Below the pieces are notes generated by a model, which was given only the letters and a program-made list of their open reading frames with translations, made no database searches and was not told the origin of the DNA. The position numbers and the translations under genes were made by a program. Source: Candidatus Oxydemutatoraceae bacterium (GTDB taxonomy: Bacteria; Pseudomonadota; Gammaproteobacteria; Poriferisulfidales; Oxydemutatoraceae). Taken from it: a DNA stretch of 64,000 nt. Every line of letters starts with the position of its first letter. Positions within the stretch are counted from its first letter, which is position 1. Below are positions 1-64,000 of the stretch, piece after piece. The stretch covers positions 1 to 64,000 of the forward strand of contig OZ244779.1 of the NCBI GenBank assembly GCA_965219575.1. Direction: 5' to 3'.

Positions 1-422
1 CATAACATCCTTGCAGCACCGGCCAAAAACACCTTTGCATTGTTAAAACCATCCGCTCGGTATTTCGCCGGGTTATTAATTATGACATTGTTTTCAAAAA
101 AATCCGATAACCCTTCAACTTTGAGATTAACTTTCATTTTTTCGCATAACCATGCCACGGCTATCAAACCACAAAATATATTCGCGGTAGTTTTTAGACG
201 GTGACCGTCGAAGACAATGTGCTTGGTATCAATGAATTCTCTGCGATATAAACCGACATAATGTCTGGTCCTTCTAAAATCCGCCCAAGAGACCGATAGA
301 TACCATCCAGACCATGCTTTGATCTGCTCATATTTCGCTCTAGCAATCCAAATATATATATAACTATGGGCAATAAGCATCTCCAGCTTGCATATATCCC
401 AAAGTGTCGCTATTTTCCTCAT
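1..422 (-). CDS. Fucosyltransferase-like protein, paralog of 600..1622 (5' part only; runs off the window edge)
   Basis: Manual translation from ATG 422 gives MRKIATLWDICKLEMLIA...TKHIVFDGH...VAWLCEKMKVNLKVEGLSD, which aligns with the N-terminus of 600..1622; not in the ORF track because it is truncated. Confidence 0.8.
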   Translation of the reverse strand, partial: MRKIATLWDICKLEMLIAHSYIYIWIARAKYEQIKAWSGWYLSVSWADFRRTRHYVGLYRREFIDTKHIVFDGHRLKTTANIFCGLIAVAWLCEKMKVNLKVEGLSDFFENNVIINNPAKYRADGFNNAKVFLAGAARML

Positions 423-599
423 GCTCCGGTTTCTTTTATTCGTACGGAATATCTTAATCTACATGCGCAACATATTTAACGGGTCTGTTAACTATTTTGT
501 GTAACTTCGTTTTCTTTAATATTAAATCCGCCTTCGTATTCAATAGTTAACCAACTTCATCACAAAATGCAATAACCGCTTGCGCCTTCGTGTATGGTT

Positions 600-1622
600 T
601 CATAAATCAGACAGATAGCTCTTGTGAAACTTCTTTAACATATCATCCCGAGGAATAGGCACACCATGGGGAGAACCTCTGCCTATAGAAAATCTCTTGG
701 CAAGCCATCTTTCATCCAACGAGACAATCTTGATTGAGGGGTTTAAGAACCTTAGCGCATCTATAAAACCGGAACCCGATGTATACACCAAATTACTTTT
801 CGCCAAAATCAGCATATCTATCAAGGCATCTTTTTTTTGAGCAATACCCATATATTCCGGATCTTTATGGAGCGGACGATAGTCGTAGGAACGTTGAATG
901 TCTCTTGCAAATACTCTCCCCGGGAACGAAGCATGCATTTCATTAATGAACTGTGCTTGATCTGAACAGACCAAAATACTACACTCCTTGTCCAACACAA
1001 CCTTTAAGTAATCAATGTAATCTTCGAGCTTAATTCTACATCTGCTCTTATATTGTGTTTTCATATCCTTGAAATCCGTACCACGGAAATGAACTGCCAC
1101 CCAATCGCCTTTAATATGATCGGTAAACCACTCATCCGCACATTCCCGAATATCCTCTCTTATCGGCAACTTTGATAATATCTTGTATCCATATTCCGAG
1201 CGTATATACATAATCGCAATCCACAGCACCGGATTTGCATTAAACGCTTTCGTATTCTTAAAATGGTCTTCTCGGTATTCCGACATGTTATTAATTATCA
1301 GATCATCGGATAAAAGGTCGGATAAATCTTCTATTTTCAAATTAACTTTCATCTTTTCGCATAACCACGCTATGGCTGATAAACCCCCAAGTATATGCGC
1401 CATAGTTTTATTATGACCTCGAAAAACAATGTGCTTGGTACGAACGAATGCTTTGCGGTATGAAGCGATATAATTTCTCTTTCTCCAGAAATCTCTTATC
1501 AGACTTACGGATAATACGCTTCTCTGCTCATGTTGAGCTTTAGCAATCAAGGCATATAGACAACTGATAGCAAGCAAAATCTCTAGCTTGCACATATCCC
1601 AAAGTATCGCTATTCTTCTCAT
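600..1622 (-). CDS. GDP-fucose-type glycosyltransferase (NodZ/alpha-1,6- or O-fucosyltransferase-like)
   Basis: Fucosyltransferase motifs: VAVHFRGTD (I), ILVCSD (II), ALIDMLILAKS...SGSGF (III). Confidence 0.7.
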   Translation of the reverse strand: MRRIAILWDMCKLEILLAISCLYALIAKAQHEQRSVLSVSLIRDFWRKRNYIASYRKAFVRTKHIVFRGHNKTMAHILGGLSAIAWLCEKMKVNLKIEDLSDLLSDDLIINNMSEYREDHFKNTKAFNANPVLWIAIMYIRSEYGYKILSKLPIREDIRECADEWFTDHIKGDWVAVHFRGTDFKDMKTQYKSRCRIKLEDYIDYLKVVLDKECSILVCSDQAQFINEMHASFPGRVFARDIQRSYDYRPLHKDPEYMGIAQKKDALIDMLILAKSNLVYTSGSGFIDALRFLNPSIKIVSLDERWLAKRFSIGRGSPHGVPIPRDDMLKKFHKSYLSDL

Positions 1623-1654
1623 GCTCCGGTTTCTTTTATTTGTACAAAATATCG

Positions 1655-2056
1655 TTAATCTACATGCGCAACATATTTAGGCGTGTCGGTTAGAATAACT
1701 TCTAACTCATCGCCGTTGATTATAAACGATTGATCGAGTTGTTCAAAAAACAAACTTAGCCCGACATTTCCGGAAACACGGCAAGGCAAACGAATCGTAT
1801 CATGATAGACAAACACATTATCTTGAAACTCACCACCTTGCACTTTTTTCGGGAATTCCACTTTTGAGGCATCTAAATTAGCGTCAAAATCACCTTTGAC
1901 AACGATACGACCGCTCTGTCTCCAGCTAGTACGTTGTCGTGCCGCATCCATCACTTTGATAATGGAGGCATCGGAGAATATCAGCGTATATTGCTCTTTT
2001 TGAAACTTCAAATCGGTGATCAACATGTCCGGTAGTTGAAGCAATCTATAACTCAT
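1655..2056 (-). CDS. Hypothetical protein
   Basis: 133-aa ORF overlapping the gshA stop by 4 nt; no recognised motif. Confidence 0.7.
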   Translation of the reverse strand: MSYRLLQLPDMLITDLKFQKEQYTLIFSDASIIKVMDAARQRTSWRQSGRIVVKGDFDANLDASKVEFPKKVQGGEFQDNVFVYHDTIRLPCRVSGNVGLSLFFEQLDQSFIINGDELEVILTDTPKYVAHVD

Positions 2057-3642
2057 ATCAAATCACCCAACTGAGCATAGTAGTTTGCTATATACTCATC
2101 TAACGATAAATTATCGGTCATTTCCAACCGTTCTTGCTCGATGATGCTGTCCCGTGTTATTCTCTCGAATTGCTTCAAACGCCTCTCATCTATAGTGCTT
2201 TGCATAAAATAATTTTTCTTTTTTATTGCATAACGCCCGACCAAGTCAACAAAACTTTCTCGATTGTCTTGCATTTCCTCGAGTATCAATGCCGAAGGAC
2301 ACATTTCGGGGTTGTGAAATTTTTCTATCTGCTTTTGCAATGCCGAGCTATATACGGTGGTTGTGCATTGCTCATCCAATAAACCGCACACCGATTGCAT
2401 TTGTCGGCATAGTTCTATGCCCCATTCTTTTAGCTTTCGTTTTTTTTCTAAATCGTTCAACTCTAAACCGGGGCGACGGCCTTGATGAGCAACTTCGATC
2501 TCGTTGCCGTCGATCATTTGCCATTGATCGACTTCAATCGCCGGGCTGTCGTTAAACAAACAAAAAAGCATCAACGCTTCTATAAAACAAAACTGTTCGG
2601 TAGAGACACCGGCATTTTGAAATATATCGACATCGAGCGACCTAAGTTCCACATATTCAACACCTTTTTGCTTCAATGCGGCAAGCGGCATGTCGTTGGC
2701 GGTGCTTCGAGGTTTGGGGCGCATCGTGGTGTAATATTCATTTTCTATTTGCAAGATATTAGCATTCAACTGCAAATGTTCGCCGTCTTTTTTCACACCG
2801 ATATGTCTATAGGGCGCATATTCGGTACTCACCGCTCGCCATAAACTCAGCACATATTGGTCAACATTGTCGTAACAGGCTTTGACACCGATTTTAGCTT
2901 CTTGGTTGTTTTGATAACCGATATCTCCCATACGCAACGAAGTCGCATAAGGAGCGAATAAGGTGCTATCGTCGAAGTGTTCCAGATTGTGTGTATCACT
3001 CGCTGCAAAGGTTTTGCAAATAGCCGGGGAGGTGCCGAACAGATAGGGGATTGTCCATGCTAGGCGCAAAAAATTTCGGATTAAGCCCATATAATGTTCG
3101 GAGCGGAAATCGTGCATAGACTCGGTATTGCCTAAATACCGGCTGTACCATTCCCAGAATGGTTCGCCCAAGGAATAATTAAAGTGTACGCCGGCGATTA
3201 CTTGCATAAACCGACCATAACGATACCCCAAACCTTTCCTATAAATGGTTTTCATTCTACCGATATTAGAGGAACCGTAATAAGCAAGCGGAATACCCGT
3301 CTCTCCCCTTACGATGCACGGCATGCTTGCACACCATAATAACTCCTCGCCTATATTGGCATACACATAACGGTGTATATCTTCTAAAAATTCTAACGCT
3401 TGCGCCGAATTAACCTGCGGCGGAGTTACAAATTCCAACAACGCCTCCGAAAAATCGGTCGTAATATACGGATGTGTTAATGCGGAACCCAAGGCTTCGG
3501 GGTGTGCAGTCCTTGCCAAAGTACCGTCGGCTGCAACCCGCAAGGACTCTTTTTCTACGCCGACCAGGTGATGTTGCAGAGGCTTGCTCCGCTCGTCGGC
3601 AAGCGCACTTATAATTTTTTCTATTCTAGGAAGCGAAATCAC
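2053..3642 (-). CDS. gshA: Glutamate--cysteine ligase
   Basis: GVEKESLRV, HPYITTDFSEALLEFVTP, GVHFNYS, LQIENEYY, EYVELRSLD. Confidence 0.97.
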   Translation of the reverse strand: MISLPRIEKIISALADERSKPLQHHLVGVEKESLRVAADGTLARTAHPEALGSALTHPYITTDFSEALLEFVTPPQVNSAQALEFLEDIHRYVYANIGEELLWCASMPCIVRGETGIPLAYYGSSNIGRMKTIYRKGLGYRYGRFMQVIAGVHFNYSLGEPFWEWYSRYLGNTESMHDFRSEHYMGLIRNFLRLAWTIPYLFGTSPAICKTFAASDTHNLEHFDDSTLFAPYATSLRMGDIGYQNNQEAKIGVKACYDNVDQYVLSLWRAVSTEYAPYRHIGVKKDGEHLQLNANILQIENEYYTTMRPKPRSTANDMPLAALKQKGVEYVELRSLDVDIFQNAGVSTEQFCFIEALMLFCLFNDSPAIEVDQWQMIDGNEIEVAHQGRRPGLELNDLEKKRKLKEWGIELCRQMQSVCGLLDEQCTTTVYSSALQKQIEKFHNPEMCPSALILEEMQDNRESFVDLVGRYAIKKKNYFMQSTIDERRLKQFERITRDSIIEQERLEMTDNLSLDEYIANYYAQLGDLI

Positions 3643-4187
3643 AATTTAGAACTTTGCATAAAATTTCTATCGAAGCAAGGACCCGGATCGGTCTTTCGAC
3701 CGGGCGATATATCGCTATGGTATGTGATACGCGTCGGGTCCAGTTTAGGATAAGCAACCGTCAACGCAGACACGATCGAGCGCAGATATTCGTATTGCTG
3801 CCGTTCGTACGGCTCCGTCTCGCAACCTTCGATTTCTATGCCGATAGAAAAATCATTGCAATTCGGTCGTCCTTCGTAGCTCGAGCGGCCGGCGTGCCAA
3901 GCACGGCGGTGGAATGGAACGAATTGTATTATTTGTCCGTCTCGGCGTATTAACAAATGTGCGGATACATGCAAATCCTCCTCTAATTTTAAAGCCCTAG
4001 ATTGTTCCGCCGTCAGTCGGTTGGTAAATAATTGTTCTATCTCGGAGCCTCCGTAGCGACCGGGCGGCAGGCTGATGCAGTGAATTACTATAAGGTCGAT
4101 TTCCGCCTGCGGCGGGCGCGCGTCGTTATTCGGAGAAGACACATATCGAGCACCCTCCAACAAGTGTCGGACTAAATCAACTTTCAT
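3639..4187 (-). CDS. ampD: 1,6-anhydro-N-acetylmuramyl-L-alanine amidase
   Basis: IHCISLPPG, VSAHLLIRRDG, RAWHAG, NDFSIGIE, HSDISPGRKTDPGP. Confidence 0.96.
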   Translation of the reverse strand: MKVDLVRHLLEGARYVSSPNNDARPPQAEIDLIVIHCISLPPGRYGGSEIEQLFTNRLTAEQSRALKLEEDLHVSAHLLIRRDGQIIQFVPFHRRAWHAGRSSYEGRPNCNDFSIGIEIEGCETEPYERQQYEYLRSIVSALTVAYPKLDPTRITYHSDISPGRKTDPGPCFDRNFMQSSKL

Positions 4188-4684
4188 CGCTCACCCAGAA
4201 CTTTTGCATAATATTTCAACATCGCATTGTCAAAACACGCAAAAATAATGTCCATTCCCTCCCCGTATTGTGTGCAGCTACGCACTGCGATTTGCACCGC
4301 AGAGTCGATAGGATAGCCGTAAACACCACAACTGATTGCAGGAAATGCGATGCTATTCAAAGATAACGCTTGAGCCATGTTCAAACTATTCCGATAGCAG
4401 GCTTCCAATAATTGCGCTTCGTTCGCCCCGCCACCCTTCCATACCGGTCCTACCGTATGTATCACATAAGATGCCGGCAAACGGTAGGCTTTGGTCAACC
4501 GTGCCTCGCCGGTGGGACATCCTCCCAAGGTTTTACATTCCTCCGATAATTCGGGGCCTGCAGCACGATGTATCGCACCGTCGACACCCCCACCACCCAA
4601 CAATGTACTGTTGGCAGCGTTGACGATTGCATCGACCTCGAGTCGAGTAATATCCGTGTTAATCGCTCGGAGATCGGGTTTCAT
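4184..4684 (-). CDS. Macro-domain O-acetyl-ADP-ribose deacetylase (YmdB-like)
   Basis: DAIVNAAN, GGGGVDGAIHRAAG, VIHTVGP, AFPAISCGVYGYP. Confidence 0.95.
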   Translation of the reverse strand: MKPDLRAINTDITRLEVDAIVNAANSTLLGGGGVDGAIHRAAGPELSEECKTLGGCPTGEARLTKAYRLPASYVIHTVGPVWKGGGANEAQLLEACYRNSLNMAQALSLNSIAFPAISCGVYGYPIDSAVQIAVRSCTQYGEGMDIIFACFDNAMLKYYAKVLGER

Positions 4685-4723
4685 TACGGATTTTAATCAA
4701 GGTAGGCAGAATGAAAAATAATA

Positions 4724-5590
4724 TCAATGCTTGATCAACGTGCCTACACCACCGTCGGTCAACAATTCAAGCAATACGGCATGGGAGGTGCGTCCGTCTA
4801 TGATATGTGCCGATTCGGCACCTTGACCGATTGCCTTCAAGGCGCAAGCAACCTTGGGCAGCATCCCGCTGTGTATAATCTCCTGTTCTATCAGTTTAGA
4901 GATTTCCGTACTGGGGGCTTCGACGATTAATTGACCGTGACCGTCAAGCAGACCCTCGGTATTTGTCATCAAAATCAGCTTTTCGGCTTTCAGATGCCGT
5001 GCAATACTGCTTGCCACCCAATCTGCGTTGATGTTATAACATTCGCCTTCGCTACCGATTCCTAAAGGAGAGACCACCGGAATATGCGTCGGGTTGCATA
5101 CCAGTTCGCCAAACTCGGCAGAAATATCACTCACCTCTCCGACCATGCCTAAATCTATTCTTTCCGATATACCCTCCACGGTCTCGAGTTTAGTTGCCTT
5201 TATCAACCCGTCGGCTATGATGCTTTGCGCTGCTCCCTCGTGCTCCTTTATATATTGGGCGATGCTAATGTTGATAGTTCCTAAGGTCTCCGCAATTATA
5301 TCTATGGATGCCTTGTCGGTGACGCGCAAGCCGTGAAAAAATTTACTTTTTATACCGGCTGCCTTTAGGTTTGCGGAAATAGAGGAACCGCCACCGTGGA
5401 CGATTACCGGATGCATCCCGACCGCTTTCAATAATACAATATCCCTCGCAAAACTATGTTTCAATCGCTCCTCGGTCATCGCACTACCGCCGTATTTGAT
5501 AACGATGGCCTTGTTGCAAAATTTCTGTATATAAGGCAGTGCCTCGCTTAATATCTTGACTTTATCTCTGTTGCTTAAGTTATCGGTCAT
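4724..5590 (-). CDS. argB: Acetylglutamate kinase
   Basis: EALPYI, VIKYGG, VHGGG, NINAD, GMLPKV; follows algC as is usual in Gammaproteobacteria. Confidence 0.96.
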   Translation of the reverse strand: MTDNLSNRDKVKILSEALPYIQKFCNKAIVIKYGGSAMTEERLKHSFARDIVLLKAVGMHPVIVHGGGSSISANLKAAGIKSKFFHGLRVTDKASIDIIAETLGTINISIAQYIKEHEGAAQSIIADGLIKATKLETVEGISERIDLGMVGEVSDISAEFGELVCNPTHIPVVSPLGIGSEGECYNINADWVASSIARHLKAEKLILMTNTEGLLDGHGQLIVEAPSTEISKLIEQEIIHSGMLPKVACALKAIGQGAESAHIIDGRTSHAVLLELLTDGGVGTLIKH

Positions 5591-5602
5591 CGTTATGTCC
5601 CG

Positions 5603-6973
5603 TCAAAATGGTATTTGCAAGGAGGATTCTACGGATAATAATTGTTTTCTGAAAATATCTTTTATTTCGTTAAGCCGCGCTTTGTTGTCGGCTTCAAAGC
5701 GCACGACCAAACACGGTGTGGTGTTAGATGCACGTACCAACCCCCAACCGTCGTCGTAATTAACGCGTACACCGTCGGTATAATCAAGCTGTGCATCCTC
5801 GAAAAAAGCCAGCTTTAGAAAGCGGTTCATAAAGGTATGCTGATCTCCCTCGTCTTTCAGATGTATGTTCAATTCCGGCGTACCGATGCCTTGAGGAAAC
5901 ACGGCAAACATATCGCTACAAGTTTGGTCACCGCCGGCGTAAATCTCTAAGAGACGCGCCGCCGTATATAAAGCATCGTCAAAACCGTACCAGCGGTCAT
6001 TGAAAAAAATATGCCCGCTCATCTCACCCGCCAAAAGCGCGCCGCTTTGTTTGAGCGTAGACTTGACGTACGAATGTCCGGTCCTGCACATTCTAGGTTT
6101 GCCGCCGTTTTTTGCTATGACTTCGGCTAAGTGGCTTGACGATTTAACATCGTAGACGATGCAAGCACCGGGTCGATGCCGCAATAGATCTTGTGCATAC
6201 GCCATCATCTGAAGATCAGGCCATATAATATTGCCTAATTCGTCTACTACGCCTAGACGGTCTCCGTCGCCGTCAAAAGCAACACCGAGCTCCGAGTGTC
6301 GCGTTTTCACTTCAGCTATCAAATCTACGAGATTTTTCTCGTCGCTGGGGTTGGCATGATGATTGGGGAAATTTCCGTCTATATCGCAATACAAACAGTG
6401 CAATTCACATCCCAGAGCCTCGACTAACGCAACGACATAGGGGCCTGCGACACCGTTTCCACAATCGGCAACGAGCCTGACCGGACGCGTGATACGAATA
6501 TCCGATACCACTTTGTTTATATAAGGTTCTAGTACGTCGCACTGCTCATAACCACCTTGTCCTTTTTTGAAACGCCCTTTGACTACATCGTGGTACAGAG
6601 CCTGCACCTCGTCACCCGCCAGTGTATGTTCGGCGACCATCATCTTCAGCCCGTTATAATTCGGAGGGTTATGGCTACCGGTGATCATCAAACCGCAACC
6701 TGCTCCGTATTCATGGGCGGCAAAATACAGTACCGGCGTGGGCACTGCTCCCACATCTATTACTTGTACGCCTGCCGATTGTAAACCGTCCGATAATGCC
6801 TCGGCAAAGCGAGGGCTCGATAGTCTTCCGTCGCGCCCCAGTACGAAGCGCGATGCATCGGGATAACGGGTCGCTATCGCACGACCGATATCATAGACTA
6901 GGCTTTCATCGAGACCCTCATCGACTATACCGCGTACATCGTATGCGCGAAAAACACGTTGATCTACCGACAT
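5603..6973 (-). CDS. algC: Phosphomannomutase/phosphoglucomutase
   Basis: FRAYDVRG, TGSHNP, FDGDGDR, GEMSGH, VRASNT. Confidence 0.95.
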   Translation of the reverse strand: MSVDQRVFRAYDVRGIVDEGLDESLVYDIGRAIATRYPDASRFVLGRDGRLSSPRFAEALSDGLQSAGVQVIDVGAVPTPVLYFAAHEYGAGCGLMITGSHNPPNYNGLKMMVAEHTLAGDEVQALYHDVVKGRFKKGQGGYEQCDVLEPYINKVVSDIRITRPVRLVADCGNGVAGPYVVALVEALGCELHCLYCDIDGNFPNHHANPSDEKNLVDLIAEVKTRHSELGVAFDGDGDRLGVVDELGNIIWPDLQMMAYAQDLLRHRPGACIVYDVKSSSHLAEVIAKNGGKPRMCRTGHSYVKSTLKQSGALLAGEMSGHIFFNDRWYGFDDALYTAARLLEIYAGGDQTCSDMFAVFPQGIGTPELNIHLKDEGDQHTFMNRFLKLAFFEDAQLDYTDGVRVNYDDGWGLVRASNTTPCLVVRFEADNKARLNEIKDIFRKQLLSVESSLQIPF

Positions 6974-6975
6974 CG

Positions 6976-7434
6976 TTAATTGTTGCCGGAATGCCCGAAC
7001 CCTCTGTCGCTGCGTCGGCTTTGTTCGAATGACTCTACTCTCTCGAAATCAACCTGCATCGTGGGCACAAAAACAAGTTGTGCGATGCGATCTCCGGGAT
7101 TGATATCAAAGCAATCGGCACTGCGATTCCAACAAGAAATATAAATTTCTCCTTGGTAGTCCGAGTCTATTAAGCCAATCAGGTTACCCAACACGATACC
7201 GTGTTTGTGTCCTAAGCCGGAGCGAGGCAATACGATCGCTGCGAGCGACGGGTCCGCTATGTGGACGGCGATACCGCTCGATATCAATTCCACTTGTCCG
7301 GGCTTAAGTTCAAGCACATCGTCCAGACAAGCTCGTAAATCGACACCCGCCGAACCCGAAGTCGCATATTCCGGAAGCGGATATTGATTACCGATACGCG
7401 AGTCTACGACTTTAAGCTGTATGCGTTGTTTCAT
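6976..7434 (-). CDS. dut: dUTP diphosphatase
   Basis: [29 protein letters not shown]; start placed at ATG 7434 (track ORF extends to 7461). Confidence 0.97.
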
Positions 7435-8656
7435 AAACTCGTGTATGTTCGTAGTAATCAACGATATGCTTGATAATTGCTTTCCCTAAATTGATCTTTG
7501 AATCCGGACCGAGTTCCGCCTTAGCGTTGCGCTTATATACGATTACTTTGTTATCGGGCGTGTCAAAACCGTAAGGATGATTCGTGCCGACTTTGTTGGC
7601 GACGATCATATCTAAACCTTTGGCGAGCAATTTTTTCTTGGCGTTGCGTTCAAGGTCTAGGGTTTCGGCGGCAAAGCCGACCAAAAAGGGACGCGGCTGC
7701 ATCGCCCCGACCGTCGCTAAAATGTCGGGTGTTTGAGTCAGATGCAAGCGCATCGCTTGCTTATCGCGCTTGATTTTATGGTCGGAAATTTGCTGTGCCC
7801 GATAATCACCGACTGCGGCACAAGCAATGAAAATGTGTGCATCGGGCACAACCCGAAGTGTTGTTTGCAACATATCGTCGGCGGACGATACATCGTATCT
7901 CTTAACCCGCTTCGGTGTCTCCAACGAAACCGGACCGGCGATTAAATGTACATCGGCTCCCACATCGACGGCGGCGGCGGCTAATGCAAAACCCATACGA
8001 CCCGAACTTCGGTTTGTAATATAACGCACCGGGTCTATCATTTCGTGCGTAGGTCCTGCGGTAATAACGACTTTATATCGGTTTAAGGTTTTACCGCAAC
8101 CCGATAATCGAATGATGCGGTGAACCAATTCCGAAGGCTCCAGCATACGCCCTTCGCCATCAGCACCGCATGCCTGTTCGCCGCTGTCCGGTCCCCAAAT
8201 CGTCATGCCGAAACTGCGTATTTTTTCAACATTGGCTTGTACTGCCGAGTGTAGCCACATGTGTTTATTCATCGCCGGAGCGAGTATCAACTTGTTATCG
8301 GAAGCAATACACACCGTAGATAATAAATCGTCGGCAATCCCGTGCGCCAGTTTGGCAATGAAATTAGCCGTAGCCGGTGCGATCATAATCACATCCGCCC
8401 AACGAGCCAAGTCTATATGCTTCATTCCGGTTCCTTCGGCCTCGTCAAATTGCTGCGATGCTACCGGATGTCCCGACAACGCCTGCAAGGTCAAGTTTGT
8501 TATAAAAGCCTGCGCCGAGGGTGTGGTGATTACACGAACCTCTGCACCTCGCTTACGCAGTTCGCGTACCAAATAAGCACTTTTATAGGCTGCGATACTA
8601 CCGCAAACGCCTAATAATAATCTCTTTCCGTTTAAGTCTTGCTTATTCGATTGCAT
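7412..8656 (-). CDS. coaBC: Bifunctional phosphopantothenoylcysteine decarboxylase/synthetase
   Basis: [43 protein letters not shown]. Confidence 0.97.
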
Positions 8657-8690
8657 GATCGCTACTTGTGTTTTTGATTTTAACCTTAAA

Positions 8691-10637
8691 TTAAAAGGGT
8701 AATTTTAGCTTATCCTTCAACCCTTCCAATAGATCCTCTTTGACTTTATCTTTTATCTTTTGTTCAACATCTCCTATTTTTTCTTCCACTTTTTCCTTGA
8801 TCTCGCTTTTATTCAATAATCCGTCCTTGATGAGGTTGCTCAAGTCGGGCTTATATTCCGGAGATTCCAAATTGCCCGAAATACGTATAGGTATTTGTAT
8901 ACGCTCGGCGGACTTCAATCGGGGATACAGCGTATAGTCGATGGTTGAATTGACGAGGTTCACCTGCCCTGCGCCTTTTACATCGAATAAAGGCATTTGC
9001 ACTGCGAGATCGTCATTCTTGGCAATACCTTTGTTCAATAATACGCTTGCATTCATCTCGTCAAAGATTAATTCTTCACCGGCAGTACGACGGGAGCGAC
9101 CTTCAAACAAAGCCACTACCCTTTCGACGATCGCCGCAAGCGACTGGTCCTGCAGTGCCCCTTCGGTGATACGAACATCCGCTTTGCCTGTAGAGGTTGC
9201 CAACATTTGGTCATAATCGCCCAGAGTCCCTTTTAACGCCATCTTGATTTGTGCTTGCCCGCGCACGGTTGCTTGACGGTCGGCACTCAATGCCGACTGT
9301 ACCTTGTCTATGGGAACTTGGTCGGCAGACAACTTGATTTGATAGGTGTCGGATGCCGGGTTTAACTCGGCATTTGCGGAGATTCGGCCTTGATGAAAAT
9401 CGGCTCGTTGTAAATTCAACACTATCCGATCACCGACCATAGAGCTTGTCAATAAAATCTGTTTTAGCTGTAAAGCATCATAATCGAGCGTCGGGATCGC
9501 AACATCAACCTTCGGATTTTCGTATAAATCGCTAAAACTGCCACGCCCCTCCACCTGCATATCACCGTATGAAACCTTGAACTTATCGACGACAAAGTCT
9601 CCTTTCAGTAATGCTTTATTTTGTGCGGCGGTGAATTGTAAATTTAAACCTTCGTCCAAACCCTCCACTTGTGCCGATGTGTTCAGATTATTGAGTTGCA
9701 CAACCGTCGCCGACGGGTCGGGCAACAACTCGGCTTTAACCTTAAGGCTTGCAGCCAATGCTTCGATATCCTCCGACAGTCCATCGGCACGTGCGTCCAG
9801 TTCAAGAGGAATCGCTTTATCTGCCGATAAGGTGCCGCCCGTCACTTCAAAACCGTCTACTTTGGCATTGACACGAGCAACCAAAGATGTGTCGGCTTGT
9901 GTCAATTCTATTTGAACGTCTACATCGCCGATTTTCACATCGCCGGTAGATAGATCCGGTAGCAGCTCGGTGTTCAATGCCACTTGGGCATTGAGACCCC
10001 TTAAACCTTCCGACAACGAATTAATGTCCGCATCTAAGGAAATCGGAGTAAACTCATCGAACGATAAAGCACCGCTATTAAAATTCAGATTATCAACCGC
10101 TATACGCGTATCGTTGAGGCGGTCATCCCAAAGTAGGTAGCCGTCTTGCAGTGCAATTCCACCGAAACCGGTCAACGCCACTGCTTGAGAAGCATCGACC
10201 GTCGTATCTTCATTTGTTTTTTGGTTCTCTCCGACGAGTAGCTTTAGGTCGTCAAAATTGAATTGACCTTGAGCATTTCTCACGACATTCGCTTTGATTC
10301 CTTTGAGTACTATGCCGTCTACCTGCGCTTCCTGTTTCAGCAAAGGTAATAACTTCAACCCTAACTGTATTTCTTGTGCTTCTAAAAACGGTGTATTACC
10401 GAAAGCGGGGTTTTCTCCGATTTGTAGCCCGGTTGCCGCAATACCCAAGGACGGGAATAGGCTCAAGTTTAGCGTTTCGAGTTCAACCGAGCGTTTGCCG
10501 TGTTTTTCAACATACGAGATAAATTGATCTTTATAATCGTTTGCGTCGAAGTAATACACAAAAATAGCACCGAATGCAATAATCAGTACTATTCCGAATA
10601 ACAGAAATAGGAATATTCCTTTTATTAACTTAAGCAT
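8691..10637 (-). CDS. AsmA family protein
   Basis: N-terminal TM helix then [20 protein letters not shown]; C-terminal AsmA_2-like IPIRISG. Confidence 0.85.
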
Positions 10638-11115
10638 TCTCTTGACGACGCCAGGTTCCCGAACGCCCCCCGGATTTTTCTATTAGGCGAATGTTATCGA
10701 TAACCATCCCCCTATCCATTGCTTTACACATATCGTAAATAGTCAACAGTGCAATTTGAACCGCAGTGATCGCCTCCATCTCCACACCGGTCTTTGCATT
10801 CACTTCGGCACGACTACGACAAACAACCGTAGGCGGATCCCGATCGGGTTCAAAGCTCAGGTCTATAGAAGAGAGACCGATCGGGTGACACAACGGTATC
10901 AGCTCGGCAGTGCGTTTAGCTGCCATAATACCTGCGAGCCGAGCAACACCCAATACATCACCCTTGGCAGACTCTCCGGCTAAGATCGTCTGTAGCGTTT
11001 GCGCCTTTAGTAAAATGCGTCCCTCGGCAATTGCCACCCTATGGGTGACGGCTTTATCGCCGACATCGACCATTCTTGCGTTGCCTTGTTTATCAAAGTG
11101 TGTTAACTCGGACAT
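10630..11115 (-). CDS. moaC: Cyclic pyranopterin monophosphate synthase
   Basis: LTHFD, MVDVGDK, LIPLCHP, TGVEMEA, YDMCKA, KSGGRSG. Confidence 0.97.
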
Positions 11116-11177
11116 ATCTTTTTTAGTTTAATACGCGGTAAAATAGTTTTTTTGGAGTATCAAAATAAGAGTATAGC

Positions 11178-11405
11178 ATGATAAAAGTTAGATATTTCGC
11201 ATCGTTGCGCGAACAAATAGGGCGAGACCTAGATATTATAGAAGATACCGGCGACATATCGTCGGTGAAAGAACTGAAAATCAGCTTATCGAGCGTAGTA
11301 CCACCGCAAACTTTATGTGCGGTCAACTACGAGTATGCCGGCGACGATACACCGGTTAAGGACGGCGACGAGGTTGCTTTTTTCCCGCCGGTTACCGGCG
11401 GGTGA
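11178..11405 (+). CDS. moaD: Molybdopterin synthase sulfur carrier subunit
   Basis: YFASLRE ... GDEVAFFPPVTGG C-terminal diglycine. Confidence 0.93.
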   Translation: MIKVRYFASLREQIGRDLDIIEDTGDISSVKELKISLSSVVPPQTLCAVNYEYAGDDTPVKDGDEVAFFPPVTGG

Positions 11406-11439
11406 ATGAACAAAGGCAAACATAGATTACTAATAAGGA

Positions 11440-12792
11440 TTAGCGCAATACCAGAAACATCGCATTATTGCTGCGTAGTATTTTCAGTAGCAAAGGCTTA
11501 TCCTCGTCTATCAAAGCCTTGAAATCATCGAAATCTTCCACAACCCGGCGGTTTGTTGCCACGATAATATCGCCTTGTCGCAAACCATTGCGTTGCGCAG
11601 CACTACCACCTCTGACTTGCTCGACCTCTATGCCGGGTTTTTCCAAATTGTCGCTCTCCGACAAAACGGCACCCGAAAGACGTCTATCGTAGCGAGCACC
11701 ATCGGTGCTTGCTATTTTCCTAGCAGTGATATAAGCGGTTATTTCAAGCTCGCCATCCTCTCTAAGAACATCTAATACGACCTTGGATCCCATGCGAAGC
11801 AATCCTATGTAGTTCCTTATATCGGAACTATTCTCAATTGCTTTACCATTGACCGACAAAATAATATCACCCGGCTCAATACCCGCTTTTTCAGCCGAAG
11901 AACCGGGCATAACTTCGGTGATAACCACGCCTTTTTCTTGATCTAGACCGAACGCATCGGCTAAATCCTGAGTGAGCGTTTGGACGACGACACCCAGGCG
12001 ACCTCGCTTAACTTCACCGTATTCAATCAACTGCTCGGTGATATTCATCGCCATATTAACCGGTATCGCAAAACCTATACCGACATTCCGACTGGCTCCC
12101 AAAATAGCCGTGTTAATTCCTATCAAGCGACCTTCTAGATCAACCAAAGCACCACCCGAATTACCGGGGTTGATCGATGCGTCGGTTTGTATGAAGTCTT
12201 CGTACGATTCTATACCCAAGCCGCTGCGCCCAAGCGCACTGACAATGCCTAAGGTGACAGTGTGCGCGAGTTGAAAAGGATTACCGATAGCGACGGCAAA
12301 GTCGCCTACCTTAATCGCTTCCGAGTCACCTATCGACATCTCTACTAAATCCTCCGCATCTATTTCTATCACTGCGATATCGGCTTCTTCGTCGACACCG
12401 ACTATTTCTGCCGTATAGCGTCTATCGTTGTCCAAGGTTACATAGATAGTATCGGCTGATTTGACTACATGCGCGTTGGTAATGATATAGCCTTCTTCGG
12501 CATTGATAATAACACCCGAACCTGCACCGCTACGGCGGCGCTCCTGTTTTTGCCCTTCTTCAAATTCCGGGAAGCCGAAAAAGCGTCTGAAAAAGGGATC
12601 ATCGGAAAAAGGATGCGGGCGACGATATATTTCTATAACCTCCTCGGTTGCGATATTAACCACCGCCGGCATAGTTCTCTCCAGCATAGGTGCTAATGTC
12701 GGTAATGCGCTTGCCGATGTTGCAGCATAGACCGATATAGTTGCGGACAATAATGCGAATACGGTAAGCAAAGTAATAAAAGTTTTTTTCAT
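11440..12792 (-). CDS. degQ: DegQ/DegP (Do) family periplasmic serine protease
   Basis: Signal peptide, TNAHVV, QTDASINPGNSGG, two PDZ domains. Confidence 0.9.
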   Translation of the reverse strand: MKKTFITLLTVFALLSATISVYAATSASALPTLAPMLERTMPAVVNIATEEVIEIYRRPHPFSDDPFFRRFFGFPEFEEGQKQERRRSGAGSGVIINAEEGYIITNAHVVKSADTIYVTLDNDRRYTAEIVGVDEEADIAVIEIDAEDLVEMSIGDSEAIKVGDFAVAIGNPFQLAHTVTLGIVSALGRSGLGIESYEDFIQTDASINPGNSGGALVDLEGRLIGINTAILGASRNVGIGFAIPVNMAMNITEQLIEYGEVKRGRLGVVVQTLTQDLADAFGLDQEKGVVITEVMPGSSAEKAGIEPGDIILSVNGKAIENSSDIRNYIGLLRMGSKVVLDVLREDGELEITAYITARKIASTDGARYDRRLSGAVLSESDNLEKPGIEVEQVRGGSAAQRNGLRQGDIIVATNRRVVEDFDDFKALIDEDKPLLLKILRSNNAMFLVLR

Positions 12793-12819
12793 CGGAAGGG
12801 TCGAATAAATAATAATAAT

Positions 12820-12846
12820 CCGCGAGCGTGCTAGGCACGCTCGCGG
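12820..12846 (-). terminator. Probable intrinsic terminator downstream of the Hsp20 gene
   Basis: Perfect 12-bp stem CCGCGAGCGTGC-tag-GCACGCTCGCGG followed on the minus strand by a U/A-rich tract. Confidence 0.6.
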
Positions 12847-12866
12847 GGCTACGGTGTAGAACTAAT

Positions 12867-13301
12867 TTAGTTTATAGACACCGATATCTTCTTGGGTTGC
12901 ACCGATTGCTTTTTTGCTACCGAAATTTTCAGCACACCGTTCTCGTGCTTGGCTGCAACAGTCTCGGTATCGGCGGTCGAGGGCAATGTAAAGTGCCTTT
13001 GATAACTACCCGAGTGACGCTCGGTATGTATATAGTGATCCTTACTATCGCTCACCTCGGATACATGTTTTGCCGATATCACAAGGCTGTTGTTTTCTAC
13101 ATGCACATCGATATCGTCTGCTTTGATTCCGGGCAAATCGGCATAAAAGGTCCAACCCGTGTCGCTCTCTTTAACATCCACTGCCGGTATCAACCATTTT
13201 CTAGAATCTTCGCCGTTGCCTGTTTCATGAGGCCAAGCCAGCAATTTTTCAAAAGGACCGAACAGTCGGTCAAAGTTTGACAATACTAATGAATTGTTCA
13301 T
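12867..13301 (-). CDS. Small heat-shock protein (Hsp20/alpha-crystallin)
   Basis: PAVDVKE, DLPG, ERHSGSYQRHFTLP, ENGVLKI, C-terminal ISV. Confidence 0.93.
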   Translation of the reverse strand: MNNSLVLSNFDRLFGPFEKLLAWPHETGNGEDSRKWLIPAVDVKESDTGWTFYADLPGIKADDIDVHVENNSLVISAKHVSEVSDSKDHYIHTERHSGSYQRHFTLPSTADTETVAAKHENGVLKISVAKKQSVQPKKISVSIN

Positions 13302-13339
13302 TTTCTTTACTCCATAGTTGTGTTAATCGGATGTTTATA

Positions 13340-13367
13340 ATATAGAGACGCAGTATTGATTTTCAAG
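13340..13367 (-). promoter_or_regulatory. Sigma-32 (RpoH)-type heat-shock promoter
   Basis: Minus strand CTTGAAA-N13-CTCTATAT against consensus CTTGAAA-N13-15-CCCCATnT, directly upstream of an Hsp20 gene. Confidence 0.6.
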
Positions 13368-13381
13368 TAACAATCGAATCA

Positions 13382-13864
13382 TTAGATGGCTTCAAAACGA
13401 CCTTTATCTCTATTTTTACGCACCTTGTCGGCTGCAAAGATTTCTCCGTTCATCACAATATAAACACCCGGCTTCAATAACTGAACCGAAGCCAATGCAA
13501 AACCGGTGTTGAATTCGGCATCGCTATTTTTGAAGCGGGCGGGCTGCATCGCACCGGTTAAAACGATTGTCTTTCCATCGATGCCTTGCAAGGCACGTGC
13601 AGTTTCTACCATCGTGTCGGTGCCGTGCACGACGATGAAATGCGTGTTTGTGTCTTTTGCTACACGCGCACGCAGAACGGCGCGGTCGTCATCGTCGAGG
13701 TCTAGACTGTCTTTGCTTATAATCGCTTCAACTCGATAATCTAAGGCTACTTTCGCTTGCTCCAATATGGAAATCACTTGAGGATCGCCGATACGATAAT
13801 CGCTCAACGCGTCGTAATATACCTTATCGAAAGTGCCACCGGTGGCAAGAAATATAATTTTCAT
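13382..13864 (-). CDS. Asparaginase-domain protein (short, N-terminal domain only)
   Basis: ATGGTFDK, HGTDTM, LTGAMQP. Confidence 0.9.
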   Translation of the reverse strand: MKIIFLATGGTFDKVYYDALSDYRIGDPQVISILEQAKVALDYRVEAIISKDSLDLDDDDRAVLRARVAKDTNTHFIVVHGTDTMVETARALQGIDGKTIVLTGAMQPARFKNSDAEFNTGFALASVQLLKPGVYIVMNGEIFAADKVRKNRDKGRFEAI

Positions 13865-13933
13865 CCGTATAGGCTCTCGGTCATCGTTTGTTCATCGGTA
13901 AATAATGGTTGCTTTCTGATATTATTATAAAAG

Positions 13934-15157
13934 ATGTACGATACCGATCAAAAATTACGCGCCAAGATCGTTGCGGATAGCGACCGCTGTGTTATGTGCG
14001 GCTTATGTTTACCACATTGCCCGACCTTCGATATTGAGCGCAACGAAGCCGATTCGCCTAGAGGGCGTATCGTATTGGCTAAAGCGATAGCCAAAAAACA
14101 GCTAAAAGCGGATGAAAGTGCACGCACACATCTGGAATCGTGTTTGCATTGCTTGCATTGTGAGCAAGTCTGCCCGGCAAAAGTACCCTACGGAGAATTA
14201 ATAGATAACATCAAACATTATTTACATCGGAAACGACAAACAACCCGGTTACCGTTATGGCTGAAATTAGTAATCGTTTCTCGTAAACTACGATTGTTGT
14301 TTGCTTTATTTATTAAGCTATACCAATACTTCGGCATACAAGCACGATTGAGACAATGGAAGCTATTCAAACGAACAACCGCTGCCTCTTGGGATGCAAT
14401 GTTGGCCGAGCGATACTATATACCTGCTACAAAGTCATACCCGACAATTAATTCGAAACATAAAATCGTGACCTTGTTTACCGGCTGTGTCGCAACGATA
14501 AGCGACCAAAATACCTTAAAAGCAACTAAAAGACTGCTTGCGGCAACAGGCTTTAAGGTACAGTCAAATAACACGCAGTATTGCTGCGGGGCTATCCATC
14601 AACATGTCGGGGATTCGGAATACGCGCAACGTTTGATGTTGAAAAACTCCACGGCATTCAAGTCCGACATTCCCATTGTGTCTTGTGCGAGCGGTTGCGG
14701 GGGGCGGTTACAGCAATACGATAACGAGATATCAAAATGCCATTACGACATACATGCCTTTTTAATCGAACACGCTAAGCATTTGGTTTTTAAGGAATTA
14801 TCCGAGACCGTTGCATTGCATACGCCGTGCTCGATGCAAAATATCTTAAAACAACAAGAAATGCCGAAACAGCTTTTGAGTCTAATTCCGAACTTGTCGG
14901 TTGTCTCCTTAAAACCCGAAACAACTTGCTGTGGTGCAGCGGGCATACAGATACTGCAACACCAAGATCAGGGAAATGCCTTAGCCGATGATACAATTGA
15001 TGCCATGAAAAAAACGAATGCCGATATTTTACTGACATCCAATGTGGGCTGTGCAATGCACCTCAGACGTAGAATTTGGCAACGCAAACTTAAGTACGAA
15101 GTGATGCACCCCGCACTATTACTTTATAAACAGCTACAAACGACAAAAGACCGATGA
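13934..15157 (+). CDS. Fe-S oxidoreductase, glycolate oxidase GlcF-like
   Basis: CVMCGLCLPHCPT, SPRGRI, CLHCLHCEQVCP, two CCG domains. Confidence 0.88.
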   Translation: MYDTDQKLRAKIVADSDRCVMCGLCLPHCPTFDIERNEADSPRGRIVLAKAIAKKQLKADESARTHLESCLHCLHCEQVCPAKVPYGELIDNIKHYLHRKRQTTRLPLWLKLVIVSRKLRLLFALFIKLYQYFGIQARLRQWKLFKRTTAASWDAMLAERYYIPATKSYPTINSKHKIVTLFTGCVATISDQNTLKATKRLLAATGFKVQSNNTQYCCGAIHQHVGDSEYAQRLMLKNSTAFKSDIPIVSCASGCGGRLQQYDNEISKCHYDIHAFLIEHAKHLVFKELSETVALHTPCSMQNILKQQEMPKQLLSLIPNLSVVSLKPETTCCGAAGIQILQHQDQGNALADDTIDAMKKTNADILLTSNVGCAMHLRRRIWQRKLKYEVMHPALLLYKQLQTTKDR

Positions 15158-15792
15158 AACGGTACTCGCTTATCGATCAATTGATTATAAATGCCGATTT
15201 TGTGTTGCGCGCAGTCAACGGTATATCGACAGGAAAACAACGCAAACATCCGGCAGCGGGTATTCCCGAAAGTGACCTAAGCGAAAATGAAAAAGAAACG
15301 GCAGCTCGCTTGATGCGAGTCAACCACGCCGGGGAAATCGCTGCACAGGGTCTTTATCACGGGCAGGCATTATTCGCACGCAAACAAACCACACGCCGAC
15401 ACATGCTCGACAGCGCGCATCAAGAAACCGAGCACTTGTATTGGTGTAAGCAGCGTATAAAACAACTGGATGGTCGCACCAGCTTGCTGGCACCGGTCTG
15501 GTATGCAGGTTCTTTTGCAATGGGTACTATGGCGTCGATCGCCGGCGATCGGTGGAACTTCGCATTCATACGAGAAACCGAAGAACAGGTCGTAGAACAT
15601 TTACAATCTCACCTAAATCGCCTGTCTCCTAAAGATAAAATTACTCGGGCGATTATCATACAGGTAATTTCCGATGAAGCCGAACACGCTCAATCGGCGT
15701 ATTCGCAAAGCGATTATGAACTTCCGCAAGCACTTGGCACGATGATGCGAGCAACCGCTAAAATCATGACGGTCGGCGCGTACTATATATAG
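15154..15792 (+). CDS. coq7: Demethoxyubiquinone hydroxylase
   Basis: LMRVNHAGEIAAQGLYHGQ, ETEHL, ETEEQVVEHL, DEAEH di-iron motifs. Confidence 0.93.
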   Translation: MKRYSLIDQLIINADFVLRAVNGISTGKQRKHPAAGIPESDLSENEKETAARLMRVNHAGEIAAQGLYHGQALFARKQTTRRHMLDSAHQETEHLYWCKQRIKQLDGRTSLLAPVWYAGSFAMGTMASIAGDRWNFAFIRETEEQVVEHLQSHLNRLSPKDKITRAIIIQVISDEAEHAQSAYSQSDYELPQALGTMMRATAKIMTVGAYYI

Positions 15793-15847
15793 TTTAATCC
15801 GCCTAGAGCCTATAAAGGTTTCGCTCACTTTGTAATAAACCTTTTAA

Positions 15848-16921
15848 CTAAAGTGAACTATTGCTATCGGAAGATTGGTAATACGAACCTGTTCTATACC
15901 ATGCACCCTCAAAAATAAATCTATTTCTGCGGTAGGAGTGGATCTTAACCGCCGCATATCTCATGATGTTTTTCTCCACCGAATATAACAAATTGTGATC
16001 TATAACCCCGCCTCGAGTAACTTGCTCTACGAGTTCTTCAAAATCGGTATATCTATAAACATTATATTTAGGCTTTAAGAAGTCGAAGTAATCGGTATCC
16101 ATTATATTTGACATGATATAAAGCGGCATATTTTTGCTATGCATTTCGTAAACATTTTTCACAGCATCTTCTATACCGTTGCGCAGATAGTCGGCATGTT
16201 TTATCTCCTCCGATGCTATTTTTGAATTTTCGGCAAATCTCACATGCATACATGCATAATAACGAAGATTGTTGAAATCTTGCTCTATACCAAATTTTCT
16301 AAACCGAGGCAAATCATATAAAACATCGGTAAACAACTCCATGCTCTCCCGTTTCGTGCCGAAATGATTGACTACAATATCGCTTAAGTTCTCCACCCGT
16401 CCGGAGGGAGGAATGACGACATAAAAGGGAGACTTAAAATATGCATTTAACCTGGGACTAAAATACAAGCCTTTATAAATCTTGGGTAGCTGCTTATCTC
16501 TCCCTTTTCTCCTTAAACTCTCCTTATCTCTAGACAAAACAATTATACGAGTAGTTTCATTCTCTTCATCATAGAGCTGAAAACCATTAATAGACTGTAT
16601 TTGTGATTCGGGGCATGACCAATCAAAATCTTTTTCGTGCACGTACCGTAAGGCTTCAGGCAACTCTTTGATCGTCCCGTCGGATGTCGTTTGCAGTATT
16701 TTTACAGCCGATAAATTGATGTGTTCGTCCCAATCAATAGCTACATCTTGTTCTATGTCATCTAATCTATGTACGAAAGAAGTTCTAGCCTCCTTGATAA
16801 TCGGAATTCTTCCCAAGGATAAAGCTACTCTTATGAGTAATACCAAATCGTAGGTTTTAGAGTCCAAACCGCCGTCGTATTCATAAGAAAGATAAAGATA
16901 TTTATCGCTTTGTTGCAACAT
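15848..16921 (-). CDS. O-fucosyltransferase-like protein (tandem paralog 4 of 4)
   Basis: N-terminal GGLDSK, YACMHVRF, LYIMSN, DHNLLYSVEKNIMR shared with neighbours; GT-B fucosyltransferase motif pattern. Confidence 0.6.
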   Translation of the reverse strand: MLQQSDKYLYLSYEYDGGLDSKTYDLVLLIRVALSLGRIPIIKEARTSFVHRLDDIEQDVAIDWDEHINLSAVKILQTTSDGTIKELPEALRYVHEKDFDWSCPESQIQSINGFQLYDEENETTRIIVLSRDKESLRRKGRDKQLPKIYKGLYFSPRLNAYFKSPFYVVIPPSGRVENLSDIVVNHFGTKRESMELFTDVLYDLPRFRKFGIEQDFNNLRYYACMHVRFAENSKIASEEIKHADYLRNGIEDAVKNVYEMHSKNMPLYIMSNIMDTDYFDFLKPKYNVYRYTDFEELVEQVTRGGVIDHNLLYSVEKNIMRYAAVKIHSYRRNRFIFEGAWYRTGSYYQSSDSNSSL

Positions 16922-16952
16922 CGGTGTGAAAGTCTCAATGTTATATACATTC

Positions 16953-18041
16953 TCACTTCAAGGTTTCCATCAACTTATTTATATGATATTCAAACCCGAG
17001 ATTTATCTTCTGTACCAAAGATCTATTAATACCGAACCAATTGTTCCATGGACCCTCAAAGGAAAAATTATTCATTTCGGCAGGAAGTATTTTAATTACG
17101 GCATGCCTCATAATGTTATCTTCTACTAGATAAAGTAAATTGTGGTCTATCATTTTACTTTGAGTAAATCTTTCTTTTAATTCCCTAAAGTCACCGTATC
17201 TATAAACATTTTGTTTAGGGCTTAAAAAGTGTAAATAACCGGTACTCGCCGTGTCGGATATAATGTAGAAGGGTAATTTTTTACCTTTTTGTTTGCGCAC
17301 TTTCCTAATCACCTCTTGAACCTTCATCGTTGCTACATATTTATTTATAAGTCTCGGAGTCGCACCGATGTTTTTCTCGTATCTTAGGTTCATGCAGGCA
17401 TAGGATTGTGAAATGCCGACTAGTGAACTTCCTCCTAAATGCTGCTCTCGAAAACTGCATGAAAATATATCGGATAAAAGTTTCATATTTTCTCGCCTAG
17501 TACCGAAATAATCGAGAACTATATCGGTTAAGCCGTTCACCTCTTGCGAAAATGAAAAAATAATTAAAAATGTAGGAATGTCAAATCTATTTTCGTTAAT
17601 ACTCGGATAGGGTTTAGATCTTATTAGCTGCAACTTCTCAGTATCTTTCGATTGTAACAAACAAACCACCGGATATTGTTCATTTTCCTCATCGTAGAGT
17701 TGATGACTATCGATATATCGTATCTTGCCTTTGGGATACGAGTTGAGATCAAAATCTCGCTTGCGCAGATAACAAAGGGTATCCGAAAGTTCTTTTATGC
17801 CTCCCGACTCTATTTTTAATATCCTAGTCTTGGACAAATCAATATATTGTTCCCAATTAATAGAGGTACTAATAGCGCAACCATCACATATTAGGGAAAA
17901 TTTTTCTTCCTCGATGATAGGGATTCTTTTCATCGATAAAGCTATGCTTATAATTAATTCTAGATCACGGATTTTAGAATCTATACTCTCTTCCTCTTTT
18001 CCACAAGGCACATAAAAATATTTTCCACTTTCTTGTAACAT
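16953..18041 (-). CDS. O-fucosyltransferase-like protein (paralog 3 of 4; motif H replaced by N)
   Basis: ESIDSK, YACMNLRY, FYIISD, DHNLLYLVEDNIMRHA; start at ATG 18041 chosen by alignment (track extends to 18068). Confidence 0.6.
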   Translation of the reverse strand: MLQESGKYFYVPCGKEEESIDSKIRDLELIISIALSMKRIPIIEEEKFSLICDGCAISTSINWEQYIDLSKTRILKIESGGIKELSDTLCYLRKRDFDLNSYPKGKIRYIDSHQLYDEENEQYPVVCLLQSKDTEKLQLIRSKPYPSINENRFDIPTFLIIFSFSQEVNGLTDIVLDYFGTRRENMKLLSDIFSCSFREQHLGGSSLVGISQSYACMNLRYEKNIGATPRLINKYVATMKVQEVIRKVRKQKGKKLPFYIISDTASTGYLHFLSPKQNVYRYGDFRELKERFTQSKMIDHNLLYLVEDNIMRHAVIKILPAEMNNFSFEGPWNNWFGINRSLVQKINLGFEYHINKLMETLK

Positions 18042-18108
18042 GATTGTTTCATGCCGACAAATATACAAAATTTTTCACCTGATGTGATTCTCGTTATTAC
18101 ACATTTGG

Positions 18109-19158
18109 CTATGTTATCCTAAAAATTCTCTCAAAAGTATTCATAATATTTAACCATGGATATTCAAAAATCGATAGTCTCCTATAAGCAGGGAAAATTC
18201 TAACCGTGGCGTGACGCATAATATTGCACTCTATTGCATAAAGCAAATTATGATCTATCTCTTCTTTACGACTAAACCGTTCTCTCAGTTGGGCAAAATC
18301 GGTATATCTATAAATATCATAATTAGGTTTCAAGAAATTAAAATAATTATCGTCCATTATGTTCGACATAATATAGAGCGGCATGCGCTTGTTATTTTTT
18401 GCATATACCGTGTCGACAGTCCTTTTCACATATTTGCTTAATTCCGAGGATTCTTTTATCCTTCTTTGCGCCTGTTGAACATTTCCCATGTATCGTATAT
18501 GCATACACGCATAATAGTTCAAACCTTCATCGTAGAGTTTCGTATCTCCATACCTAAAATCAGGAAGCTCATACAGAATACTGGATAACAGCTTCATATC
18601 TTTTCGAGTCGTGTCGAAACAGTTAAGGACTACATCGGTTAAATCATTTACGAGTTTTGACGGTGGAAAAATGATTAAATAATTTAAGATAGCAGGTATT
18701 CTTAACAGTGAGTGTAATCTCTCGCCGAATTCGGGTATTTTTTTTTGCCCCGAGATATACTCGGGATTTACCATGCAGACTAAGGGGTAGTTCTCATTCT
18801 CTTCGTCTAAAATTTGAGTATGGTCGATATACTTTATTTGATCTTTAGAATACGAACCAAAATCAAAATCCTGTTCGTGTATATATTGAAAAGTATCCGC
18901 ATGCGCTATTTCCCCGCCGGATTTTAGTTCAAATATTTCTGTTTTTGAAAAGTCAATGTATCGTCGCAGATCAACCAACATCCTTTTATTTAATTTATCC
19001 AACCGGTGCCTCGGATTAGAAAATTCATTCGTTATAATCGGGATCCTTTTCATAGCCAAAGCGACTTGTGTAAACTCGGATAAATGTAGAATCTGAGCAT
19101 CAAATCCACCACCCATCCGATGCGGAGTATAAAAATATTTTTTATCTTTTTGTATCAA
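18109..19158 (-). CDS. O-fucosyltransferase-like protein (paralog 2 of 4)
   Basis: GGGFDAQ, YACMHIRY, LYIMSN, DHNLLYAIECNIMRHA. Confidence 0.6.
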   Translation of the reverse strand: MIQKDKKYFYTPHRMGGGFDAQILHLSEFTQVALAMKRIPIITNEFSNPRHRLDKLNKRMLVDLRRYIDFSKTEIFELKSGGEIAHADTFQYIHEQDFDFGSYSKDQIKYIDHTQILDEENENYPLVCMVNPEYISGQKKIPEFGERLHSLLRIPAILNYLIIFPPSKLVNDLTDVVLNCFDTTRKDMKLLSSILYELPDFRYGDTKLYDEGLNYYACMHIRYMGNVQQAQRRIKESSELSKYVKRTVDTVYAKNNKRMPLYIMSNIMDDNYFNFLKPNYDIYRYTDFAQLRERFSRKEEIDHNLLYAIECNIMRHATVRIFPAYRRLSIFEYPWLNIMNTFERIFRIT

Positions 19159-19256
19159 GAGTTCCTAATAGTCTATTTAAGTCTTGGATAAAGTGACATC
19201 GGTGTGAAAGTCTATTTATCGGAATAGCCTCATAAGTCTTCTAAACCGATCCGTTA

Positions 19257-20318
19257 TCATTTTTTATCAAAATTACCTGCACCCCATTCCCCTTTGAAAA
19301 TAAACATATTGCTTTTCCGTCTAGAAAAAATTTTAACTAAGGCATGCCGCATAATGTTCTTCTCTACCGAATAGAGTAAGTTATGATCTATGACTCTTTT
19401 TTCGACAAATCGTTCTTTAAGCCCCTCAAAATCGTCATATCTATATACATCGTATTTGCGTTTCAAAAAGTTAAAATAATCAAGTTCCATTATGTTCGAC
19501 ATGATATAAATCGGCAAACCTCTAATACTTTTTTTATACGTCATTTTTATGGTTTTGCTTAAACTTTTTTTAAGTTGCCGAGAATTCTGCTTAAGCAGAC
19601 TCGAAGCCTGCTGAGCATTGTCTCCGAATCGCACATGTACACACGCATAATTACCCGAGTTCTTAAAAAAACCGTTTCTTTCCGATCGGCATCTAGATAA
19701 AAGTAAAAACTCATATAACATATTAGATAGAGTATTCGTTTGCGCTAAAGTTGTTCCGAAGTGACCCAATACTATCTCGGTTAAATCATTTACTTCTTTA
19801 GAGGGGGGAAATATTATGAAAAATGAGGAGTCATAATGAATAATGCCTCTATTACTAAATTTCAATAATTTCAACTTGTTGAGAAAGTCAATCGGTTCTT
19901 TGATCGATAACAGATCTTCATTTTTTAGTAGGCAGATTATCGGATATTGATCATTCTCCTTATCGTGGACTTGTTCACTATTGATAAAACGTATTTGATT
20001 CTTAGAGTATAGATTAAAATCAAAATCCCTTTCGTAAACATATTGTAAAGTATCGGGGATTTCCCTTAATAATCCGTTAGGTCCTGTATTCAGTATCTTT
20101 GTCTCTGACAAATCAATATACTTATCCCAATTAATACTGTGTATGTTTTTTTCCTTATCCAACCGATGCCTATCAGAAGTCACCTCTTCGTTTATGATAG
20201 GAATCCTTTTCATAGATAAAGAAACATTGACTATTATTTCCAAATCCCAGAGCTTTGAGTCCAATCCTCCGCCTTTGCTATACGGAATATAGAGATATTT
20301 TTCTGTGTGCTGTAACAC
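19257..20318 (-). CDS. O-fucosyltransferase-like protein (paralog 1 of 4)
   Basis: GGGLDSK, YACVHVRF, IYIMSN, DHNLLYSVEKNIMRHA; starts 2 nt after the dcd stop. Confidence 0.6.
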   Translation of the reverse strand: MLQHTEKYLYIPYSKGGGLDSKLWDLEIIVNVSLSMKRIPIINEEVTSDRHRLDKEKNIHSINWDKYIDLSETKILNTGPNGLLREIPDTLQYVYERDFDFNLYSKNQIRFINSEQVHDKENDQYPIICLLKNEDLLSIKEPIDFLNKLKLLKFSNRGIIHYDSSFFIIFPPSKEVNDLTEIVLGHFGTTLAQTNTLSNMLYEFLLLSRCRSERNGFFKNSGNYACVHVRFGDNAQQASSLLKQNSRQLKKSLSKTIKMTYKKSIRGLPIYIMSNIMELDYFNFLKRKYDVYRYDDFEGLKERFVEKRVIDHNLLYSVEKNIMRHALVKIFSRRKSNMFIFKGEWGAGNFDKK

Positions 20319-20320
20319 TT

Positions 20321-20884
20321 TTAGGCTTTGGGTAAAGTGACTCCGGTTTGTTTTTGGTATTTACCGGAACGATCTTTGTACGATGTCGAACATTGGGAAT
20401 CGGCTTCAAAAAACAATAGTTGGGCAACACCTTCTCCGGCATAAATCTTAGCCGGTAGCGGCGAAGTATTAGAAAACTCCAATGTTATATGACCCTCCCA
20501 CTCGGGTTCCAGCGGTGTAACATTAACGATGATGCCGCAACGCGCATAAGTCGATTTACCGACGCATATAGTCAATACCGAACGGGGAATCTGCAAGTAC
20601 TCGACGGTACTCGCCAAGGCAAAGGAATTCGGTGGAATAATGCAAACATCCGAATGTACATCAAGAAAACTTTTTTCACTAAATGCTTTAGGGTCTACGA
20701 TCGTTGAATTGATATTGGTGAATACCTTGAAATGATTACTGCAACGAATATCATAACCGTAGCTTGAAGTGCCGTACGAAATTACTTTTTGATCGTCGAC
20801 AGTACTAATTTGGTTAGGTTCAAAAGGCACAATCATGCCTTTCGCCGCCATCTTGCATATCCAATTATCGGGCTTAATAGACAT
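20321..20884 (-). CDS. dcd: dCTP deaminase
   Basis: [43 protein letters not shown]. Confidence 0.97.
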
Positions 20885-20887
20885 TTA

Positions 20888-22006
20888 TTAATCGTTGCGA
20901 ATAACAATTTTAGGGAATTTGGCGGAATAATCTTTGCCTTGAATCGCAAGCCGGGCAGCTGCTTTACGAGCGACTTCTTTATAAATTTGCGTGGGACGAC
21001 TATACTCGTCGGTCAATACCGTAGGGGTGCCGCTATCGGTTTGTTCGCGGATATGAATATCCAACGGCAATGCTCCCAATAATTCTACATCGTAATCCTC
21101 GGACATCGCCTCACCGCCGCCGCTACCGAAAATAGGTTCTTCGTGTCCGCATCGACTACAGATATGAATACTCATATTTTCAACGATGCCGAGTATCGGC
21201 ACATCAACTTTTTGAAACATTTTGACACCTTTGCGGGCATCGAGCAGAGCAATATTTTGCGGCGTAGTCACAATGATTGCTCCGCTCACCGGTATTTTCT
21301 GGGCTAAAGTTAGTTGCACATCACCGGTGCCGGGTGGCAAATCTACGATCAGATAATCTAAATCAACCCAGTTGGTATTATTCAATAGCTGTTCCAAGGC
21401 TTGCGTGACCATAGGACCTCGCCAAATCATAGGCGTGTCTTCTTCTATCAAAAAACCGATAGACATGGCTTGTAGTTGGTATTTCTGCATCGGCTCCAGA
21501 GTCTTGCCGTCTTTAGAGTCGGGTTGTCCCTTAAGACCCAGCATACTCGGTTGACTGGGGCCGTAAATATCGGCATCCAAAATACCGACCTTCGCACCTT
21601 CGGCAGAAAGTGCCAACGCCAAATTAACCGCAGTCGTCGATTTGCCGACCCCGCCTTTGCCCGATGCCACCGCAATCACATTCTTGATCTCACGCATAGG
21701 TTTCAGATTTTTCTGCACCGAATGAGAAACAATCTCCCAATCAACCTTTACCACAACCTCTTGTACACCTTCTAAAACATTGATTTTCCTGTCTATTTCT
21801 TTTTGAAACCATGCCACCATAGATTTTGCCGGGTAACCCAACCGTATATGCACGACAACCCTCCCATCGGCTACATCGATGTTTTCAACCTCTTTGGAGG
21901 CAACCAAGTCCTTGGCGGTGTTAGGGTCGGTAATGTTGGCTAGGATCTGTTCTATCGTTTCTTTGTTAACCTTTGACATTGTCATGCTCATTATCAAAAC
22001 AGCCAT
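20888..22006 (-). CDS. apbC: Fe-S cluster carrier ATPase Mrp/ApbC
   Basis: VASGKGGVGKST, DADIYGPS, WRGPM, DLPPGTGD, ENMS..CxxC; true start may be a downstream ATG (e.g. 21979). Confidence 0.95.
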   Translation of the reverse strand: MAVLIMSMTMSKVNKETIEQILANITDPNTAKDLVASKEVENIDVADGRVVVHIRLGYPAKSMVAWFQKEIDRKINVLEGVQEVVVKVDWEIVSHSVQKNLKPMREIKNVIAVASGKGGVGKSTTAVNLALALSAEGAKVGILDADIYGPSQPSMLGLKGQPDSKDGKTLEPMQKYQLQAMSIGFLIEEDTPMIWRGPMVTQALEQLLNNTNWVDLDYLIVDLPPGTGDVQLTLAQKIPVSGAIIVTTPQNIALLDARKGVKMFQKVDVPILGIVENMSIHICSRCGHEEPIFGSGGGEAMSEDYDVELLGALPLDIHIREQTDSGTPTVLTDEYSRPTQIYKEVARKAAARLAIQGKDYSAKFPKIVIRND

Positions 22007-22042
22007 TATATACCATACATTTGAATCGTATATACGATGGCG

Positions 22043-22540
22043 TTATACGGGTTTTATGCGTTCGAGGTAACGAAAACATAAGTCGTATTTATTTTTATCG
22101 TCGGCGCGGTAATCATTGCTTTCAACGATGCGCCAGTCCTCGCTCTTCAACGAGGAGGCCGGGAAATAAGTGTCGCCCGACAGTGCTTCGGTCTTAACCA
22201 AAGTATGGTAGATCCGATTTGCGTACGGCATCAATAGACGATATATTTGCGCACCGCCTATCACAAAACATTCTCTATCACCGACAAGGGTCTCCAATTC
22301 TTCGGTAGAGGAAATTACATAGCAGCCTTGCGCACCGAACCGATTACGGCTGAATACCACATTGCTACGGTTAGGCAACGGACGACCTATGGACTGATAA
22401 GTCTTCCTTCCCATTACGATGATATGTCCGCTTGTGATTTTTTTGAAACGAGCAAGATCGGCGGGCAAATGCCAAGGTAGCTTATTGTTCGCCCCGATTA
22501 AATAGTCGGGTGTGTAGCATGTGATCAGAGACACCTTCAT
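22043..22540 (-). CDS. folA: Dihydrofolate reductase
   Basis: [33 protein letters not shown]. Confidence 0.96.
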
Positions 22541-23328
22541 ACCGCAACCGATGCCGAAATCGGGGCATGCGGACGGTAATCACAAAGTTCAATGTCTTCG
22601 GACCTAAATTGGTATAGATCTTTGACCGCTTCGTTGAGTTTCACCCTCGGTAACTTTTTGGGTTCTCTTTTTAATTGCTCGCGAGCTTGTGCAACATGAT
22701 TTTTATACAAATGCACATCACCCAAAGTATGAATCAATTCACCACATTCGAGGTCGCTAACTTGGGCTATCATCATCGTCAATAGTGCGTACGATGCGAT
22801 ATTGAAAGGCACGCCTAGAAAGACATCGGCACTACGCTGGTAGAGTTGACAAGACAATCGTTTATCTATTACATAAAATTGCATCAACACATGGCACGGT
22901 GCCAGACGCATATAAGGCAATTCGCCGACATTCCATGCGCTGATTAGCAAACGGCGAGAGTCGGGCTGTTCTCTCAAATCAACCAGCAGGCGGCTCAACT
23001 GGTCAACCGTACCGTCGGCACTACGCCACGCACGCCATTGTCGTCCGTATATAGGGCCTAAATTGCCGTCTTCGTCCGCCCATTCATCCCATATAGAAAC
23101 ATTGTGCTTATGCAGATACTCAATATTGGTGTCGCCGGCGATGAACCATAATAATTCGTGCACCACCGACTTGAAATGAATCTTTTTCGTGGTCAGCAAA
23201 GGAAAACCGTCTTGCAATCGATAACGCGACTGCCATCCGAATAAAGAATAAGTACCCACGCCGGTGCGATCTTTTTTGACCGCACCCCGCGCTAATATCG
23301 TTTCCAATAAATTAAGGTAAGGTTGCAT
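22537..23328 (-). CDS. thyA: Thymidylate synthase
   Basis: [30 protein letters not shown]. Confidence 0.98.
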
Positions 23329-23372
23329 AAATCCGTATCAATAATTTCCAAGCAGAACATTTTATCCGATAA

Positions 23373-24155
23373 TCAAGCGCGTCGCGTGTTGCCGTAAACA
23401 ATCAGCCCGATACCGATTGCAACCATCGCCAACGACAAAAGCTGTCCCATCGTCATCCAACCCAGAGCAACAAAGCCTATATGGGCGTCGGGTTCACGGG
23501 TAAATTCCACCAAGAAACGTAGCACACCATAACCGATGGCAAAGTAGGCGGCAACTCGCCCTAAGGGGCGCGGTTTTTTGGAATAGAACCATAGCACGAC
23601 GAATAACACCACACCCTCCAGAAAAAATTCGTACAGTTGCGAGGGATGGCGCGGTTCGGGACCGGCCATAGGAAACACGACCGCCCATGGTAAATCGCTA
23701 ATCCGCCCCCATAATTCTCCGTTAATAAAGTTACCGATTCTACCCAAACCCAAACCTATAGGTACTAGGGGTGCGGTAAAATCCATTATCCGCAAAAAGC
23801 TAAGCTCGCGAGTGCGTGCAAATATCCAAACAGCCAATAGCACACCGAGCATGCCACCGTGAAAACTCATGCCACCTTGCCATATCATGAATAAACTCAA
23901 CGGTTCCTTCAGTAGCGTAGAGAAATTATAAAATAGCATATAGCCTACGCGCCCACCGACGATGACACCGATAATTCCGTAAAACAACAAATCGTCGAGC
24001 TTGGAGATCGGGATGCCGTATAAAGGATTGCCGGCGCGCCTACGACCCAACATATAAAATATGATAAAAGCGAGCAGATACATCAAACCGTACCAATGCA
24101 CTTGCAACGGACCTACGGAAAATGCAACAGGGTTTATAGCCGGGAGATGAATCAT
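23373..24155 (-). CDS. lgt: Prolipoprotein diacylglyceryl transferase
   Basis: [36 protein letters not shown]. Confidence 0.98.
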
Positions 24156-24197
24156 GACAAAAGCATTATAATAGTATTGTTAAAGTTATCTACTACA

Positions 24198-26273
24198 ATG
24201 CAAAAACACAACCGTCTATTGGAAGAGACCAGTCCTTATTTGCAACAGCACGCCGATAATCCGGTGGACTGGTTCCCGTGGGGTGAGGAAGCCCTAAACA
24301 AAGCAAAAAAAGAAGATAAGCCTATATTTCTATCCATAGGTTATTCGGCCTGTCACTGGTGCCATGTAATGGCGCACGAATCGTTTGAAGACGAACAAAC
24401 CGCCCGAATGATGAATGCATACTTTGTCAACATCAAAGTGGACCGCGAAGAAAGACCCGATATAGATAAAATCTATCAAACATCCCAAACTCTAATCAAT
24501 CAACGTAGCGGCGGCTGGCCGTTGAGCATGTTCTTGACCCCCGACGACCAGCTTGCTTTCTTCGGCGGCACTTATTTTCCTAAAGAAGCGAGATACGGAA
24601 TGCCTGCATTCAAGGATGTTCTACAACATATATACCAATACTACCATCAACGCAGAGATAATATATACAAACAGAATATCTCGATGCAGGAAGCGTTACA
24701 ACAAATATATACATTGCCTCGAACATCCGAGGTAGCAAGCTCCACTCTGATAGAAAAAGCCGAACGCACATTACACGCCATGTACGATCGCCGCTACGGC
24801 GGTTTCGGTAATGCTCCCAAGTTTCCACAAACGGATTTATTGAAATTTTTGATTATGCTATGGGCACGAAATCCAACCAAAGCGCAAAGTGCGGCAATTG
24901 CTCTGATTACGCTTAGTAAAATGTGCCGAGGCGGAATTTACGACCAGCTCGGGGGTGGTTTTTGCCGATATTCGGTAGACGAACAGTGGCTGATCCCACA
25001 TTTTGAAAAGATGCTCTACGATAACGGACAATTATCGGGATTGCTGGCACAGGCATGGTCTATTACACACGGTGAGCTATTTAAGCGTAAAGTGATTGAG
25101 ACAAACGACTGGGTAATACGAGATATGCAATCACCGCAAGGTGCTTATTACTCTTCTTTAGATGCCGACTCCGAGGGTGTGGAAGGGAAGTACTACTCTT
25201 GGGAACAAGACCAATTGCGGCAGCTACTTGCCGAAGACTACGACATCGTCGCGCATTATTTCGGCATCGAAGGAACGCCCAACTTCGAAAGATACTGGCA
25301 TTTGCAAGAGAAACACGATATTGAGGAAACCGCACAAGCCCTAAAAATCTCCACTGCATCGGCAAAGCAAAAAATTGACGCTGCAAAGCTAAAATTATTG
25401 GAACATCGTGCGTCTAGGATTATGCCCGGACGCGACGAAAAGATATTAACGAGTTGGAATGCACTGATGATCAAAGGCATGGCATTGTCGGCTTATTTGT
25501 TGGACAGAACCGAATACCGACAGTCCGCCAAGCGTGCCTTGGACTTTATACGCACATATTCTTTGAACGGTGCGCGTCTCTACGCAGTTTGCAAAAACGA
25601 CAAAGCGCATACCAACGCCTACTTGGACGATTATGCCTTTTTGGTCGATGCAATTCTTTATCTTAGCCAAGCACATTGGCACAGCGAAGACTTTGAGTTG
25701 GCTTATCATCTGAGCAATACTCTGATCGATTATTTTGAAGACTCCGAATACGGGGGATTTTATTTCACCTCTCACGACCATGAACGGTTGGTACAACGTC
25801 CGCGTACATTGACCGACGAAGCGATACCCTCCGGTTATGGTGTGGCAATCGGTGCGTTATTCAGAATGGGCACCCTGCTCGGTGAAGAGCGGTTCATAAG
25901 TGCCGCCGAGCGTGCAATGGAACAAGCCAAAGGGGCGATGGTAGATGCGCCTCAACACTATGCGAGTCTGCTTAAGACTTTCATGGAATACGAACAAGGA
26001 TTCGAGTATATCGTTATTCGCGGTAGTGCAGAGATATGCGCACAGTGGCTGCGTATCACCGCAGATTACTACAGTCCGATTCGCTTATGTTTCGCAATAC
26101 CGGCAACTGCAACCAACCTACCTACCGCTTTAGAGGATAAAAAAGCCGATAGCTCTCCTGAAAAAGGCATTGCTTATTTGTGCCGTGGACAAACTTGCTA
26201 TTCGCCTTTCAATCGTATTGAAGAATTGACAAAACATTTGCAATCGTCGGTGGCCGAACTTCCTCTAGAATGA
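24198..26273 (+). CDS. Thioredoxin-domain protein (YyaL/SPATA20 family)
   Basis: [45 protein letters not shown]; start placed at ATG 24198. Confidence 0.93.
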
Positions 26274-27040
26274 GTCATCTAAGATTATTCGTACGATTCA
26301 TTCTAGTCGGCTTGCATGTTTTGATAGCGGCGGTGATTGCGCCTTTATGCTTTATGTCGTGCAAACACGGCAAGCTAAAACCCTTTCAAAGAAGGTTAAT
26401 ACAATGGGAGATGCGCTTTTGCTTGAAACTGCTAGGTGTCAAAATACATCGGATGGGGCAAGCTACGGAAAAAGTACAATTGATAGTATCCAATCACATC
26501 TCTTGGCTTGATATACTGGTTATCGGTAGTACGATATCATCGTGTTTTTTATCCAAAGCCGAAGTACGGGAATGGCCGATTATCGGGAAACTCACGATAC
26601 GCTACGGTACTATTTTTATTACCCGAGGACAAGACAGCCACTTGGTTCGCGAAGAAATCACACGAAGACTCGCCGATGATATCAACGTGGTTTTATTTCC
26701 CGAGGGTACGACCTCGGATGGCACATCGGTACGCCCCTTTTTTCCGCGACTGATGGCTACCGCCATAGACACCGACACATCGATACAACCTGTTTCTCTA
26801 CGCTACTTTAACGACAACCGAATTAGCGATATCGCACCGTTCACGAGCGACCGTTCTTTGTTGAGCCATGCAATTCAATTATTAAAACAAAAGTCCACTG
26901 ATGCCATCATTTGCTTCGGTGCACCCATTACGCCACGAGGAAAAGATCGCAGTAGCCTTGCCAAACGAGCACACGCTACGGTATTAAACGGAGTTATCGA
27001 AACATCGCCACCGCTACCGCAACAAACCTACAATCGGTAA
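26270..27040 (+). CDS. Lysophospholipid acyltransferase (PlsC family)
   Basis: NHISWLD (HxxxxD), FLSKAE, FPEGT. Confidence 0.9.
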
Positions 27041-27103
27041 ACAACGAACACGCGGACTCGCACTATAGTGAATTGCATTATGTGCTATAGTGATTGACCT
27101 AAT

Positions 27104-27180
27104 CGGAGTGTAGCTCAGCTTGGTAGAGCACTGCCTTCGGGAGGCAGGGGTCGGAGGTTCAAATCCTCTCACTCCGACCA
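27104..27180 (+). tRNA. tRNA-Pro(CGG)
   Basis: Cloverleaf CGGAGTG...CACTCCG-ACCA, anticodon arm CTGCC-TTCGGGA-GGCAG, T-loop GTTCAAATC. Confidence 0.96.
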
Positions 27181-27215
27181 TTGGAAATCTAGAACCGTAC
27201 TTGTGCAGATACGCA

Positions 27216-27508
27216 GCGACTGTTGAAAAAGTGCCGTTCTGTATGAACTCAACCGCTTGCGCCATGAATTTATAATAACCACCAAGCCGTAGGGGCAGAC
27301 CTGTGTGTCTGCCCTTAAGTATCGTCCAGAATAACCGTAACTGCTTGCGCCGGATGGTTTTGGTTTACATAAATTGGGTGGATGAATGTATAAATCGTGC
27401 CGACCAACGCGCTACGGGCAGAACAGAGCCGCCGATTGAGCCGGTAGGTCAATCGGCAATTTATATAAGTCCGCCCCTACGGTTCGTGGATACTTTTTCA
27501 ACAGCCCC
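27216..27508. mobile_element. MITE copy A (GGGGCTGTTGAAAA-type TIRs), 5-bp TSD ACGCA
   Basis: GCGACTGTTGAAAAA...TTTTTCAACAGCCCC; ACGCA at 27211-15 and 27509-13; internal GTAGGGGC REP-like palindromes. Confidence 0.8.
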
Positions 27509-27513
27509 ACGCA

Positions 27514-27562
27514 GCGACCACCCCGTCAGGCTGCGCCTGCCACCCCTCCGAAGGAGGAGAAT
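27514..27562 (+). repeat. Dispersed hairpin repeat (CCACCCCGTCAGGCTGCGCCTGCCACCCCTCC..GGAGGGGAAT family), the MITE host
   Basis: Near-identical copies at 40383-40431 (reverse), 49944-49992 and from 63964; shorter variants at 39216-39260, 39276-39300, 40764-40788, 49644-49666, 63662-63684. Confidence 0.8.
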
Positions 27563-27884
27563 GGTGCATGTGCGGTGACAGAGAATTTGACACAAGCGGT
27601 TTTTAACGGGATTTGACGGGATTTGGCGGTATTGCTTGCTTTCCGAGCGCGAAAGAAGTCTTGTGTGCTGTCACTGGCTCGCGACGGAGAATCAATGACT
27701 TACGTCACGAACTCGCAACTATAATTTGCTGGGATTCAAGGTTGTAAATAAGGTTTAGCCTTTGTTTAATTAGCTTTCAAAGGATTATTGAATGTGTATT
27801 TAACATAACGCTAACTCGGAACTAACTCGCAACTTTAAACTTTGTACAAAAACGGCACTTTTGTACAAGTAATGTCCTGCTATT

Positions 27885-28370
27885 TTAAGCTAAAGGCAGG
27901 CTGATAAATCGGGCGATAATCTCCTCAATTTCACGGCGACCTTCGTTTGATAATCCGAGAAACGGACGCGGCGGAATATCTCCCCAAGGAATAGGACGAC
28001 CGTGCTTATCACTACCAAAGCTACCTCTCCCTGCACCAAACTGCTGTGTGGCTGCGTAGGTAACATTAGTGCCTGCGACGGCATAATCTTTACCGAAGGC
28101 TGATGTGATACTATTTGCGAGCCGACCTGTTTGTTGTAGCTTTTGCCCCGGCCAGTAGCCGGATTTCTCGCGCTGTTTGATTGTCGTATCCGACAATGGC
28201 ACCCATGCCCCGCCTTCCGGTGCTTGTTCGGACTGAAAGGCTTCCTCAATATTATCTACCAACACGCCAGCGATCGCTTGCATTGCAGGTGATAGGTCGT
28301 CACCGCGACGCGCCAGAAAGTTTAATGCTTGCAGTGCCTTCTTGTCTTTGATTTTGATGTTTATTTTCAT
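27885..28370 (-). CDS. Phage virion morphogenesis protein (Mu gpG-like)
   Basis: FQSEQAPEGGAWVPLS, LQQTGRLANSI, GTNVTYAATQQFG, IPPRPFLGLS. Confidence 0.9.
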   Translation of the reverse strand: MKINIKIKDKKALQALNFLARRGDDLSPAMQAIAGVLVDNIEEAFQSEQAPEGGAWVPLSDTTIKQREKSGYWPGQKLQQTGRLANSITSAFGKDYAVAGTNVTYAATQQFGAGRGSFGSDKHGRPIPWGDIPPRPFLGLSNEGRREIEEIIARFISLPLA

Positions 28371-28488
28371 TGTGGTATACTCCTAGTGTGTGGCAAGCAA
28401 ATGGCCGGATGAAATTAGGTTAGGCTTTAAGTTCATTCGGCTACGGCAAGCACCTAGCTGTTATGTGAGATCCCGCTTGCCACGCACC

Positions 28489-29367
28489 CTAATCATTTTT
28501 ATAAAGCAAAGTTCCCTCTCGCTGATTGTCTGCATAGTTAGCATCTGCTGGTATAGCGTTCCAAAAAACACTTGCATCTGTATTCTCTCGGGCAATTACT
28601 AGCATATTTTTTTCACCTCTAAATAATTTAATAAACCGGCGGCGAAAACTGCCATCAGTATATTCAGTCAACCAAATTTCACTTGGGTTAGCCAATGTAG
28701 GGAGAATGAAGTTAGCATACCTTTCTCGGGCATCCGATCGTTTTCCAGATATATATTCTAATCCTTCCTCGCTGATAATAACTGGTTCTAGCGGTGTTTG
28801 AATGTTGCGAAAGTCGTTTTTTTTACCAAGCACAACCTCTGCAATTTGAGCATGAGCTAGAGTGGCTGACTCTGCTCTAGGCAATAGCTTAGGAGCTTCT
28901 ACGAAGGCAGAGTTTGGAAGCTCTTTCACACTAGATAACCCGTAGCTTTTATATTTTTTTTGACCGGGTATTATTCTGGCAACACCTTTGCCACGACCGC
29001 CGACTTGATCGGGCAATGCGCCGAGCTTATCCCACAAAGCCCACCTAGCACCGGGGTTATAATCAAAGCTCACATCAGGTGCCTCTATGAAGGTTTTGCC
29101 TAACGCATCTCTACCCCGATACCTAACAGATAGTTGGGTTAGTGCTTCGCCTGTATATTTATCAACGCCGACTTCTTGAGTGAAGGTCTCCAGATGTCCT
29201 TCACTCGTGTCAACTTTCAATCCGCGAGATTTAAGTTGTCGCTCGGTTAGTGTCCGCACACGACACCGGCAGTTCCAACCGTTAGGCGGATAGAAAGTAT
29301 CCCAGAACGGATCGTCAAAGCGGAAAACTTTGCCGTGTAGTCGGCGGTGCGCCGGGCGAGTGCGACA
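28489..29367 (-). pseudogene. 5'-truncated Mu gpF-like minor head protein with C-terminal PBECR-like nuclease-fold domain
   Basis: In frame upstream of the track ORF I read [36 protein letters not shown] (MuF signature); N-terminal half and start are missing; C-terminal [19 protein letters not shown]...QREGTLLY. Confidence 0.8.
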
Positions 29368-29624
29368 TCCAGATAATTGGCCGCAATTAAAACACTATTA
29401 AAGCTATTTTACATAAACTACCTATACAAAGCTGAAAATAGTTGCACAAAATTGCATTTAGTTGCAAATTCTCTGTCACCCTACAGTGCACTCCTATACA
29501 TGTCGGTTAATCGGCGGTTCTCTCTCAAGAAAATACCGTTAGTCGGTTATTAGCGACCATTCGTCGGTATTCCGAAACTGATCCGTCTAAATGCGGCAAA
29601 GTAGCATATTTTACGGAGATACGA

Positions 29625-30296
29625 ATGACTATCAAACACTGGCCGGACAAGGAGAGACCGCGCGAGAAACTACTCGCACACGGACCCGAAAATTTATCCG
29701 ATGCAGAACTACTGGCAATTTTACTGAATTCGGGAACTTCCGGAATGTCGGCACTCGACCTTGCCCGTCAATTACTAAAGACCTTCGGAAGCCTACGGGC
29801 GGTAACCGAAGCGGACAAAAAAGATTTATGCCTCAACAAAGGGGTGGGCGATGTTTGTTATACGCGCCTGCAAGCTGCCTTAGAAATTACCAGACGGACG
29901 CTGATGGAGTCTATGAAGAAAAAAGATATGGTTGCCAGCCCCGAGCGAGCGCGTAAATACTTAACCCTAAAGATGCGCAATTATCCCTACGAAGTTTTTG
30001 CCTGCTTATTTCTCGACAACCAGCATCGCGTCATCGCCTTTGAGGAACTATTTCGCGGCACCATAGACGGTGCAAGTGTGCATCCCAGAGAAGTTGTCAA
30101 GCGCACTCTGCACTATAACGCAGCAGCGATTATTTTGGTTCATAACCATCCTTCGGGATCGAGCGAACCTTCTCATGCCGACCGTCATATCACCGAGGAA
30201 CTAAAAAATGCATTGGCATTGATCGATGTGCGGATACTCGATCACTTCGTGGTCGGTGAGAAAATAACATCGTTCACCGAGTCTAATTTACTTTGA
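29625..30296 (+). CDS. radC: RadC/JAB-domain protein
   Basis: [38 protein letters not shown]. Confidence 0.95.
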
Positions 30297-30411
30297 GAAT
30301 ACACCAAACAAGTACCTGTATTTATCTATTTTAAGCAGATTACACAAAACGAGGGATCTCTATACTATAATAGGCTTTTATATCCCCTTTGATACTACAA
30401 AAATTAAAATT

Positions 30412-30888
30412 ATGAGAAAAACACCGATAACCAAATTAGGGGCGGAAAGGCTCAGAGAAGAATTAAAACACCTCAAAACCGTAGAACGGCGAAAAATAAT
30501 CGCAGCGATTTCAACCGCACGTGAGCACGGAGACCTTAAAGAAAACGCCGAATATCACGCAGCACGCGAACGCCAAAGTTTTATAGAAGGACGCATCAAA
30601 GACATAGAATTCTGTCTTTCCGCAAGCGAAATTATCGATATCACAAAATTAAAACATAATAACAAAGTAGTATTCGGGGCAACGGTCAGACTATACGATA
30701 CGGATGCCGAAGCAGAATGCACATACCAAATTGTAGGGGAAATAGAAGCCGATATTAAGCAAAATAAAATATCCGTGACCTCGCCTTTAGCACGGGCGAT
30801 GATCGGGAAATCGGAAAGCGATAGTATTGTCGTCGAAACACCGAGTGGTAAAAAAACATACAAAGTTTTAGAATTAAATTACGTCTAA
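30412..30888 (+). CDS. greA: Transcription elongation factor GreA
   Basis: [28 protein letters not shown]. Confidence 0.97.
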
Positions 30889-31090
30889 ACCGAGTCGAAA
30901 GTAATCGGCCGTGAGATTACTTATCGCATAACAGTTCGGCTTGTTTTAGTCTCTATCAATACACTTTATCCTTTTTTTGGTACCGCTCGGCACTTAGCCC
31001 GAGACATACGGCCTCTATAGCCCCAAAATATGGCAAGTTGTCCTCGAGACCAATTTTTCGCATATCACGATCTAAAAACTATTAACGCTT

Positions 31091-31780
31091 ATGAAGATAT
31101 TTAGTAATAACATATTCTCCGGACATTGTCCGGTTTGTTTATCTGCCACCGAGCGCACAGGCTTGTGTGAAAATTGTTTAGCGAGTCTAATTCAACCGAG
31201 GCATCGTTGCCGTATTTGTCTTGCGCCGATCGAACGGCAAGCGGGTAATATCTGTATTAACTGTTCGGCGGGTGTGCCTTTCGATCAGGTTGTTGCACTC
31301 GCTCGTTATACTCCCCCCTTGAGCGATTTGATTTGCAGATTGAAATACCGCAATCACATTTATCTAGCTAAAGTTCTCGGTATATTGCTCTCAAATCATA
31401 TAAAAAAGCACCGACAGACACTGCCCGAATTACTCGTTGCGGTACCGCTACACAAACAACGCATACAACAACGAGGCTTTAATCAAGCCGTAGAAATTGC
31501 ACGCACGGTGTCCGCCGAACTAAACTTAAAAACAGATTTTCGGTGCATCGAGAAATCCAAATCAACCCCTTTACAAACCACGCTCAATTCGCATCAACGC
31601 CGGAATAATCTAAAAGGTGCTTTTCGTCTACGCCACTCGATATATACGAAATCTATTGCATTACTCGACGATGTGATGACCACCGGCGCAACCGTATCGG
31701 AAATCGCGTCGTTATTGAAAAAAGCGGGGGTACGTCGTGTCGAGGTTTGGGTTCTGGCAAGAACCTCTCCTTCGTCTTAG
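31091..31780 (+). CDS. comF: ComF family amidophosphoribosyltransferase-like protein
   Basis: Double zinc ribbon, VPLH, RGFNQA, LLDDVMTTGAT. Confidence 0.9.
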   Translation: MKIFSNNIFSGHCPVCLSATERTGLCENCLASLIQPRHRCRICLAPIERQAGNICINCSAGVPFDQVVALARYTPPLSDLICRLKYRNHIYLAKVLGILLSNHIKKHRQTLPELLVAVPLHKQRIQQRGFNQAVEIARTVSAELNLKTDFRCIEKSKSTPLQTTLNSHQRRNNLKGAFRLRHSIYTKSIALLDDVMTTGATVSEIASLLKKAGVRRVEVWVLARTSPSS

Positions 31781-32634
31781 TTGAATAAATCTATAAAAAG
31801 TCCGACGAATACGACCATGCCGAAATAGTTATTATTGTTAAATGCCCGCAAACACAATTTCGGAGATCTATTTTTGATAAGGTATTGTTGATATACCGAA
31901 AAAATGGTTGCGATGGCCAAGCCACCGTAGTAAAAGCCCCCTAGTGCCTTCAAATAACCTGCGATGAACAAGAACACGAGTACCGACAACTGGAATACGG
32001 CAATCAGTGACCGATCGTACTTGCCGAACAGTAGTGCCGAAGATTTTACGCCTATCGCTTTGTCGTCGTGACGATCGGCCATCGCATACATTGTATCGTA
32101 AGCAATAGACCAGCAAACACCGGCTGCATATAATAACCAACCCTCTAAAGACGGCAATGCGTTAGTTTGGGCAGTGTACGCCATCGGTATCGCCCAACCA
32201 AAAGCCATACCTAGATGCGCTTGGGGCAAAGAATGTATACGCTTCATAAATGGATAAGATATCGCTAAGAACAGTGCAACTATAGACATATATACGGTTA
32301 GTCTGTTGGTTTGTATGACCAAAAACAAAGCCAAAACCAATAACACGATAAATAAAATAATCGCTTCCGATGGTGAAACACGACCCGAGGCGATAGGACG
32401 ATTTTTAGTTCTGGCAACCAGAGGATCTATTTTTCGATCTACATAGTCGTTGATAACACATCCTGCCGAGCGCATCAGTATCACGCCGGTAATGAATATC
32501 AATAATATCCATTGATCGGGAAAACCGCCGGCGGCAAACCACAAAGCCCACAAAGTCGGCCACAACAACAAGTAAATGCCGATTGGGCGGGAAAAACGCA
32601 TCAGTATTAAATAATTTTTGATACGCTCACCCAT
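31777..32634 (-). CDS. ubiA: 4-hydroxybenzoate octaprenyltransferase
   Basis: RPIGIYLLLWP, RSAGCVIND..DR..D, YPFMKR, YDTMYAMADR.DD. Confidence 0.96.
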   Translation of the reverse strand: MGERIKNYLILMRFSRPIGIYLLLWPTLWALWFAAGGFPDQWILLIFITGVILMRSAGCVINDYVDRKIDPLVARTKNRPIASGRVSPSEAIILFIVLLVLALFLVIQTNRLTVYMSIVALFLAISYPFMKRIHSLPQAHLGMAFGWAIPMAYTAQTNALPSLEGWLLYAAGVCWSIAYDTMYAMADRHDDKAIGVKSSALLFGKYDRSLIAVFQLSVLVFLFIAGYLKALGGFYYGGLAIATIFSVYQQYLIKNRSPKLCLRAFNNNNYFGMVVFVGLFIDLFN

Positions 32635-32671
32635 TATGAAAGTACCATTTTCTACAGTGACACAACCGGCA

Positions 32672-32802
32672 CCGCTGTTAAAAATGTATTAAATGTTCAT
32701 ACAACTGCAACAAATACCGTACTACACGGCGTTACACCGACCGGTTCAGAGGATGATTTAATAATCCCTCGCAACGGTTTATGGAATACTTTTTCAATAA
32801 CC
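32672..32802. mobile_element. Degenerate relic of the same MITE family
   Basis: GCTGTTAAAAATGTATT at ~32674; TATGGAATACTTTTTCAA at 32780-32797 matches the end of copies B and E over 18 nt. Confidence 0.45.
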
Positions 32803-32821
32803 TTGCTATTTTCGTATGAAG

Positions 32822-35041
32822 TTATTGATCCGTTCTCTTGGCTTCCTTTCGTTGCGCTCTTCTTTCAGCTAAAAATCTAGCTCTTTTTTCTGCTTTTATG
32901 CGGGCTTTTAGTTGTGCTTCCTCTACTGCGTCCATAGCTTGGTATAATTTTTGCAGAATGCTATCTATCCTCTCTTTAGTTTGCCCACTACCCGGGAGAT
33001 TGCTAGCCTCTTCCAATATGGCAATCGCCTCTCTCGGGTTATCCCTACGAATCTCCGAGATCGCTTTAGTAAGTAGTACCGAGGCAGAGTTTGCGCGTGA
33101 AGTCGACCATGCTCCGACCAGCGAGTCGAACTCATCGGTTTTACCCAGTTCTAGATAAACACCCGACAATGCATTCAATACCTGACGCCGGTACGGATAA
33201 TCTTTACGTATTTCCTCGAATAGAGGAAGTGCTTTTTCGTACTCTTGATTTCTATAATAATAATTACCGATATAATACATAGTTCTTTTTCTTATCGGGA
33301 ATTCTTTATAAGATTCCTGCGCTGCTTCAAACGAGGTTTTATAATTACCGGCACTATAATTTGATACAGCCTTAAAGTACAAGTTATCGGACTTATACCA
33401 GATAATCTGGATGGCTAACATGGCAACGGTTACCACCGTCGCTGCGGTGGCACCGGCCATTTTCAAAGCGGGTGAAGGTAAAGCCAAACGATAAAATGTG
33501 CGTTCGCTTGCATCGGACGACTGCCAAACAGCACCGGCGAGTATGCCGACATAAAGCATGGCGATTGCTATAGTAATCGGTTGTTGCAACGGAAAACTGA
33601 CAAATGCATTTGCCGCAATACCTAGAATAGCTATAACGACGGTCATTACCATCACTTGATCTTCTTTTCGAAGTTCGCTTCTAAGTGAAAACACACGCAC
33701 GATGCCGATAAGTGCTGCAAATACCACCCACAACATCAGCAATAGCCCGACTAATCCTAGTTCACATATAAACTCTACATAATCGTTATGCGCATTAATG
33801 TGAAAGAGTGTCTCACCTCTTAATGCAGGGTCAACTGCGTAGGACTCTTGATATTTCGGATAATAAACCATCCAATTACCGATACCTACGCCTAGCAACC
33901 AATGATCTTTGAACATATTATAGGAATTTCTCCACATAATAAGGCGCTGATTCTTAGTTGCATCGTAACTTTTCTTGGCCGATTCAATTAACTTAGAGGC
34001 CGACTCGGCTTGTACTGCACCTCCACGAGGATTCGTGTCTCTATCAATTCCTCCGGTGTTTTTCTCTATAACGGGAACAGTGGAGACAAAAAATTGCGGC
34101 GTGGTATTAACCAATGCGACTGTTACCACGATAAATCCCGCTAAAGCCAATATTTTAGGAAGCCCCCAGTTGTATTTGTGAACCAAGCCGAACTTAAAAT
34201 AAACCAACAGTGGAACTAATATAGCCATTTCAACTATCCAAGAAAACCACGAACCGCGCGTACGACCGTAGAATAAAGCAGCCAGTGCGAGAGCAGAACC
34301 GAGAGCATAAAACCACGATGCTGCAGGCTTACGGCTGTTTATGAAAAGCCCCACACCCAATATCCAAGTCAGAATTAAAAATTCTCCATTCATATTTTTA
34401 TTACCGAATGTAGCTGCAGGCGAGGCATGCTGGGCAACCCAGTCTATAGAAAACAGATACTGTCCGACACCCAATAAAGCGATAAGCACTAAACTACAAA
34501 ACAGGCAAAATATCATCGGGAATATCGAGCGTCTATCGCGTAAACACATCAATGCCAAAAAGAAAATAATAAATCCTGCTCCCCAATCCAATACCTTAAC
34601 TATCGCTTCGTAAAAGTTATGCGCCCAAAACAAAGATAAAACCATCCACAAATAAAAAGCTAGGACGGGAAACAACAGCAACGGGACATGCGGGATCAGG
34701 ATGCCGTCACTTTTATTCTTATACACTAAAAACAAATAAACGGACAAAAATACCAAAGCACCCACCTGCAACATCGATGCCATATAAAGATCGGGATTAT
34801 AGCCGTACGGAGTTTGACCCAGAGGTGCAACGATGGCAACCAATGAAATGAAAACAGAAAGTGCCCATACATAAGATTGAGGTATCTCCGATATTATCTC
34901 TAACTGATTATGTCCCGAGATTGAATTCTCGGTTATGCCACCTGCCGACAAACTTGCTTTTTTATCGAGAGATTTTTGGCTTGTAGGTCTCGACGGGGCC
35001 TTAGTCGCCCCGGTTGCTTTTTTCTTTTTTCTAGTAGCCAT
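32822..35041 (-). CDS. O-antigen ligase (Wzy_C)-family membrane protein with C-terminal TPRs
   Basis: Many TM helices, ATFGNKN, TRGSW, R..MW, LGVGIGNW, NAHNDYVE..ELGLVG; TPR-like tail. Confidence 0.85.
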   Translation of the reverse strand: MATRKKKKATGATKAPSRPTSQKSLDKKASLSAGGITENSISGHNQLEIISEIPQSYVWALSVFISLVAIVAPLGQTPYGYNPDLYMASMLQVGALVFLSVYLFLVYKNKSDGILIPHVPLLLFPVLAFYLWMVLSLFWAHNFYEAIVKVLDWGAGFIIFFLALMCLRDRRSIFPMIFCLFCSLVLIALLGVGQYLFSIDWVAQHASPAATFGNKNMNGEFLILTWILGVGLFINSRKPAASWFYALGSALALAALFYGRTRGSWFSWIVEMAILVPLLVYFKFGLVHKYNWGLPKILALAGFIVVTVALVNTTPQFFVSTVPVIEKNTGGIDRDTNPRGGAVQAESASKLIESAKKSYDATKNQRLIMWRNSYNMFKDHWLLGVGIGNWMVYYPKYQESYAVDPALRGETLFHINAHNDYVEFICELGLVGLLLMLWVVFAALIGIVRVFSLRSELRKEDQVMVMTVVIAILGIAANAFVSFPLQQPITIAIAMLYVGILAGAVWQSSDASERTFYRLALPSPALKMAGATAATVVTVAMLAIQIIWYKSDNLYFKAVSNYSAGNYKTSFEAAQESYKEFPIRKRTMYYIGNYYYRNQEYEKALPLFEEIRKDYPYRRQVLNALSGVYLELGKTDEFDSLVGAWSTSRANSASVLLTKAISEIRRDNPREAIAILEEASNLPGSGQTKERIDSILQKLYQAMDAVEEAQLKARIKAEKRARFLAERRAQRKEAKRTDQ

Positions 35042-35189
35042 CCGATTATTTCAAAAAGTAAAAATTAAATGCCTATGATAACACGATATGATGTGGCATG
35101 GAGACAAATAACGCAATGATAGTGGCAGAAGTTAGAGAAGGAAAGTGATGACGCAGATTCTATATATTTATAAAAATCTTGCCGCCCGA

Positions 35190-35276
<87 letters not shown>

Positions 35277-35299
35277 GAAAAACCGTTGCAAAGTTTAAC

Positions 35300-36205
35300 T
35301 CACTTTATTTCGGTTGTTTTTTCCAATACTTCGTCCGTAAAACTTCCCACCACATTTATATCTATAGGGTCGGGCATAGCCTTCTCTAAGGCGGCGAATA
35401 CATTTACTCGGCTTTGCAAATCACCGAGATAGCTTTCGGATTGCACTCTTCCGCGACCTAATACCTGCTCTTGTATATTGATCAGTTCAGTCCCGAGATT
35501 CAAACCGTCTTGAACCCATGCTCTGATTGTATGGTCTTTGTCCGGATGTTTCTCTAGTGCCTCTTTATAAGCTCCGCTACCGGTGCCGTATTGGTTAAAA
35601 TTTTCCGTTGTGTCGAGGAATTTTGACTGCGAGATAGTATTTGCCATCTGCGCAATCTGTGCCGACTGCTTTTTCAAGTTTTCTAAAGACTCGGCAGGCA
35701 TTTTTTGTTTTTCTGCATCGGATAAACCATCAAAAGATACATTATGGGCAAGATTATGAATTGCGGTCGTGCCTCTGCGTATCGCTTTGTCACCCAAAGT
35801 AAAAAATGTAGCAACCTCGTCACTACTTTTCGAGTCGGCTAATCCCACAGCGGCATTCTCTCTAGCGGTTGACATCCCGGTTATGCATGCCGTTAATAAC
35901 ATGTTCGCTTTACCTTCGAGGACAACACCCGCATGAGCAGCAACATTACCGGACGACGATATTCGTTGATTACTGCGCGGTCGCCCTCCGAAACACGATC
36001 CCAATATTCTGAATAAACCGTTACGTTCGCTGCGTGTGGCAGTACGCGCCGCTCTACTGCGTATACTCATTCTCGGAATATTCGGGCTGAGGTTGGCCCT
36101 TATTCCACCGTCGTCGGGAACGGTTCTATTGTCGGGACTATTGCTGCCGGCAACTCGCTCGGCATTAGCTACTTGTTGGGGACGATTGGTTGAATTTACT
36201 ATCAT
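35300..36205 (-). CDS. Hypothetical protein, low-complexity N-terminus
   Basis: 301-aa ORF with AGGAGG RBS upstream; no recognised family. Confidence 0.7.
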   Translation of the reverse strand: MIVNSTNRPQQVANAERVAGSNSPDNRTVPDDGGIRANLSPNIPRMSIRSRAARTATRSERNGLFRILGSCFGGRPRSNQRISSSGNVAAHAGVVLEGKANMLLTACITGMSTARENAAVGLADSKSSDEVATFFTLGDKAIRRGTTAIHNLAHNVSFDGLSDAEKQKMPAESLENLKKQSAQIAQMANTISQSKFLDTTENFNQYGTGSGAYKEALEKHPDKDHTIRAWVQDGLNLGTELINIQEQVLGRGRVQSESYLGDLQSRVNVFAALEKAMPDPIDINVVGSFTDEVLEKTTEIK

Positions 36206-36451
36206 AGTAATACCCTCCTACTTTGTGTTTGCTATTCCCAAGCATTATACCATATCTGCAAACCAAACCGTGCCGATGGGTCTAATCTTTGTAGATTAAA
36301 TGTTGACAATGCTGTATACCGACAAGCCAAAACTCGGACAGGCATGTAGGCGGATGCGTATTTTAATGATGCCGACACAATGCCTAAGAACCGATTATAC
36401 GCTCGTATTGCGTTATAATGGGGTTGTCATGTTTACTTTCAGGTGGTCTTG

Positions 36452-36625
36452 ATGAAATATAAAAAATATATGTGCGTAGTGTGTGGCTGGGTTTACGATG
36501 AGGAATACGGCGTGCCGGAGGACGGCATAGAACCCGGAACACGCTGGGATGAAATTCCGTTGAATTGGACTTGCCCGGAATGTGGTGCGCGTAAATCGGA
36601 CTTTGAAATGGTTGAACTGGCTTAA
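36452..36625 (+). CDS. Rubredoxin
   Basis: CVVCGWVYD...PGT.W...WTCPECG. Confidence 0.95.
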
Positions 36626-36628
36626 CCG

Positions 36629-37567
36629 ATGTCTATATTAGTTTGCGGTTCCGTTGCCTTCGACAACATCATGGTCTTTAAGGACCGCTTCAGAAATCAT
36701 ATCTTAGCCGATCAGTTGCACATCTTAAATGTTTCCTTTCTGGTTCCCGACATGCAACAACAATACGGCGGCTGCGCAGGAAATATTGCATATAATTTGT
36801 CCTTGCTCGGTTGCGAATCTTATGTGATGGCAACCGTAGGCAAGGATTTCGGAGATTACGATGAATGGATGGATCGTTGCGGTGTGAACCGAGACTACAT
36901 AAAAGTTATTTCGGAAAGCTATACCTCGCGAGCCTTTATCATCACCGATATGGACGACAATCAAATTACCGCATTTCATCCGGGAGCGATGGAGCAATGT
37001 CATATAAACCAAGTGCCTACCGGCGAGGGTATTATCTTGGGAATTATTTCACCCGACGGACGCGAAGGCATGCTTCAACATGCACAACAATTTAAGGAGG
37101 CGAACATCCCGTTTATTTTCGACCCCGGTCAAGGAACACCGATGTTTACGACGGAGGAGCTAGATCACTTTATAGACCAAGCCGATTGGCTGGCGTGCAA
37201 CGATTACGAAGCACAAATGATTTGCGAACGCACCAACAACTCGGTGGAACAGATTGCCGAGCGATTACGGGCTTTTATTGTCACTCAAGGCGATAAAGGC
37301 TCGATGATTTACACCAAGGAAAAGGTGTATACGATTCCCGCGATACCCGCCGGAAAACCTAAAGATCCTACGGGCTGTGGAGACGCTTATAGAGCGGGAT
37401 TACTATACGGCTTATCCAAAAATTTTGATTGGGAAACAACCGGGCGTATCGCATCACTACTGGGAGCTTATAAGGTTGAATATTCAGGCGGACAACAACA
37501 TACTTTTTCCAAAGCAGAATTCAGACAACGTTATGCGGAAGTTTATAGCGGTCATATCGTTTTGTAA
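36629..37567 (+). CDS. PfkB-family carbohydrate/nucleoside kinase
   Basis: GGCAGNIAY, FDPGQ, NDYE, DPTGCGDAYRAG. Confidence 0.92.
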   Translation: MSILVCGSVAFDNIMVFKDRFRNHILADQLHILNVSFLVPDMQQQYGGCAGNIAYNLSLLGCESYVMATVGKDFGDYDEWMDRCGVNRDYIKVISESYTSRAFIITDMDDNQITAFHPGAMEQCHINQVPTGEGIILGIISPDGREGMLQHAQQFKEANIPFIFDPGQGTPMFTTEELDHFIDQADWLACNDYEAQMICERTNNSVEQIAERLRAFIVTQGDKGSMIYTKEKVYTIPAIPAGKPKDPTGCGDAYRAGLLYGLSKNFDWETTGRIASLLGAYKVEYSGGQQHTFSKAEFRQRYAEVYSGHIVL

Positions 37568-37681
37568 ATGATGTCCCTCCCTTGAAGATTGGATCAAACC
37601 CTAACCACCCTAAAACGGAAGCAGTATAATATGATAAAGAACTGAACGATTAAAGTTTATTAAAAGGAGGATTTACGAACC

Positions 37682-39184
37682 ATGTCTATAAGTACCGAAT
37701 TTCATCAAGCAGTCATCTCTTTTACATATTACCTAGCCGCACTTCTGTTTATAGCATTTATTGCGTTCGCAATAATGATAGTCGTTATGTATATAGTCGA
37801 TGTCACTCAGTCGCAGCATACCATCAGAAGAAACTATCCGGTGATAGGACGATTTAGATATTTGTTCGAAAGATTGGGGGAATTTTTTAGACAATATTTC
37901 TTTGCACTGGACCGAGAAGAATTGCCCTTTAATAGAGCCCAGCGAAGTTGGGTTTATCGTGCAGCCAAGAACGAAGATACAACCGTTGGATTCGGATCCA
38001 CCAAAGACTTACGACCGGCCGGCAGTGTTCTTTTTGTTAACTGTCCCTACCCGACACTGGATCGGGATGCGGCCGAAACGAGTACCGTCACAATCGGACC
38101 GAATTGCCCGAACCCGTATAGCACTGCATCGCTGGTCAACATCTCGGGAATGAGCTATGGTGCGATTTCCAAACCAGCGGTACTTGCCTTATCCAAAGGA
38201 GCAAAAATGGCCGGATGTTGGATGAATACCGGAGAGGGCGGGCTCAGTCCTTATCATTTAGAAGGTGGTGCCGATATTGTTTTTCAAATCGGCACCGCTA
38301 AGAACGGTGTGAGAACACTCGACGGTCGGCTGGACGACAAGAAACTTGCCGAGGTCGCAGCGTACCCTCAAGTCAAAATGTTTGAACTCAAACTCAGTCA
38401 AGGTGCAAAACCCGGCAAAGGTGGAATTCTTCCGGCAACTAAGGTAACCGCCGAAATTGCCGAAATACGCGGTATAGAGCAAGGTAAAGATGCGATCAGC
38501 CCCAATCGTCATCCCGAGATAAACAATAATTCCGAACTACTGGATATGCTCAACCATATACGCACCGTAACCGCCAAACCCGTCGGATTTAAGGCAGTGC
38601 TAGGTGCTTACGGATGGCTTTCAACTCTATGCGAGGAAATTATCCAACGCGGCGTAGAATCGGCACCCGACTTTATTACCGTTGACAGTGCCGACGGCGG
38701 AACCGGTGCTGCCCCGATGCCGTTAATCGACGATATGGGCTTACCGCTTCGCGAAAGCCTTGCGATGCTCGTCGATACACTCGAAAAATATAATCTACGC
38801 GACCGAATCAAGGTGATTGCGTCGGGAAAATTGATTACCCCCGCCGATGTTGCTTGGGCATTATGTATCGGCGCGGACTTCGTTGTTTCGGCACGCGGTT
38901 TTATGTTCGCATTAGGGTGCATACAAGCACTGCAATGCAACAAAAATACCTGCCCTACCGGAATCACGACACACGACCTTAAGTACCAAAAGGGCTTGGT
39001 ACCGGAAGACAAAGCAACACGAGTGTTTAATTATGTCAAACGAATTAATTATGAAACCGGAGTCATCGCTCATTCCTGCGGTGTGTCAAACCCACGAGAA
39101 TTAAAACGTTTCCATGCTCGCGTCGTCATGCCGAACGGTTTATCCACCTCACTCAGCGAACTGTACCCGGCAATTAGTGGATGA
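37682..39184 (+). CDS. FMN-binding glutamate synthase family protein
   Basis: MSYGAIS, NTGEGG, ELKLSQGAKPGKGG, GCIQALQCNKNTCPTGITT. Confidence 0.92.
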   Translation: MSISTEFHQAVISFTYYLAALLFIAFIAFAIMIVVMYIVDVTQSQHTIRRNYPVIGRFRYLFERLGEFFRQYFFALDREELPFNRAQRSWVYRAAKNEDTTVGFGSTKDLRPAGSVLFVNCPYPTLDRDAAETSTVTIGPNCPNPYSTASLVNISGMSYGAISKPAVLALSKGAKMAGCWMNTGEGGLSPYHLEGGADIVFQIGTAKNGVRTLDGRLDDKKLAEVAAYPQVKMFELKLSQGAKPGKGGILPATKVTAEIAEIRGIEQGKDAISPNRHPEINNNSELLDMLNHIRTVTAKPVGFKAVLGAYGWLSTLCEEIIQRGVESAPDFITVDSADGGTGAAPMPLIDDMGLPLRESLAMLVDTLEKYNLRDRIKVIASGKLITPADVAWALCIGADFVVSARGFMFALGCIQALQCNKNTCPTGITTHDLKYQKGLVPEDKATRVFNYVKRINYETGVIAHSCGVSNPRELKRFHARVVMPNGLSTSLSELYPAISG

Positions 39185-39419
39185 ATACATTATCTGTGCA
39201 AGTACGGCACCGGTTATTCCCCTCCTCTGGAGGGGTGTTGGACGCAGCGTATCTGCACAAGGTGCAGTGCCGGTACATTCCCCTCCTTCGGAGGGGTGGC
39301 CTATGCATTTTGCAATGCATGCGATTAGCAATCATGTCGAGGTTCTGAACAAAGTCACGCCGATTGACCTACTGGTTCAATCGGCGGTTCTATTCAGCCT
39401 TACGGGGTGGTTGTGTAGT

Positions 39420-39711
39420 GGGGCTGTTGAAAAAGTATTTCATAGAGTGGTAGGGGCGGACTTGCATGTCCGCCCGTAACGTATCATGTTTGCACGATTA
39501 ACGCGTTCACCCATTAATATTATGGAAACCATTATTTGTTGGCGCAAGCGGTTGGTGTCGTGCAGAACGGTACTTAAGGGCAGACATCAAAATTGCCGAT
39601 TGACCTACCGGTTCAATCGGCGGCTTTATCCTGCCCCTACAGGTGGTTTGCAAATATTCACGGCGCAAAGCGGTTGCAATTTTGCAAACACAGTACTTTT
39701 TCAACAGCCCC
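39420..39711. mobile_element. MITE copy B, 5-bp TSD GTAGT
   Basis: GGGGCTGTTGAAAAA...TTTTTCAACAGCCCC; GTAGT at 39415-19 and 39712-16. Confidence 0.88.
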
Positions 39712-39807
39712 GTAGTATCTGCAACGGTTAATTCCCCTCCTACGCATGTCGGTATGTTCAGCTTATAGTACGGAGACTAGTATACATATAATAATCTATT
39801 TTTCAGG

Positions 39808-40355
39808 ATGCACGATTTATGTAAAAACCCGAGATTAATAGGGCAAGTTCTCTTTGTCGTTTTTCTACTCGTGGTCTTAGGCGCACAAGTTGTGTCGGCA
39901 CAGACAACCTTGCCAGATTGCACTAATTCCTTATTAGACTTGTCCGATTACAATAAAGATGATGGTGATCTTGTAGATCAAGCTGTGGATATTGACAAGG
40001 ACGGCGACGGTTTGATAGAAATCTGTGATTTGGAGGGACTGTACGCATCATAGGAAGTGACAGCGTAGGCAGTTTGGTTGGTTCCAATAGCGGTTCCAGC
40101 ACCAACAGCTATGCGACAGGTTTTGATGATGCCTTATTCGGTGCTTCTGCCGGTTCTCCCACCATCACGAACAGTTCAACGAAAACCGAAATGGAACTGC
40201 AAACACCGACAACGGCAACCGGGATATATAGCGACTGGAGTACCGAAGTATGGGATTTCGGCACTTCGAACGATCTCCCGACACTCAAAGATGTGCCGGA
40301 AATAGAACTTATCCGAATCCGAACCAAAGTGTTTTTAGAGGGTCCCCTCCAATAG
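39808..40355 (+). pseudogene. Collapsed relic of a GLUG-repeat surface protein, paralog of 50013..62429
   Basis: Signal peptide plus DIDKDGDGLIEICDLEGL, then a frameshift to VGSLVGSN..NSYATG, LQTPTTATGIYSDWSTEVWDFGT and terminal IRIRTKVFLEGPLQ. Confidence 0.85.
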
Positions 40356-40436
40356 CCTATCCTTTAATATCTATAGCGGTCAATTCCCCTCCTTCGGAGG
40401 GGTGGCAGGCGCAGCCTGACGGGGTGGTCGCGTCGT

Positions 40437-40734
40437 GGGGCTGTTGAAAAAATACCGTTTTGCACGATTGTAACCGCTTGCGCCATTAAATTTACGATAA
40501 CCACTGAGTTGTAGGGGCAGACTAACATGTCTGCCCTTCAGTACCGTTCTGTACAAACTCAACCGCTTGCGCCATTTGGTTTTGGTTTCCATAAATTGGA
40601 TGAATGAATGTATAAATCATGCCGGCCAACGCGTTACGGGCGGACATGCCAGTCCGCCCCTACGGGTGGTTTGCGAATATTCACGGCGCACAGCGGTTAG
40701 ATTTGTGCGATGTCCACACTTTTTCAACAGCCCC
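40437..40734. mobile_element. MITE copy C, 5-bp TSD GTCGT
   Basis: TIRs as in copy B; GTCGT at 40432-36 and 40735-39. Confidence 0.88.
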
Positions 40735-40823
40735 GTCGTGTCTGCATAAGTATAGTGTTGATACATTCCCTTCCACAGGAGAGGAATTGTACGTTTCTGC
40801 ACATTTCCGGTCACTCGGTGGTT

Positions 40824-42113
40824 CTATCTTAGAAACGCTTGTTCGGCGGCTTCCAGCGTTTGTTCTAAAACTTCCGCATCGTGTGCTATCGAAACGAAGC
40901 ATGCCTCGTAGGGCGACGGCGGCAAATAAACCCCGGCATCAAGCATGGCATGGAAAAAACGCTTAAACGACTCTCCGTTATCACCCGTTGCGCAATGACG
41001 GGCTTGGCTTAAATTTTCTACTTTTTGCGCCGCACCTAAGAAAAAGCCGAACATAGCCCCCATAGAGTCGCTATAACAGTCCAACCCTGCCTCGGCGGCG
41101 CAATCCGACAAACCTCGGCTCAATGCTTGTGTGGTTTGGGTTACACGCTCAAAGAGACCATCGCTACAAAGCAACTCCAGAGTCTTCAAGCCGGCAGCAA
41201 CAGACACCGGATTACCCGATAGAGTGCCGGCTTGATAAACCGAACCGAGCGGAGCAATATGCTCCATAATTTCTCCGACACCTCCGAAAGCACCTACCGG
41301 CATTCCGCCGCCTATAATTTTTCCTAATACGGTCAAATCGGGCTGAATTTGATAAACAGCCTGCGCACCCCCGATTGCAACCCTGAAGCCACTCATGACC
41401 TCGTCAAAAATCAGTAATGCGCCGTATTGATCACAACATCGACGCAGGGTCTTTAGAAACTCGGTATCCCCCGGCACGAAGTTCATATTGCCGGCAACAG
41501 GCTCGACGATAACAGCGGCAATTTGCTCGCCTATTTGTTCAAACACCGATTGCACCTGTTCCACATCGTTGTAGTTTATCGTCGTGGTCAACGATGCAAA
41601 TCCCACGGGTACCCCGGACGAGTTCGGAACACCTAAGGTCAAAGACCCCGAACCGGCACCGACCAGCATCGCATCGCTATGTCCGTGATAGCAACCGTCA
41701 AACTTGACGACCCGATCGCGCCCGGTATAACCACGTGCCAAGCGTACGGCACTCATCACAGCTTCGCTACCCGAATTAACCAAGCGTAGTAAATCCATAG
41801 AGGGAAAATGCGTTTTGATTTTTTCTGCCAGTCGGGTTTCAATTTCGGTCGAGGCACCGAAGCCTAAGCCGTTTGATGCCGCCCGTGTCACCGCCGCAAT
41901 TACTTCGGGATGGGCGTGTCCCATAATCATAGCCCCCCACGAACCCACATAATCTATATAACGATTACCGTCCTCGTCGTAGAGTCGCGCACCCTCGGCT
42001 TTTTTTATAAAAGGTGGCGTGCCGCCTACCGCTTTGAATGCCCTAACCGGAGAATTGACTCCTCCGGGAATAGACAAACAGGCGCGTCGATATAATGCTT
42101 CGGAGTGTTTCAT
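40824..42113 (-). CDS. hemL: Glutamate-1-semialdehyde 2,1-aminomutase
   Basis: PGGVNSPVRAF, GCYHGHSD, FDEVMSGFR, GKIIGGG, YQAGTLSGNP. Confidence 0.97.
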   Translation of the reverse strand: MKHSEALYRRACLSIPGGVNSPVRAFKAVGGTPPFIKKAEGARLYDEDGNRYIDYVGSWGAMIMGHAHPEVIAAVTRAASNGLGFGASTEIETRLAEKIKTHFPSMDLLRLVNSGSEAVMSAVRLARGYTGRDRVVKFDGCYHGHSDAMLVGAGSGSLTLGVPNSSGVPVGFASLTTTINYNDVEQVQSVFEQIGEQIAAVIVEPVAGNMNFVPGDTEFLKTLRRCCDQYGALLIFDEVMSGFRVAIGGAQAVYQIQPDLTVLGKIIGGGMPVGAFGGVGEIMEHIAPLGSVYQAGTLSGNPVSVAAGLKTLELLCSDGLFERVTQTTQALSRGLSDCAAEAGLDCYSDSMGAMFGFFLGAAQKVENLSQARHCATGDNGESFKRFFHAMLDAGVYLPPSPYEACFVSIAHDAEVLEQTLEAAEQAFLR

Positions 42114-42215
42114 TGAACCGTCAATTTTGGATAATCGTTATTTATTGAACGATTATTGTAATCTATAATTCGAAGTACCGATGCCAACTTATCACTATAA
42201 AAGGATTAAACAACG

Positions 42216-43007
42216 ATGCGCCTTCAAACACATAACACTTTAGCACCGCTGAGCCACAAAGATAAAAGCATAGTCTATATAGGAGTCATCGCCGTGATGC
42301 TGGTATCGTGGCTTTATCTGCTAAACATGGCAGAGCAACACAGCCGCATGGATATGTCCATGATGAGTATGCCGCAAAGCGATCTCGGGTACAGATCAAC
42401 CCTATACGATTTCTTGATTTTATTCCTAATGTGGTCGGTGATGATGACTGCGATGATGTTGCCCGGTATATTACCCGCGACGACGATATTCGCTGCATTT
42501 AATCAACGAAAAAAAGCACATGCAAAACCTTATGTGAGAACCTATATCTTTGTCATGGCTTATTTAAGTGCATGGATTGCATGTAGCGTATTGTTTGCCC
42601 TTACCCAGTCGAGTTTATCAACGGCGGGGGTGCTGGATAGTGCAATGAAAACGAACAACTCGCTATTGAGCGGTGGCATTTTGATACTCGCCGGTATTTA
42701 TCAGTGGACTCCGCTCAAAGAAGCCTGTCTTAGACAGTGCAGATCGCCGTTCGGCTTTTTTATAGCACGATGGCGCGAAGGGCATTGGGGGGCTATTTAT
42801 ATGGGGTGGCGTTATGGTTTGTTCTGCGTCGGTTGTTGCTGGGCATTGATGGCAATTATGTTTTCGGTAGGCGCAATGAATATCTTATGGATGGCTATAC
42901 TATCCCTATTCGTGTTGTGTGAAAAAATTTTTCCACAAAGCACATTGCTCCGAAATATTGCCGGTATTTTATTGGTGTGTTGGGGAGGTTATTTATTACT
43001 GGGCTGA
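42216..43007 (+). CDS. DUF2182 family metal-binding integral membrane protein
   Basis: MW..MM.AMMLP, YQWTPLKEACL..CRSP, GLFCVGCCWALM, GAMN..WM. Confidence 0.88.
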   Translation: MRLQTHNTLAPLSHKDKSIVYIGVIAVMLVSWLYLLNMAEQHSRMDMSMMSMPQSDLGYRSTLYDFLILFLMWSVMMTAMMLPGILPATTIFAAFNQRKKAHAKPYVRTYIFVMAYLSAWIACSVLFALTQSSLSTAGVLDSAMKTNNSLLSGGILILAGIYQWTPLKEACLRQCRSPFGFFIARWREGHWGAIYMGWRYGLFCVGCCWALMAIMFSVGAMNILWMAILSLFVLCEKIFPQSTLLRNIAGILLVCWGGYLLLG

Positions 43008-43124
43008 TACATAATCGGGTGGCGCATATAGGCCGGTGCGACACTGATGCCAACCCCGATCCATGCGTCATTTGATTAGGGTTTCGTGGTATAATCCGTG
43101 TTTCAAATTTGATGCGAGGGAATT

Positions 43125-44912
43125 ATGACTAAATCACTGAAGTCTAAACAATTTAAGTTAAGTAAAGAGATTATTGCCAAAGGCAAGGAACGCGGTTTTC
43201 TGAGTTGTGCCGAACTCAGCGACCATCTACCCAACGATATCGTTGAAGCGGAACAAATCGAAGATATTATTGCGGTACTCACCGAAGCCGGCGTTAAGAT
43301 AGTCGAAAAATTACCCTCCGAAGATGAATTGTTGCTCAACAACGACGAAATAGTTGAAATGCCTGTGGAAGAAGTCGCTAGAGCGTTAACGCATACCAAT
43401 CACGAATTGAGAGGAACAACCGATCCTACCCGTATGTATATGCGTGAAATGGGCGCGGTCAACTTGTTGAACCGCGAAGGAGAAGTGGAAATTGCCAAGC
43501 GTATTGAAGAGGGGATGGATAAGGTACGCTCGGCACTGGGAACTTTCCCACCGGCAATTGCCGTATTGTTGGATATCTATGACAAATATAAAAGTGGCGA
43601 TATCAAAGAGCCTATAGCAACCGGTTTTTGGGAAGAGTGCGAGATTTCGATCGAAGAAACCAAAAAAATGGATAGTATGGAAATGATGGATCCCGACTTC
43701 CAAGAAGAAGCAATTGACACCGAAGATTTAGAGCAACACTTAGCGTTCTTAAAAAGACTTTACAGACGATCTAGATTGAAATCGGTACGCAAGTCGCCGA
43801 AATCGTACTCTAATCTATGCGAAAGAATGTCGGAGTTGTTGCTGGAACTTAATCTTACCCCTTTTGTCAACGAAGCTCTAAATCAAGAATTGAAATCTTA
43901 TAGTAAACGGATCAATACGACAGAGCGTGTGTTATTCGATATTTGTGTTAGAAAGGCGAAGATGCCCAAAAAGTATTTCATAGAGCGCACCAAAGAGAAT
44001 AAAATCGGCTATCTCTTGGGTTTGAGTTTGCTGCGGTCAAAATACGGTAAATCTTTACGCCCCTATAAAGACGCAATATTGCGAGAGCAAAACAAAATGA
44101 TTCAAATCGAAGAAGACACCGGTCTTTCTATCGCCGAAATCAAGAGAATCAATCTTGCCGTCGGTTCTGCAGAAACAAAAGCACGACGTGCCAAAAAAGA
44201 AATGATAGAAGCCAACTTACGATTGGTCATTTCTATCGCTAAAAAATACACCAATCGTGGATTGCATTTTTTAGATCTCATACAAGAGGGTAATATCGGT
44301 TTAATGAAAGCCGTTGATAAATTTGAATATCGTCGCGGCTACAAATTCTCGACATACGCAACTTGGTGGATACGCCAAGCAATCACCCGTTCGATAGCGG
44401 ATCAGGCACGCACGATACGTATCCCGGTACATATGATAGAGACAATCAATAAATTCAACCGCACAACCCGCAAACTCATTCAAGAATTCGGGCGAGAACC
44501 CAAACCTCACGAACTAGCACAGGCTTTGAACATGCCCGAAGATAAAGTGCGCAAGGTAATTAAGGTAACCAAAGAACCGATCTCTTTAGAAACACCGGTA
44601 GGCGACGATAATGATTCTCAACTCGAACAATTTATCAACGACGAGAATACAAAATTGCCCGACGAAAACGCATACAGCGATGCCTTAAAAAACGCTATGG
44701 AAGGTTTGTTGACAGGACTTACTCCCAGAGAAGCACAAGTTTTGAGAATGCGGTTCGGTATCAACATGAATACCGATCACACCTTAGAAGAAGTAGGAAA
44801 ACAGTTCGACGTGACACGAGAAAGAATACGCCAAATAGAAGCAAAAGCACTGAAAAAATTACGGCAACCGTCTAAAGCAGCGTTGCTTCGCAGTTTTCTG
44901 GACACCGATTGA
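43125..44912 (+). CDS. rpoD: RNA polymerase sigma factor RpoD
   Basis: Regions 1.1 to 4: [51 protein letters not shown]. Confidence 0.98.
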
Positions 44913-44979
44913 TAACCGTATTAAAAAATTTGCTATTGCGATAGCATAAGAATAGTTTTATCCTTTAACCTTCATCCAA

Positions 44980-45053
44980 GGGCCTGTAGCTCAGTCGGTC
45001 AGAGCGGGGGACTCATAATCCTTAGGTCGCAGGTTCGAATCCTGCCGGGCCCA
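44980..45053 (+). tRNA. tRNA with CAT anticodon, probably tRNA-Ile2 (lysidine); no encoded CCA
   Basis: GGGCCTG/CGGGCCC acceptor stem, anticodon loop CTCATAA, GTTCGAATC; position after rpoD matches ileX-type tRNAs. Confidence 0.88.
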
Positions 45054-45054
45054 T

Positions 45055-45263
45055 GGGGCTGTTGAAAAAGTGCGGCATCGTACGAATCCAATCACTTGCG
45101 CCATTTGGTTTTGGTTTCCATAAATTGGATGGATGAATGTATAAATCGTGTAGGCACAACGCGTTACGGGCGGACATGCTAGTCCGCCCCTACGGGTGGT
45201 TTGCAAATATTCACGGCGCAAGCGGTTACGGTTGCACGCTGACGATACTTTTTCAACAGCCCC
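45055..45263. mobile_element. MITE copy D at the tRNA 3' end (apparent 4-bp CCAT duplication)
   Basis: GGGGCTGTTGAAAAA...TTTTTCAACAGCCCC flanked by CCAT on both sides. Confidence 0.85.
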
Positions 45264-45418
45264 CCATTTATTCTTTATGATGCTTAGACAGCCGACATGC
45301 TAGTCCGCCCCTACGGGTGGTTTGCAAATATTCACGGCGCAAGCGGTTACGGTTGCACGCTGACGATACTTTTTCAACAGCCCCCCATTTATTCTTTATG
45401 ATGCTTAAACAACCGACA
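45173..45418. repeat. 121-bp tandem duplication (MITE right end plus flank)
   Basis: GACATGCTAGTCCGCCCC...TTTATGATGCTTA repeated at 45173 and 45294. Confidence 0.9.
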
Positions 45419-46319
45419 ATGTCGCCAGACAATCGGTCCATTGCCGCTGGCGATACGCGCCGAAACCCAATAATGTGAATAGTGCTTCCAGTCGATCGGT
45501 GTCGGCTGCACCGAGCTGCGTATTAAAGGTTTCGGGCAATGAAACATCCCTACAAATTGTAGCCAAACGGTGTGATAGTTTTATGGTCTCCGTATACTCC
45601 CTCACCAAACCCTCAATACGCCGAGCCCCACGGATACTAATATCGGAGATACACCCGACCTCGGTCAATAACCGATCGATAGAATTAAAATGACGGATTA
45701 ATTCCGTTGCGGTTTTAGGTCCTATTCCCGGCACACCCGGTATGTTGTCTACGGGATCGCCGGCAATTGCGAGCATGTCGGGGATTTGTTCCGGTAACAC
45801 TCCGAACTTGTCCAATACCCCCTGACAACCTAATTTAAGGTCTTGACCGTAATCCCACCATATATCGTCCCCTTCCAGCAGCTGTGTTAGGTCTTTATCT
45901 CTACTGACGATGACTACCGACTGTCCTCGTTGATGCGCTCGATGAGCCAAAGTGCCGATTAAATCGTCGGCTTCATAGTAGTTCGATGCAATTTCGCTAA
46001 GCCCGATAGCAACTAGAAATTCTCTACACTGCGCAAACTGACTTTTTAATTCTTCGGGAGCGGGATCTCGGTTCGCTTTATAAGGCGGATAAATATCGTT
46101 TCTATACGAGGTATCCAAGCTCTCGTCAAAAGCGAAGACTATATGTGTAGGCTTTACCTCATTGAGCAGTTTTAGCACAAAATCGCAAAAACCGTACACC
46201 GCATTGGCGGGTTGCCCTTCGGTGTTGCAGACGGTGTCGGACAGTGCAAACCAAGATCGAAATACATAAATACTTGCGTCGATCAGATAGAGCCGTGTAT
46301 CGCTATTCATCGGCTTCAA
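45405..46319 (-). CDS. Stand-alone 5'-3' exonuclease (PolI N-terminal/Xni-like)
   Basis: LIDAS, YKANR, EADDLIG, SRDKDL, GDPVDNIPGVPGIGPKTA. Confidence 0.92.
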   Translation of the reverse strand: MKPMNSDTRLYLIDASIYVFRSWFALSDTVCNTEGQPANAVYGFCDFVLKLLNEVKPTHIVFAFDESLDTSYRNDIYPPYKANRDPAPEELKSQFAQCREFLVAIGLSEIASNYYEADDLIGTLAHRAHQRGQSVVIVSRDKDLTQLLEGDDIWWDYGQDLKLGCQGVLDKFGVLPEQIPDMLAIAGDPVDNIPGVPGIGPKTATELIRHFNSIDRLLTEVGCISDISIRGARRIEGLVREYTETIKLSHRLATICRDVSLPETFNTQLGAADTDRLEALFTLLGFGAYRQRQWTDCLATLSVV

Positions 46320-47098
46320 ATGTTCGGCGTATAAATGTATGCCGAGTCGGGATGCAACAGCTTCATCGTTCTATACGAATGTTGATTATAAACCCAGCCT
46401 GTTACTATCAAACAAAGACCTTTTTCAAAAATTACCGGCACCGCCTCGGTCTCAAAATAAATTTCGTTTTGTTGCGGTATCAAAAAACGAAAACGGTCGG
46501 ACAAATAAAGATATTTTTTATCGCGGTATTTCCTGACCCGTTGTATACAACCCGATACTCGGTTAAAGCCGCTATATTTTAATTTGTCGGCGGCAGTCGG
46601 AGTGAAATAAGGTTCTGCCCAAACACCCTGCTCGGTGCGCCGAGCGTACTGTTCGGCATTGCGATAGCAATCGCGATAACGTAAATTAGGCGGAATACTG
46701 ATCGCAAAACCCAGACCTTCTCGGATGAGCTTCGCACCCACATTGTTGCCTTGCTCGTCAAAGACATGAGCCAACACCCTGCCGTATTTATCATAACGAT
46801 CCTCGTCGTGAACGATGAATGCATGATCGCTATGCAGGTATGCGCGTAGCCGCTCTCGAGCGCGTACGGCTAAAGGTTGATTGGGTCTATCTTTATAGCC
46901 TATCTCCGGTGCATTAATGCCGATAATTCGTATGCGTTTATCGTCGGTCAAGGTCAAGGTGTCGCCGTCGTTGACAAAGCGCACCGATACCCGATGATTC
47001 GGTGTTTGTAATGTACACGAATCCTCTTCGGCACCGGATGCGACGGAAAAACTTAAAATAAAAAGAGAGAAAAATAAAGCGTAGCTTAAACGACGCAA
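46316..47098 (-). CDS. Thermonuclease (SNase) family protein
   Basis: DGDT, IRIIGINAPE, DKYGRVLA, GVW; signal peptide; start uncertain (TTG 47098 avoids overlap with rpmE, track start 47146). Confidence 0.88.
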   Translation of the reverse strand: MRRLSYALFFSLFILSFSVASGAEEDSCTLQTPNHRVSVRFVNDGDTLTLTDDKRIRIIGINAPEIGYKDRPNQPLAVRARERLRAYLHSDHAFIVHDEDRYDKYGRVLAHVFDEQGNNVGAKLIREGLGFAISIPPNLRYRDCYRNAEQYARRTEQGVWAEPYFTPTAADKLKYSGFNRVSGCIQRVRKYRDKKYLYLSDRFRFLIPQQNEIYFETEAVPVIFEKGLCLIVTGWVYNQHSYRTMKLLHPDSAYIYTPNI

Positions 47099-47102
47099 TA
47101 CA

Positions 47103-47306
47103 TTAACGATTATATCGTTTGCGGAATTTGTCAACTTGACCGGCACTTTCTAAAATTTTCTGCTTGCCTGTATAAAAGGGATGGCAGGCTGCACAAACCT
47201 CAACCGTCATCTGTTTTTCCGGATAGGTCGAGCGAACCTTATACTTACAACCGCAACTACAAGTCACATCGACATATTTATATTCGGGGTGTATATCTGC
47301 TTTCAT
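47103..47306 (-). CDS. rpmE: 50S ribosomal protein L31 (Zn-binding type)
   Basis: MKADIHPEY, CSCG, CAACHPFYTGKQK. Confidence 0.96.
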   Translation of the reverse strand: MKADIHPEYKYVDVTCSCGCKYKVRSTYPEKQMTVEVCAACHPFYTGKQKILESAGQVDKFRKRYNR

Positions 47307-47349
47307 CATAAGATTTAGAATTAAATGCGTATCATAGCCGAATCCGAAG

Positions 47350-48537
47350 CTATAGACAAGAGGCATTATCGCGATGATGCGATGTCGGTTTATGAAATAG
47401 TCCGGCTATGCTTTTAACGAGGTGCTCAATATCGGCTTCTCGATGTGCTGCGGACAGCATAATTCTAAGACGAGCCGTCCCATGCGGCACGGTGGGCGGG
47501 CGTATCGCAACAACCAACAAACCCTCCTTGAGTAGAGCATCGCTTAAATCCATTGCCGATTTAGCGTCTCCGACGACGATGCCTTGAATCGCAGTAGTTG
47601 AATCCAAGCAAGGAATTTCATATTCGGCCGCCATGCTTCTGAATAAATTGATATTCCGATGCAGTGTGTTGCGACGGGTATCGTCGGTTTGGATGATTTC
47701 CAAGCTCGCTTGGGTAGCACAAACAACGGGAGGCGGCAGTGCGGTTGTGTAGATATAGGTGCGTGCTTTTTGTATCAAAGCCTCTATTAAATCATCGCTA
47801 CCGGCAACGAAGGCTCCGAAAGCCCCCAAGGCTTTGCCCAAAGTTGCCATCATCACCGGCACTTGTTGTTGGTTCAACCCGAAGTGTTCGAGGCTACCGC
47901 TTCCCGAAGCCCCCAACACACCGAAGCCGTGTGCGTCATCGACAACCAAAGTTGCCGAGTGTTCGGCGCACATATCGGATAACTCGGGCAACGGCGCAAT
48001 GTCTCCACCCATGCTAAACACGGCATCGCTGACGACAATCGCGTCTTTTTTCTCGTGTTTTAGGCTTCGGCGCAGAGATTCGGCATTGCCGTGTGCATAA
48101 CGGTATAAGTTTGCGCGCGACAGTAAAGCAGCATCGACAAGCGATGCATGATTTAGTTTATCTTCGTAAATTGCAGTGTGTCTATCCGCCAATGTTGTCA
48201 ATATGCCCAAATTAGCCATATAACCACCGGAAAATACCAACGCTCGTTCTCTAGAGACAAATTTTGCCAAAGACTCTTCGAGTATTTGATGTGCCTTTGT
48301 ATAGCCGTCAATCAAACAAGAAGCACCGGCACCGGTTCCGTATAGACGCGCGCCCTCCATACAAGCATTCACAACATGGGGATCACTCGCAAGCCCCAAA
48401 TAGTCATTGCTCGAGAAAGATAAGACCTCTTGTCCGTTCCATACGCGTAAAGCCCCCTTACATCCCAAACCGACATGTCTTTTGCGGTAAAGATTGTGTT
48501 TATGTTGATGGGCAATGATAGAATATAGATTTTTCAA
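47350..48537 (-). CDS. bioF: 8-amino-7-oxononanoate synthase
   Basis: SNDYLGL, NHASLVD, DDAHG, TLGKALG, AIRPPTVP. Confidence 0.94.
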   Translation of the reverse strand: MKNLYSIIAHQHKHNLYRKRHVGLGCKGALRVWNGQEVLSFSSNDYLGLASDPHVVNACMEGARLYGTGAGASCLIDGYTKAHQILEESLAKFVSRERALVFSGGYMANLGILTTLADRHTAIYEDKLNHASLVDAALLSRANLYRYAHGNAESLRRSLKHEKKDAIVVSDAVFSMGGDIAPLPELSDMCAEHSATLVVDDAHGFGVLGASGSGSLEHFGLNQQQVPVMMATLGKALGAFGAFVAGSDDLIEALIQKARTYIYTTALPPPVVCATQASLEIIQTDDTRRNTLHRNINLFRSMAAEYEIPCLDSTTAIQGIVVGDAKSAMDLSDALLKEGLLVVAIRPPTVPHGTARLRIMLSAAHREADIEHLVKSIAGLFHKPTSHHRDNASCL

Positions 48538-48561
48538 CGAGTATCGCCGTTATAAAATGAC

Positions 48562-49530
48562 TTATCCGTGTGCGGAAATTGTTTGCAGATCAAGCCGTTT
48601 GAATAAATCCATATCGCGTTCCGCCTTGGGATTGGCGGTAGTCAATAATTTTTCTCCGTAAAAAACAGAGTTTGCCCCGGCAAAGAAACACAAAGCCTGC
48701 ATTTCTTCGGACATGAATTCACGACCCGCAGAGAGCCGCAACCACGACTTAGGCATTACGATACGCGCAGTTGCGATAGTGCGCACAAACTCTAAACTAT
48801 CCAAGGCTTCCGTGCCGTAGAGCGGTGTGCCCTCCACCTGCACCAATAGATTAATCGGCACCGATTCGGGATGCGTTTCAAGGTTTGCCAGTTGACAAAG
48901 CAACCCGACGCGTTCGGCACGAGACTCACCCATACCGAGTATGCCACCGCAACACACTTTCATACCCGCCGCTTTTACACAGTCTAGCGTCCTAAGCCGT
49001 TCCTCGTAGGTGCGAGTCGTAATAATGTTGCCGTAAAATTCCGGCGAGGTATCCAAATTATGATTGTAATAATCAAGCCCCGCGCTTGCTAATCTACGAG
49101 TTTGTGATTCGCTCAACATACCCAATGTTACACAAGTCTCTAAACCCATAGCCTTGACCGCTTCCACCATTTCCGCAACGCGCTCTAGATTTCTATCGGT
49201 AGGAGACCGCCACGCAGCCCCCATGCAAAATCTATCGGCACCACTCTCTTTAGCGCGCCTCGCTGCCTCGATCACTTCTGCAATATCCAACAAACGCTCG
49301 GGACTCAAGCCGGTATCGTGGCGGATACTTTGCGGACAATATGCGCAATCTTCCGGACATCCTCCTGTTTTAATCGATAACAAAGTGCTGATCTGTATTT
49401 TTTGCGGGTCGTGAAATTGCCTGTGAATACTTTGCGCCTTGAATAAAAGGTCATTGAACGGCATTGCCATCAAAGCCGTTATTTCCTGCCGTTGCCAATC
49501 GTTTCTGAGGCGAGCTTCGTGTTTAGTCAT
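48562..49530 (-). CDS. bioB: Biotin synthase
   Basis: [29 protein letters not shown]; start placed at ATG 49530. Confidence 0.97.
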
Positions 49531-49685
49531 TAAATGGTTATCCTTGTTGTTTATCAATCGGAATATTCATTATAGGTGAACCTATTATAGGTGCAATTAC
49601 GGGGGGCTGTTGAAAAATTATCCACGAACTGTAGGGAAGGTACATTCCCCTCCTGCGGAGGGGAATTAGCTGATGCAGAACCTTG

Positions 49686-49938
49686 GGAGCTGTTGAAAAA
49701 GTATTCCATAGAGTGGTAGGGGCGGACTTGCATGTCCGCCCGTAACGCGCTGGTTGGCACGATTTATACATTCATTCACCTGATTTATGGAAACCAAAAC
49801 CATACGGCGCAAGCGGTTACGGCTGTGCAGAACAGCACTTAAGGGCAGACACACAGGTCTGCCCCTACAGGTGGTTTGGATAATTATGTGGCGCATAGCG
49901 GTTGAATTCGTGCAGAACAGTACTTTTTCAACAGCCCC
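49686..49938. mobile_element. MITE copy E, 5-bp TSD CCTTG (an orphan terminus lies upstream at ~49603-49635)
   Basis: GGAGCTGTTGAAAAA...TTTTTCAACAGCCCC; CCTTG at 49681-85 and 49939-43. Confidence 0.88.
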
Positions 49939-50012
49939 CCTTGACAACCACCCCGTCAGGCTTCGCCTGCCACCCCGCCACAGGAGAGGAATGGATGTGT
50001 TATCGATGATCT

Positions 50013-53000
50013 CTATTGTAAAAATCCCTCCAGGAACACTTTGGCTCGGATTCTAATACTTCGCTGTTCTTTACTGCCGGTAGACATTTCGTCGATTATC
50101 GGAGGTTGCGATTCCTCCGACACTTGCCCTTGCAACTCTATTTGCGTCGTATGCTCACTTCTCTTACCCAACCCGTCCACTACGGTAGTCCGCACACGAT
50201 AGGCGGTTCCCGGAGCCGAGTTCGGACCCTCCGGCAGCGTATAACGCATTCCGTTCACGCCTTCTAGTTCGTTGAAGGCATCGGACCCCACCGGACAATG
50301 CTCCCAAACATGCGTCTTCTCTTCAATGCCGTTATCATCGCTGAGCCGGTCGTTGAGTTGCAATACACCATCGGGCAATTCCTCAAGCACCGTCGTGCCG
50401 GTCGTCGGACTGTCTATTTGCAAAATAAGACACACGATTTGTGTCGTGCCGTCGGCATTATTAATTTTCACTTCCAACATCTCTTCCAACGAGTCTTCCA
50501 GATAATCCGCCTCGGGTGTGCCGCTGAACATAAGTCCCGACTCCGATTCGGCGTGATCTAACCAACTCGGCATCCGCATCACCGTATAGCCTTGCATCCC
50601 ATCACTGCTGCCTCTGACCGTATTTCTCGGAATGACATACTCAAACGGCTGATTCATTCCGACTAGCTGCACCGCTACACTTTGCTCGGCACGGGAAATC
50701 GTCAGGTGATAAGTTCTGCTCGCTTGCGACGCAAATTCAACCTGAACCGTAATCATCGTCATACCCGAAGCAGCCAATGAAATCGGGGAACTTTGGTTTC
50801 CGCTTAACACACTCTCGCTAAAGCCGTTATCGCTCATGATGCCGATGTCGGTGACACCGGGCGTAGCGGTCGGAAGCAATTTAATCGTATCCGCCTCGTT
50901 GGCAATCATCAAACGATAATTAAACACTTCGGTATTAAACAGATACGGTATCTCTTCGGTAGTTAATATAGACAAACCCGACAATCCGATCCGTTGATCG
51001 GGCATCAGCGTGCCGGCACCGGATTTAAGGGCAGGATATTGCGTTGCGGTGCCGAAATCCCATACCTCGAGATCCCAGCTACTGTATATACCGGTTGTCG
51101 TCGTCGGAGATTGCAACAGTGCCGTCGTCTTGCCTTCGCCACCGGCACTCTGTGCTCTTTCACTCGTCGTCTTATCCCAGTAGCTAGCGGTGATAGTCGC
51201 ATCTTCACTTTTAACACCCACTAGCCCACCTATGCCTCTTTCCCCTAAATTGCCTTCCACACGACCTACCGCATAGCTATTTATAATACGACCAACATGG
51301 ACACCGGCTAATCCTCCGACACTAAAGTTCGCCCGCACATCGGCAAATGAATAACTATCCCTAATCGTATAGTTTCTTTCATTATTACCCACTAATCCAC
51401 CGACCACATTTACTCCTACTACTTTACCGGTCGCATAACTGTTGACAACGCTACCGCTAATGCCGTTATTGCTACCAATCAAGCCTCCCACAGAGTTATT
51501 GCTTCCTTCTACATTCGCAATCGCATAACTATTGATAATATGACCGTTAGCTCCGATATTGCTCCCCACTAATCCGCCTACGCGACCCAGACCTTTGACA
51601 CTACCAATCGCATGACTACCGGAAACACGGCTGGCTAATAGAGAGCCTACTAAACCACCGACGAAGCTACTAAGATTGGCAGTTCCTATTGCTTCCACAT
51701 AAACTATCGCATAACTGTCGCTAATACTCGAATGCAAACTGCTACCAACTAATCCGCCGGTCTGAGAGTGCCCTATCACATCACCGGTCACATAGCTGTT
51801 ACTAACAATGCCACCGCCGCCCATGCGACCGACTAATCCACCGACCGCACGCCTTCCTCCGATATCCACATCTATTAGTCCGACACCGTTGATTTTAGTG
51901 CCACCACCGGATGCATGACCGAATAAACCTATATCGTTTTCTAGTTCTCTATTAATCATTAGATTGGAAATCGTGTTGTCGTTGCCCTCAAACCTCGTTA
52001 TCAGGCTCAGCGGTTTCCAGCCGGCACCTGTTGTCCAAGTACTCTTGTTAGCAATATCTTGATAATGATCATCGTTGTTGAAATCTAAATCATTGCTCAA
52101 TTCATATCCTCTGCATACACCTTCGCCACAACCTACGGTGCTTTTTATTGCCGATTCATTCTCTCTATAGCCGCTACCGCTCGGCGCATAGCGAATTGCA
52201 TTCAATCCCTCCAAACTGCAAATCTCTATCAAGCCGTCGTCGTCTTGATCTACGTCTGTTGTGCCACAGGATGTTAACGGCAGTGCTTCAATTTCTATAC
52301 TTAATTCAACCGCCGCCGCGCTCGCCGTAAGTGTCCCGCTGTCGTCGGTAGCAGTCAATCGCAGTCTCAACGAACCTGGCTGCAATGCAGTTAATTCAAA
52401 CTCGGCTGTTCTCGTCTCACCGAGATCGGCACCCAGCAATATCCCCGGCGGTTCTACAAGCACTATCTCCGTCATTGTCGGAATCTGCGCTATCGTGAGT
52501 GTGACAATATCCTCTGCATCAACTTCCGATATGACTACCGAGACCCTCGTCGTCTGCCCGGATAGTAGTCTGATAGAACTATTATCACTCGGCACATCTA
52601 TGCTCGGGGCGGTATTCGTTTTCCCTCGATAGGCTGAGAAATCGGATGCAATCTCTTCGCTGTAGCCTTGCCCGTCGGTATAACTCACTATCACGCGATA
52701 CTGGACGATACCGCCGGTATACTTCGGTGCGGTATACGCCTCGCTCGTGCCGGCAGGCACATTCGTCCATGCGGTACCGACACTCTCTCTGCTCTGCCAC
52801 TGATATCCGATAGTGCCGACACCGCCGTCGGGGTCGCCGCTCAAATCTATAGCCGGCGCAGTAAGCACTCTGTCGTTTAGACTCGGCGCGCCCAATGCCG
52901 CAATCTGTCCGTTGTTGCGCTTGGCTATGGTAATTTCTATTTGCCGTGTGATGATGCCCACATAACTACTCGCTTCCAATGTCAACATCGCATTAGCGGT

Positions 53001-56000
53001 GTTCGCATCCGTTGCCACATAATCTTCCGGCATCTCAAGTATCACACTAGCTTGGGTCGTAGTAGTGATGAACAAGGCTTTACCCGATGTTTGCGCCCAG
53101 CGATAACTCAACGGAACATTAATCTCACTATTCTGAGAAGATGCCGTCAGTGTGATGCGCTCACCCTCGGCAACAGCCTCGGTCGGCACACCGATAACCT
53201 CCACGCTTAAACCTTGTAATAAATCTAGCCCTCGATAGGCTAAGAAATCGGATGCAACTTCTTCGTTATAGCCTTGTCCGTCGGTATAATTTACTATCAC
53301 ACGATACTGGATGACATCTCTGGTATACTTTGGCGCGGTATACGCTTCGCTCGTGCCGGCAGGAACATTTATCCATGCGGTTGCGGTGCTTTCTCTGCTT
53401 TGCCATTGATAGCCGATAGTGCCGACACCACCGTCGGGGTCGCCGCTCAAATCTATAGCCGGCGCAGTAAGCACTCTGTCACTTAGACTTGGTGCGCCCA
53501 ATGTCGCAATCTGTCCGTTGTTGCGCTTAGCTATAGTGATTTCTATCTGCCGCGTAATGATGCCCACATAACTACTCGCTTCCAATGTCAACTCTGCATT
53601 AGCGGTGTTCGCATCCGGTGCCACATAATCTTCCGGCACCTCCAGTATCACACTAGCCTGGGTCATAATAGTGATGAACAAGGCTTTACCCGATGTTTGC
53701 GTCCAGCGATAACTCAACGGAACATTAATCTCACTGCCTTGAGAAGATGCCGTCAATGTAATGCGCTCACCTTCGGCAACAGCCTCGGTCGGCACACCGA
53801 TAACCTCCACGCTTAAACCTTGTAATAAATCCAGTCCCTGATAGGCTGAGAAATCGGATGCAACTTCTTCGTTATAGCCTTGCCCGTCGGTATAACTTAC
53901 TATCACACGATACTGGACGATACCTCTGGTATACTTCGGCGCGGTATATATTTCGCTCGTGCCGTCAACTACATTCACCCATGCGGTTCCGGTACTCTCT
54001 CTGCTCTGCCACTGATAGTCGATGCTGCCAATGCCGCCGTCGGGGTCGCCATTCAAATCTATAGTCGGAGCTTCAAGCTCTCTCTCGTTTAGACTCGGTG
54101 CGCCCAATGCCGAAATCCGACCGTTGTTGCGCTTGGCTATGGTTACTATGGTTATCACGACTTGTTGCGCAGTACTACCTACATCGCTAATCACATCCAA
54201 TGCAATTGTTAGATTAACACTGTTTGCATCAGCAGGCACATAATCTTTCGGCACCGCAAGCGTCACACTGCTTCGGGTTGTAGGTTCTATCAGCAAGTCT
54301 CCGTCGGATATTTGTGTCCAGCGATAACTCAACGAGGCACTGCTTTGAGAAGATGCCGTTAGTGTAATGCGTTCACCTTCACCGATAGCACCCGAAGGCA
54401 CACCAACGATTTCCACCTGCGGCATTTGTCTTATACCCGGTTGCTCTTCGGGTTGCTCGGGGATTACTGTATTATCTCTATATTTAAGTACCGGATATTG
54501 CTCAAATGTACCGAAATCCCATACCTCCGAGTCCCAACCATAATAGATCTCGGTTTGAGTGCTTCCCGGAGCTATCGGGGATTGCAGTTGTATGGTCGTT
54601 AAACCCAACCCAAAACCACCGCCGGAAATCCCGCTAACATCTATATCCCAATAACTATTGAAAACACCGCTATTGTTGGGACTGTTAAATCCTAGTATTC
54701 CTCCAACATCGGTAGAACTACCTCTACTAATTCTAGGAACCGTATAGCTATTAGTAATCGTTGCTCCGCCAAAGTTACAACCCACTATGCCACCGATATA
54801 GCTACCGCCTGAAACGCTCACATTCGTATAACTGTTAGTAATCGTGCCGTAGTTGTCGCCGACCAAGCCGCCGACACTATCCCCTCCCATTACTCTACCT
54901 GTGGCATAACTGTTACTAATCACACCTCTACTATTGTGACCGACCAAGCTACCGTTACCCCAGTTCCCCCTAACACTCACATTGATTAAACCGACACCTT
55001 CAATCCGTGCCGGCTCTGCTATTCTTCCGAACAAACCCATTTCACCGCTAGAAGGTCTGTTTATCATCAGATTAGAGATTCTGTATCTGTTAGCCTTAAA
55101 TATCGCAGTAAACGGATTATCCCATGCCCCAATCGGTTGCCAGCCCGATCCCGTCGTCCAAATGACTTTATTAGTCGTTGAACTATAGCTGTCAAAGTCG
55201 TTGAAGTCTAAATTGTTGGCTAGTTCGTACCCTTTACAACCGGTAGCAGGGCAACCTGCAGTAATTTTTGTCTGTAATGTACTCTGTCTATAACCCGTAC
55301 CATCCAACTGATAGCGGATTGCGTTCAATCCCTCCAGATTGCATAGCTCTATCAGACCGTCGTCGTCTTGATCTATATCCATTGCCTCACAGGATGTCGG
55401 GTTTGCTATGCTTATAACCGGTTGAGAGAAATCCTCTCTCTCATAAACCATGGCTTGTGATATAACTTCCTCGCTGTAGCCTTGCCCGTCGGTGTAACTC
55501 ATGATTACGCGATATTGGACAGTGCCGAAAACATTCTCCGGAATGGTATACGCCTCATTTTTGCCGGCGGGCACATTCACCCATGCGGTTCGGCTGCCCT
55601 CTCTGCTTTGCCATTGATAGCCGATAGTGCTACCGCCGCCGTCGGGGTCGTCGCTCAAATCTATAGCCGGGGCAGTAAGTTCTCTTTCGTTCAGACTCGG
55701 TGCGCCCAATGCGGCAATCTTGCCGTTGTTGCGCTTAGCGATGGTGATTACTACCTGTTGTGTAGTACTGCCTACATTGCTAATTACATTCAGCATAATT
55801 GCTAGATTGACGGCACTTGCATCATTAGGCATATAATCTTCCGGCACTTCAATCGTCACACTGCTTAATGTTGTAGGCTCTATCAGCAAGTCTCCGCCTG
55901 ATGTTTGCGACCAGCGGTAACTCAACGGAATGTTGCTTGCATTGCTTGGGGAAGATGCCGTTAGTGTAATGCTATCACCTTCGTCAATAGCACCCGCTGG

Positions 56001-59000
56001 CACACCGGCTATCTGCACTTGTAGCATTTGCGGCACATTCTCAAGCGGTTCTCTACCTTGATTAGGTATCACAGTGCCGTCGCTATATTTAAGCGCAGGG
56101 TATTGTTCGGATGTGCCGAAATCCCACACATCGGTACTCCAGCTTCTGTATATCCCGGTTGCCGTTATAGGTGATTGTAGTTGTGCCGTGGTCTTGCCTG
56201 CGCCGCCACGACCGGCACTCGTCTCACTGCCACTAGTCTCTGTATCCCAATAGCTGTCTGTAACACTACCCCCGTCTCTACCACGACCAACTAAACCTCC
56301 CACATTGTCATTCCCCATAACAAAACCTGTCGCATAGCTGTTCGTGATATCACCATCATTCAAACCAACTAATCCACCTATGGCAAAATAAGAAAAAGCT
56401 CCTGTAACAGAACCCGTCGCATAGCTGTTCATAACACTACCGTATAAACGACCGACTAAACCGCCTACCTCGGCAAACGAAGAAGTCGCCGTAGCAGAAC
56501 CCGTCGCATAGCTACTCGTGATAGCACCATTACTTAAACCAACTAAACCTCCCACATAATCAGCCCCCTTAACGGAACCTTTTGCATAGCTGTTCGTGAT
56601 AATGCTATCACCACGGCCTACTAAACCTCCCACATAAAGATCTCCGGTTACATTTATATTAAGTAGACCAATATTATTGATTTTAGACCGGCGTCCGGTA
56701 TAACCGAACAACCCTATATTAGCGGAGGAGGCTCTGTTAATTATAAGGTTGGCAATGGTATGGCCGCTGCCATCAAAAGTTGCCCCGAAAGCATTAGAAG
56801 AGGAATTTCCGATCGGCGGCCAGCCTGCACCTGTAGTCCATCTGCGTTTGTTTGCCGATGCATTACGATAGCTTGCATCGTCGTTGAAATCCAAATCTCT
56901 GGTTAGCTCATAGCCTTTGCAACCGGTGGCAGGACAACCTAAGGTAATCTTTGTTGCCCCTCCGCTTGCTTTATAGCCCGTGCCGTCCATCTGATAACGC
57001 ATTGCGTTCAATCCTTCCAAGTCGCATATCTCTATCAGACCGTCGTCATCTTGATCTATGTCCGTTGTGCTACAAGATACCAGAACAACTATGCTGACGG
57101 GAATATCTATGCTCTCGTAGACTACGGCTTGTGAGATGATCTCTTCGCTGTAGCCTTGCCCGTCGGTGTAACTCATGACCACACGATACTGGACAGTACC
57201 GAAAACATTCTCCGGAATGGTATACGCCTCGCTCGTGCCGGCAGGCACATTTATCCATGCGGTTGCGGTACTCTCTCTGCTTTGCCATTGATAGCCGATA
57301 GTGCTAACGCCGCCGTCGGGGTCGCCACTCAAATCTATAGCCGGGGCGGTAAGCACCCTCTCGTTCAGACTCGGTGCGCCCAATGCCGCAACCTTGCCAT
57401 TGTTGCGCTTGGCTATGGTGATGACTACTTGTTGTGCAGTACTGCCTACATCGCTAATCACATCCAGCATGATTGCTAGATTAACGGTGTTTGCATCAGC
57501 AGACACATAATCTTCCGGCACCTCAATCGTCACACTGCTTCGGGTTGTAGGCTCTATCAGCAAGTCTCCGTCCGATATTTGTGTCCAGCGATAACGCAAT
57601 GGAATGTTACTCGTATTGTCTGAAGAAGATGCGGTTAGTGTAATGCTATCACCTTCGTTAATAGCACCCGCTGGCACACCAGCAATCTCTACTTGCGACA
57701 TTTGTAGCACATCCTCAGGCTGCACTCTACCTTGATTAGGCATAAATGTGCCGTCGCTATATTTGAGTGCCGGATATTGTTCGGATGTACCGAAATCCCA
57801 TACTTGAGTACTCCAGCTACTATATATCCCGGTTGCCACCGTAAGTGATTGTAGTTCTATCGTAGTCTTACCCTCACCACCGGCACTCGTCATTTGTCCA
57901 CTAGTCCATCTATCCCAATAGCTACTCGTAATGGCATCAGCATCATCATTAAGACCAATTAAACCGCCTATTGAACTAGACCCTGAAACCTCACTCGTCG
58001 CATAGCTGTTCGTGATACTACCACCATAACTATTGCCGACTAAACCGCCTACAGCAGACATTCCTTCAATGGAACCCATTGCATAACTGTCGATGATGCG
58101 ACCATGATTGGAACCGACTAATCCGCCTGCTCCTAGTGCTCCTCCTCTAATCAAAACCACCGCATAGCTATTCGCAATGCTACCATTACTATTCAAACCA
58201 ACCAATCCACCTGTCCTGCCATAATTCCCTCTCACAAAACCCGTCACATAGCTGTTGCTAATCACACCTTGATTATTAAATCCAACTAAACCACCAACTG
58301 CCCAATTCGCACGAACATTCACATTGATTAAACCAACACCATTAATCCTTGCCTGACTTCCTACCCTACCGAAAAGACCAACTTCATTGGTTGTTAAAAA
58401 TCTATCTATATTCAGATTAGAAATAGTATGACTGTTGCCTTCAAAAATCGCATTGAAGGGCGTAGTATTCGTACTGACGGATGACTGATATTGCCTATAC
58501 TCGGCATGTCCTAGCGGTGACCAGCCGTCGCCCGTAGTCCAGACAACCTTGTTAGATGTTGAACTATAGCTGTTAACATCATTAAAGTCTAAATCTCTAG
58601 TGAGCTCATAACCTATGCAACCACCATTGGGACGACAACCCATAGTAATCACCGGCGCAGACTCATTTGCTTTATAGCCCGTGCCGTCTAAGCGATAGCG
58701 GATTGCGTTCAATCCCTCCAAGTCGCATATCTCTATCAGACCGTCGTCGTCTTGGTCTATATCGGTTGTTCCACAGGATGTTAGGCTTGCTATTTCTATA
58801 AGAGAATATCTGCTTTCATAGACTACGGCTTGCGATATAACTTCTTCGCTATAGCCTTGCCCGTCGGTATAACTCACGACCACACGATACTGGACGACAC
58901 CGCCGGTATACTTCGGCGCGGTATACGCCTCGCTCGTGCCGTCAACTACATTCGCCCATGCGGCTTCAGTGCTTTCTCTGCTTTGCCATTGATAGCCGAT

Positions 59001-62000
59001 AGTGCTAACGCCGCCGTCGGGGTCGCCACTCAAATCTATAGCCGGGGCGGTAAGCACCCTCTCGTTCAGACTCGGTGCGCCCAATGCCGCAATCTGCCCG
59101 TTGTTGCGTTTGGCTATGGTCATTACTACTTGTTGTGTGGTGATGCCTACATCACTAACCGCTTTCAATATTAACGTTATATCACTACTGTTTGCATTTG
59201 CCTCAACATAATCTTCCGGCACTTCAAGCCATATCATGCTCAAGGTCGTAGAATCTGTCCGTAAAACTTTGCCCGAGGTTTGCTCCCAGCGATAATGCAG
59301 TGGAATATCATTGCTCATACTGTAATCAGAAAATGCCTCAAGCATAATCTGATTCCCCTCGGCAACAGCATCCGTCGGCACACCGGTTATCTCCACGCCC
59401 AGCTTCTGTGATAAATCCGGTCGCCCTCTAGGCTGATTGGACATCACCGTGCCGTCGCTATATTTAAGTGTCGGATACTGACTGTTGGTGCCGAAATCCC
59501 ACACATCGGTACTCCAGCTACTATATATCCCGGTTGCCACCGTAAGTGATTGTAGTTCTATCGTAGTCTTACCCTCACCACCGGCACTCGTCATTTGTCC
59601 ACTAGTCCATCTATCCCAATAGCTACTCGTAATGGCATCAGCATCATCATTAAGACCAATTAAACCGCCTATTGAACTAGACCCTGAAACCTCACTCGTC
59701 GCATAGCTGTTCGTGATACTACCACCATAACTATTGCCGACTAAACCGCCTACAGCAGACATTCCTTCAATGGAACCCATTGCATAACTGTCGGTGATGC
59801 GACCATGATTGGAACCGACCAATCCACCTGCTCCTAGTGCTCCTCCTCTAATCAAAACCACCGCATAGCTATTCGCAATGCTACCATTACTATTCAAACC
59901 AACCAATCCACCTGTCCTGCCATAATTCCCTCTCACAGAACCCGTCACATAGCTGTTGCTAATCACACCTTGATTATTAAATCCAACTAAACCACCAACT
60001 GCCCAATTCGCACGAACATTCACATTGATTAAACCAACACCATTAATCCTTGCCTGACTTCCTACCCTACCGAACAGACCAACTTCATTGGTTGTTAAAA
60101 ATCTATCTATATTCAGATTAGAAATAGTATGACTGTTGCCTTCAAAAATCGCATTGAAGGGCGTAGTATTCGTACTGACGGATGACTGATATTGCCTATA
60201 CTCGGCATGTCCTAGCGGTGACCAGCCTGCGCCCGTAGTCCAGACAACCTTGTTAGATGTTGAACTATAGCTGTCGTCGTCGTTGAAATCTAAATCTCGG
60301 GTTAGCTCATAACCCGTGCAACCACCATTAAGGCGACAACCTATGGTAATCACTGGCGCAGACTCATGTGCTTTATAGCCCGTGCCGTCCATCTGATTGC
60401 GGATTGCGTTCAGTCCCTCCAAGTTGCATATCTCTATCAGACCGTCGTCGTCTTGGTCTATATCGGTTGTTCCACAGGATGTTAAGCTTGCTATTTCTAT
60501 GAGAGAATATCTGCTCTCGTAGACTATGGCTTGCGAGATAACTTCTTCGCTGTAGCCTTGCCTGTCGGTATAACTCACGACCACGCGATATTGGACAGTA
60601 CCGAAAACATTTCCCGGAATAGTATACGACTCGCTCGTGCCGGCAGGCACATTGACCCATGCGGTTCGGGTAGTTTGGCTGTTCTCTCTACTTTGCCATT
60701 GATAGCCGATAGTGCTAACGCTGCCGTCGGGGTCGCCATTCAAATCTATAGCCGGGGCGGTAAGCACCCTCTCGTTCAGACTCGGCTCACCCAATGCGGT
60801 AATCTGACCGTTGTTGCGCTTGGCTATGGTGATTTCTATCTGCCGTGTAATGTTACCCTCATCACTCATTGCTATCAGCATGACTGCTAAATTGATGGTG
60901 TTTGCATCGGCAGACACATAATCTTCCGGCACCTCAATCGTCACACTGCTTAAAGTTGTAGGTTCTATCAGCAAAGTTCCGCCTGAGGTTTGCGACCAGC
61001 TATAATTCAATGAGATGTCGCTCGCATTGTCTGGAGAAGATGCCGTTAATGTGATTCTATCACCTTCGGCAACAGCACCTGTCGGCACGCCGGCGATCTC
61101 TATTTGTGGCATTTGCGGTATATATAGCGACTCTCTAGGTTGATTGGGCATTACCGTGCCGTCGCTATATCTAAGTGCAGGATATTGCGCGGATGTACCA
61201 AAATCCCATACTTCGGTACTCCAACTTCTATATATCCCAGTTGCCGTCGTGGGTTCTTGTAGTGCTAGTGTTGTTTTACCTCCGCCACCGGCACTCGTCT
61301 CTCGCCCGCTAGTCTGCTTATCCCAGTAGCTGTTCGTGTAAGTGCCTGTACGACGCCAAGGTTTCGTACCAACTAGGCCGCCTATTCTTCTATGCCCTGA
61401 AACAGAACCTGTCGCATAGCTGCTCGTGATAGTACCTCCATAATTATAGCCGACTAAACCGCCTATATCAGAATACCCTTTGGCAGAACCTGTCGCATAG
61501 GTGTTTGTGATGAAACCAGCATCATTGGAACCGACTAAACCGCCTGCTTGATGTCTTCCTGTGACAAAACCCGTCGCATAGCTGCTCGTGATAGTACCTT
61601 CATAATTATAGCCGACTAAACCGCCTATATTATAACGCTGTCCCTTGACAGAACCTGTCGCATAGCTGCTCGTGATAGTACCTTCATGATTATAGCCGAC
61701 TAAACCGCCTATATAATGACCCCCCTCAACAGAACCCGTCGCATAGCTGCTCGTGATAGTACCTTCATAATTATAGCCAACCAAACCGCCCACATCAACA
61801 GCTCCAACCACATCTACATTAAATAAACCAATGTTTCTAATTTTAGATTGCTTCACTACATAACCGAATAAACCAATGTCCATCCACTTCACATTAGTGA
61901 ACCAAGCTCCACGAGTGCGGAGAGAAGTGGGGAGAGATCTGTTAATCATGAGGTTAGAAATGGTATGACCATTGCCGTCAAAGGTTGCCATAAAAGGCCT

Positions 62001-62429
62001 GTTTCTGTTATGGGGGTAGTAGTAACCTAAATTATACCCAATCGGCTCCCAGCCTGCGCCCGTAGTCCAGACAACCTTGTTTGCCGTTGTGTTGTAGCTG
62101 TTGTCGTCGTTGAAATCTAAATCTCGGGTTAGCTCATAACCCGTGCATCCACCATCAAGGCGACAACCCACAGTAATCACCGGCGCAAACTCGCCTGCTT
62201 TATAACCTGTGCCGTCCAACTGATAGCGGATTGCGTTCAGTCCTTCCAAGTCGCATATTTCTATCAGACCGTCGTCGTCTCGGTCTATGTCGGTCAAAGT
62301 GCAGGGTGCCGTTTGTGCCAGAGCAGATTGTGAACCCATAGCAATAGCTGAGGCTACAACCAGTATACAGGAGGCTTGCAGAAATCTGCTTTTGCTTTTA
62401 ACTTTGAAATCAGGAAATGCCGTTTCCAT
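50013..62429 (-). CDS. Giant secreted GLUG-repeat/Ig-like surface protein (putative adhesin), 4138 aa
   Basis: Signal peptide (..SALA/Q); six DxDxDDDGLIEIC-GYEL-(GGLVG)n-WDFGT modules interleaved with PKD/Ig-like pairs; cadherin-like region; terminal IRIRAKVFLEGFLQ. Confidence 0.88.
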   Translation of the reverse strand: METAFPDFKVKSKSRFLQASCILVVASAIAMGSQSALAQTAPCTLTDIDRDDDGLIEICDLEGLNAIRYQLDGTGYKAGEFAPVITVGCRLDGGCTGYELTRDLDFNDDNSYNTTANKVVWTTGAGWEPIGYNLGYYYPHNRNRPFMATFDGNGHTISNLMINRSLPTSLRTRGAWFTNVKWMDIGLFGYVVKQSKIRNIGLFNVDVVGAVDVGGLVGYNYEGTITSSYATGSVEGGHYIGGLVGYNHEGTITSSYATGSVKGQRYNIGGLVGYNYEGTITSSYATGFVTGRHQAGGLVGSNDAGFITNTYATGSAKGYSDIGGLVGYNYGGTITSSYATGSVSGHRRIGGLVGTKPWRRTGTYTNSYWDKQTSGRETSAGGGGKTTLALQEPTTATGIYRSWSTEVWDFGTSAQYPALRYSDGTVMPNQPRESLYIPQMPQIEIAGVPTGAVAEGDRITLTASSPDNASDISLNYSWSQTSGGTLLIEPTTLSSVTIEVPEDYVSADANTINLAVMLIAMSDEGNITRQIEITIAKRNNGQITALGEPSLNERVLTAPAIDLNGDPDGSVSTIGYQWQSRENSQTTRTAWVNVPAGTSESYTIPGNVFGTVQYRVVVSYTDRQGYSEEVISQAIVYESRYSLIEIASLTSCGTTDIDQDDDGLIEICNLEGLNAIRNQMDGTGYKAHESAPVITIGCRLNGGCTGYELTRDLDFNDDDSYSSTSNKVVWTTGAGWSPLGHAEYRQYQSSVSTNTTPFNAIFEGNSHTISNLNIDRFLTTNEVGLFGRVGSQARINGVGLINVNVRANWAVGGLVGFNNQGVISNSYVTGSVRGNYGRTGGLVGLNSNGSIANSYAVVLIRGGALGAGGLVGSNHGRITDSYAMGSIEGMSAVGGLVGNSYGGSITNSYATSEVSGSSSIGGLIGLNDDADAITSSYWDRWTSGQMTSAGGEGKTTIELQSLTVATGIYSSWSTDVWDFGTNSQYPTLKYSDGTVMSNQPRGRPDLSQKLGVEITGVPTDAVAEGNQIMLEAFSDYSMSNDIPLHYRWEQTSGKVLRTDSTTLSMIWLEVPEDYVEANANSSDITLILKAVSDVGITTQQVVMTIAKRNNGQIAALGAPSLNERVLTAPAIDLSGDPDGGVSTIGYQWQSRESTEAAWANVVDGTSEAYTAPKYTGGVVQYRVVVSYTDGQGYSEEVISQAVVYESRYSLIEIASLTSCGTTDIDQDDDGLIEICDLEGLNAIRYRLDGTGYKANESAPVITMGCRPNGGCIGYELTRDLDFNDVNSYSSTSNKVVWTTGDGWSPLGHAEYRQYQSSVSTNTTPFNAIFEGNSHTISNLNIDRFLTTNEVGLFGRVGSQARINGVGLINVNVRANWAVGGLVGFNNQGVISNSYVTGFVRGNYGRTGGLVGLNSNGSIANSYAVVLIRGGALGAGGLVGSNHGRIIDSYAMGSIEGMSAVGGLVGNSYGGSITNSYATSEVSGSSSIGGLIGLNDDADAITSSYWDRWTSGQMTSAGGEGKTTIELQSLTVATGIYSSWSTQVWDFGTSEQYPALKYSDGTFMPNQGRVQPEDVLQMSQVEIAGVPAGAINEGDSITLTASSSDNTSNIPLRYRWTQISDGDLLIEPTTRSSVTIEVPEDYVSADANTVNLAIMLDVISDVGSTAQQVVITIAKRNNGKVAALGAPSLNERVLTAPAIDLSGDPDGGVSTIGYQWQSRESTATAWINVPAGTSEAYTIPENVFGTVQYRVVMSYTDGQGYSEEIISQAVVYESIDIPVSIVVLVSCSTTDIDQDDDGLIEICDLEGLNAMRYQMDGTGYKASGGATKITLGCPATGCKGYELTRDLDFNDDASYRNASANKRRWTTGAGWPPIGNSSSNAFGATFDGSGHTIANLIINRASSANIGLFGYTGRRSKINNIGLLNINVTGDLYVGGLVGRGDSIITNSYAKGSVKGADYVGGLVGLSNGAITSSYATGSATATSSFAEVGGLVGRLYGSVMNSYATGSVTGAFSYFAIGGLVGLNDGDITNSYATGFVMGNDNVGGLVGRGRDGGSVTDSYWDTETSGSETSAGRGGAGKTTAQLQSPITATGIYRSWSTDVWDFGTSEQYPALKYSDGTVIPNQGREPLENVPQMLQVQIAGVPAGAIDEGDSITLTASSPSNASNIPLSYRWSQTSGGDLLIEPTTLSSVTIEVPEDYMPNDASAVNLAIMLNVISNVGSTTQQVVITIAKRNNGKIAALGAPSLNERELTAPAIDLSDDPDGGGSTIGYQWQSREGSRTAWVNVPAGKNEAYTIPENVFGTVQYRVIMSYTDGQGYSEEVISQAMVYEREDFSQPVISIANPTSCEAMDIDQDDDGLIELCNLEGLNAIRYQLDGTGYRQSTLQTKITAGCPATGCKGYELANNLDFNDFDSYSSTTNKVIWTTGSGWQPIGAWDNPFTAIFKANRYRISNLMINRPSSGEMGLFGRIAEPARIEGVGLINVSVRGNWGNGSLVGHNSRGVISNSYATGRVMGGDSVGGLVGDNYGTITNSYTNVSVSGGSYIGGIVGCNFGGATITNSYTVPRISRGSSTDVGGILGFNSPNNSGVFNSYWDIDVSGISGGGFGLGLTTIQLQSPIAPGSTQTEIYYGWDSEVWDFGTFEQYPVLKYRDNTVIPEQPEEQPGIRQMPQVEIVGVPSGAIGEGERITLTASSQSSASLSYRWTQISDGDLLIEPTTRSSVTLAVPKDYVPADANSVNLTIALDVISDVGSTAQQVVITIVTIAKRNNGRISALGAPSLNERELEAPTIDLNGDPDGGIGSIDYQWQSRESTGTAWVNVVDGTSEIYTAPKYTRGIVQYRVIVSYTDGQGYNEEVASDFSAYQGLDLLQGLSVEVIGVPTEAVAEGERITLTASSQGSEINVPLSYRWTQTSGKALFITIMTQASVILEVPEDYVAPDANTANAELTLEASSYVGIITRQIEITIAKRNNGQIATLGAPSLSDRVLTAPAIDLSGDPDGGVGTIGYQWQSRESTATAWINVPAGTSEAYTAPKYTRDVIQYRVIVNYTDGQGYNEEVASDFLAYRGLDLLQGLSVEVIGVPTEAVAEGERITLTASSQNSEINVPLSYRWAQTSGKALFITTTTQASVILEMPEDYVATDANTANAMLTLEASSYVGIITRQIEITIAKRNNGQIAALGAPSLNDRVLTAPAIDLSGDPDGGVGTIGYQWQSRESVGTAWTNVPAGTSEAYTAPKYTGGIVQYRVIVSYTDGQGYSEEIASDFSAYRGKTNTAPSIDVPSDNSSIRLLSGQTTRVSVVISEVDAEDIVTLTIAQIPTMTEIVLVEPPGILLGADLGETRTAEFELTALQPGSLRLRLTATDDSGTLTASAAAVELSIEIEALPLTSCGTTDVDQDDDGLIEICSLEGLNAIRYAPSGSGYRENESAIKSTVGCGEGVCRGYELSNDLDFNNDDHYQDIANKSTWTTGAGWKPLSLITRFEGNDNTISNLMINRELENDIGLFGHASGGGTKINGVGLIDVDIGGRRAVGGLVGRMGGGGIVSNSYVTGDVIGHSQTGGLVGSSLHSSISDSYAIVYVEAIGTANLSSFVGGLVGSLLASRVSGSHAIGSVKGLGRVGGLVGSNIGANGHIINSYAIANVEGSNNSVGGLIGSNNGISGSVVNSYATGKVVGVNVVGGLVGNNERNYTIRDSYSFADVRANFSVGGLAGVHVGRIINSYAVGRVEGNLGERGIGGLVGVKSEDATITASYWDKTTSERAQSAGGEGKTTALLQSPTTTTGIYSSWDLEVWDFGTATQYPALKSGAGTLMPDQRIGLSGLSILTTEEIPYLFNTEVFNYRLMIANEADTIKLLPTATPGVTDIGIMSDNGFSESVLSGNQSSPISLAASGMTMITVQVEFASQASRTYHLTISRAEQSVAVQLVGMNQPFEYVIPRNTVRGSSDGMQGYTVMRMPSWLDHAESESGLMFSGTPEADYLEDSLEEMLEVKINNADGTTQIVCLILQIDSPTTGTTVLEELPDGVLQLNDRLSDDNGIEEKTHVWEHCPVGSDAFNELEGVNGMRYTLPEGPNSAPGTAYRVRTTVVDGLGKRSEHTTQIELQGQVSEESQPPIIDEMSTGSKEQRSIRIRAKVFLEGFLQ

Positions 62430-62505
62430 AGCAGAGGAGGAAAGGGCTAATGCTAACTGTTCTTTTATTAGACAATCTTTGCAACATGCATTCTCTCCTA
62501 ATCAC

Positions 62506-63108
62506 TTAGTTGGGTTGATATACGAAAGGAGAAGCTAGACCCACGGTCTCGGCACATTGAAACTCCTCGTTATGGCTATAATTGATATATTCGGATTGAT
62601 GAACGGTTGCTGCAAAACCGGGGGCAATCGTTAGCGGATGGTTCTCCACCAACACATGTTTGCCTTCGGCTCCTTCTAGCGCATTTACCTTGACTTCACC
62701 GTAATCGCCGATGTTCATGGTTTTTTGCTTGTCGGTATAAGTGATGTCTACTTTTGCCGAATGTACGCCTTTAATCTCTCCGACCAATCCGGCAATAACC
62801 GCAGGGTGACCTCCGACTGTGCCACCCCAAATCCTCTGTAATGCTTCTGCTTGTTTCGCATCGGCTCGCTCGTCTATGTAAAGCGTGACCTGCCAGCCGC
62901 CTTCGGTCATAAGACCCGGAGCATATAGCCAAAGACCTACATTAAGCCCCGATAAATCCACATCATCCATGTAGCCTTTTTCAATCTGCCAACCCACCAT
63001 CGCGTTACAGAATCCTTGGGTGGGGGGTCTTAAAAATATACAGGGACAGACTAAATCACAGTTGCATGATTCAAAGTATTGACCTTCTAGTTTCCAATCG
63101 TTAGCCAT
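62506..63108 (-). CDS. DUF1326 family protein
   Basis: W.LEG.YFESCNCDLVCPC, YIDERA..Q..AL..I..G..GG; ATG 63108 has an AGGAGG RBS. Confidence 0.85.
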   Translation of the reverse strand: MANDWKLEGQYFESCNCDLVCPCIFLRPPTQGFCNAMVGWQIEKGYMDDVDLSGLNVGLWLYAPGLMTEGGWQVTLYIDERADAKQAEALQRIWGGTVGGHPAVIAGLVGEIKGVHSAKVDITYTDKQKTMNIGDYGEVKVNALEGAEGKHVLVENHPLTIAPGFAATVHQSEYINYSHNEEFQCAETVGLASPFVYQPN

Positions 63109-63239
63109 CGCAAACCTCCTCCTTACTAAATTCGTTAAATTATACTCTTTTAGGAAAAATTTCGCAACCAAAGTCAGAGCAAAAAACCTCCGCAATCCCT
63201 TTATTTATGCTATGATACGCTCTTTGTGGAGAGATCTTA

Positions 63240-63464
63240 ATGTCTAGAATTTGTCAAATAACGGGGAAAAAGCCCTTGAGCGGTAATAATGTGTCTCATG
63301 CGCATAATAAAACGCGGCGGCGTTTTTTGCCCAACCTGCAAACCCATCGCTTTTGGGTGGAGAGTGAAAAGCGATGGATCAGCTTGCGAGTATCGTCTAA
63401 AGGATTGCGCTTGATTGATAAAAAGGGAATAGACGCAGTCCTCGCCGATATCAAAAAACGATAA
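63240..63464 (+). CDS. rpmB: 50S ribosomal protein L28
   Basis: [29 protein letters not shown]. Confidence 0.98.
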
Positions 63465-63479
63465 GCCAAGGAGATTATA

Positions 63480-63638
63480 ATGCGAGAGAAAATAAAACTT
63501 GTATCCAGTGCCGGTAGCGGCCATTTTTACACCGCAACCAAAAACAAAAAGACCGCAGGCACCAAAAAACTGGAACTGAAAAAATTCGACCCGACCGTCC
63601 GCAAGCATGTAATCTATAAAGAAGCCAAAATCAAGTAA
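63480..63638 (+). CDS. rpmG: 50S ribosomal protein L33
   Basis: Manual translation [24 protein letters not shown]...[22 protein letters not shown]; follows rpmB. Confidence 0.96.
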
Positions 63639-63731
63639 TAACATCGCCTGTTGAAACCATTATTCCCCTCCTCTGAAGGGGAATGTACCGTTTCTACCGT
63701 TCGTGGATACTTTTTCAACAGCAGACACACT

Positions 63732-63953
63732 GGGGCTGTTGAAAAGGTATTGGTAGCGCAAAAATCCAACCGCTTGCGCCATGAATTTATAATAACCACC
63801 AAGCCGTAGGGGCAGTATAAAGCCGCCGATTGAGCCGGTAGGTCAATCGGCAACTCTGATGTCTGCCCATAAGTACCGTTCTGCACGACACCAACCGCTT
63901 GCGCCAACAAATAATGGTTTCCATAAATTGGATGGATGAATGTATAAATCATG
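63732..63953. mobile_element. MITE copy F, right end deleted (an orphan terminus lies upstream at ~63694-63722)
   Basis: GGGGCTGTTGAAAAG start and shared internal modules; fuses via TGC into TGCAGATACGACACAACCACCCC. Confidence 0.75.
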
Positions 63954-64000
63954 CAGATACGACACAACCACCCCGTCAGGCTGAATAGAACCGCCGATTG

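Follow-up and report, generated by a model that had tools for sequence, protein, structure and literature searches.

MITEs sharing the ends of a putative IS1182-type insertion sequence recur at a repeat junction in a sponge-symbiont genome

Why do small mobile elements sit again and again at the same place inside another dispersed repeat? The question is raised by a stretch of 64,000 nucleotides (the window; positions 1-64,000 of contig OZ244779.1, assembly GCA_965219575.1) from the sponge symbiont Candidatus Oxydemutatoraceae bacterium (2.37 Mb; hereafter G000), in which element termini were matched 13 times against 0.47 expected from shuffled sequence. An earlier note, made from the letters of the window alone, had read the copies there as independent insertions at one exact position of a host repeat, set by the flanks rather than by the duplicated core and driven by a transposase encoded elsewhere. 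Here, we examine these copies in the window, throughout the genome, and in sister genomes.

The elements and the junction that they occupy

Table 1 Element copies, host-repeat segments, and target-site duplications (TSDs, as read on the window strand) in the window
Feature	Position	Strand	Remarks
Left host-junction half, site A (TGCAGAT)	27204..27210	+	
MITE copy A, 293 bp	27216..27508	+	left tip with 2 mismatches (GCGACTG...)
TSD of copy A (ACGCA, 5 bp)	27211-27215 / 27509-27513		
Right host half, site A (GCGACCACCCC)	27514-27524		host unit continues to ~27566
Host repeat at copy B (GGGGTGGTTGT; ATCTGCA)	39404-39414; 39717-39723	-	
MITE copy B, 292 bp	39420..39711	+	TSD GTAGT, 39415-39419 / 39712-39716
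Host repeat at copy C (GGGGTGGTCGC; GTCTGCA)	40421-40431; 40740-40746	-	
MITE copy C, 298 bp	40437..40734	+	TSD GTCGT, 40432-40436 / 40735-40739
MITE copy D, 209 bp	45055..45263	+	outside host repeat, immediately after tRNA-Met (44980-45053)
TSD of copy D (CCAT, 4 bp)	45051-45054 / 45264-45267		
121-bp tandem duplication (flank and right part of copy D)	45264..45384	+	second right tip at its end, 45371-45384
Solo left tip of truncated MITE	49603..49616	+	joined to host-repeat body
End of that host-repeat body (TGCAGAA)	49674-49680		left half of site E
MITE copy E, 253 bp	49686..49938	+	TSD CCTTG, 49681-49685 / 49939-49943
Right host half, site E (ACAACCACCCC)	49944-49954		
Element-end remnant	63709-63720		
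MITE copy F	63732..64000	+	leaves window; right tip at genome position 64142
Empty host junction (TGCAGAT-ACGAC-ACAACCACCCC)	63952..63974	+	

The four complete elements of the earlier note (copies A, B, C, and E; Table 1) lie where it had placed them, all in the common junction context, with a duplicated 5-mer that varies among them, and copies A and E do have opposite internal orientations within the same host orientation; the intact target that it had seen near 63952 is likewise there. Its fifth element (copy F) starts at the position given but is not truly truncated, as its right end falls outside the window and its body is interrupted: a REP-like hairpin there holds another hairpin repeat within its loop, and a host junction breaks the body at 63952. 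A sixth copy (D), the solo left end, and the end remnant had been missed. Copy C is predicted to fold into a single long hairpin (z = -7.4). The suggested comparison with sister genomes yielded a clean empty site for copy D in both G001 and G003, the difference from G000 being exactly the element plus CCAT, but no empty allele was found there for the junction copies in the window, orthologous intergenic regions being too divergent between species.

Throughout G000, a search for GGGGCTGTTGAAAA with at most 2 mismatches returned 513 element ends, which delimit 163 complete copies (<600 bp) of 107-513 bp, with length classes near 167, 209, 253, and 297 bp. Terminal inverted repeats GGGGCTGTTGAAAA(AGT) stand at both ends, 15 tip bases being paired in the predicted fold, a long hairpin, and the body holds inverted pairs of GTAG-headed, GC-rich hairpins, GTAGGGGC(G/A)GAC...GTC(C/T)GCCCC. 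These elements are MITEs: they are small and non-coding, with terminal inverted repeats, target duplications with an empty site, and an autonomous partner sharing their ends. Among 137 comparable MITEs, 26 have a partner at least 99% identical, a pattern compatible with recent activity or tandem duplication but surprising in a genome that lacks the enzyme. IS110-family copies of G000 also sit within the MITE's own REP hairpin.

The host repeat consists of units of ~79-80 bp, also found in tandem arrays, and the target is GCAGAY-N5-RCRACCACCCC. This is the joint of one unit's end (...GTGCAGAY) to the next unit's start (RCRACCACCCC...) and not, as previously described, the entry to a hairpin repeat; no fold is predicted for the junction itself (z = 0.59). 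An element end stands at the same position in 86 of 179 repeat cores. In agreement with the proposal that the flanks fix the position, the spacing is exactly 5 in 45/58 strict ends on one side and 42/57 on the other. That the repeat holds one exact target is borne out for the 230 of 513 ends that adjoin a junction half, but it is not the sole target, since the other 283 lie elsewhere, many at ANNT. Most complete copies (98/163) do contact at least one junction half, so that the result named in the earlier note as refuting its reading, a majority of copies lying outside the host repeat, does not hold for complete copies. Both sides lie in host repeat in 41 copies, with a 5-bp TSD that is exact in 19, one base off in 10, and missing in 12, while 54 further copies have host repeat on one side only. 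Outside the host repeat (n = 65), the TSD is of 4 bp in 26 copies, with the motif ANNT, and of 5 bp in five.

The autonomous element and the shift in its target

The search for an autonomous insertion sequence with these termini, proposed earlier, succeeded in sister genomes, where an element of 1,815 bp has ~17-bp ends GGGRCTGTTGAAAAAGT identical to the MITE tips and a single ORF for a transposase of 576 aa. Pfam matches of this protein are DUF772 (PF05598, 2e-24), DDE_Tnp_1_6 (PF13751, 1.4e-18), and PF01609 (6e-8), with DUF772 N-terminal and DDE_Tnp_1_6 C-terminal, a pair that we take to mark the IS1182 family. By this domain pair, the parent is classed as a putative IS1182-type insertion sequence, in line with the resemblance to IS5/IS1182-type ends noted from the window. 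Full-length identical copies number seven in the congener G004 and four in the congener G001; in a third congener, G003, the sole copy contains stops, and G002 has only scraps. The transposase expected to be encoded elsewhere is thus intact in sister species but not in G000, which yielded no intact transposase of this element and one 32-residue match with stops. None of the five genomes examined yielded an intact transposase from the junction-using lineage, and the remnant of that lineage is 65-78% identical to the active copies.

Twelve copies of the insertion sequence were examined in G001 and G004, of which 11 have a 4-bp TSD, ACAT/ATGT, and one, in G004, a 5-bp TSD, AATAT. The REP stem GGGAGGGC/GCCCTCCC flanks nine of the 12 on both sides and two more on one side with another tip opposite, so that 9-11 of 12 copies are inside a REP hairpin loop. 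The broken G003 copy, by comparison, sits in a junction (GTGCACAT-ACGAC-[IS]-ACGCT-ACAACCACCCC), three of five bases agreeing in the duplication around it.

The same division runs through the strict ends, of which ANNT precedes 81/289 in G000 and 24/74 in G003, as against 238/301 in G001 and 255/354 in G004. Occupied junction sides number 58, 17, 1, and 0 in G000, G003, G001, and G004, respectively, and empty junctions in the same comparison 24, 29, 49, and 27. In G001 and G004, most copies of the insertion sequence stand in REP hairpin loops (ACAT) and hardly any in the junction, despite plentiful empty junctions; junction targeting is therefore special to the lineage of G000. The landing site has thus changed between close relatives, the tie of target to enzyme variant being a correlation across two related clades.

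Origin of the insertions and of their specificity

We consider it probable, with good confidence, that these are MITEs of an IS1182-type insertion sequence with a lineage-specific, position-exact junction target. They would be deletion derivatives of the 1,815-bp element, whose transposase would cut its target with a stagger of 4 or 5 bases and so give rise to the flanking duplication. In sister species with intact copies, the insertion sequence and MITEs go mainly to ACAT/ATGT, with a 4-bp TSD, and the usual site is the 7-nt loop of the REP hairpin found there, while in the lineage of G000 and its nearest relative insertion has recurred at one position, between ...GCAGAY and RCRACCACCCC..., duplicating whatever five bases stood there. 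We infer that the junction preference belonged to this lineage's now-broken transposase variant, or to a lineage-specific helper, and that the MITEs of G000 are now stranded without an enzyme.

Composite units of repeat, MITE, and repeat might instead descend from one or a few ancestral insertions and have spread via segmental duplication or recombination, as the tandem arrays of repeats and MITEs, the 5-mer often common to neighboring junctions, the embedded copies without a TSD, and the recurrence of ACGAC, seen in seven of 19 exact duplications, would suggest. However, these 19 cases comprise 12 different 5-mers, and their spectrum resembles that of 59 empty junctions in G000, where ACGAC is again the commonest (16/59). 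Both orientations relative to the host occur among the 41 embedded copies (20 one way and eight the other, with 13 not called), and every length class is present in junction sites and other sites alike. Similarity between element bodies is also uncorrelated with that between host flanks (Mantel r = 0.11, reached in 191/2000 permutations), the nearest element neighbor has the same 5-mer in 6/29 cases as against 17% of all pairs, and a full-length remnant of the insertion sequence sits in a G003 junction. Because the 5-mers vary and mirror the empty junctions, both orientations occur, and element similarity is independent of flank similarity, the junction copies are independent insertions, as the earlier note had proposed, and spread as composite units is disfavored and very unlikely; for the embedded copies without a duplication and the one-sided copies, extensive subsequent recombination among copies has to be assumed. 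Hardly credible, in turn, is a mover among the genes found between tip pairs in G000, namely a PD-(D/E)XK Rpn-like nuclease (PF12784, ~17 copies) or a REP-associated tyrosine transposase (three copies), even though an outward-facing tip lies within 300 nt downstream in 7/13 Rpn loci compared with 67/971 other ORFs of 250-600 aa, an Rpn gene forms a tip-to-tip unit with an ACTTC(G) duplication in a G003 junction, the tyrosine transposase lies in a 1,101-bp tip-to-tip unit with a GTCGT duplication in a junction, and the inverted GTAG-headed hairpin pairs of MITE bodies resemble REPs, as far as REP features are described in PMC2817692. A DDE transposase with exactly these ends in sister genomes accounts for both ends and duplications, whereas HUH tyrosine transposases, in the account given in PMC2817692, leave no such duplications; the tyrosine transposase gene was not found in G003 despite 94 ends there, and its flanks in G001 and G004 are without the tip. 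At many Rpn loci only one side bears a tip, and adjacency would be expected if tips insert in hairpins bordering these genes. Other sources were tried and rejected: Tn3-derived miniature elements (GGGG ends, 5-bp TSD), as a Tn3-family transposase (PF01526) was present in 0/5 genomes; an IS3-family, REP-targeting insertion sequence (IS1397-like), as IS3-like copies here end in TGACGTT..., unlike the MITE tips; and a plain REPIN, ruled out by transposon-type tips and target duplications.

With the MITEs taken as derivatives of the DDE element, a further question is what set their target. Accessory proteins direct some transposons to one site, and the same transposase might have acted throughout, steered to the junction by a lineage-specific host or accessory factor on the ~80-bp repeat or by a DNA shape that it imposes. 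Where no hairpin is predicted, a bound factor could reasonably account for a single fixed position, a different target complex would fit the difference in stagger between target types, and G001 and G004 do have junctions yet leave them unused; however, no candidate factor was identified, and the divergence of the lineage's remnant from the active copies leaves ample room for the enzyme itself to differ, and we regard such steering as rather unlikely. Tentatively, and as a possibility that we hold with some doubt, a DDE transposase may have been naturally retargeted within one genus, from a REP loop (4-bp stagger, ACAT) to a sequence-defined repeat joint (5-bp stagger, free core), the repeat then serving as harmless landing pads that took ~40-45% of insertions before the enzyme died. 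Counting against the probable reading above, cuts staggered by 4 bp at ANNT but by 5 bp at the junction would be unusual for one enzyme, although one G004 copy of the insertion sequence does have a 5-bp duplication.

Relation to known systems and meaning

The putative parent resembles the IS1182 family in its domain pair, single ORF, short terminal inverted repeats, length of 1.8 kb, and palindromic or stem-loop targets, but the junction target of the G000 lineage has no predicted hairpin and a 5-bp TSD, and only MITE progeny survive in G000. In the account of PMC5678879, IS1272, a staphylococcal member, targets stem-loops, as some others target palindromes. IS1272 reportedly takes the place of the stem-loop that it targets and leaves no duplication, whereas here the hairpin is retained and the TSD is of 4 bp. 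REP-targeting insertion sequences (IS1397/ISKpn1, ISPsy8, ISPa11, and ISPpu9/10), as treated in PMC1525189, likewise choose a position inside a dispersed intergenic repeat. These belong to the IS3 or IS110 family, however, and are autonomous, while here an IS1182-type element is at work, chiefly through its MITEs, and its two targets include a repeat junction besides a REP loop. As in REPIN/RAYT systems, the MITE body has two inverted GT(A/G)G-headed REPs and a RAYT-like gene (PF01797, with HUH and Tyr motifs) is flanked by them, but REPINs have no such terminal inverted repeats or TSDs, the DDE element being the source of the outer 17-nt tips and of the duplications. In plants, MITEs insert preferentially in one another, as recognized via intact duplications, with a preference for a short motif (TA/TAA) that occurs frequently in the host element, unlike the one fixed position with a free core seen here. 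The family of the insertion sequence is thus known, and what is new is the lineage-specific, position-exact junction target.

Position-exact target choice is rare for simple DDE transposons and is wanted for genome engineering. Two close lineages of one family of insertion sequences have here two different, very specific targets, with hundreds of natural insertion events that can be read, and if the specificity lies in the enzyme, a comparison of active with broken copies would indicate which residues determine target choice and stagger in IS1182-type transposases. The symbiont also offers a clear case of MITEs surviving longer than their transposase, with a parent findable only via sister species. 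Together, these data indicate that a small symbiont genome can carry mobile-element copies by the hundred while its genes suffer little damage: the copies pile into other repeats, so that intergenic regions turn into mosaics in which MITE, REP, hairpin, and IS110 insertions are nested.

Insertion of the MITE at the joint between host-repeat units

Over the 2,369,097 bp of the single G000 contig, whose first 64 kb form the window, we found 255 left and 258 right MITE ends, among them 163 adjacent left-right pairs <600 bp apart with length classes near 167, 209, 253, and 297 bp. Flanks were recorded for these 163 complete copies, duplications for those with both or neither junction half, and orientation for those with both, as the earlier note had proposed for all TIR-bounded copies genome-wide. 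The element bodies are mosaics of few modules, e.g., the 209-bp class is what remains of the 298-bp class once the segment between two direct repeats is removed, and the outer ~17 nt are the sole part common to all copies. Within the window, the termini GGGGCTGTTGAAAA / TTTTCAACAGCCCC have 13 matches (≤2 mismatches) versus 0.47 expected from shuffles. Reading the sequence confirmed that copies A, B, C, and E share a host context with a duplicated 5-mer and that an intact target lies near 63952; the fifth copy (F), described as truncated, is a real element but is not cut off and runs past the window end, while copy D, a solo left end, and an end remnant were absent from the earlier note. Copy C is predicted to fold into a single long hairpin (z = -7.4), and an Rfam search over the window returned three tRNAs and nothing else. 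Separately, a 27-nt hairpin repeat (GCCGATTGAGCCGGTAGGTCAATCGGC) sits in the loop of a REP-like hairpin within copy F, giving three nesting levels.

The host-repeat core ACCACCCCGTCAGGC occurs 179 times in G000 (≤2 mismatches), and a MITE end lies at the same position just upstream of it in 86 cases. Each unit (~79 bp) comprises two small hairpins and then ...GTGCAGAY, and units stand in tandem arrays with a 5-base spacer, so that the target is the joint between one unit's end and the next unit's start (GCAGAY-N5-RCRACCACCCC, here the junction). The target had been described as the entry to a hairpin repeat; the exact position stands, but the place is a joint between units, for which no fold is predicted (z = 0.59). 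To the left of this joint, strict cases have the repeat body (24), a MITE inner module (24), or other sequence (20), and the second hairpin repeat (GCCGATTGANCCGGTAGGTCAATCGGC) is found there in one strict case. Altogether, a junction half borders 230 of 513 ends, and in 177 of these cases the offset is the modal one; under strict patterns, 115 of 289 do so, with a spacing of 5 in 45/58 on one side and 42/57 on the other. Among the complete copies, 41/163 have both halves of one junction, 54/163 have a half on one side only, 3/163 have two halves of the same kind, and 65/163 have none.

The 41 embedded copies carry a 5-bp duplication that is exact in 19, one base off in 10, and lacking in 12; because many copies are without a duplication, one has to assume that recombination followed. 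Among the exact duplications there are 12 different 5-mers (ACGAC in 7), and the 59 empty junctions of G000 (≤1 mismatch) have a similar spectrum (ACGAC in 16). Both orientations relative to the host occur, as claimed before, with 20 copies one way, 8 the other way, and 13 without a call. A single composite unit of repeat plus MITE that spread as a whole is argued against by the varied 5-mers, by the two orientations, and by a Mantel test that compared k-mer distances among element bodies with those among host flanks, in which r = 0.11 was reached in 191 of 2000 permutations; the closest element neighbour shares the 5-mer in 6/29 cases versus 17% of all pairs. These observations, together with the prevailing spacing of 5, fit many independent insertions whose position is set by the flanks and not by the core, which upholds the original interpretation.

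The parent IS and genes between MITE tips

No IS with MITE ends was found in G000. Two IS1595-type elements (ends GGTACTTGACTAG... and GGGAATTATATAC..., 8-bp duplications), a single IS1380-like copy (ends CCCTAAATCCGC), and IS3-like, 443-aa rve, TnpB, and IS110 elements were rejected as parents since none carries the MITE tips, and a search for the Tn3 family gave no match in the five genomes. Of ORFs adjoining solo ends or bracketed by tips, 13 searched against Pfam were 12 ordinary genes and one without a family, and 8 further ORFs included, by translation only, three that look ordinary, two that are DNA methyltransferase-like, and one unnamed ORF, the remaining two being RAYT-like and IS1380-like by Pfam. 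Beyond these genomes, a 23-nt tip in metagenome contigs and an 18-nt tip in viral contigs gave 3 matches each, every one single, in coding sequence of unrelated DNA, and distinct from the element, and a 44-nt arm of the Rpn unit gave 0 matches in metagenome contigs.

When the five genomes (G000 and its sister genomes G001-G004) were searched with Pfam DDE_Tnp_1, a second group of matches emerged in G001 and G004, ~120 nt inside tips. At the parent IS locus, the tips lie 1,815 bp apart and enclose a 576-aa ORF with DUF772 (2e-24), DDE_Tnp_1_6 (1.4e-18), and DDE_Tnp_1 (6e-8) domains, an architecture that we take to be that of the IS1182 family and that agrees with the IS5/IS1182-type termini first suspected. 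The autonomous IS with MITE termini has thus been found, and its transposase is encoded elsewhere as predicted, with full-length copies in G004 and G001 (see the table by genome); as G000 retains only a 32-residue scrap, its MITEs are orphans. The 576-aa protein search detected no intact transposase in the junction-using lineage (G000/G003).

Mobilization of the MITE by the PD-(D/E)XK nuclease-like Rpn genes (PF12784) or by the REP-associated tyrosine transposase RAYT (PF01797) gains some support from the location of such genes between tips in genomes of the G000 lineage. G000 has three RAYT genes, two intact and one shortened by a MITE, each 218 nt from a tip, and the one nearest the window lies in a tip-to-tip unit of 1,101 bp that is situated in a host junction and carries the duplication GTCGT; with the G000 query, RAYT was not found in G002 or G003. 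The Rpn family has about 17 matches in G000 (13 full-length loci) and often forms tandem clusters in the sister genomes. Tips lie just downstream of 7/13 Rpn genes versus 67/971 other ORFs, the second hairpin repeat stands after many Rpn genes and occurs nested in REP loops as well, and in G003 (locus L038) a tip-to-tip unit encloses an Rpn gene and shows a duplication within a host junction, as if the gene were cargo transported between the IS ends. Discovery of a DDE IS with the MITE ends demotes Rpn or RAYT mobilization to a minor rival of transposition by this IS, and we interpret the tip-to-tip units either as passengers trapped between ends or as the outcome of tips landing in gene-flanking hairpins. 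Elsewhere, a Clostridium MAG contig (L101) holds a distant PF12784-type relative (28% identity) between 68-nt inverted repeats that are 87% complementary; from this single case, Rpn-like genes may or may not travel in bounded units in other organisms.

Other landing places, empty sites, and nested elements

The 65 copies without a junction half carry a 4-bp duplication in 26 cases, a 5-bp one in 5, and none in 34; the duplicated 4-mers are nearly all ANNT, most commonly ACAT or ATGT. The HTH + rve element (443 aa, eight copies counting the one tabulated) carries several copies of GGGTGACATTTCTACTTTGG at its ends, and 17 MITE ends lie at AATGT, in the ATGT/ACAT of this terminal motif, which is a third recurrent landing place. 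Further, the MITE body contains GTAG-headed GC-rich hairpins in inverted pairs, which have the features that Nunvar et al. give for REPs (PMC2817692). At the loci examined, IS110-family copies (PF01548 + PF02371; seven in total) occupy one position inside this hairpin, with the MITE left tip 47-98 nt from the IS start, which makes IS110 a further site-specific element, nested inside the MITE.

The earlier proposal to look for empty alleles in sister genomes succeeded for copy D but not for copies A, B, C, E, and F. For copy D, both G001 and G003 show precisely the unoccupied sequence ...GGGCCCAT|TTATT..., where G000 has ...GGGCCCAT[element]CCATTTATT...; this proves that the element inserted, with duplication, once the nearest relative had split off. 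At the other five copies no clean empty allele was obtained because intergenic regions have been rebuilt differently in each species; this rebuilding is quick, while flanking genes remain 85-95% identical. The spacer after tRNA-Pro, for example, holds different repeat modules in each of four species (compared with G001, G003, and G004 at loci L046-L048). Public reads provided four runs with the region, as short assembled contigs broken at every repeat, none of which bridges a site.

Separately, the longest open frames in G000 reach 16,069 codons, and 39 long frames related to one another form a family of giant repetitive proteins, remarkable in a 2.4-Mb genome. The short fragment between copies B and C, with motif DKDGDGLIEICDLEGL and stop codons, resembles the start of these giant repeat-rich surface proteins and is probably a gene remnant.

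Coordinates of features in G000 (window numbering is the same) and, where named, in L101
Feature	Position	Remarks
MITE copy A	27216-27508	identical 5-mer on both flanks, within TGCAGAN-N5-RCRACCACCCC
MITE copy B	39420-39711	identical flanking 5-mers; host repeat on opposite strand
MITE copy C	40437-40734	identical flanking 5-mers; host repeat on opposite strand
MITE copy D	45055-45263	adjoins tRNA-Met; 4-bp duplication
Tandem duplication of copy D right part	up to 45384	
MITE copy E	49686-49938	identical flanking 5-mers within TGCAGAN-N5-RCRACCACCCC
Solo left end	49603	
End remnant	63709-63720	
MITE copy F	63732-64142	extends beyond window
Nested hairpins in copy F	63790-63845	
Intact, unoccupied junction	63952-63974	
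Spacer after tRNA-Pro	27181-27640	
Fragment between copies B and C	39724-40436	
RAYT gene 1	66437-67000	minus strand; 2.4 kb beyond window end
RAYT gene 2	1094898-1095461	
RAYT gene 3	1743189-1743545	
Rpn full-length loci (examples)	433155-434093, 638467-639423, 2047716-2048699	
IS110-family copies	883855-884832, 1306781-1307788, 1375613-1376620, 1384915-1385892, 1429207-1430214, 2071306-2072283, 2328296-2329303	
HTH + rve element	752554-753882	plus 7 more copies
Giant frames (examples)	1637780-1685986, 1172259-1218938, 1688044-1734348	
L101 inverted repeats	1122-1189 and 2395-2462	

Target use among related lineages

The five genomes belong to one genus, and 36 further genomes from their family and order gave no match to the 17-nt tip (≤1 mismatch). 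Sister genomes G001, G003, and G004 were compared through counts by pattern and about 60 individual loci.

Tips, target use, and matches to the 576-aa protein by genome
Genome	17-nt tip matches	Strict ends after ANNT	Occupied junction sides	Empty junctions	576-aa protein matches
G000	360	81/289	58	24	one 32-residue match, two stops
G001	343	238/301	1	49	4 full-length at 85-87% identity + split ones
G002	5				scraps
G003	94	24/74	17	29	pieces with stop codons, 65-78% identical
G004	413	255/354	0	27	7 identical full-length copies + variants

Thus, although free junctions are plentiful in G001 and G004, which also carry an active IS and numerous MITEs, they stay unused there; G000 and G003 use junctions heavily. 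Twelve IS copies in G001 and G004 carry a 4-bp ACAT or ATGT duplication in 11 cases and AATAT (5 bp) in one; nine are flanked on both sides by GGGAGGGCT-AACAT...ACATG-CCCTCCC, i.e., the loop of the G001/G004 REP hairpin (GGGAGGGCTAACATGCCCTCCC), and two more have this context on a single flank, with another tip at the opposite flank. The single broken IS of G003 lies in a junction, GTGCACAT-ACGAC-[IS]-ACGCT-ACAACCACCCC, with 5-mers agreeing at 3/5 positions.

Certain IS elements are known to target REPs (PMC1525189), IS1272 of the IS1182 family targets stem-loops, and some family members are said to target palindromes (PMC5678879), so that REP-loop targeting by the parent IS is typical of the family. 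In the open-access literature, not searched squarely for these points, we met no description of IS1182-type MITEs with a position-exact, non-hairpin repeat-joint target, of a free 5-bp core at such a target, or of a change in both target and stagger from one sister lineage to another. The simplest reading, drawn from the sequences of two related clades, is that the junction preference and 5-base stagger were a property of the G000/G003 IS variant, which has since decayed, or of a helper found in that lineage.
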